A DNA stretch of 50,785 bases from Mizuhopecten yessoensis (Eukaryota). Made by a program: the position numbers and the translations under genes. This document shows positions 1 through 50,785 of this stretch, piece after piece (within the stretch, counting starts at the first letter, position 1; every line of letters starts with the position of its first letter). The stretch is taken from NCBI RefSeq assembly GCF_002113885.1, contig NW_018408896.1, positions 2,935,215 to 2,985,999 of the forward strand, in the 5' to 3' direction. The notes below the pieces were generated by a model. The model ran no database searches and was not told where the DNA came from. It saw only the letters and a program-made list of their open reading frames with translations.

Positions 1-797
1 TCCAAGTCTTTAGAATCTTTCCTTCCTTGACAAGTCTTCTAGCGAAGAATGAGAGTTTGCTTCGGTACTGGGTTAGGTCCTCGTTCACCGAAATGTGTTT
101 AAATTTACTGGTGGCACGAAATCCGGAGCTTGATTTGAGGAGTTTGAATTTCGCTTCGGTCGATCGTAGTCTGGCGATAATAATTCGAGGCTTTCCTGAA
201 GTCGGACGTCCAACACGGTGAGATCTTTCAAGATCTTCTGGTATGAGATCTACCGATGATTCCCTTGCAGCCTGGAGGAGCAGGTCTGTAGTGACCTCAT
301 CTTTGGATTCCGGAAATCCGGAGAAACGGACCAGGGGTCTTCGACCATATTGCTCCAGATCGTCGAGTTGAAGGCGAAGTACATCATTTTCAGCTTCGAG
401 CTTGGACACTCGATCGACCAGAGGGACAATCTGACGCTCTACAGCAGTGTTAATGTCCTCCAATAGCAGGCCCCTGACGGCCTTGGCTATCCTATCTACA
501 TCAGATTCGGATATCGACATAGAACCAGAAGCCGGAGGATAACCAGTAAACTGGGAGGGTTGTTGGAAGAACATATGCTGGAAAGGTAGGCTGGCTGGCT
601 GGGATTGAACGTATGGTCCCTGAGGGACGCTGGGTTGAGTAGGTGAGTCAGACATGGTACCGGTATTATAGGGTGTCGAGGTATGCATATATGAGTACTC
701 AGTAACACCAGGAGAATAATCTCTGAGTTTTTTATTTTCAAATGGCGAAGGAGTGGACGAAGAAGAAAGCGGACGTTTAGACGCAGGGGTGGACATA
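1..797 (-). CDS. Partial non-LTR (LINE) retrotransposon ORF1p-like protein (coiled-coil + RRM-like, L1 Transposase_22-type). ATG at 797-795; open to the window edge, so the element continues beyond position 1.
   Basis: Hand translation of the minus strand gives MSTPASKRPLSSS...VPLVDRVSKLEAENDVLRLQLDDLEQYGRRPLVRFSGFPESKDE...HRVGRPTSGKPRIIIARLRSTEAKFKLLKS...GKILKTW with no stop. The pattern (heptad coiled coil, then 'E-x-Y/R-S/G-RR-N/P-L-R-I/F-x-G-x-PE', then 'HR.G.....PR.IIvk') matches L1 ORF1p. Local GC is higher than the flanks. The ORF track misses it because it has no stop inside the window. Confidence 0.5.
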
Positions 798-3700
798 TGG
801 CAAACCAAAAGTCAACATGTATACAACCCACACATGTAGTGAACACTGGACGCATTCAATGTAAACAAGCACTTGTCATGAATGAGTGACCATCACGTCT
901 CGTCTCACAATGTACGCACATGCATGAGTGAAGTTTCCATTTGAGAGTCTTTACATGACACATAAACAGTTCCCGACAAAGTTATAAAAGTTACGAAAGT
1001 ATACTTAGGTCACAGGCATTGGAAAAAGGTGACTGGTCCCCCTCACAATAGAAAACTGCTACATTATACCTGGAGCTGAAATGACATCGTCCATCATGCC
1101 TCAAGGGCGGTAATCCGATTGTGTAGTAATTTTAATAACATCATTTTCCTTAGAAGCATACCAGATCTTCCTGCCTATGTGTATACCACAGTCGAATTGT
1201 TCATTTGGGCCATGTTTAAGCACCGGGATTATCTGGATAGATACGTCATGTTCACAAATTAATTGTGGTATACAGGGTTTCCTTCCAGGGAGACTTCAAT
1301 CTACACTAAGAACGTTTGAGGACGTTTTACACTGTCATCATCATAACTGGGCTTGACACTACCTTACTTGTTTTTCATTTCGGTGATCAACAAATCCTGA
1401 TTGTCTCCTGTAGTTAATTTGTATCAAGTTATATATATCATGAATGAGGAAGGTATTTTTTTTTATATTTTTAGGGTGAATGTGTAGCAAGAGTGAATAT
1501 GTCAAAAATATTTAATCCGCATTGAAATATAACTGTTTATCATAAAGAAAACAAGAATGTTCTATAAGTACATTTTACCAAAAAGTAGCAGTATTACGAT
1601 GCCTCAGTAAGAATATGTCAGGCCTATCGGGACGTCACAATAGACAATGTTCATTTTAATGTTACATTTCTCAATAAACCCTGCTCTCTGATTGATCGGT
1701 TTGGAGTGAAAATAACAAGTGTTGTTTTTCCAAGTAGAAAACCTTATACCGTTAATTTATCTGCTTTTCCTTGTGTATTGCTACTGTGTTGCTACTGTCA
1801 CTTTTTGTTCTCTTTACTTCGTGTTTAAAGTATCAATGCTATCCTATTTCTCTGATGATTTTCGTGATGCTCCTCCAGTGTTTTGCATCTCCTAAATTAC
1901 TTACATCCTTTTTTGAACATTAAAAACATTTTTTTGTATGTACATGTACAGCTGTATCTTGATTTCATATTTTCTTACTTATATACTGATTTTTTGGCTT
2001 TCTATTTAGATTTTTAATAGGAAACCAAACTATAAATAACAATAAACTCATAAACTTCTCTTATTTTCTTGAATGCCACGAAAATGCCAGCTATAATAAA
2101 TTGATATTCCCGTGGTGCACATTGAAAATCTTTGTTGGAAAGAGAAAAAAGCAAAAAGGGTTTTGACATATAAATCTTTATTTCAACAAATGAATTTGTT
2201 CTAATAAAGTACAATGTAATCACAGACATACTATGTTATCCACTTCGCCTTCTTGTTGAAGGATTGCTGGGTTAACATGTTCAATAAGAACACCATTCAA
2301 CCTTATCACAGACATTCAAACACACGTAGTGCATATATCTATCACACACATCCCTGGTACTCCAGCATCTATCCTTGTACTCCAGCACTTATAGCACTTA
2401 TTCATCATACAAACATCCCTCCTACTCAAACAATTAAGTTACTCACACATCCCTTGTACTCAAACATTTAAATTACTCAAACATCTCTTGTACTCCAGCA
2501 TTTATAGAACTTCTATCCATCACACAGTACACTCCTCTTCACTTGTTTCCCATCATCCTTTCCTGCATATAAATATATTACCCAATCACATTCATAAAGT
2601 AACTTTCATACATACCTTATATGTCTCACAGAACAATACCCTCACATTCCTGATTGTTCCCACAGATTTTCAGCTAATCAGTAATTAATTTCAGATGTAA
2701 TTGAATAATACTGTATAGAGCCTAGAATTTTTAAAACTTTCAAAATTAATTATAAGGTAGATTTCAATCTTATTTTTATTTTTTTAAGGATATTTAATTA
2801 AGGCAGATCTTGTTTAGACTGTTCAAACTTTTTATCAGTTTATATTTGTACCAATTAGCAATAAAATTTACCATAAATCTGAAGGAAAATCTGTAGGCAA
2901 GGGTCTTTCAACATATATAAATCCATTCATTTTATTAATGATGTAAAAAAATGCACAGCATAGATTTCTTTGTTTTTCCCAATTTAAAACCTATTTTAAA
3001 CCTATTTGAGATATTTTAAACCTAAAAACACTCTAATAATTCCATTAACACTGGACAGAATGTCAAAAATAAATGCTGTTTCCTGATTTTATACAACTTA
3101 CAAAATAACCAGTTAATCAACATCAGGATATTTTTAGTTTGTTTGTTCTGATGTTCACATAACTTGAATGATAATAAGTCAATTAAGATAAAGTTTGTCC
3201 CGAACCATGACATCAAGAATTTAAAAACACTGACACGAAGAAAACAGGATTATCAACCTTTTTTCAGAATGAAATGACATCATTGTAGGAACAATTAACC
3301 GTGTACAGCCCATACAAATAACAAGGAGCAGAATGTTTAAATTTGGAGCAGAATGTTTAAATTTGGATTGTAAATGTCTTGAGTATTTTTTACAGCTCCT
3401 ACATTATGCTTATCTATAATATTATCTATAATATTCAACAACAGCCTCATGCTACATCAGCATTATCACATATTACTCCTTTCACCACTGTAGACCACAA
3501 TGGACTCATCCATATCAATGCATGGTAGAGTCTACTAAAGTTACATAGGGGTGAAAGGGTTAAAGGTAAAATTCAAATCATAAATATAGAAAAAACTGAA
3601 AACAAAACAGTACAATTGGAATTGAAATAACAATCATTACTTAATATACACAAAATATTCCAAATTTGTACATGCACTTTCCAAAAACAACAATCTGCAA

Positions 3701-4657
3701 TTTTGAATAAAATATCACATTACAACATCATGTAGTGCAATTTATACAAAAAATAATATATTATATACTTAACACAATATATACAGATAACTATAACCTG
3801 TTACACCAACGGCAATAGATATATAGTCGCATCACAGTTCATATACATATCGTACGTATTCATCATAAATAATCTCAAGATATACGTCAATGTAAATCTT
3901 GACCTACTCTATACAGCGACACACAATAATTCCTTAAATATGAAGATTAACATATAATACATAAATAACTTACACCTCACTACACTAAAACATAGTCCCA
4001 ATTAACCTTAATATATTTATATACACTATTTACAAATATAAATAAACAAAATTCAAATATAAAGCTAGTAACACAGCACTTTATCAGTTTAAAACAACAA
4101 CACAAGAAAGTAACATTTACATATATGCTTTAGAGCTGTAATTGCAGTTAGTTAAGGAACACCAATACCGTAATTAATGTTGTGAATATTCAACAAGAGA
4201 ATATGTAACAAAGGTGTGTTACAATGACCCTGTGACCGCGATGATCCTGCCACCTTTGTATATCAAATTAATACCTCAACAGGACATTAACTACTACGAT
4301 TGTTCACATTACAATGAAGTGATTATTAACTTTCATACACTTTATGAAAAAAGAACAAACAAAATCATCACTGCATACAAGTATTGACAGAGAACCTTTA
4401 ATATTATAAAGGGTGGTTGAAATAAAAGGCTTTTGTCAACAATAGAAAGGCAAGATCCTTTTAAGGCGAATTTAACAATGTCATGCTGTTTGAAAAAAAG
4501 TGTAAATTAGAAAATGAAATGGAATAAATGAGAACTTAAACCGAAAATCTTTACAATACAAAATGTAGGTATAGAAAACTTGTGCAATATAAAATAGGTA
4601 ACTAGATACAATAATAGAAGTAATCAGTGATGATAACCATGACTGATGGCACTCAAC

Positions 4658-4750
4658 TTTAACTCATCAACCCCTGAAGACACTTTTGAACTCTTCCAAC
4701 TCAATGGTTGGAATAGTTCATTTAGAAACTTCAGGGGTAAATGAGTTAAG
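4658..4750. mobile_element. Foldback MITE, family copy 1 (TIR ~TTAACTCATCAACCCCTGAAG)
   Basis: ~20-bp terminal inverted repeats (ttaactcatcaacccctgaag ... cttcaggggtaaatgagttaag) flank a ~50-bp core that shares 'ttccaac..ttgg...agttcaaatg' with the other copies. Confidence 0.6.
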
Positions 4751-5535
4751 AAGGATTCAGAGGAATTATTTACCACGTTATTATTCCAACTACATCTAAT
4801 GTGTAATTAGTAAAGTGTAAACATTTGTCAATATTTACAAAATCAAATTTATAAATATAATATAAGAAAACATTCTTCGGTTTAATGCAGAACAGAAACT
4901 GGATAAAGTGTTCAAGTTTATTACTAAACAAACTATGACATGATTTATTGTAGCCTGACTGTCATAGGGGTCATAGAATGTTTCTAAAAAGATCACAAGG
5001 CCACCTGTAATTATGTACAGTAACAGTTGTATGTAAATAATGGTTTGATTTATGTCTGACGCAGGAAGAGGACAAAATCTAACACACATGTACATCATAG
5101 ATGTTGCTGAGCCGGCTAGTGACGTCACACACAAAAACGTCCAGCTATGACAGCCAATATCGTCACAGAAACTTCAGTAAACAGAGTGTCATATTTATAT
5201 TTTAGGGGTTATAAACTGACTCTATAATTCTCTACCTGAAGATTCATGTTCATAAAATGATAAACAAATATTATGAGTGTAATTTGAAAATGACATATTA
5301 TTTAAAGTCAAAATGTTTTACAAGAGATTTATTTCTAGGTTTTTAAACCTAACTAGAATTTAAAATAAAGTTGTTTCCACCAAATTCATTTCTGATATGC
5401 TTATACTAGCAGGTAGTTCCAATATATAACCAGCAAAGTTTAACTCCAACAAAACAATCTGTTTCTAGAGTATGTATTCAAATAAAATTATTTAAGAACA
5501 ATGATGGTCAATGAACATTTTTGGTGTTCAAAATA

Positions 5536-5672
5536 CACAGCGTGTAGTATTGTTATAAGAATGAAGGATGCACAGCGTGTAATATTGTTATAAGAATGAA
5601 GGTTGCACAGCGTGTAGTATTGTTATAAGAAGGAAGGTTGCACAGCGCGTGTAGTATTGTTATAAGAATGAA
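5536..5672. repeat. Tandem minisatellite, ~37-bp unit x4 (cacagcgtgtagtattgttataagaatgaagg)
   Basis: Direct reading: four near-identical head-to-tail copies. Confidence 0.8.
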
Positions 5673-8436
5673 GAGTAGATGTAGTCAACAGTCAAATCAA
5701 AATCAGATAAGACATCAATCTGTCAGGCTTTAACAGATGATACTCTAGGAATAGGTAACAGATCAAAATTCAAAGGAAAATTTTAATTAAAAAGAATTAT
5801 ATATGTCATTCAACAAAGGTATTAACTATACTGTCAGACTAAAAGGAATTTTAATGTACATTATTAATACAGCGTCAGTGAGAGAAAGAGATAAAACTGC
5901 CACCTTGTGTCATATTTCACACTTGCGGCACACAACAAACAAAAACAGGTTTATTTTGGGATGGGAACACAGCTATTTACATACGCGTTATAGTCACTAT
6001 AAATAACATTTGATTGTAAAAGTAATAGCACAGCAGATACACCTAATTTTATGGACATTTGGGCGGTCAATTTTCCGTTACATATATATACATACTATAG
6101 TAAATACTAAATATCATTGATAAAGGATACTATCACAGGTATTTTTGTAGGAATAATGAGGTACAGTTATCACATACAACAATATTAAAATAGTGTATGA
6201 GGTACAGTTATTCAGATGTGCAAATGACATTCTATTTTTTATAATAAGAATCTGCATTATCTTGTTCTAATGGCTAAAAATAGTTTAAGCAACAGTCTAC
6301 CATAAAAATGACTTGTTTGTAAATGTGTGTTAATGATGATACTAAATGTTTAACCTATTGTTTTGTAATACATTTCATTTTTTTAGATTGGGTAAAAGTT
6401 TACTTCACTAGAAATGGCAAGAAAATATCCATTTCTTTGTAGATAGCCGATATAGCAAATCAATTGTGTAAGGAATAAATGAAAGGTGATAATATTTGTA
6501 TCAGAGAAATAGAATATCTTTAATCAACAATCATGTGTTACTACAACATACCAACAAAATGTCTGCACCTTGACCCCTTAGTATCCCTAGTCTTTCTATA
6601 CTACTTCCCTTTTTGCTGATGTCTACATAATTTCTTTTTCACAATTATAAAGAAATGACCATTGTTCTGACCTTGTCACATGATTGGAGCAGAAGACATC
6701 CAAAAGAAGTGAAGAGTTGCCATACGTAATAAAGGGACAACAAATTCTGGGGGAAAAGCTACACCCCTACCTGTATGGATCAGCTTTATAACAGCTGTAG
6801 GCTAACATCACACGGCTGTCTACTGTCTGCTAAATATGCATAGTGATGTTGTCAAATTCTAAAGTAAATAAGTGCAAATGTCTATTCAAATTGCTGAATA
6901 TGTCATTCTAATGTTGGATTATGCATTACTCATCTATTATATATTACATTCTAGGATTTCATAAAAGAACCACAATTTCCTTAAATGGATATATTACTGA
7001 ATCAATTATTAAAGAAAAAAAGTTATCCGACAATTTCAAGTTTTGTTTTAAGGTCATTTGACACATGAGTCAGTTTGTACTCTTAGGATTACCTTGATTT
7101 GTATTAACGTCAAATCTCTCTCTGAGTTGTGAATGTATCACTTCAACTCATAAATGTAGTTATTGTCTCAGAGTTTTGATTGGTCTTCCATCAAAAATAT
7201 TTTTTATTTTTTATTTGTACTGTTTAAAATATTCTCTTTTGATGTACATTTTTATTCAATGCCCTTAACTATGAAATACTTTGGAGTTTTCTTTACCTTT
7301 TAACATTAGCATATCAAGGTGCATTGCACATTTAGTATTTTAAAAAGATCTAATCAGTTGAGATGCAGTTGATGAAGTACATTGCGCTAACAGTTACACA
7401 AGAAATCCTCCCTGAGCTAATATTCTAGACATAGGCCCTCACCCTGAGCTAATGTGCTAGACTTAGATAATCCTGACAGGTATTGGTCTAGCAAATGAAT
7501 ACAATACAAAGTGCTCCCAGGGAACGAGGCGACAGAAAACACGCCGGCAAGCCGTTAACAGTAATTAACTGCATGTAGGCTTGAGGTGTCTTATCAGAAT
7601 GAAAAAGTCATACAAGTGCTCAAATACAGCATAAAAAACCAAGTTATATAACGATGTGTTATATGTACAGATTTACATTTTGTAGTCATGTTACACACTA
7701 TGTACAAAAGTTTAGACAGTTATGTAAGTGTACAACAGAAATAGTATATGAATGTTAACATTACAGAATTACTTTAACAACATCTAGTATTTACATGATA
7801 CAAAACAAGAATAAAACTTTGTAAATAATATTTTAACCGGTTCATTTCATTTGGTATATGTGAAACCATACTGAATCAATAATCATTAAATTCATCATGG
7901 TTGCTAGCACATCCTCTATGCTGGTGTATTTCCATGTGTTCCTCACGTATGATGTTCCCATGGTTACCACAAACAAATTTGAGCAGATGTCTGTTAATAG
8001 TTTACAATCATGTCTCCTGTCTTGAATGATGCCATTTCAATAGGTTATATTCCAGTCCTATTTGTTTTCACACTTTTATTCAGTTTGGTACCTGTTAATT
8101 AGTTATTATTGTTATTTCACCTGCTGACGTCAAACACCAAACTGTAGACCAGTAACACTGTGTGTCACTTTAAGATGTTGCTGTCAAAGTCTTGACTGTT
8201 AGTTGATTACCCGAGTCTATTGGTGCCAGGTGAGAAAGTGGATGTTGCCCAGCTGGTCACCACAAACCACACGCACCAATGATTTCCCCGTCACGGATGC
8301 TGATTGGCTGATAATGGCCAGGCTCTCCACAGGGGCAGGACAGAAGAACAACCCAGCCTGTAACAGCAAACGGATAAAAGTCACAAATAAACGTAGACCT
8401 AGAGTGTTAAAGTCAAAAATGGATGTTAACCCATAA

Positions 8437-8990
8437 TGTCAAAGGTCATCAATGGATACAGATCCAGTGTCATTGCCATAAATGTATATAAACCCAGAGT
8501 ATGTGTCAAAGGTCATAAATGGATACAGATCCAGTGTCAGAGGCCATAAATGTATATAAACCCAGAGTATGTGTCAAAGGTCATCAATGGATACAGATCC
8601 AGTGTCAAAGGTCATTAATGCATGTAGACCCAGAGTATGTGTCAAAGGTCATAATGTCAAAGGTCATAAATGAATATAGATCCATAGTGTTAATGGTTAC
8701 AAATGATGTAGACACACAATGTCAAAGGTCAAAAATGCAGGTAGACCTAGAGATGTGTCAAAGGTCATAAATTGATATAGATCCACAGTGTCAAAGGTCA
8801 CCAGTGAATTAGACCGATGATGTCAAAGGTCATAAATGCATGTTGACCAAGAGTATGTATCAATGTCAAATGCATGTGGAAAAACAGTGCCAAAGGTCAG
8901 AATTAAATGTAAATCCACATCATAAAAGGTCAAAATTGGATGTAGACTCAGACTGTCAAAGGTCAAACTGGATTCACAATCAAAATATGT
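8437..8990. repeat. Satellite array, basic ~33-bp period with ~67-bp higher-order unit (tgtcaaaggtcataaatggatacagatccagtg / tcagaggccataaatgtatataaacccagagtatg), ~8-9 HOR copies
   Basis: 'tgtcaaaggtcat(a/c)aatg' recurs about every 33 bp and 'cccagagtatgtgtcaaaggtcat' every ~67 bp. Every monomer carries an AGGTCA core. Degenerate 'tgacctttg' relics recur at 9590-9800. Confidence 0.8.
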
Positions 8991-10389
8991 ACCAATTAAT
9001 CGTCTATAAAGAACAACTGAAGTTATTACTGTAACATTGTTTTTTTCCCCCACATATACATAATACTTTATCAAATGTCACTAAAATAGTATACAGGTTT
9101 GACATAAGGCTGTCCAATGTAGAACTATCTGTACAATTATTTGATGACCCCGTTTTAACTTGTAACACACATCCCTCCCCATGTTGGAAGTGGAACCCAT
9201 GCCATTACTAGCACACTAAGACCAAAGTTCAGATGCTGTTGACTATATTCTTTCCTTCTTAATTTGCTTTTAGTTTTTCAGATGATAAAGCTACATGATT
9301 TGACTACCCCCACTTTGCTGCTGATAAACTCAAAAACAAATTGCATCTAAAAAATATTGTTCTTATGAGTAATGAATATATGTAAACAGCATAACAATAA
9401 AATATCATATGAGAAAACAAAGACATATTTGGACTACATTTCTTTGCAACTATAAAAACAGGAATAGGTATTTTTGAAATTTCATTTAATTAGAACGTTT
9501 GGAGTTTTACAGGAACAACCAGTAAAGTTGGTTATGAAGTAAGCGTTGTGATTATTCATGTAGCTTAAAACGAAGTTAATGGTCAGGTAATATTATCATA
9601 TTTTGACCTTTGATCCTTTGAAAAGACTTTGACCTTTTGGTAGACCTTAGGTTATGTGACATGCCCTCTGATCATATTATACATATCTGTGATCTTTTAT
9701 AATGAAATCTTGAAATGATCAGAAGTTGCAGCCTCAAAAAGACATTACTTGACCTTTGGACCTTTGCCATGATTTTGATATTCAGAGTACAAAATTAATA
9801 TGGGAATGTTATGAAACACACTGTTTAGTCATGGTGTACATTTCTATTGATTTTATAAATGAAACATTTTGCCATTCAGAAGTTAGATACTTCAACAACA
9901 GAAGGACAAACTGACATTGTAGAATGCTAGTGTCCCCAAGGTCTGACTGGCAGGGGACTGATATGGGGCTTCTATGTATGTTGAACTAAATTAAATGGCC
10001 TGAATAGATTGGCCAACCTACTTTTTACTTATCTCTGAGATATATTTCATACAAAAACAAGAGGTCCACAGGGCATGTATTGCTCACCTGTGTGAACTAA
10101 CAAAGAAGTTGAAAAAGTTTCTGTAAAATTTTAGACAACAAAGGTTATTTTGGGTTACTTATTTACCAGAACAGTTACATCAAGGCATCAGATTTCAGTA
10201 GAAAACATTCTAACATACCAAGAGGTACTCAGATGTGTCAGACCCAAAATAGATTTGCTTGATTTGGGGATTTTGCTTCATACTAGGTAAGGGTAAAATC
10301 CTTTTACCCATACATATTGAGTCTTCTACCCATGGGGCCATTTCACAGCTCCAGGTAAAATTGTCAAAGTTATGGCCAAGATTAAAATA

Positions 10390-10830
10390 TCTACAAAGGA
10401 CCATAACTGTGTAAGTACGGGCTGCATGCCAAAACACTTTGCAATGCCATGGTGTAATTTTGGTGACCATTAGTGAGAAATTGAAGGAGTTATGGTCTTG
10501 ACCACCTGAAACCATGATATTACAAAATATACAAAGGGCCATAACTCTGTAAGTAAATTACCCAGCACCACAAATAAAGCATGTGCCACTCTGTCATGCT
10601 GAGATATATATTTCCATCATTGTTTTTGTGATCCTACATGTCAAATTATAGGTGTAAGGGGTAAATACACAAAGGGCCATAACTCTGTAAGTAAGGGCCT
10701 ATGGGTCCATCATTCAGTATGTGCAACACTCCACCATGCCAAGCTGTATGCTTCTATAAAGTTTGCAGCCCTAAGTAAAAACTTGTTGGAGTTATTATCC
10801 TTAATACAATTTTCAAAAAAGGTGCTGAAA
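10390..10830. repeat. Three diverged tandem copies of a ~135-bp repeat, each starting with 'acaaagggccataactctgtaagtaa'
   Basis: The motif recurs at ~10400, ~10535 and ~10668, with conserved downstream 'gcatg..cca' blocks. Divergence is high. Confidence 0.5.
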
Positions 10831-11151
10831 ACAGTATGTCAATCTGCACAGATACAAAGTTGAGTGCCCTTGACCCAAGTATCCTTCACGCAAATCCATA
10901 AATCAATATAACTATTGAAAAAATATGCTCAGAATGTTTGAAATTCAGTTAAAATCTGCCAACTCATATTTCAAGGAGTAGACTTTTAAGTACATTATCC
11001 CTATTTCCCTATTGGGCCCTTCCCTCTGCCCTCCAAGAGGCACTTATTTTGTGTACTCCAATTCAATTCACTTAGCTATGGGACCATTCATACCAAATTC
11101 AGTCAAAATCTGTCCCTCCATTTTTTCTCTCTATGTAGCGGCTAAACTTAC

Positions 11152-11259
11152 TTGTTTGAGCTTGTTCTCTCTTCGCCAGACTTTGACAGTACAGTCATGT
11201 GCTCCAGTAAATACAAAATGATCTGAAGTTGTGACACAGGTGACAGCAGCACTGTGAAT
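11152..11259 (-). CDS. TEP1: TEP1-like WD40 exon: [36 protein letters not shown] (last exon resolved; donor gtaagt follows)
   Basis: 36 codons between ttacag and gtaagt. '[11 protein letters not shown]' is a WD40 strand-C/D motif. Confidence 0.6.
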
Positions 11260-14200
11260 CTGTAAAATAGAAATCCAAGGTTAACAAAAAGTCTAGCACT
11301 TAAATTATACAGAATCGCATGTCAGATTGACATTCTATTGAAATATGAAATAATCGGAAAAATCTTATAACAATACACTTTAGAATACTGTGTTGAAAAC
11401 TAAGATTCTCCGCTCAAGCCATTTTCTTGTTTGGGTGATGAATTGATAGAAATCCACATTTTACTACTGGTAATGATCTTGAAGAATTTTTGGAGACACT
11501 TGAAGACAAATGGCATTGAAAATTAAAAAACCTTCCTCAGTATTAGGCTACTCATTCTGTTGAAGTCAGACTTATTTTCATATTCTTGGTTATACTGTTA
11601 TGTTGTGATATTACAGACAGATGTTACTGTGGCTTGGTTAAATATTTGGGCTTAACTTCCTACGTTAAGCTATTCAGATGTACATCAAAAGAACATGTCA
11701 TGTGACGTTTGATACCGTGAAATATCTACCTTTGTTTCTGTGTGGTTCTCCATTTGTCTGTTGATGGTAGTGATCTGGCCAGTGGAGGTGACAGCGTAAC
11801 TATCCCTGGAGTAGGCCGTCAGGTCCAGTACCCTCACCGGTACCTGTCTGTGTGGGGGAACCTTTGAGGTCGGGGGGATATAGATGCTTTCATCAAAGCT
11901 CAACTTCTGACCAAGCTGAAACATAAAAATACACAATGGATTTCACGGGTGTTTATGTAGGTGAATGTAAAACCCCACACATTAAAGTGGGTAAATCATT
12001 TTTACGTGCATTGCGTTAACATCGGGTTAAAAGTTTGACAGTACTACGAAATCAGGACGAAACGTTGCCAGTGTAACTGGAATATGAGACTGTGTGGGTA
12101 TATACGTAGCTCACCTTGTTTATAGTGCCTTTACAGATGTAGCCGTTCGCTGTAGCCACATGGAAGGTGGGCGTGGCTTTCCCCAACATGAACTTAATCC
12201 CCAGTATCCAATCCGATTTTCCAAATTCAAAGCTGTAAAAATAGCGAAAATCAAATTAAAACATACCATATGATTTTTTATTCAGTACAGTGTAAGTTTG
12301 TTGCTTGGTACAGCTAACATTCCAGATTTTTTAATCACCTAAGAGACATAAACTTTTCCCGGAGTGACTGCCATATTGTTCCCATTGATATTTTATGATG
12401 GCTGTTGATTTATTTAATGCAGGGGTTATTAATTAGCCTCTGATTAACTCTACCGAGAGACGGTAGAACCTGTCTAATCCAGACACCATCACAGCCAACA
12501 ATTTTGCTTGGAATAGACAGGTTTTCAAATGCACATGTTAAATTCACATAGAAATGTATACAATTGGACCTTAACTCATTCACCCCTGAAATTTCCTAAC
12601 ACACTATTCCAACCTTTGGTTTGAAGGAGTTCAAATGTGTCTTCAGGGTGAATGAGTTAAAAGAGTTGAAGGTCTGATTTACAAGTGTTCCTGTATAAAT
12701 ACTATTACTCAGGGTTGGATTCATATTAAGTACAACTAATTCCACGTGAGATCAATACGATAACATATATATTGGACATCAGACATTTTCACTTACGATA
12801 ACATATATATTGGACATCAGACATTTTCACCTTTCATCTTAAAAGTTCTCTCATATATTTTTTTCTTATCCGGGTAAAGATTAAGACCACTTTTATCTTG
12901 GTTTTCATATATAGATCATGAAGTTTTGAAAATTTTCCGAAAGTATAAATTTTAAACCAGATAAAGCCAATAGTTTCCAATTACCTATTGGAAAGTGGAG
13001 TCTGCTGCTCAGTGTTCCAGACAGTTAGCTTGCCACACCATTCTCCAGACAGGAAAATATGGCCAGATTTGGAGGTCATCTCGGAGGAGGTGGCTAAGGC
13101 AGTGACCGGGGACATGGTACTGAACACCTTCTTCTTATGACACACAGGCACACTGTTGAGAGAAAATATATATACATTTAACTGTGACACACAGGCACAC
13201 TGTTGAGAGAAAATATATATATACATTTAACCATGACACACAGGCACACTGTTGAGAGAAAATATATATAATACATTTAACCGTGAAACACAGGCACACT
13301 GTTGAGAGAAAATATATATAATACATTTAACCGTGAAACACAGGCACACTGTTGAGAGAAAATATATATATACATTTAACCGTAACACACAGGCACACTG
13401 TTGAGAGAATATGTATAATGTTAATTAATTTAGGGCCAAAGATGGATAAACAGGTATGAGGAAGGAGACTGCAGGGTCTACTTGACTCATTATAAATGTC
13501 CATGATTATATAAGCACACTTACCTGTGACCAGATTGGGACTTTTTGTAGATGTTCCAAATGATGATCTGGCCATCGTCTCCTCCAGTCACAAAAGCATT
13601 GGGTGCCAGGAAGCAGGCTGCATTTACAGATTTCTTGTGAGCCTAAACAAAAAAAGATTTTAAACTAAAGTACACTGCCTCCATTCTAATAAGTTGTTAA
13701 AATACAACCTGGCATTATCTTATATTATACACGACATACACAAAACGCTACAGCACGATCCAGGACTCTGTTGTATAACACACAGAGAACGTTATGTATG
13801 ACAACATGGTAGGCATGTATTTTGTAAGATGTAACTGTTAAAATTAAACCCAGGTCACAGATCTTACCTGTAATGACATGGCACATATTGGTCGCCCGAC
13901 TTCAGTAGGTTTATACCAAATCTTCAACGTTCCGTCCCTGAAAAACAATAATTTCACTTTATAAATTACAAATGCTTTGTTAGCTAATTTGTTTACATTT
14001 GGAAAAAGGAACATCTTCACCAAAAAATCTCTTCAAACAATGTGTATCACAATTATTGATTACATAAATATTTTCAGTAACATACATTAAATGATAAAGG
14101 TTCTACAGTGTCACTTATACCGACCTACTACCAGTCAGCAGGAGTGATTTGTCTGGCGATGTCTCCACAAACGTGACAGGTGCATTATGAACATCGGTGG

Positions 14201-17200
14201 CTGTCTCTGTTGACAATTGTGGTTCCCAGAGTCGGATGGCTTTGTCCAGGGATGTTGTACACAGGTGGCCATCTTTGTTGGCAGCTACACTGACCACTCG
14301 GTCAGAGTGACCGGTTAGATTGGCCATCTCATTGGCCTGGAAAATATAAAGCCAACCAATAAAAATCCAAAATATATTATGGTAAGAATGAAGTCTGTCT
14401 AAATAGGAAAAGATACACAGGATTATTTCACATAAACAGTTGCATGACACACATAATGAAACTGTTTGATTTATAAATGTTAAACAAAATGGAGAATTAT
14501 AGATATTTAATGGCTGTTTGTCAATGCCATCATATAGACAAATACTTATACATATTTATTTTTTATTCTAATCAAGTCATTTTGGTATGATTATTCTTTT
14601 AAAATCATGAAACTATGTTAATTTTGAGCCACAAAACAGGGGAACTGACAAAAGTCAGGTCTTATGCCCCAAGAGGCCTGTGAGAGCGACTCGTTTTGGA
14701 CAGAACATGTTTATGGTAATATGAAGAGGCTTTGATCAGGCATACCTGTAGAGGTTTCCACAGTACAGCGGTGCCGTCATCACCACATGTGGCTACAATA
14801 ACCTCCTCCAGATTCACTGCAGGTTTGTGAGTTTTTTGGGTCTTTGCTTCCAATTCGTCAGCCTCTACTACAGCACTCCAACTCATTTCATCTGAATAAT
14901 ACAAGACAGGGGAATAAGTCTTCATATTAAAAACAGGGGCCTCTTTGTTTATGCGGAACAACCGGTTTGTTTGTTTTTAAATGTAACATTTTCGGGTATA
15001 AATCCTGGCGGACCTGCGAGTGTTAATGTTAATGTAGGCCTTGTAAGGCTTTGTCAAGGCTCGCCTGAAAGCAGCATCAGATTACTAGGTCCGACCTTAT
15101 TTCATAAACGAACAACTCTGGTCTAACCAGTTCAACCGTTTAGATCACGATAAACGAATGCAGCCCTGGTTAATTCTAATCTGTTTTGAACATTTATGAA
15201 ATGATGCAATAATAACAAACATTATATTTCAGATACTTAAAAATCCATCAATTTGATCGCCAATCATTAACTGACATTCCATTCACATACAGTGATGAAG
15301 GAGTTGCAGAGAATCTGATTACGTGTCGGAGAGAATCTGATTACGTGTCGGAGAGAATCTGATTACGTGTCAGTATTAAAGAATTATTCAAGACAATAAA
15401 GAAACAACAGACCTTGAACATTGACTCTGTCGACTTCAGACACTCTGACGTAGAGGTCACAGGCGTGTGCTGCCCTCTGGTGGGAGTGTAGAGTGGTGAT
15501 CTCGACGCCCTTGTGTGACCACACTTTGACTGATCCGTCATTACAGCTGGACACAATACAGCCGTACTGAAACAAAGAAAACAGAAATAGTACTGGATAA
15601 GGAGCACAGTACAATCAGGAAATGGCAACGACCTTTTAGGCTGGGGTAAACAAAAATAGTACTGGATAAGGAGCACATTACAATCAGGAAATGGCAACGA
15701 TCTTTTAGGCTGGGGTAAACAAAAATAGTACTGGATAAGGAGCACAGTACAATCAGGAAATGGCAACGACCTTTTAGGCTGGGGTAAACAAAAAAGATGC
15801 CTTAATTTTAAGATTGATTGCTGAAAGTTACTTTGATTTCTTTGTTTGAAATTATGGATAGTAAAAGCTAAATATATTTACAAGTTAAGCTGATTAAAAG
15901 TTAAGGATAGTTATAAGTTAAGGTAAGTTATAAGTTAAGGATAGTTATAAGTTAAGGATAGTTATAAGTTAAGGTTGGTTATAAGTTAAGGATAGTTATA
16001 AGTCAAGGTTTGCTACAAGTTAAGGATATTCATAAGTTAACTCATTCAACCCTGAGGACATATTTGATTCAATTGATTTCAATTCATAGGTTGAAATAGT
16101 TATTTATGAAATTTCAAGGTTGAATGAGTTAAGAATAGGTAAAAGGAAGAATAGCTATAAGTTTAGGAAAGATACAAGTTAAGTATAGCTGGAAGAGGAC
16201 CCTTATTTTGTACTTAGTAACATATCTGTCTCTCACCTTGTAGGCTACCGATGATATTGAGGACATGTGACCAGTAATCTTCTGTTTCTCCTCCCCGGTC
16301 TTAACATCCCAGACTTTAAGAGTGAAGTCATTGGAGGCTGTCACCTACAAACATACAGAATAATTAACACCAGGTAGCATAAATAACAGCTGTGGGCTCT
16401 ATAAACAGGTAGCATAAATAACACCTGTGGGCTCCATTAACAGGTAGCATAAATAACACCTGTGGGCTCTATTAACCATTTCACGCACTGAAAACCATAA
16501 TGGACTCATCCAGATCAATGTATGGTAGAGTTTACTAAGTTGTATAGGGCTGAAAGAATTAACAGGTAACATAAATATGGAATGTGTACATAAGTTAGTA
16601 GATTTTACAATAGTGAACATGGTTTTGTTTTGTTGTTGTTTCGTTTTTTTAAAAACTTAAACCATGTATAAAACATCATGTAACTGTGCTCTGAAGACGG
16701 CCTCCTTTTCAATGAAACATGTCAGCACGTAGGATGTAAATCAAACATTACATTTTGTACCGGATTCAGTGGTGTTGTTGCTCATCGTTTCTATTTTCAT
16801 TTGCCATGTATAAAACAATACTGTAAATCCTGACTAACTGTGTGCAGTGTCCATTTACACAAATATACATTAACTCATTGATTATTAAGGTAACATGTCA
16901 CAGGTAGCCCAAAATTAAGCATATATCCTTTATAACTTTAACACCAATCACAGAATTACTGTGTAGTATTTATTCTTTAACGTAAACCACATATATAACG
17001 TATAAGGAAATAAATACTTTGGTGATATTGCTAATTCATAGTTTACTGTACATACCAGAAAATCTCCAAACCAGCTACAGCCGGTCACCCAGTCTTTGTG
17101 GCAGTCATGTAAAACTTGTATTGGGGTAGAGCTGGAGTCCAAGATACTCATCCTCAGCTCCCAAATCTTCACCGACTGAGGATAAAACAGGTGTAGGGAT

Positions 17201-20200
17201 TTATAACCCATTGATGACACTTCAGTTTGCACAGATTGAGACTGGGCTTTGAGGTTCATTTGGAAGTTCTCTTAATAGAGTTGTCTTTAACGTGATTTCT
17301 AAATAGAGGCAGTTCCTTAGGTAGATACCTAGTAATTACCACATCCAAAATATCACAATTCACAGTATAAAATAAAATGAAATGATACTGAAACCAAATA
17401 GTAGCTCTCAGTCTCAGTAAGGCAATTTAAAGTATTCAAACTATACTTTATGTTTTTGCACTCTTACTGAGGTAACTCTACAATGATTTTACAATATTCA
17501 CTTAAACATACATATTAAATGACTGATCAATTAGAAGTAATATATTTGTTAACTCACCATGTCTCGACTTGCTGTTGCCAGTCTTTTCTCATTGGGGCTG
17601 AACACACAGGCAGTCACTGCTCCGGTGTGTCCAAGCAGACCAGCTACCGACTTCAACTCCTTAGAGCTGTTCATTTACAAATATTTCATATCAACATGGA
17701 TTTTATTGCTTCAAAGTTTTGCATCATATAATTTTAAGTTTGTAAGTTTATTATTTGAAAGTCTCTATAGCCTAAAATCTCTTCACAACATAGGTGACCG
17801 TTGTTTGTGTTGAAACAATCTCCGTTTCAAATAGAAAAAAGAAAAAGAAATTAAAATCAATTACCCACGACCCTTAACATTTGACACATATGTCCTATAT
17901 TACCATACCAGGTACTAATGTTTTACACTGATCTATACCGTACCTCTTGCCAGATCTACCCCAGACAGCAGGAAACACACAACATTGACAGTCCTCACTG
18001 CCGGTAGCGATGTAGTTTTTAGCTGCTGACACACACAGCACTGGTTGTGTGTGAGTCGCCATGGAGCTCACCAGTTTACCATCATGTGCATTTACCACCT
18101 GCAAAACAATCAGCAATATTATACATTTTCTGCTCTCAAAACAGCTGTTACTTTAAAATGTTGAAGTCTATGGTAAAACATTAAACACGAGTACTTCCTT
18201 TTGTGTTGTTAAACCATTGTTTTCAATACAAACTTTCATGGTTTGTGGGGTATTGTGGATGAGTTATTCATTGTACAAATGGTTTAACTGCAGTCACAAA
18301 AATCAGGAATGTAAAGACATTGCTATTGCTGAACTTGAAGTGAAGTTTTATGCTAGAGAGTGCATCCACATGCTCATCATAAAACTGTTTATAACACTGT
18401 GTCCTTGTCAATTATCAAATCAAACCGGAAAAACTTCCCACTGGCAGTAATATCTATGAAAGACATTTTGTGCTGAGCATTATTTTGGATCAATATGCTC
18501 GTCCAATAGATGTGTTCTGTCATATTAATGATGGAGATATATATAAAACGGTCTTCCTTTCTCTGGTTGAACATGACTGCGGGTTGAGTATACGCATGAA
18601 AAGCCTGTGCTAAGTTAAATGGATATGACAACTTGGACAAATCCTGTATCAATTTCCCCTCCTTTCTACAGCCTAGGACATCTATACTTATCACAGATAA
18701 TACCTTGTTATATCGAGACTTACCTTGCTTGTATTGTCGTCTGCTCCAGTGAGGAGGTAGGCACCATCAGGGCTATAACACAATCCCCTTACTCTGGACT
18801 TGTGAAGACGACTGCCCCACAGCTCAAATCCTGTAATGTATAATTATAGTCTCCATCATTGTGTGCTCTCAAGCTCTACTACCTTGTTGCATGCAAAGCT
18901 AAATCAGTTTTTTGAAATACATAAAAAAAACCTACAGTTACCATTTATTATAATAAATTAAAGTTATGCATTTCTCTGTATTTTTTCTCAAAATTCTTGT
19001 AAATCAAAGTTGAAATCACAGCAGTTTTGCACACGAAGAATCAACTTTCTCACAAAACATGCCAAATCAAAATCAAACTGGGAGAATGTTTCACATTATC
19101 ATGTTATCTTACCTGAGAGCACATCAAACACCTTTACTGTTCCCGAGTGGTAACCAAGGGCAACAACAGTACAATCAGGGTCAAATCTCACGGCCACAAT
19201 GGGTTCTCCTCCCTCCTCACCAATCTTGAGTGTGGGTAGACCCAAGTGTCCTGACCACACCTATCAACGATTACAATTCTATTTATTAGAATGAGTTAGC
19301 AAGTATAATCTACAAGCTTCATTGAGTTGGATCTCTCCCACATTAGGAAATACAAATAAAGGTGTGATGTTATGTCACACTGTGATACGATCAAAAATAT
19401 CATTGCTTCTTACTGTGTATAAACTGAGAAGTTTCCTTATATACCTAGCATGTGTAGTGTAAATAAAAATAATAGCACTATGTTATTTTAAATACTAGAT
19501 TGACGTTTTATTTCCACAGTTCAGTTAAGTTATTGTGAAAACATATTTGTCTTGTACAATGTATTATCTGTTTGACCTCTGACCAGTATAAAATATTTTT
19601 CTGAAACAAATGTGTTAGAACAAAAGTTGTTACCTTTAATGCATCTTAGCTTTGTATGCTTTGTATGCCCCACCTTCACCTATGACCTACCTTGACCTTG
19701 TGGTCATCACTAACGGTGATGAGTTCCTTCCCAGTGGGCGAGTATATGAGCTTGTTGATTGGGGCTGAGTGTCCCTGGATACTACCAACCTATCAAACAC
19801 AACAAGTACATATTTGTTAATATATAATATGGTAGGTGGTAATTTTGAACATGGAACAAGCTTAATTGTTGCAGTTACTTTAATGTAACTGTACACAGTA
19901 ATATTATCAAACATTAAATTTTCACCCTTAAATCTTCAAAAGTATATTTTTCCTCCCAACTGTGGTTTTATTTATTGTAAAGACCTGTGAATTAAAGATT
20001 GTTTGACCTTCTGAATTTGTTACAAAGAATAAGTTCATAATTATGAGACTTTATGACAATATTGGACCAACTTTCCAACAGGTAACTCTAACACTTGCTG
20101 AAATCTTATGTTATTTGCCTTACATGTATTAGGATTATTGACATACCTGATTGCCACTCTGTGCTGCCCAGATCTTCACGTCACCGTCGAGAGAAGCTGA

Positions 20201-23200
20201 GGCAATGTGGCGTCCTGAAGGCGAGTACGCTACGTCTCTCACTGACGTACTGTGGCCTCGCAGTATCTGTGGATACACAAAATCAATACAACTCCACTGA
20301 ATCAAACCCAAATAACATGAAATGTAGCTCCTATTTCAAACCAATTGTTTCCCTATATACCGGGCAAATTTTAACACATTACCTGGTTAAAATATCGTTT
20401 AACCAAAACCTGCGAAATGTCTTATGTGCCCATAGAAAAATAAACAATCGAATCATGACTGAAACAAGTTATCAGATCTGGAATATAAATATGGTTTTGT
20501 ACAGTTTTACTGTAATGTGTGAAAAAACTATAAAATGCTTTAGGATCTCAAAATCATGTTTAATAGCTAATTAAAACATTAAATAGTAACTATTTTCGCG
20601 GTTCCAACAAGTTTGAGTTAAATGGGTTTTACAGTACACTAGGAAACTTCATCCTCTCACTGTCCCTGCTGTACATCTACTAGCACGATGAAAATGTTTT
20701 TCATATAACTTTAGCTATTGGACGTGGCTATTGATGTAGTTTTCCTAAAGTTTGGGCCCAATACTTACTGCCTTCCGCTTTTTATGGAACACATCCCAGA
20801 CCTTGATGGTGGCATCCCAACTTCCTGTCGCAAGGAGCTGACCTTCAGGGTGGAAGGATACACTGTTCACTGGGCTGTGGATACAAATAATTAATTCATT
20901 TAAGTTAACCAATCAATATCTAACAGTGACTGTTGATTTACTACAGAAAATATACATGAACATAATCCGTGCAAAGAAAGTCAAGTGGCATGGTCTTTTT
21001 CAGTGTTTTAAACCATTATTTTATATATATTTCAATCAGAGTAAATATATACAGTTCCATATAAGGCAACACAACAATTTTGTCTCTGACGATGACAAAG
21101 AAACCTGTAATTTATCAGTCCACATTAACGTTACACCTGTGAGATTCTCACCTGCCCACATTGAGATAGCAGGATATAGATCCCTTGGAAGTATCCCACA
21201 CTTTCACTGTACAGTCCCAGGAGGCAGAGGCCACCAGTTTCCCGGCAGGGTCTGCCGCACACGCTTTCACGCGCCGAGTGTGACCCTTCAGCAGGTGAAC
21301 TCTGGAAAGGACAAGCTCAAATAAATACACAGTGGCACCTTTAGCATGTGTATTGTGATAGGAGTGGAAAAATTAACCTGAAATCTCTGGACTCTAGAAG
21401 AACACCCTGCTTACTTAGCTACCTAGTACATATGTCTAGTGGTGGATCTAGTCTAGTTTCCTTCTACATATGAATCAAAGTAAACACAACATGCAATTTC
21501 ATATACATCAAAATTATAAGTTACAAGAAATAACATGGTCAATTCATATGTATGGTAAAACAACATAAATTAAACTAAACCCTGCAGTCAGTAGTCACTT
21601 ACCTGTGTCCATCCTCAACATGCCAGATGCTGAGGGTGGTATCATACGATGCGCTACAGAGCAGCATCTTACTGATGAAGCACACACCAGAGACAGCGTC
21701 AGAGTGGCCACGGTAAGTACGTACCTCCTGGAACACCATAACCAACAACAATGGTTCAATACAGATTTTATATCACTTGTAACAGGGAAATATGACACGT
21801 GACGGTAAAATATGATGTATATACATGTATTCTAATATTTTCCAACAATCAATGCTCACTAACCCTTATATACAGTATCTGCTCTTTATTTTTAAATCTC
21901 ATACATTTAACAAAAATGGAAACCTTCATCTTAGCAATATCTACCTCATAACAAACAAATATCTTTATAATTAATTTATGAGCTTTTTTAAAGGTTGCAC
22001 ACAAGTAGCCTTTGACACAAAAAGTGAAATCTGCACCTACCAATACAATGGTACAGTCAAAAATTGGTAAATACTCTAGACCTTACAGATGACAAGGATT
22101 AGTTAAAATAATCTTCTTACCTTGCCAGTGCCCATGTTATACAGTCGTACAATGCCGTCAAGGCCTCCACACACGAAGTCCTGGCAGTCCTGGCTGATGG
22201 CAACACACATCACCGGCTGTAACACATTACACAAGATTCAGTTCATGGTTCACTGTCATACAAATATTTTAGAAGAGTTTTTTTTTTAGGGACACATGCA
22301 GTTTAAATTTTCCTGAATAAATGTTTCATCCCAGAAATAACTATTTTACCATCTAACGAATACATTGTATAGCTTTATAAAACCTACCCTTTGGAGTTGG
22401 TATAGTTTTACAGAAGTTACACTTTGGGACATAACCTATGGGAACATTTTAACAATTACCGTGGACTCTTTTCCCCCCAATAATTATAACTGAACAGAAA
22501 GACCCTGTTTAATTTGAAAAGGAGCCCATTTATGATACACACAGCACCACCACTGGGAGATTATCTAGAACCTTACGTGTGGGAGATTGTCCATGGTGAG
22601 GTAACATGGATCCTTGGTCGCAGGCTTGTTGTTCCACTCAATGTACTGTTTGTCTTTAACATCTCTGGACAAATCAACCGCCTGCTGGGCTGGTAGTGAG
22701 TCGGACGGTTCGTTGATAGCCTGTTGCCATGTCAACCCGGGGTAGCTGTGTAAAGAAAAAGGACATCTGTGTTTTACGAACAAGGTAGTTTTATAATGAA
22801 ACACAGGTACATATAAAGTAATCACAATACTACTGAAATAATATTTGCACGTTATTGGTAACGAAACTTTGAACATGTGACGGACAGACATACTGCTTTC
22901 GCCCTTTGCCCATGAAATCAATTTTCGCCCAGTCTTAATTTCACCCTTTACATTTAATTACTATGTTAATTAAGCTGTTTACTTCTGTTCACTCTCATAA
23001 TAAATTTGCTCTCATTACGGAGGGTGAAAAAGGCAAAAATTCAACTGCAGGGAATATTTCCCGGTATATGGTATATGAGACAAATTATTGTGATGAAGCA
23101 CTAAGTGGCCACTTACCTGGTCAGGATGTGCATGTTCCTAGATACAAACATCTTGTACTGCTGGAAATTATCCGACACCACCATCTTGTTCTGGTCTCTG

Positions 23201-26200
23201 TCCATGGCTTTGTTTCCAAATGCTGAACAAAACATTAATAACAGGGTAAAGCTACAACATTTCAACTCATAACACGACCGAATCAGAATTTACAGATCTT
23301 GTTTAGTAAACTGTAAATCCATTATCACACAAACAATCATTCATATATGTGGATTGAAATATAAAGTTATTTCCTTATGTACGGAAAAGTAAGAAATTCT
23401 TATCACAGTAAAACCTGTTTACAATACAAGGACCTAAGTTAGAAAGCAACAACAATCTTTATAGACAGAAAAAAATGAAAAGACATATCACTATTTGAAA
23501 TATCACTTTGAGAAATCTTAAACTGGGATTTATAAGCAGGTGATGGTCTCTGAGGCTGGTCTCACCATTATCCAGGAAAATTCACCATGTAACTTATCAT
23601 ACTTTATAAAAGACAATTTCTAAATCTGACATATTTTTCTGAAACAAATGTGTTAGAACAAAAGTTGTTATCTTTAATGCATCTTAGCTTTGTATGCTAA
23701 ATCTAAAATTTCATTTCATGGTTGTAATCAAAGATTTAGATTTGTAAATTTTTGGTCACATGACTAAGTGTTTTCATGTTACCTTTGACCTGGAAGTCAT
23801 CCATCAGTCTGGGTCCAAGGCCAAGCTGGATTTTCCTGTCGATGAATTTGATGTCACACAGCACAGCCTGCAACTCAGTAAACTCTCCGGCACACGACTG
23901 AAAGAATCATATGTATCTCGTTACAGAAATTATACAGGGAACAGAGGGCAAGGATTTTGTGACAAAAAATGTTTCTTATACAAAAAGACTTCTATAATCG
24001 AACTGGATCTCTTTTTCATAAATGAGTTTGCCTTCAAGTTGTGTTGTTTAATACATATTGAGTGTGATTAACAAATCGATCCAGAATTGTGTTTTTCTTA
24101 ATGACACATCATGTATGACCTACCAGGTGATAGGGTAGTTCACAGTAGGCTCGGGTACTTTTACCATGGAAACTGTGGCTTTTGTCAGGGTCAGCTTGCC
24201 GGTAAAAATAACCTGAAAATAATTAACAATATCAACAAATATGCTGGTAAAAATAACCTGAAATAATTAACAATCTCAACAAATATGCCGGTAAAAATAA
24301 CCTGAAAATAATTAACAATATCAACAAATAAGTCCAGCTGCTGTAGTTTAATATTTATCATTGATAATTAATTTTCGCAAACATTGCATACAAAAGCATT
24401 GTAAATTGTTAATAGTTCTATCCACCATTCTATCAGTACAGTGACAAATTTGCATAGGCCCTGATGTTTTTAGGAAAATATTTTTTTCTAAATTACATTT
24501 TTTTGGAATATAATGGGAAATATTTGTTGTTTTGTGACAAATTGGCATGGGTCATGATGTTTAAAGGAAAACTAGAAAATGTCTGTAAGACATGAATACT
24601 CCGGTCTCCATGTGGAATTCGTTTCAGTGTTTGATGTTCTATAAATAGTTACAACCACTTTGATCATGGGACGGGATATATGCGATGGACATGGGCAACA
24701 CTATATAGGCCCCCCATTTTATGGCGGGGGCATGATAAATGATTGTAAATTACGTTTTAGTGCAAAATAATGGCAAATATTTTTTGTCTGAAGTTTACTT
24801 ACCAGCCAGAAGTTTGTGTAGAGAAAACTCTTGTTCTGCTGCTGACCCTCTGAGGTAACGCTGTCTCACTGCAACCTCTATGTCAGCATGGGCCAGACTC
24901 AGTCGGGTGCTCCTGTAAAATATAGGTAATATGAAAGTAGATCCCAGGTCCATATATACAAGTTTTATAAAGCAAGATATTGCACAAATGATAGACTTAT
25001 GATAGAAGAAATCAATTGTTTGTATATGGTATATTTTACACAAAAAAAAAGTATTTTCAAACTGCACACATGAATGAATGTATGTTCAAAGATAATGATA
25101 AAGAATGCCAAAATCAAGTACCCCTAAACGGTATTAATTGTTTGATACAATTACAATTAAAAATTCTTTATTCCAATTGCCATATATATATATGAATTCC
25201 ATATATATATGAATTCCATATATATATGTATATATAGTGGTTGTAACTATATATATATATATATATATATTCCATATGATACCCTATAGGAAACAAACAT
25301 ATTTGTGATACATACCAGCGGTCCTGTGGGTTCAGGAAAGTCTGCAGTGACCGTTTAACCTGGGAGAAGATGAGGGGAGGTATCAGGTCCTCCTGAGATA
25401 GATGGATATTGATCACTCCCTGGACACTGATCTTTGTGCTCCCCAGCAGTGACTTTAGGCTCAGTAACTCATGTAGCTCCTCAGCATCCAAACCTGATAA
25501 TGTAATCACCTATTAAGTAATATATTGTCATAAAACCCAACACAGTATACATCTTTCCAGCTTGTTTTCTAACAAAATTATTTCTAAGTCATCGTTAGTA
25601 TTTATGCAAAAAAAACAAAAATACTTAGTACTTTGATATGTCTCAAGTGAAATTTCAGATAATGATCATTATAAATTCAAAAAAATAGCTGCTGCTTCTG
25701 TAAGGGTTGATAACACACTGTGCAAAATATCATAGAATCTAGACAGAAGGAAGTGGTGGACTCTCTGAGCCTTCCTGCCTCATAGCTAGTGTAGCTTTGT
25801 AGGCCAGTAGGCAGATATAGGTTGATTTTATAACCTCACTCCAAAATGCAAGGCTCTCATCCTCTCAAATAATATTATACAGCTTCTTTATGTCTCACCT
25901 TCCCTTGCACAGATGAGGAGAGACATTGCCATGACAACAGTTTCCTTGCCAAGGTCGTTCTCAAGGCGGGCGAGCACTTCCTGTAGTAACTGTTGTACAG
26001 TGTGTGGGAGGGACTTCAGCTTGCTGCTCACCTACAACAGAGACACAATGTATTGTAGACAGTGTTAACATTCTCTTCATTCAATTACCACAGTTGTCTT
26101 TTTACTCTACAGAGCCTTGTGAAGATTGAAATTTCTAGACTTCTATAAAAATGATCTTTTCTAATGGAAACTCATTAAAGAACCTATATAGAATTAAAAC

Positions 26201-29200
26201 TTTTCACATTTACTAAGAGACACGGAAATTTGTACAATTATGATATGAATATGCTAGTAGGTGCTGTAGTATCAGCTCACCTGTTCAAACACCCCAAACA
26301 CCCGGAGTTCCTCACAAGCTAGTTTCAGGAACAAAGGCATAGAAGCTTCTTTCTTGGACAGCAACAGCTTCAGCTAAAAACAGAGAGTAACAGCAATGAA
26401 ATATAACTGTAACCAGAAAGGTCGCAAACCTCTGGTGCAATAATTCTTTCTGTTGATTATTTTTTTTGAGTGTGAGAATTTTGTCATCATACAGTGATAA
26501 TTTTGTCTATTGGTTTGATAGTAATCTAGTTTGTCCATTTATAAGTATGTCAACATAGACATACCTGGTTGTTAAAGGGTGCCTCATCAAGAGCCTTCCT
26601 GTGGGTGGCCAGTGTTGTCCTGACAACGTCAGCTTTGTCCCACATGTCCAAACCACCGACGCTGACCTCTTTACCTTTGTGACGTTGTAGAGACTTGTGA
26701 CACTTTCCAGCATCCAGCACAGTCAGCACGAATGTAACATTCTGAAATATAACACATTATGTAATACATCTGGAATCCATTAGGTAAACATGTAACGATA
26801 AATGCTCCATGTTACACCATTCAGCGATGTTGAATACATTTGTAAAGTCTTGTTAATACTGGTATGTGCAGTAAAACTTTGTCCTATCCTGTGCAGCAAA
26901 ACTTTGACATTATAAAGAGGTTTGACAATACATGTATATCAATGGTGACTTTAAAAAACAATGTAGAAGGAAAAGAGGACCCTGAAATAGTTTGGCAGTG
27001 AGATGGAAAGTGAAGTAAGTGGCATTATACATAGGTTTTACTGTATATAAACAAGTGGCATTTTATCAAGGTTTTCACTAATTAAAGAATTAATTCAACA
27101 GACAACAGGTAGCTTGTAAACATGAGTGTATGGGGCAAAGGGCTAAAGATCCTTTGCGGTACTGCATACTAATTGAAATTTTCCCATCATAACTGTTACC
27201 AATTCCTCATTATTGAGACCTGTTCATCGCCTCTGAATGGCTATCATGTTTACTCTACTCTAATTAATTTGATTATTTGTAAACATTGCCAAAGAAGTTA
27301 GATAACCATCCCTCACTCTGGAACCTCTATATACCTTAGGTACAGGCGATGGCAGCCACTCCAGGTTGTCAGGTTGGTAGGCACTTTCCATGATGTCTAT
27401 ACCATCGATAAACACCAGCAGGGGTGAGTCACACATGGTACCAGCCTCCTCCAACATTTCACCAAACACCTGACTCAGGTTCCTGGAACATACATGTACT
27501 ATTTTAATGGATGTGCTTCTTACATTGTCCAAAAAAATATCAAATTCCATTCAAATATTTACAATTTTATTTTAAAGTCAAAACAACAATGTAATTTCCA
27601 TCTAACTTCAAGCTTAGAATAGAGAGTGTGACTGAACTGAAAGTCTGGTCGGTACAGGTTTTCAGCATATTCAGAGTTCACTCTATACAGAATGGTTATG
27701 TACAATGAAACCTCTCTAAACTGACCACCACAGTGTATCCATAGATCTTTGATACCTCATCAGCTAGCAAGACCATTATCAACCTGGTGTTGTTTCAAAA
27801 TATGTCAGTGGAATGACACCAAAGGGACCAGTAATTCTGCATGGATTGTTTTATTTCTAGTTAAGCTGTTAAGAAGAGCTTCTGTTATATGCATCGTTGG
27901 GATTAGTCAGGTTCCACTGTACATTTTAGCTAGAGTCACCATTTCCGTTGTTAGAGTAGGCTTACTTGAAATCCTCAGGGACCTCTTTGACCAGTCCAAA
28001 TCTTCGTTTGACTTCGTGAGCGAGACGGCGGAGGGTAGCCAGGATGTTGGTAGAACCCGGAGCAGCTCCTACTACATGGGTCAGTACGGACAGGGCACTG
28101 TCACACATGTCCGACTCCACGTAACCGTGCACTAGGGATGCCTAGCAACAAAGAAAATGGATTGTTATGTCGCTTGAAACACAAAAAACTATGGTGAATC
28201 ATTACAGTTTAGTATTTAGTGTACCATGTTTTTTCTTACAGTAATTTATTTATTTGCAAAAACTTGAATTTGCAAATGAAAAAGAACTGGTATAAAGTTG
28301 TTTTTTTATTTGTCTGTGTAAATGTTTGTTAGATATCTGAAGTCTTAATTAAAACATCAGGTGTGTTTATATTACTAGACTCGAGCTAAAATATAGAATA
28401 ATTCATAAGAGAATAGTTAATGAAAACTATTGATTTTTGTTTGTAGCATCACAAGTCACTATCTTGCTTGCAATTTGTTTACCAGTATATAATAAAACAG
28501 AAATTTTCTTCAGACAAAATGCTTGTTATGTCAACTTCATATTATATTCAAGGTAAAGAAACCTTAACAACAGATATGTATGAAACGTATATATGACCTC
28601 ATTTCAGAATCCTCTGGGAGTATTCTACTAACATTGTGTAATACATGTTACGAGGAATAGCCCTGGCTGTAAAATTAAATTTGCCTAAGAAATATTTGCA
28701 AATTATCTTTGATATTTTCAACTCAGTTAATGGAATCCCTACAAAAATAATCATATAAATGGTTACCATGACAGCTGATTTCCCACTTCCAGGTTTGCCA
28801 ACCAATCCCATAATTCCAGAGGGCACAAATTGTAACTGTTTGAGGCCTTCTTTGATCATTGTTTTACGCCCCACAAAGTTGTCTTGGTGCCGTTCCAACA
28901 TGGCCTGGTGCTGTTTAGATGTATGTGTATTCTCATCCAACACCTCTGCCTGTAACACACAAAATCAGTTTGCCTTTTTCATTTCTTAACCATTCTCAGA
29001 CCTAAGTCTGTTAAACACACATATTGTCAAACTTTGATTAATATTTTTAAATTAGATGGTAGATGCATGTTTGATAAATCAGTCTGTCATTTAATTTAAG
29101 GTGAAGTAAAAAAAAAATCAGCTCTCTGAGAAGATGTTTAATTTGTTTTCACCATTTTTTATGTCTTTATGTCAAAAACAGACATTTGTTTAAAAGCTTT

Positions 29201-32200
29201 TTTTGTTTTCATTCAGGTTTCAACCTTGACTTCTTTCCAGATTTAAATGTTCATTATGAGTTACTTTACCTCCTTGATGTAGAGTTTGTTCACTGAGTTC
29301 CAGAGGTTGTTAAGGACTCTAGCACCAAACAGTTCTAGGCCTGATACAAGGGGCTTGTCTTCTGCCACCCCTCCCCAGTGACATGGATACCCCTCATACA
29401 CTTCCAAGCCACTGTTTCGTATCCTTGTTTTCAGGTCGGCCATTTTGTTTTTACACTCAGCGTTCTCAGCAACAAAGTCAGATGTGAATTCTGCAGGAAT
29501 GTCCCTACAAAAGATGTAGAAAAGAGATTTTTTTCTTTTTCTTGATACCATATTCATGTCATTGTAAATGAACTTTTTTTAAAACATCTATTTATAAGGC
29601 TGTTAATCTGTGAATGCCCAGTAACAGAATAGAATATATGATTAGGTGCACCTTAATCAATATTTACAAAATGTTTCAATTCATGAGATCATGTTTACCA
29701 ATTAACTTAACTGATAAACAGTTTATACAAGATACCAAAACATATCGACAGTATTTATTTTAAGTAAAATGGCAGTGTGGTACTATTCCTACTATTTCTG
29801 TTGTATTATTCAAATATAATCAGAAGATACTAAAAACAGTGGTGTAGAGGTAATCAAACATACACCATAGAGAAGGTATATTAACACACTTACGTTTCAA
29901 ACTGGCTGTCCCTGAGAAAGAAGAAGGCGGACTGTTGAGCCTCCTGTGGCTGACTCAGGGCTCCGGCGTACATTTCCATCTCTGTGACAGACAGCCCAGG
30001 TTTGCTGTCTCTGACCCAGTCATACTCGGCTGTATCTGGGACGACATACTTCTCCGGTATCCAGCCGTAACGCTCTCCCAGGATTCCAAGGAACAGGTTA
30101 CACTGTTTTACCTCGGAGAGACACAGCTCCATGGTCCTGGAGATATCAAAACAAAAATTGTTAAAATAACCACCTTTTTTTCCATCCAACTCTTTAATTG
30201 AAAATTCTTGTTGTTTATTGAAAACTCTGTACTGGTTTAACTCATTTACCCCTACATTTTTAAAATCCTTCATTTTTAAAATGGACTTGCTCAGTCTTTG
30301 ATTTGGTAAGGTTCAAATGTGACTTTAGGGATGAATAAGTTAAAGGTGTTCAATGTTAATTGAGATTTTTTTTGATCTACAAAAAGGTTCTGTTTATAAA
30401 TGATGTTAGAGAAAATAGGATGGAAATATAAAATGTGTCCAGTACAACAGTGTAAAACAATATTGACTTAAGAAATACTGTCAGTTGTATCAAAAAACAA
30501 GATCTACTGTATCATAAATGTGAGGTTCTCACAATAAAAATTGTACCAAATATACACTGGTATTAAACATATACCAGATTCAAATGTTAAGTTTATAAAA
30601 CACTGATCTACCTGTTTGTCTTTGTGTCTTTCTCCGTCACTCCCCATCGGAGATCCACTTCATATACATTAATGAAGTGTTTCTTGGCAAGGGCACGTAA
30701 CTCTGGGAATATGTTCCTGGTGAGAATGTCTCTCTCGCCATGCATGTCGCGGAATGTTGAGGAGATGAACACTCGGATGGTTTTCCAGCTGTAAAGATAT
30801 ATTATGTTTGTTTAAGAGCCACAAACAGCCTCAGATAAACACAGTTGAAGTTTGTCTTATATCTTAGAGCATAGATCAATGAAATGAATTTAATTTTAAT
30901 TGATGATGTTGTACCCGAGTTCTGTCTTTCTTTACCTCGGGGAGTTAGAGACCACGGCCAGTGGTTTGGCAGGATTGACCAATTTGGGTTTGTTTCCCCT
31001 GTCTGCTGATGTGGTTGGCATGGGTCGAAGGTCAAATGCTTCGTCTATCTTCTCTACATGTCTCAGCTGTCCTCCTTCACCTCTCTCTGCTATAAACCTG
31101 TAACACATCAAATGGTGGATCAGAAAATAGCAATATACCCTGGTACCCTCTCTAATTATTATACACCTGTAACACATCAAATGGTGGATCAGAAAATAGC
31201 AATATACTCGCTACCCTCTCTAATTACTATAAACCTGCAACACATCAAATGGTGGATCAGAAAATATTCAAATACCCTCTTTAATAACTATGAACCTGGT
31301 GATACTGAAGATTGATTAGGTTCAGTTTATCTGATTTAATGTTCTGTTTACAGCTAAGGTCATTTAAGGTGCATCTCCATTTGTGTAAGCATGTTTGGCT
31401 GGTATATGTTGGTGTATTTGCTACCTTGTGTTAGCACCGATCTGATGCCAACTTTAAGAGTGCTACTGCACTGAAATATTATACTGAAGGAACTCTGGAC
31501 AATATTCCTCCAATTCACATTGTACTGAAGATAAGTAAACCAGCAGTTTTGTGAGAAAAGAACACTTTCAACACATTGTTATATTATGTCTTACCCGAGT
31601 ATCTGGTCGCTGTAACCAGATATGTAGTGGTATGTAGCCTTACCTGAGTATCTGTTGTTGTAACCAGATATGTAGTGTTATGTAGTCCTACTTGAGTATC
31701 TGTTGTTGTAACCAGATATGTAATGTTATGTAGCCTTACCCGAGTATCTGGTCGCTGTAACCAGATATGTAGTGGTATGTAGCCTTACTTGAGTATCTGT
31801 TGTTGTAACCAGATATGTAATGTTATGTAGCCTTACCCGAGTATCTGGTCGCTGTAACCAGATATGTAGTGGTATGTAGCCTTACTTGAGTATCTGTTGT
31901 TGTAACCAGATATGTAATGTTATGTAGCCTTACCCGAGTATCTGGTCGCTGTAACCAGATATGTAGTGGTATGTAGCCTTACTTGAGTATCTGTTGTTGT
32001 AACCAGATATGTAATGTTATGTAGCCTTACCCGAGTATCTGGTCGCTGTAACCAGATATGTAGTGGTATGTAGCCTTACTTGAGTATCTGTTGTTGTAAC
32101 CAGATATGTAATGTTATGTAGCCTTACCTGAGTATCTGGTCACTGTAACCAGCTATGTAGTGTTATGTAGTCTTACCTGAGTATCTGTTGCTGTAACCAG

Positions 32201-35200
32201 CTATGTAGTGTTATGTAGCCTTACCTGAGTATCTAGTTGCTGTAACCAGATATGTAGTGTTATGTAGCCTTACCCGAGTATCTAGTTGCTGTAACCAGCT
32301 ATGTAGTGTTATGTAGGCTTACCTGAGTATCTGTTGCTGTAACCAGATATGTAGTGTTATGCAGCCTTACCTGAGTATCTGTTGATGTAACCAGATATGT
32401 AATGTTATGTAGCCTTACCTGAGTATCTGGTCACTGTAACCAGATATGTAGTGTTATGTAGCCTTACCTGAGTATCTGGTCGCTGTAACCAGATATTTAG
32501 TGTTATGTAGCCTTACCCGAGTATCTACTCGCTGTAACCAGATATGTAGTGTTATGTAGTCTTACCTGAGTATCTGTTGATGTAACCAGATATGTAGTGT
32601 TATGTAGCCTTACCTGAGTATCAGGCCCCACTTGTATAAAACATCTCAACTCTTGAGATTTCCTCAAGCCTAAAATTTCACATAGACAATGCATTACTTG
32701 AGATTTTCCTCAACTTTGAGATGTTTTATACAAGTGGCCACTGGTCACTGTAACCAGAAATGTAATGTTATGCAGCCTTATCCGAGTATCTAGTTGCTGT
32801 AACCAGTTATGTAGTGTTATGTAGCCTTACCTGAGTATCTGTTGCTGTAACCAGATCTGTAGTGTTATGTAGCCTTACCTGAGTATCTGTTGCTGTAACC
32901 AGATATGTAGTGTTATGTAGCCTTACCTGAGCATCTGGTCGCTGTAACCAGATATGTAGTGTTATGTAGCCTTACCTAAGTATCTGGTCGCTGTAACCAG
33001 ATATGTAGTGTTATGTAGTCTTACCTGAGTATCTAGTTGATGTAACCAGATATGTAATGTTATGTAGCCTTACCTGAGTATCTGGTCGCTGTAACCAGAT
33101 ATGTAAATGTCATTGTCGTGCTCGGGAGTGATACTTTCTGAGAACCTACAAACCAGACAAAGAAAAAAATTAAATTCTTTTTTGAACATTTTGGAACTTT
33201 ACAAAATTGCTGTTTCTGTCAGTCAATATTATGTTTTATTACAAAAACTTAATTTAGACCGAATGAAAATATTTACCTAAAATGAAGCTTTATACTCTTT
33301 TAAAATATAAAATTGTTTCATAAAAAAACCACAAGTTAGGATATCAGACTAGTTTCCCCACCATTTCTGATTTACTTACCCATTATTCACGATTTAAAAC
33401 CAACAATTCCTTATTTGATTACCCACAATTCCTTATTACTTTACTCCACATTTCATGATTAACTTACCCACAATTCCTTATTAATTTACTCCACATTTCA
33501 TGATTAACTTACCCACAATTTCTGCCGGCAAATGAAATGTTGACATACAGCAGGTTGGGGTTTACAATTTCTCTGTATTTCTTCAAAAATGTTGAGAGAT
33601 ATTGCTGCTGGGTAGGTACATTATCCCCACCGCTCAGGAAGATCAAGTTGTCAACCTGTACAACACAAAGATGTCAGCGTGTCAATAGTACAAGTATAGG
33701 TAAACGAGATGTTAGGTCGCCAGTGTAAATAGAAAGATGCCAGGTTGTCAATGTGAACACAAATATGTCAAGTTTTCAATGTATGGTGAACACAAAGACG
33801 GCAGATTGTCAACAGAAACACAAAAATGTCATTTTATCATAGATACACAAAAATATCATGTTGTCGACAAAAACACAAAAATATCATGTTGTCAAGATAT
33901 GGTGTCGTGTTGTCAGCCTAGCTAGACCAAGAAAGGTCAGGTTTCAAGTTGTCACTCAGAAACACCAAAATACTATACTAAGAAGTTTTAAGTATCAGGA
34001 ATTACAATTAAACAAAATACTGAACATGATTATTATTTCTGTGTAAACTGTCCCTGTGGGTGTCCCCTTAGGGTATTTTATGTTACCTACCTGAATTCTG
34101 TCCCTCAGAGCATCGGACAATATCTTGTGTGGCAACATGAAAGGCAGAGACTCCGAATTCTTCACCTCAGCATTTAGCAGCTGTAATTAAAACAGAGAAA
34201 AGTTATATTAATGATGTACAGAAATTCTCTTTCAAAGATATTTACAATTTAGTAGGTCTCACATAATCAAAATTAAAATTCGAAGTTTTTGTTTAGGATT
34301 TTAAGTATCTCACAAACACTAACAGTTAAACTCTTCTGCTGGTGGCATTGAAGATAGGTTGTAAGGATTTAACTATCTTAAGATAATATTTAGACAGATT
34401 TATACATGATATCTTCGTTTTTGCTCTTTTGTCATATAAAACCTCACAGAAAAGGTGTTGGAAAGTTAGTAATGATAACAAGCAAAAGAAACACAGTACG
34501 TGAGCCTTACAGTCGATGGGTCGAGGACTACATCCATGTTCTCCAGAATGGTGCCCGACTTGAGCTGGACGTTGAAATAAGTGTTGGGTGTAAAAGCTAC
34601 CAGATCACACTCCTCACACGAATATTTGCACATCAAGCCGAGCAGGACTGCAACCTCCTTCATCTGCAACCAATTTAAATTTTAAGGTAAAAAGGTCTAA
34701 TAACAGTTAAATATTATAAAACAAGCAATTCGGATTGATATGTCTCGCCTGTGCACCGCTTTGACCATCAATAAACATATCGGTGAAATAAAATCAATTT
34801 AGACACCATTTGAAATGAAACTAACTTAAATGCAAAAACTTAATGTTGATGGAGATGCTGACATAGTCAATGGACCATGAAAGGTAGGCCATATCCAGCA
34901 TTTGATACATAGATTGAGATGTACTACCTAAGATGCATCTATGGCCCAAGTTTGGTTGGTCTAGCACCTATACTTTCAGTGAAACTAACTTAAAAACTTA
35001 ATGTTGATGCCTCCTCCGCCGCCAAAGGAAAACCTTAGTCTTGCTTCCACTTCTTCGTGGCGGCGAGACAAAAAGCAGGCTAGCTAACAGCAATTATCTA
35101 CTGTATACACAAGTCAAAATGTCACATATCAATACATTAAAATACTTAAAAAATAGTACCTGTCTAGGTTTGCCCAATCCCCTGGCTGCAGTACAATTGA

Positions 35201-37926
35201 CCTCCATGCTGGGTCCAATGTCACACAGGACAATAGTTCGTCCCCTAATTGGCTGAACATTGTAGGTTGTGGCGATCTTCACTGATTTATCAAGGGCTTT
35301 CTTGTACCTTGCAATCAGTTGCTTGTCAAATTGCGTTTCCCTGTAATGTAGAAAGTGGAGATAAAGTAAGGAACTAATAAGACACCATCACATTTCCTTT
35401 AGAAATTACCACTTTAGCCATCTAACTTAATTTGTGCATTTCTGAGTGATTAAATTCATGAGTTGTCTTCGAAATAAACTCTAAAATAAACATGTCAGTT
35501 TTTACTCACATCCTGAAAAGAAATTTAAGAGAACATGAAATATTTTTTCTGGTATAACTGGAAACACGTGACATCAGGGTGTCAAAACAATATTCAGTAC
35601 ACTGTACCTCCAAAACAATACCCAGTACACTGTACCTCCAAAACAATACTCAGTACACTGTACCTCCAAAACAATATCCAGTACACTGTACCTCCAAAAC
35701 AATACTCGGTACACTGTACCTTCAAAACAATACCCAGTACACTGTACCTCCAAAACAATACTCAGTACACTGTACCTCGAAAACAGTACTCAGTACACTG
35801 TACCTCCAAAAAAAAAATACTTGGTACAATATAATAATGAACACCCTAAGACTCTTTGTTATTGATAAGAAGTGGTTTAAAGACTTTAACAAATTAAGAT
35901 TCCTGTGACCTAGAAAGCGGGTCAAGGTCATCCACTTTATAACACTTCTTATCCCTTCATCAAATCATGCTACTTGCCGAATATCGTGACTAGGCCTTTT
36001 GGTTATCCATGAGCAGTCATTTATTACAGTTTGATGCCAGATGAAGGCAGGTGAGCAAATCCTTATCAATATTTCCCTTGAATCTTATAAAGTCTGGTTG
36101 AAGTATACATACTGTGGTGCATTGTTTTTATTTTTTTTCTTATCCAGCCACCACATTTCAGGGTTGGTCTTCTTGGCCCCACGACCACTACCTCTGGCCC
36201 CACGACTGCTACCTCTGGTCCCACGACCGCTACCCCTTCCACGTCCTTGTGTTTCAGAAGGGTCTAGTTGATTGGTTGCAGCCTCTGCCGCCTCCACTAT
36301 ATCAGATTCTGGTAAAACAAGGTCATACAAGATCATGGTTCCATTTTTTTTTAACAACCATCGATCAATGTGAAATTTAATAAAAAAAAAATCACCAAAA
36401 CAAGGATTGGTTTTGTATCAGGATACAAAACAAGAAATAATTTCGTAACAAGATAAAGAAGTGTTTTAAATATATCTATGTTTTCATTCAGACAATAATA
36501 AAAAGTTGAAAACAACTGATTAAGAAATGTATGAGGATAAGGCTACAGGCTTTGAGTCTGAGAGTCTATTTAGGTTACCAAACTGTTTGACTTGAATCAT
36601 TCACCCCTGAAATTTCATAATGAACTATTCCAAGCTTTGAATTGGAAGAGTTCAAATGTATCTCCAGGGGTAAATGAGATAATAAAACTTCAAACAAAAC
36701 AAAAAATTAAATGGTTATTTTGTTCACACTTCAAATGATTCTTTTCATGGCAATTGATTTTTTTAATATTTAAAAATGTTTTTTGTTTTATGTTTAATTT
36801 ATAAATTTCACCATCTTGGAAAAGATAAAAAAACACCATGTTGCTAACAGTGTCTGATATTATTGCCTTTCAGCCCTTTCAACAATCTTGAGTTCCAATA
36901 CTTACGACTTTTCTCATAGTCCTTTTCTAAATTTCCTAGAACTTCATAGGCAGAAAAGAACCTGAATGGAAACTGCTTGCTGTTCACAACTTGTTTCTAC
37001 AAACAAAATTGCAATCAGAATAAGAAATTTTATGAAATACTTAATGTTTATTCAACAATCAATTTACTATTTTCACGTTGAAATAATGCGTGGCGAACCA
37101 CAACACTTACCATTGATAATTCCATATTCTGTAAAACAGCCCACTCCCTTCTCAATGTATTTTACAATGATATATCCCTATTCAGTAATAGACCCATATT
37201 CTGGTATCAGATGATTTAAACCGTGACTGACCCATATTCAGTAATGAGCCCAGCCCTTATATTAGATGATTTTACTGGTGAATGACCCATATTCAGTAAT
37301 AAGACCAACCCCTTTGTAGCAGATTTTTCCAGTGATAAGTCCATGTTCAGTAATGAACTTGCCCTTCTTATCAAAAGGACTAATTAAAAGTACATGAGCA
37401 GAGAGTGAATTAAAGTAACATCTATATGTTAAATTTATTCACCACATTTAAGAACAATTGATTATCAATTATCACTCTTTTTTATAGTTGTTGCTATTAT
37501 ATTTAGTAGTACTACTTGCTGTATATATGTTATAAATATAAACTATAGCAAAATATAAAAAAATAAATTATTTATTCAATGCCTTCGCTAGGAGTCGAAC
37601 CCGGGCCTTCTGGCTTACTAGTCTTACACTCTACAGAATGTGCTAAAGAGAAATTCTCCCTAGCCGAGTCGGTAGGAAGCGGCTAGTATTTTACCAGGGT
37701 GATAAAACCGTGACATAAAGCAAATATTTCCTATTTAATAGTAAGTGATTTACAGTTATATTCTCAACCATCTGTCCGCTTTCTGATATGAAACAGAAAT
37801 AAGGAAATATACAAACCTCGTTAGTCAATCTGTGAAGGATGTTTGTGTGGTGTTTTTCAGATATCCCAGCCTTGATCACGTTCCGCAGGTTCCTCAGCAT
37901 GGCCATAAAGGGGAGCTTATTATGGT
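11152..37926 (-). CDS. TEP1: Locus span of a large multi-exon gene encoding a TEP1-like protein (TROVE + DUF4062 + NACHT NTPase + many WD40 repeats). Span only: more than 35 exons, with the 5' end (above 37926) and 3' end (below 11152) unresolved.
   Basis: Minus-strand ORF fragments in colinear order. TROVE/Ro60-like exons at 37.9, 36.9, 35.2, 34.6, 34.1 and 33.6 kb. DUF4062 ([16 protein letters not shown]...[16 protein letters not shown]) at 30.7/30.0 kb. NACHT P-loop GKPGSGKS at 28.8 kb and Walker [10 protein letters not shown] at 27.4 kb. At least 20 WD40-type exons run from 22.1 down to 11.2 kb (GH...WD, 'DxxVKVW' motifs). The last resolved exon, 11152-11259, ends at a gtaagt donor, so the gene continues 3'. 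Confidence 0.7.
12571..12660. mobile_element. Foldback MITE, family copy 2 (TIR TTAACTCATTCACCCCTGAA)
   Basis: ttaactcattcacccctgaa...cttcagggtgaatgagttaa; perfect ~20-bp TIRs. In a TEP1-like intron. Confidence 0.65.
12746..12830. repeat. 2 x 42-bp tandem duplication (gataacatatatattggacatcagacattttcac)
   Basis: Direct reading. Confidence 0.8.
13139..13410. repeat. Intronic minisatellite, ~60-bp unit x ~5 (acacaggcacactgttgagagaaaatatatatacatttaaccgtga)
   Basis: Direct reading. Generates the overlapping minus 'ORFs' 13135-13326 and part of 12981-13226. Confidence 0.8.
15296..15370. repeat. 3 x 20-bp tandem repeat (gagaatctgattacgtgtcg)
   Basis: Direct reading. Confidence 0.8.
15571..15792. 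repeat. 3 x ~66-bp tandem repeat (aaacaaaaatagtactggataaggagcacagtacaatcaggaaatggcaacgaccttttaggctggggta)
   Basis: Direct reading. Explains the repetitive 141-aa ORF 15341-15766. Confidence 0.8.
15893..16032. repeat. ~17-bp minisatellite (gttataagttaaggata)n, ~8 copies
   Basis: Direct reading. Confidence 0.75.
16037..16132. mobile_element. Foldback MITE, family copy 3
   Basis: ttaactcattcaaccctgag...caaggttgaatgagttaag. Intronic. Confidence 0.6.
16237..16344 (-). CDS. TEP1: TEP1-like WD40 exon: [36 protein letters not shown]
   Basis: 36 codons, acceptor ttgtag (16346/45), donor gtgaga. '[10 protein letters not shown]' then 'GH'. Confidence 0.6.
16362..16470. repeat. 3 x ~39-bp tandem repeat (acaggtagcataaataacacctgtgggctctattaac)
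   Basis: Direct reading. Confidence 0.8.
17944..18098 (-). CDS. TEP1: TEP1-like WD40 exon: [51 protein letters not shown](R)
   Basis: Acceptor ttttgcag, donor gtacgg. WD40-like 'ATGSED'. Confidence 0.45.
20147..20266 (-). CDS. TEP1: TEP1-like WD40 exon: [40 protein letters not shown]
   Basis: 40 codons exactly, acceptor ccacag, donor gtatgt. Canonical WD40 (GH-x-SV-...-SAS-DG-VKIW). Confidence 0.65.
21152..21301 (-). CDS. TEP1: TEP1-like WD40 exon: (R)[49 protein letters not shown]
   Basis: WD40 pattern GH...ASASWDxTVKVWD. Acceptor ttccag, donor gtgaga. Confidence 0.55.
24200..24330. repeat. 3 x ~46-bp tandem repeat (ggtaaaaataacctgaaaataattaacaatatcaacaaatatgct)
   Basis: Direct reading. 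Confidence 0.8.
25175..25290. repeat. AT microsatellite / (catatatatatgaattc)n, low complexity
   Basis: Direct reading. Confidence 0.8.
27335..27482 (-). CDS. TEP1: TEP1-like exon, NACHT Walker [50 protein letters not shown]
   Basis: Walker B hhhhDGhD (LLVFIDGID). Acceptor tgttccag, donor gtatat. Phase does not join directly to the 27965-28141 exon as drawn, so a micro-exon or an alternative junction is unresolved. Confidence 0.5.
27965..28141 (-). CDS. TEP1: TEP1-like exon (NACHT): [59 protein letters not shown]
   Basis: Only frame 0 is open. Acceptor ttgctag, donor gtaagc. Confidence 0.5.
28767..28949 (-). CDS. TEP1: TEP1-like exon, NACHT P-loop: [61 protein letters not shown]
   Basis: Walker A GKPGSGKS. 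Acceptor tgttacag (28951/50), donor gtaacc (28766/65); 183 nt, phase 0. Confidence 0.65.
29270..29504 (-). CDS. TEP1: TEP1-like exon (pre-NACHT): (T)[78 protein letters not shown]
   Basis: Acceptor ttttgtag, donor gtaaag; phase-consistent (AC|G gives Thr). Confidence 0.55.
29894..30136 (-). CDS. TEP1: TEP1-like exon (DUF4062 continuation): (R)[80 protein letters not shown]
   Basis: Acceptor ctccag, donor gtaagt; phase-consistent with the previous exon (AG|G gives Arg). Confidence 0.6.
30236..30343. mobile_element. Foldback MITE, family copy 4 (more diverged)
   Basis: tttaactcatttaccccta...ctttagggatgaataagttaaa. In the intron just upstream of the DUF4062 exon. Confidence 0.45.
30612..30788 (-). 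CDS. TEP1: TEP1-like exon (DUF4062): [58 protein letters not shown]
   Basis: Acceptor tttacag at 30790/89 and donor gtagat at 30611/10, checked base by base. '[16 protein letters not shown]' is the DUF4062 signature found N-terminal to the NACHT domain in TEP1/NWD1. Confidence 0.6.
31096..31300. repeat. 3 x ~62-bp tandem repeat (cctgtaacacatcaaatggtggatcagaaaatagcaatataccct...)
   Basis: Direct reading. Creates the repetitive plus ORF 31058-31315. Confidence 0.8.
31589..33106. repeat. Satellite array, 49-bp monomer (ccttacctgagtatctggtcgctgtaaccagatatgtagtgttatgtag), ~29 copies, with a 98-bp higher-order unit in its left third; interrupted at 32623-32740
   Basis: Direct reading. At 31700-32100 the alternating variants ('cccgagtatctggtcgc...gtggtatg' / 'cttgagtatctgttgttg...taatgttatg') repeat as exact ~98-bp dimers. 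Confidence 0.85.
32623..32740. mobile_element. Palindromic MITE-like insertion (~118 bp) inside one satellite monomer; TIR ~GGCC(C)CACTTGTATAAAACATCTCAA
   Basis: The monomer 'gagtatc|tggtc' is split by aggccccacttgtataaaacatctcaactcttgagatttcctcaagcc...cttgagattttcctcaactttgagatgttttatacaagtggccac. It has ~24-bp inverted termini plus internal sub-repeats. Confidence 0.55.
33403..33530. repeat. 2 x ~50-bp tandem duplication (ttacccacaattccttatta.tttactccacatttcatgattaac)
   Basis: Direct reading. Confidence 0.75.
33513..33655 (-). CDS. TEP1: TEP1-like exon (TROVE C-terminal part): [48 protein letters not shown]
   Basis: Acceptor tgtacag, donor gtaagt. Aligns with Ro60 'ADVFIVFTDNETFAGG...[20 protein letters not shown]'. 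Confidence 0.5.
34093..34182 (-). CDS. TEP1: TEP1-like exon (TROVE): [30 protein letters not shown]
   Basis: Flanked by ttacag / gtaggt. 'SLPFMLPHK' corresponds to Ro60 'SLPMIWAQK'. Coordinates approximate. Confidence 0.45.
34511..34663 (-). CDS. TEP1: TEP1-like exon (TROVE vWA-like): [51 protein letters not shown]
   Basis: Acceptor ttgcag, donor gtaagg, 153 nt in phase 0. Aligns with Ro60 '[24 protein letters not shown]...'. Confidence 0.55.
35160..35282 (-). CDS. TEP1: TEP1-like exon (TROVE vWA-like, MIDAS motif): [41 protein letters not shown]
   Basis: Codon-by-codon check. A 'DxSxS'-type metal site (CDIGPSM) aligns with Ro60 'LLAVDVSASM'. Donor cag|gtac at 35160; an in-frame stop upstream at 35316-18 forces the acceptor to ~35283. 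Confidence 0.55.
35575..35815. repeat. 30-bp minisatellite x ~8 (tccaaaacaatactcagtacactgtacc)
   Basis: Direct reading. Explains the repetitive plus ORFs 35535-35908. Confidence 0.85.
36591..36682. mobile_element. Foldback MITE, family copy 5 (left TIR degraded: tgaatcattcacccctgaa)
   Basis: ...attcacccctgaaatttcataatgaactattccaagctttgaattggaagagttcaaatgtatctccaggggtaaatgag. Confidence 0.5.
36900..36995 (-). CDS. TEP1: TEP1-like exon (TROVE): ...[30 protein letters not shown]
   Basis: Matches the Ro60 'RIHPFHILIALETYK' region. Boundaries not resolved. Confidence 0.35.
37145..37370. repeat. ~3 diverged copies of a ~60-bp tandem repeat (tgacccatattcagtaatgagcccagccc...)
   Basis: Direct reading. 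Confidence 0.6.
37590..37665 (-). other. tRNA-derived sequence relic (B-box GGTTCGACTCC on minus strand); possible SINE head or tRNA pseudogene, not a foldable canonical tRNA
   Basis: Plus strand 'gagtcgaacccgggcc' is the reverse complement of GGCCCGGGTTCGACTC (T-arm consensus GGTTCGANTCC). I could not build a complete cloverleaf with an acceptor stem by hand. Confidence 0.25.
37817..37926 (-). CDS. TEP1: TEP1-like exon (TROVE domain): ...[33 protein letters not shown]
   Basis: Resembles Ro60/TROVE 'LTALLRNLGKMTA...'. Acceptor ctccag, donor gtttgt. Boundaries approximate. Confidence 0.45.
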
Positions 37927-38329
37927 CTGGAGAACGGAAAAGATTTATCAACATCTTGAGGGAAGATCATCTGAGTACAGTGATGATATTGAGTGAACTT
38001 GCAGTTGTGAGATTGATGACAATAGAGAAATTTAAAGATTTTAAATGTGAGTTAAGAAGTTAATTTGTATATTCTTCCTGTTGGCTATACAGCTATGGTC
38101 AATTGCCTCTTTGAAACTTGCATAGTTTCAGCCTCGCAGGAATCACAATTTGAAGCTGTCATAAATACTCTAATTGAATTTTGCAATGTATTATGTATAC
38201 ACCATCAGTTTGGCAGACTGTTTAAGATTTACAAGTATATAATAACACTTTACCATTTAGATACTCATTAGTAGGTGTTCAAATCCAAAAATTCTGTTGA
38301 GATTGAGATTATAAAAAATTGAGGTTACA

Positions 38330-48550: not shown

Positions 48551-49449
48551 TTGCGGACTTCCTTCTTTGGCTGTTTAGGGACCGCAATCTTGCCCCTGGC
48601 ACTATCGCTGGTTATCGCACGGCCATTGCTAGTGTTCTCTCTGTTCATGGTAGGTCGGAGGTAGGCTCGTCCTCCTCTCTTTCTGCCTTGATTAGGGGGT
48701 TTGGGTTGGACAGGCCTAGGGTCCGGCAGTTGGCTCCGCAGTGGAATTTGCCACTGGTGCTCGAATCGCTGATGCGGGCACCTTATGAGCCTTTAGCGTC
48801 TGCCTCCTTGAAGTTTGTTACTTACAAGGTGGTATTCCTTGTTGCCCTGGCCTCAGGTCGAAGGAGGAGTGAGATTCATGCCTTGTCTTCTCACCCCTCT
48901 TGCCTCCGATGGTCCAGGAATTACTCTGCCGTTACCCTTCTCACTGATCCTGCCTTTATGGCTAAGAATCAGGTTCCTGGCTTCTCGCCCGATCCGATTA
49001 AGATTCCGTCTTTGACTGCCTTCGTTGGAGCTGAGGAACGGGATAGGTTGCTCTGTCCCTGTCGGGCGCTTAGGTTTTACCTCGATAAAACCAGGGGGGG
49101 GCGAGGTCCTCGATCTCGTCTGTTTTTGCCCATTAAGCAGGGTCAACAGGATATCTCTTCTCAGTCAGTGTCTAGATGGATCTGTCAGGTCATCAAGTAC
49201 GGTTACGACCACTCGGATGATCAGGTTCGGGCGTTGTATAAGGTGAGAGCTCATGAGATCAGGGCCCTTGCTGCGTCATGGGCCCTCCTCAATGGGTCCC
49301 CCTTTCAGGAGGTCATGTCCGCAGCTTTCTGGCGCGGACAGACTACCTTCACGGATTTTTATCTCCGGTCCTTGGCCTCTCATTCTGATGGATTGTATTC
49401 CCTTGGACCGGTGGTGGTTGCACAGTCTGTGGCTGTTCCTCCACAGTAA
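48370..49449 (+). CDS. DIRS-like tyrosine recombinase (YR) domain, C-terminal ~350 aa of the frame +1 ORF 46399-49449
   Basis: N-terminal SAM-like core-binding region (RIARSIRASSSAVYQSRWKIYCDWC...GTIAGYRTAIASV). Catalytic region ...GRRRSEIHAL...RAHEIRALAASWAL...FTDFYLRS carries the R...HxxR...Y tyrosine-recombinase signature. Confidence 0.8.
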   Translation, partial: SRVEAISGGLAQAGFSRDVSDRIARSIRASSSAVYQSRWKIYCDWCVGRKVDPIKATVQVIADFLLWLFRDRNLAPGTIAGYRTAIASVLSVHGRSEVGSSSSLSALIRGFGLDRPRVRQLAPQWNLPLVLESLMRAPYEPLASASLKFVTYKVVFLVALASGRRRSEIHALSSHPSCLRWSRNYSAVTLLTDPAFMAKNQVPGFSPDPIKIPSLTAFVGAEERDRLLCPCRALRFYLDKTRGGRGPRSRLFLPIKQGQQDISSQSVSRWICQVIKYGYDHSDDQVRALYKVRAHEIRALAASWALLNGSPFQEVMSAAFWRGQTTFTDFYLRSLASHSDGLYSLGPVVVAQSVAVPPQ

Positions 49450-49653
49450 TTCAGTGATTTTAAATAGTATGCTATCAGGCACCACGGTGGTACACCTGCT
49501 CGTTTCACGGGGAGGTTTTCCATTTTTTAATTACTTTCGGGGCTTTATTAGGGGGGTTCCTTGAACCTTTTCCCTACCTTGAGCATGTCTCGAGTTTGTT
49601 CCGTCAGCCTGGTCTGCCTGGATTCGAAGCCTCCACTACGGTAAGACGAATTC

Positions 49654-49748
49654 GCATACTAAAGTTATGGTAATTATTACTGAAATGAAATTGAGGTTTT
49701 TGAAGTAAAACCAATTTTCATGATGTAATACTTACCATAACTTTATGG
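49654..49748 (+). repeat. DIRS-like internal complementary region (ICR)
   Basis: gcatactaaagttatggtaattattactgaaatgaaa is the reverse complement of the ITR-L outer tip. ttgaggtttttgaagtaaaaccaattttcatgatgtaatacttaccataacttta is the reverse complement of the ITR-R outer tip. Confidence 0.8.
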
Positions 49749-49801
49749 AGTCCCACCCTGTATTCCTCCCCTTGCCTCCTCATCCTGGCTGCCTTTAGGC
49801 T

Positions 49802-50000
49802 CCATAAAAGGGGGTTTGAGGAAGGGAGATCACTCCGTGGCTCTGTCATCGAGATAGAGGTTACGTCACGGTAGGGAGGTAGGGATATTTGAATCTTTTG
49901 TTTTTGGGCTACAAAGATGGGTGTAGGTATTGTATATGCATACTAAAGTTATGGTAAGTATTACATCATGAAAATTGGTTTTACTTCAAAAACCTCAATT
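49802..50000 (+). repeat. DIRS-like right inverted terminal repeat (ITR-R), with a ~43-bp outer extension not present in ITR-L
   Basis: 49812-49957 is the reverse complement of ITR-L. 49958-50000 (gtattacatcatgaaaattggttttacttcaaaaacctcaatt) is unique to the right end but is copied in the ICR. Confidence 0.8.
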
Positions 50001-50207
50001 TAAAGTATTCATATCATTTGTTTCTACAAATTTCAACATTAACTGAAATAAAGATGTTTAATTTTAAAATATAACTTATTTAGAGAATTTTCACTATCAT
50101 AATTATATGCGTGAAAAATATTTAAAAGAAAGATTTCCTTAAGTTCTATGTTCCAAGGTAAACATGAACAGTTTTAAAGAACAATCCTTGGTAATTAAGT
50201 CACATAC

Positions 50208-50304
50208 CTAGTTGGTACTTGTCAAAATTGGGGAACTTGGTGATCATGACTTTCCTGAGAGCTGCCGGTATAGCACCTTGTCTGATAGTCTTGTCATGAA
50301 AGGC
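50208..50304 (-). CDS. Putative upstream exon of the same RGG-box gene: AFHDKTIRQGAIPAALRKVMITKFPNFDKYQL(A)
   Basis: Acceptor tttgcag (50306/05), donor gtatgt (50207/06). It ends with 1 nt (G) that joins 'CA' of the 43100 exon to give Ala, so the reading frame is continuous across the DIRS-containing interval. Confidence 0.35.
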
Positions 50305-50439
50305 CTGCAAATAAATCATATGTCAGATTCTGATCTCAAGATGCTTAACAATGATTTTTTTTTCTCGTATTGAATAAAAATTGTAATAGAGAGAAGTTGT
50401 TTTAGTTCACTTCTAGAATTACCTTTTCATAAATATGTA

Positions 50440-50785
50440 TAAGATAGCTCAGCAGAACTAATGTCAACACAACCTACCTAATAAATCTCTGCTACCTCTA
50501 TCTAGTCACAGGGTCACTGTCCAGACAACCTACCTGGTATATCTCTGGTCACAGGGTCACTGTAGACAGGTGTTATTGCCCAGACAACCTACCTGGTAGA
50601 TCTCTGCTACCTCCATCTAGTCACAGGGTCACTGTAGACAGGTGTTATTGCCCAGACAACCTACCTGGTAGATCTCTGCTACCTCTATCTAGTCACAGAG
50701 TCACTATAGACAGATGTTACTGTCCAGACAACCTACCTGGTAGATCTCTGCTACCTCTATCTAGTCACAGAGTCACTATAGACAG
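50440..50785. repeat. ~72-bp tandem repeat x ~5 (ctacctggtagatctctgctacctctatctagtcacagggtcactgtagacaggtgttattgcccagacaac), continues past the window end
   Basis: Direct reading. Confidence 0.8.

Follow-up and report, generated by a model that had tools for sequence, protein, structure and literature searches.

Seven foldback elements in and around a scallop TEP1 gene are very probably relics of a non-autonomous piggyBac-type (TTAA) MITE lineage

The window analysed here, a stretch of 50,785 nucleotides of Mizuhopecten yessoensis DNA, carries several short foldback elements, most of them within one gene, and raises the question of what these elements are: remains of a DNA transposon, and then of which superfamily, or structures that serve the gene around them. 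The preliminary description had read five such units as a family of miniature non-autonomous DNA transposons (MITEs) with terminal inverted repeats (TIRs) of about 20 bp. MITEs are generically defined as being under about 500 bp long, homogeneous in size and non-coding (PMC2872659). The MITE reading was borne out, as the elements are short and non-coding, possess TIRs, sit between unrelated flanks, occur in both orientations and carry a target-site duplication (TSD). Taken together, the features of the sequence make it very likely that the window holds seven relics of a non-autonomous piggyBac-type (TTAA) MITE lineage, divided into two diverged subfamilies.

Rereading the sites recovered all five (5/5) copies of the main family that had been proposed. 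These are c1 at 4659-4749 (minus strand, 91 bp), c2 at 12571-12660 (plus, 90 bp), c3 at 16037-16132 (minus, 96 bp), c4 at 30237-30343 (plus, 107 bp) and c5 at 36592-36682 (plus, 91 bp). The limits given earlier for c2 and c3 stood, while the starts at 4658, 30236 and 36591 and the end at 4750 were each off by one. When the window was searched on both strands with the TIR 20-mer TTAACTCATTCACCCCTGAA, allowing up to three mismatches, nine arms were matched against 0.02 expected from dinucleotide-preserving shuffles, a count that was reached in 0/100 shuffles; the tenth arm, the right arm of c2, escapes this search only through the loss of one G. The TIRs of about 20 bp common to the copies are therefore real, judging by the nine arms against 0.02 expected, but the perfect TIRs attributed to c2 and c3 are not: the arms of c2, the left of which is the consensus 20-mer, differ by a 1-nt indel, and those of c3 are 95% complementary. 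Perfect TIRs are present in none of the copies, and the arms of c1 are 90% complementary.

Global alignment in both directions separated the copies into two orientation classes, c2/c4/c5 and c1/c3. Co-orientation of all five copies was ruled out in this way, c1 and c3 being inverted relative to the other three. With c1 and c3 reverse-complemented, pairwise identity among the five copies is 68-84%. Their majority consensus, TTAACTCATTCACCCCTGAAATTTCATAATGAACTATTCCAACCTTTGAATTGGAAGAGTTCAAATGTGTCTTCAGGGGTGAATGAGTTAA, is 91 bp long including the TTAAs and is a near-complete foldback with perfect 20-nt arms; its ends read TTAA followed by CTCATTCACCCCTGAA on one side and TTCAGGGGTGAATGAG followed by TTAA on the other. 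Leaving out the TTAAs, the element measures 83 bp and the TIR about 16 nt. Divergence from the 91-bp consensus ranges over 7.7-23% across the five copies, with c5 (7.7%), c2 (8.9%) and c1 (9.9%) at the lower end and c4, the most decayed copy with a 16-nt internal insertion, at the upper end (23%). Both TTAAs flanking c5 are mutated, to TTGA and ATAA. When c1 to c5 were aligned together with 40 nt of flank on either side, the likeness started and stopped precisely with the terminal TTAAs, and beyond them the sequences were unrelated; membership of the unit in some longer repeat, which would have counted against the family, is thereby ruled out.

Profile searches uncovered a sister subfamily in the same window. 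Its two copies, x1 at 3473-3563 and x2 at 16472-16562 (both on the minus strand, both 91 bp), are 84% identical to each other and were found with the sister-subfamily profile at nhmmer E values of 3.8e-30 and 8.6e-29, respectively. One end of x1 reads TTAA followed by CCCTTTCACCCCT and its other end is decayed (TTAC), while x2 lies at a TTAA of a 35-bp minisatellite. The ends of this subfamily are TTAA followed by CCCTTTCACCCCTA and TTAA followed by TTCTTTCAGCCCTA. The main-family profile picks up x1 at an E value of 1.9e-05 (nhmmer), and the two profiles reciprocally detect each other at E values of about 1e-5, over their full length and in a consistent orientation. As judged from these profiles, the seven elements in the window are two diverged subfamilies of one lineage. 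Sizes run from 90 to 107 bp, with 5/7 copies at 90-91 bp, which is too short for protein coding. No further copies or solo ends beyond the seven were detectable in the window by profile search, giving a density of seven copies in 50.8 kb.

The gene in which most of these copies lie is encoded on the minus strand and is TEP1 in the sense of telomerase protein component 1, with TROVE (PF05731), DUF4062 (PF13271), NACHT and WD40 domains; reading TEP1 as a thioester protein would be wrong. Its closest relatives among indexed proteins are 33-46% identical, and long TEP1 proteins are seemingly missing from that set. The uppermost exon mapped by tblastn with homologues is at 50206-50307, and the series runs down to two WD40-like pieces (11134-11280 and 8220-8438). 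The earlier proposal that four copies lie in introns of this TEP1-like gene held up, since c2 to c5 all fall between mapped minus-strand exons, and with x2 added, 5/7 copies (c2, c3, x2, c4 and c5) are within introns of one gene. More precisely, c2 has WD40-like exon pieces on both sides, c3 is placed shortly downstream, in minus-strand terms, of the exon at 16219-16344, and c5 lies between the exons at 36901-36996 and 35100-35369. Copy c4 is about 96 bp upstream of a 3' splice site, the exon starting near 30141; two HSPs that seemed to carry a TEP1 exon into c4 were rejected as low-identity over-extensions. The intronic copies occur in both orientations relative to TEP1. The remaining two, c1 and x1, are beyond the last detectable TEP1 exon and are not demonstrably intronic. 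Also on the minus strand, two open reading frame pieces at 36085-36357 and 42817-43164 are rich in RGRG/SD repeats (for example ...GRGGGRGVGRGRGRGRGRGRGG...SDSSDSSDSDSEDE) and flank the N-terminal exons of TEP1; they are probably low-complexity N-terminal repeat exons of this gene.

Two of the insertions made it possible to read the target site directly. Copy c3 lies at a TTAA of a 17-bp minisatellite (unit TTATAAGTTAAGGATAG), which TRF places at 15852-16040 and which continues in degenerate form after 16132, to 16190; the TRF array stops on the left TTAA of c3. Copy x2 lies in the 35-bp minisatellite mentioned above (unit CAGGTAGCATAAATAACACCTGTGGGCTCTATTAA), placed by TRF at 16371-16476 in a region that reaches to 16577. 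Both minisatellites have one TTAA per unit. The pre-insertion sequence was rebuilt under alternative models, each of which was aligned to the tandem consensus. For c3, the model in which one TTAA is kept scored 51, with an ungapped junction, against 42 with none kept and 46 with both kept (42, 46 and 46 for the alternatives). For x2, the corresponding scores were 65 against 56 and 60 (56-62 for the alternatives), the one-TTAA model matching at 65/69 positions with no gap. In both cases the phase of the array was recovered only by removal of the element body plus one TTAA, and one TTAA is therefore duplicated host sequence. TTAA is the duplicated host target, as seen at two independent insertions. 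By way of such minisatellite insertions, the length of a TSD may be established from a single haplotype, with no need of an empty allele.

Over all seven elements, TTAA is intact in 11/14 flanking tetramers, and TTAC, TTGA and ATAA, which make up the remainder, are each one base off. The preliminary description had left open whether the target was TTAA, as in piggyBac-like elements, or TA, as in Tc1/mariner-like elements, and had asked for the flanking bases to be inspected; that check yielded the TTAA duplicated at c3 and x2 and the 11/14 count, and the evidence favours TTAA and piggyBac, a TA target not being favoured. Whether all 4 bp (TTAA) or only the TA of a T-TA-A site had been duplicated, the reconstructed empty site would read the same. 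All intact ends nevertheless have the outer T and the outer A, which argues, from sequence, for TTAA specificity under either kind of duplication. The 17-bp and 35-bp minisatellites are about 300 bp apart in one intron, and each has been struck by one MITE at a unit TTAA. Arrays that offer a TTAA in each of their units may collect TTAA-specific elements as target sinks.

Which superfamily the elements belong to is then a matter of their termini. The piggyBac elements duplicate TTAA, have TIRs of 12-19 bp and end in CC[C/T]T (PMC2872659), and a set of 157 piggyBac-like elements has C[C/A/T][C/A/T][T/G/A][T/A/G][T/G/A] as its first six bases (PMC5381638). The end of the sister subfamily, CCCTTT, agrees with the strict CC[C/T]T motif. 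That of the main family, CTCATT, agrees with the relaxed piggyBac motif but not with the strict CCC or CC[C/T]T. When six piggyBac transposases (from the supplement of PMC2872659) were run by tblastn against the window and all fetched loci, no transposase was found, the best E value being 0.66, so that the superfamily was assigned from the TSD and TIR features alone. In mollusc genomes piggyBac is present wherever it has been surveyed, and bivalve MITEs are abundant but unclassified (PMC10294476). Under the piggyBac assignment, a DDD transposase of the piggyBac family, its gene lying at another place in the genome, would have moved the elements in trans, by binding their TIRs, cutting them out and inserting them anew at TTAA tetranucleotides; copies would then have built up, and been tolerated, in introns and in TTAA-bearing minisatellites.

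The alternative that survives best is a MITE of the Kolobok superfamily (compare T2-MITE/Xmix of Xenopus) or of another TTAA-duplicating superfamily, Sola included, moved by the transposase of that superfamily. Kolobok elements and T2-MITEs do target TTAA, as the present elements do, and the latter are of the same MITE size class and are abundant near and within genes (PMC6004289). Among the molluscs surveyed, Kolobok-type elements occur nearly only in bivalves (PMC10294476), and no transposase was found that could decide the matter. The termini, however, disagree. Kolobok and T2-MITE ends are purine-purine, with AGGRR in the motif and AG in all ten full-length XKol copies (PMC6004289), whereas all intact ends here are C-initial (CTCATT or CCCTTT) and lack the RR motif, and the sister subfamily is an exact match to the piggyBac CC[C/T]T. 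We regard a Kolobok or similar origin as very unlikely.

Less likely still is a MITE of the Stowaway-like Tc1/mariner type, in which the duplication would be confined to the central TA and the flanking T and A would be either a preferred context or part of the element. TTAA does contain TA, the reconstructed empty site would look identical, and among the DDE superfamilies of bivalves Tc1/mariner is the richest (PMC10294476). One would, however, need a T before and an A after the TA at every intact end in seven independent insertions, and the CCCTTT terminus of the sister subfamily is a piggyBac hallmark (PMC2872659).

The hairpins themselves had been described as near-perfect. In DNA foldback tests this was strongly so for c1, which has the best hairpin, c2 and c5 (z of -8.6, -6.1 and -5.5), more weakly for c3 (-4.2), and not for c4, where the fold is not significant (-1.8); c4 and x2 fold poorly. 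Folded as RNA in the pre-mRNA sense, the main-family copies gave z values of -5.3 to -11.6. In the arms of the five main-family copies, 24 pair-breaking cells were counted against 4 double changes, and the covariation term is unfavourable (+2.44). A scan of Rfam 15 gave no match at the gathering threshold, and none at E values up to 1 overlapping any copy. These results support the hairpin being a by-product of the TIR/foldback architecture and not a selected RNA structure. The pair-breaking arm mutations, the mixed orientations and the decayed ends point to inert, ageing transposon relics; given the 8-23% divergence, the decayed ends and the uncompensated arm changes, the copies are, by their sequence, old and probably immobile. 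The least likely reading of all is that TEP1 has co-opted the hairpins, or that they have been duplicated within it, as functional intronic RNA elements (small-RNA precursors, or structures for splicing or editing). The good folding in the pre-mRNA sense and the five of seven copies in introns of one gene would suit it. It is opposed by the empty Rfam result even at E values up to 1, the occurrence of copies in both directions with respect to TEP1, the arm changes (24 pair-breaking against 4 compensated) with their covariation term, the poor folding of c4 and x2, the minisatellite insertions with TSDs, which show transposition, and the two copies outside the detectable gene.

A separate structured tract, AT-rich and palindromic, is found at 25175-25277 and is made up of (TA)n and ATGAATTCCATAT motifs. 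The sole permissive Rfam match in the window, mir-1277 at 25175-25244, falls on it with 27 bits against a gathering score of 81 and an E value of 0.69; this was judged to be chance and is unrelated to the MITEs.

The lineage resembles several described groups of elements. The closest described analogue is that of the coral CMITEs of Acropora millepora and A. palmata (Wang et al. 2010, PMC2872659), which are likewise about 100 bp long, non-coding and intronic, with a TTAA TSD and TIRs starting with CCCTTT. CMITE families V (CCCTTTCCACCCTA) and VI (CCCTTTCACTGCCA) closely resemble the sister-subfamily end CCCTTTCACCCCTA (PMC2872659). The CMITE TIR is shared with a piggyBac-like autonomous element that has an unrelated interior, and the defining feature of CMITEs is an internal stretch of about 75 nt that is highly conserved (PMC2872659). 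Membership of the present elements in that group was rejected: the 60-nt core consensus scored 7-10 against a shuffled mean of 8.0-8.7, and blastn-short gave no match at any element. Unlike the coral elements, those described here belong to another host phylum, and tandem MITE arrays were not seen.

Likeness to human MER85 and MER75 and to mosquito TTAA MITEs such as Wuneng lies in short length, piggyBac-type TIRs, insertion at TTAA and a transposase acting in trans, and piggyBac-derived MITEs may be either internally unrelated to the autonomous element or deleted derivatives of it (PMC2872659, PMC2268245, PMC5199201). In contrast to these, the present elements have no sequence relationship with them, are unusually short and almost all foldback, and the main family has CTC in place of CCC. 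Short, non-autonomous CvA/pearl elements have been reported in bivalves including a scallop (PMC5874043); unlike these, the present elements have true terminal repeats and are without an internal tandem core. Literal searches of the literature with both termini returned chance primer matches only, Repbase and Dfam lying outside this comparison, so earlier cataloguing is possible. Ours is an ordinary, old non-autonomous DNA transposon lineage, of the same kind as the known piggyBac/TTAA MITEs.

Copies were also sought outside the window. The scallop samples (about 113 kb from two genomes) were fetched through the proteins of the retroelement described below. No copy of either subfamily was found in about 91 kb of chromosomal DNA from Argopecten irradians, in 21.5 kb from Ylistrum balloti or in a related 6.7-kb contig, and repeats shared by the window and the scallop samples were absent apart from the retroelement. 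The lack of any copy in these roughly 113 kb suggests that the family is not ubiquitous in scallops. TTAA-bounded hairpins of the MITE type were likewise absent from those of the fetched loci that were scanned for them (L029-L033, about 96 kb). A two-arm pattern scan of 185,579 prokaryotic species genomes gave matches that were discarded as four unrelated prokaryotic palindromes, and the same type of scan of IMG/VR gave no viral match.

When metagenomes were scanned with the 19-mer end, 23 loci came up. Twenty of them match by chance, in surroundings that are bacterial or mammalian-like, and were rejected as relatives, having no second arm and no profile match. Among these, L008, L009 and L012 have an extra 'GAAA' after the motif, no second arm and no significant profile match; L009, the one that was translated, reads as a plausible coding frame. 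The exact 20-nt end TTAACTCATTCACCCCTGAA occurs on the other three, contigs of one environmental metagenome (PJEL01), where it begins a multi-copy element (1739-1802 of L007, 257-1413 of L010 and 1343-1411 of L024). There it is TTAA-bounded and preceded by unrelated flanks, and the interior of the element is common to the three contigs (84-93% identical) and unlike the MITE core. On L010 the element is longer than 1.1 kb, a second end does not appear, and its first 1.1 kb has no long open reading frame; it has a subterminal palindrome (GCCAATATAGCGGCATGCC...CATGCCGCTATAGCGGCATCC). It shares only the 20-nt end with the window, and nothing else with the window or with the scallop loci. MITEs usually have their TIR in common with a longer element in this way. 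The PJEL01 element is, by its terminus, a candidate parental or partner element of the MITE. A horizontal acquisition by a single scallop lineage, to which the elements would then be confined, with the long PJEL01 element as their parental or autonomous form, seems unlikely, though the shared 20-nt terminus and the absence of copies from about 113 kb of two other scallop genomes would fit it; if true, a piggyBac element whose CTC terminus is non-canonical would have passed between species.

For annotation, which is where their value mainly lies, the elements supply two defined piggyBac-type MITE families for a pectinid repeat library. They look like neutral intronic passengers. They would matter more if they seeded small RNAs or altered TEP1 splicing, for which c4, about 96 bp from its 3' splice site, is the copy to consider. 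An active partner with a CTC terminus, if one exists, could be a tool for mollusc transgenesis.

Several other repeats share the window with these elements. An element of 110 bp at 32628-32737 has perfect 22-nt inverted arms (CCACTTGTATAAAACATCTCAA and TTGAGATGTTTTATACAAGTGG) and no TTAA ends, and may represent another MITE family.

A retroelement occupies 43213-50003 on the plus strand, in a TEP1 intron, with a GC content of 51-59% in a host of about 36% GC. It has a gag-like open reading frame at 43783-46347 (no Pfam match) and an RT/RNase H frame at 46364-48550 (RVT_1, E value 5e-22), and a further frame, which extends to 49449, resembles a recombinase at its C-terminus on visual inspection, again with no Pfam match. 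A perfect 58-nt inverted repeat is present at 49688-49745 and 49944-50001, and the left end (43213-43395) matches Argopecten copies in both orientations. The architecture, as predicted from these frames and repeats, is DIRS-like. Exact look-ups of its 1016-aa open reading frame and of two Mizuhopecten proteins returned no record. Compared with the copies in A. irradians, the element is 82-84% identical in DNA and 88-92% in protein; for the RT frame, identity is 88-92% with Argopecten irradians, 73% with Mizuhopecten yessoensis, 66% with Ylistrum balloti and about 55% with Mytilus, values by which the host is very probably a pectinid scallop.

Finally, an intronic minisatellite at 38364-40916 is built from a 51-bp unit repeated 50 times, with 97% matching, and yields spurious stop-free open reading frames of 850-900 aa on both strands.

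Follow-up and report, generated by a model that had tools for sequence, protein, structure and literature searches.

Gene structure of the locus

The window, by which we mean the whole 50,785-nucleotide stretch analysed here, is AT-rich eukaryotic DNA (about 36% GC) whose minus strand shows short open segments. On that strand it carries what we regard, with very little doubt, as the intact, intron-rich TEP1 orthologue of the Yesso scallop Mizuhopecten yessoensis. The scallop copy looks single-copy, and it is an ordinary gene, already named correctly in RefSeq, with nothing new about it. Searching 1.84 billion representative proteins with exon 15 (window 29896-30135, minus strand) gave one match at 100% identity, a protein of 2,701 aa, which is the RefSeq entry XP_021378535.1, telomerase protein component 1-like of Mizuhopecten yessoensis. 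When the concatenated DUF4062/NACHT and TROVE exons were used in a protein search, fragments of "telomerase protein component 1(-like)" made up the named matches (Branchiostoma, Saccoglossus, sharks and others), and many bacterial DUF4062-NACHT proteins were returned as well. TEP1-like proteins compared with the window by tblastn formed a collinear minus-strand series that extends from 50316 to 25837 and exposed TROVE exons at 41964-42122, 42360-42497 and 50206-50316, beyond the upper limit of the first-pass annotation, which had placed the gene at 11152-37926.

The gene model was built independently of RefSeq with an exon-chain finder based on dynamic programming, which combined codon log-odds trained on the homology segments with generic donor and acceptor weight matrices and with open-frame and phase constraints. 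The model comprises 50 exons and 49 introns, all GT-AG, with intron lengths of 147-7,107 nt (median 405); it starts at 50304 in the window and reaches its stop codon at 8217-8219. Its coding sequence of 7,053 nt translates into 2,350 aa with no internal stops. Such an in-frame chain of 50 canonical GT-AG exons, together with the Pfam scores given below, is far beyond chance. The splice junctions, which were computed from the sequence, agree with RefSeq, and the model corresponds to residues 393-2701 of XP_021378535.1 with 0 mismatches, except for one 41-aa segment. The N-terminal 392 aa of the RefSeq protein, which comprise a stretch rich in Ser and Leu and the initial ~100 aa of TROVE, are encoded past the window end. 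Two kinds of candidate exon placed by an initial run of the finder were dropped. Exons antisense in a GC-rich retrotransposon and 15-nt pseudo-exons in a donor-copy minisatellite were discarded because exons 1 and 2, and exons 12 and 13, respectively, connect directly and in phase; RefSeq agrees in both cases.

These results refine the first-pass annotation. Its two limits proved to be exact exon boundaries, with exon 5 beginning at 37926 and exon 49 ending at 11152, and its count of at least 20 WD40 exons was borne out by 21 WD40-region exons among the 45 exons between them. A length of at least 27 kb was correct as a minimum, but the gene reaches past both limits inside the window and covers at least 42 kb of it. 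The 5' part was rightly placed outside in so far as 392 aa lie beyond the window, but four further 5' exons lie within it. The final WD40 exons had been thought to fall outside the resolved region; in fact the last coding exon (8217-8357), with its stop codon, is inside the window.

Exons and domain architecture

The encoded domains follow in the order TROVE, vWA-like (DUF5920), TIR-like DUF4062/TeTIR, an almost certain NACHT, winged helix, APAF1-like helical region and WD40 propellers (about 950 aa). This is the TEP1 order of the literature (PMC7916137; bioRxiv 10.64898/2026.09.21.753143), and the domain description and the RNA-binding and vault role of TEP1 used here are those of PMC7916137. 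All exons lie on the minus strand, and amino acid positions refer to the model unless stated otherwise.

In the window-encoded part, TROVE (PF05731) scored 248.4 bits (cut-off 23) over aa 11-385, profile positions 131-442 of 442; the score on the full RefSeq protein was 357 bits. The first exon in the window (50208..50304, aa 1-33, RefSeq aa 393-425) encodes the TROVE sequence AFHDKTIRQGAIPAALRKVMITKFPNFDKYQL and was supported by tblastn, the model and RefSeq identity. Exon 2 (42832..43100, aa 33-122; model and RefSeq) is a low-complexity TROVE insert with a K-rich run, an RGG box and an acidic Ser run. TROVE continues through exons 3 (42361..42494, aa 123-167), 4 (41963..42120, aa 167-220), 5 (37817..37926, aa 220-256) and 6 (36906..36996, aa 257-287), each backed by tblastn, the model and RefSeq. 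Exon 7 (36113..36308, aa 287-352; model and RefSeq) is an RG-rich insert in TROVE and contains a coding 21-nt repeat. Exon 8 (35160..35340, aa 352-412; motif, model and Pfam) holds the end of TROVE and the start of the vWA-like domain, which directly follows TROVE, with the motif CDIGPSM. The MIDAS-like motif is degenerate, reading DxGxS and not DxSxS. DUF5920 (PF19334) scored 41.1 bits (cut-off 27) over aa 416-602. It is encoded by exons 9 (34511..34663, aa 413-463), 10 (34091..34180, aa 464-493) and 11 (33513..33655, aa 494-541), all three supported by the model, Pfam and RefSeq, by exon 12 (33074..33145, aa 541-565; model) and by exon 13 (30936..31097, aa 565-619; tblastn, model and RefSeq), which also carries the linker behind it.

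The DUF4062 profile (PF13271) was matched at 59.1 bits (cut-off 24.7) over aa 624-717. Exon 14 (30612..30788, aa 619-678; motif, Pfam and alignment to PDB 11gz_A) begins the TIR-like DUF4062/TeTIR domain and contains the RWG loop. Exon 15 (29894..30136, aa 678-759; motif, 11gz_A alignment and protein search) contributes ELCL with the catalytic Cys, GERYGW with its Arg and TEMEM with the catalytic Glu, and exon 16 (29270..29504, aa 759-837; model and 11gz_A alignment) the C-terminal part of TeTIR. Directly behind TeTIR, the NACHT domain starts in exon 17 (28767..28949, aa 838-898; motif, model and Pfam) with the Walker A motif GKPGSGKS, continues through exon 18 (27966..28141, aa 899-957; tblastn, model and Pfam) and exon 19 (27335..27482, aa 957-1006; motif, model and Pfam), which bears Walker B, and ends in exon 20 (26565..26741, aa 1007-1065; tblastn, model and Pfam). 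The NACHT profile (PF05729) scored 21.8 bits (E = 1.8e-4) over aa 886-1050, below the gathering cut-off of 26.7, and AAA_16 and AAA_22 gave weak Pfam matches as well. Homologues aligned to the NACHT exons carry a precomputed PF05729 assignment. With Walker A and B both present, the P-loop region is almost certainly a NACHT domain that does not reach the curated threshold.

Exon 21 (26281..26373, aa 1066-1096; tblastn, model and RefSeq) encodes a post-NACHT helical region. An NWD1-type winged helix (HTH_NWD1, 36.8 bits, cut-off 27, aa 1105-1222) spans exon 22 (25899..26031, aa 1097-1141; tblastn, model and Pfam), exon 23 (25316..25493, aa 1141-1200) and part of exon 24 (24803..24912, aa 1200-1237), which also starts the APAF1-type helical domain (APAF1_C, 37.7 bits, cut-off 22.8, aa 1231-1367). 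That domain extends over exons 25 (24124..24212, aa 1237-1266), 26 (23783..23897, aa 1267-1305) and 27 (23117..23222, aa 1305-1340) and ends in exon 28 (22577..22745, aa 1340-1396). Exons 23 to 28 were all supported by the model, Pfam and RefSeq.

WD40 matches totalled 359 bits in 14 stretches (cut-off 27) from aa 1397 onwards. The first WD40 exon is exon 29 (22121..22216, aa 1397-1428), followed by exons 30 (21603..21727), 31 (21152..21301), 32 (20769..20874), 33 (20147..20266), 34 (19691..19789) and 35 (19113..19260), all supported by the model, Pfam and RefSeq. The second TEP1 propeller (Beta-prop_TEP1_2nd, PF25047; 270.5 bits, cut-off 89, best stretch aa 1702-1914) starts in exon 36 (18724..18830, WD40; model and Pfam). 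Further WD40 exons, again with support from the model, Pfam and RefSeq, are exons 37 (17944..18098), 38 (17558..17666), 39 (17056..17175), 40 (16237..16344), 41 (15413..15566), 42 (14746..14891), 43 (14125..14336), 44 (13868..13937) and 45 (13524..13642). The model and RefSeq agree on exon 46 (12985..13152) in the WD40 region and on exons 47 (12115..12232) and 48 (11730..11915) in the C-terminal propeller region. The C-terminal propeller profile (Beta-prop_TEP1_C, PF25048; 157.7 bits, cut-off 32, aa 2270-2348) begins in exon 49 (11152..11259, aa 2269-2304; model and Pfam) and ends in exon 50, the last coding exon (8217..8357, aa 2305-2350 and the stop; model, Pfam and RefSeq), whose translation closes with ...VRVVCGDQLGNIHFLTWHQ*.

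The individual motifs cited in the first-pass annotation were all found on the minus strand: CDIGPSM, the TROVE/vWA motif with its degenerate MIDAS, at 35205-35225; the DUF4062 signature with its first peptide at 30728-30775 and LGERYGW at 30061-30081; and the NACHT peptides GKPGSGKS at 28776-28799 and LLVFIDGID at 27395-27421. The domain series that it had read from the exon order held in the Pfam search of the spliced exon translation for TROVE, the vWA-like domain, DUF4062 and WD40, which exceeded their cut-offs, and for NACHT only below the cut-off, with the Walker motifs in place. It had also expected TEP1 N-terminal repeats in the outlying 5' part. Such repeats are described for mammalian TEP1 (PMC7916137), but within the first 291 aa of XP_021378535.1 the Pfam family for them (TEP1_N) was not matched at E <= 0.01. 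The repeats are not needed for TEP1 orthology.

Introns, repeats and neighbouring sequence

The intron between exons 1 and 2 (43101-50207) holds a 6.8-kb GC-rich element (55-59% GC) at 43213-50001 on the plus strand, antisense to TEP1. Its inverted terminal repeats of 147 nt (43233-43379 and 49818-49964) are 99% complementary, and the left one lies only about 130 nt from the exon 2 acceptor. Three long, intact ORFs encode 854 aa, 728 aa (RVT_1 at 79 bits and a weak RNase H in Pfam) and 1016 aa. In the Pfam search of these ORFs only the reverse transcriptase and the weak RNase H were found, with no tyrosine-recombinase and no gag domain. Because of the inverted terminal repeats and the ORF layout, the element looks like a young DIRS-like retrotransposon.

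The TEP1 introns are rich in minisatellites. At 38364-40916 a 51-bp unit is repeated in 50 copies with 97% matches and takes up the greater part of the 4-kb intron that separates exons 4 and 5; the minus strand of this array is open for 908 codons and is not coding. An intronic array at 31590-33105 has a 49/97-bp unit that copies the terminal ~26 nt of exon 12 together with the donor CAG|GTAAG. The real donor is thereby followed downstream by about 25 nearly identical decoys (31644-33025), the use of which would lead to an immediate in-frame TAA. The array at 13138-13417, in the intron upstream of exon 46, has 5 copies of the acceptor of that exon (decoys at 13200-13398). This array and those at 24197-24330, 31090-31278 and 33399-33522 are smaller and run a few bases into an exon, duplicating an acceptor or donor junction. 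At the window edge, a 72-bp tandem array (50462-50785) reads D*IEVAEIYQ|GTAGGT in each copy, which corresponds to the 3' end and donor of an upstream TEP1 exon outside the window (...SDWIEVAEIYQ in RefSeq), except that a stop codon replaces the Trp codon.

The idea that junction-copying minisatellites are a special feature of TEP1 was rejected after a control comparison in which junctions were not enriched. Extra copies with <=3 mismatches were found for 4/98 junction 24-mers (4%), versus 22% of random intronic and 1% of exon-interior positions. What is copied at the junctions is spill-over from ordinary minisatellites of the introns. A search of the whole window against Rfam at gathering thresholds gave no RNA family, and hence no intronic snoRNA or vault RNA in the window. 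Downstream of the TEP1 stop, a 270-aa open frame (2-811, minus strand) runs off the window start and includes the coiled-coil-like stretch LEAENDVLRLQLDDLEQYGRRPLVRFSGFPE. It had no Pfam match and presumably resembles a retrotransposon ORF1-type protein.

The RGG segment of exon 2

The one segment in which the model departs from RefSeq lies at 42924-43046 (minus strand) within exon 2. It is 123 nt long, in frame and stop-free, has GT..AG ends and encodes GDEDTTTSATRGRGGGRGVGRGRGRGRGRGRGGFSTPEPVP, which resembles the RG-rich exon 7. The model keeps it, whereas RefSeq removes it as an intron, so that 41 aa forming an RGG box (GDEDTTTSATRGRGGGRG...EPVP) are absent from XP_021378535.1, which represents the same gene and is otherwise identical over residues 393-2701. 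We tentatively raise the possibility, on balance an unlikely one, that the segment is an alternatively spliced exitron by which an RGG-type box is added to or removed from a TROVE loop, modulating the RNAs bound. The segment may instead represent a repeat-length polymorphism.

The TIR-like domain and a proposed mechanism

When the N-terminal 1,396 aa were compared with the PDB by phmmer at E <= 0.001, only the TIR-like domain of human TEP1 was matched, and neither Ro60 nor APAF1. The match between the DUF4062 region (aa 619-835) and this entry (11gz_A, human "Telomerase protein component 1") had E = 7e-66. Chain residue 1 of 11gz_A was taken as human residue 894, an offset derived from the chain length of 220 residues and the residue numbers given in the papers. 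In human numbering, F902, S905, R908, R914, R942-W943-G944 (the RWG loop) and R954 are identical in scallop, as are C959 (in ELCL), R976 (in GERYGW) and the catalytic E1008 (in TEMEM). All residues for which a catalytic or substrate-contact role in the human domain has been published are conserved in the scallop protein.

The human domain has been described as a TIR-like NADase whose activity needs E1008 and most of the other listed residues, with residual activity kept in R908A and W943A; activity is also seen inside the vault, and the specific activity increases at higher enzyme concentration (bioRxiv 10.64898/2026.09.21.753143, 10.64898/2026.05.01.722283). In TEP1, of which there are 2-4 copies per vault, RNA is bound by the TROVE/vWA module (PMC7916137). 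By analogy with mammalian TEP1, the scallop protein would reside inside vault particles as a telomerase-associated RNP protein, and its TROVE/vWA head would bind small non-coding RNA such as vault RNA or telomerase RNA. The NACHT-WD40 body might act as a STAND-type switch that controls oligomerisation of the TIR-like domain. Residue conservation suggests that this domain may hydrolyse NAD+, as in mammals.

One intact gene

The introns are crowded with minisatellites, many decoy splice sites are present and one intron harbours a 6.8-kb retrotransposon about 130 nt from an acceptor. All of this could be expected of a TEP1 pseudogene, a copy in decay or without function that only resembles a gene. 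We consider this highly improbable, as these insertions are restricted to introns, the 7,053-nt coding sequence has no stop or frameshift, 49/49 introns are GT-AG, and the catalytic, Walker A and Walker B residues are all conserved. Still less credible, and effectively refuted already, is a pair of adjacent same-strand genes, one Ro60-like (TROVE/vWA) and the next NWD-type (DUF4062-NACHT-WD40), whose single frame would be an artefact of joining: Ro60 and NWD1/NWD2 do occur as separate animal proteins with these respective architectures, but the end of DUF5920 and the linker in exon 13 are continued in phase, over a 147-nt intron, by DUF4062 in exon 14, single homologues collinear with the exons bridge TROVE/DUF5920 and DUF4062 (P0137, P0165, P0176 and P0011) or DUF4062, NACHT and the helical region (P0001-P0003), RefSeq has one 2,701-aa protein, end-to-end alignments are obtained with more than 20 proteins 2,000-2,860 aa in length, and the WD40 part matches TEP1-specific propeller families. 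The separate transcripts for TROVE and NACHT-WD that the first-pass annotation had named as a possible refutation do not fit these results either; the in-frame GT-AG chain, the single RefSeq protein and the collinear homologues place both in one gene, the intact TEP1 orthologue.

Comparison with known systems

The scallop locus is of low value for discovery, since its RefSeq name is right and its architecture is textbook TEP1. The first-pass annotation of it is also an instance of a 45-exon gene pieced together correctly from the letters alone. The locus has modest value as a clean invertebrate example in which the whole TROVE-vWA-TIR-like-NACHT-WD40 chain is conserved outside vertebrates, together with all residues recently found necessary for human TEP1 NADase activity. 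This conservation supports the proposal in the 2026 preprints that hydrolysis of NAD+ is ancestral to TEP1 and the vault.

XP_021378535.1 aligned end to end with 25 proteins of 2,000-2,860 aa. Identity to it was 49% over 1,971 aa for the TEP1-like protein of the clam Mya arenaria, 44% over 2,327 aa for the sea urchin Lytechinus, 44% over 2,297 aa for the crinoid Anneissia and 41% over 2,062 aa for the amphioxus Branchiostoma, and 34% over 2,452 aa and 31% over 2,527 aa for TEP1 of the lungfish (Protopterus) and the lizard (Elgaria), respectively. The TEP1 or TEP1-like protein of the priapulid Priapulus was also collinear, and the whole set showed 30-49% identity over about 2,000 aa and more. 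With human TEP1 the scallop protein shares the domain order TROVE, vWA, TIR-like DUF4062, NACHT (almost certain in scallop), helical region and WD40, as well as the TEP1-specific propeller families. It differs from vertebrate TEP1 in overall identity, which is only about 31-34% (lizard and lungfish), from mammalian TEP1 in that the N-terminal 30-residue repeats were not detected in it by Pfam, and from human TEP1 in the RGG/RG-rich inserts that it carries in TROVE.

The RNA chaperone Ro60 has the TROVE and vWA-like RNA-binding module in common with scallop TEP1 but is without DUF4062, NACHT and WD40, and the scallop MIDAS is degenerate (DIGPS, that is DxGxS). With NWD1/NWD2 and the bacterial DUF4062-NACHT proteins (Swarozyc-type defence NADases), scallop TEP1 shares the core of DUF4062/TeTIR and, almost certainly, NACHT, over which many bacterial matches had about 30-38% identity. 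The HTH_NWD1 domain detected by Pfam is a further likeness to NWD1/NWD2. In contrast to scallop TEP1, NWD1/NWD2 and the bacterial proteins are without the N-terminal TROVE/vWA extension that defines TEP1 (bioRxiv 10.64898/2026.09.21.753143).
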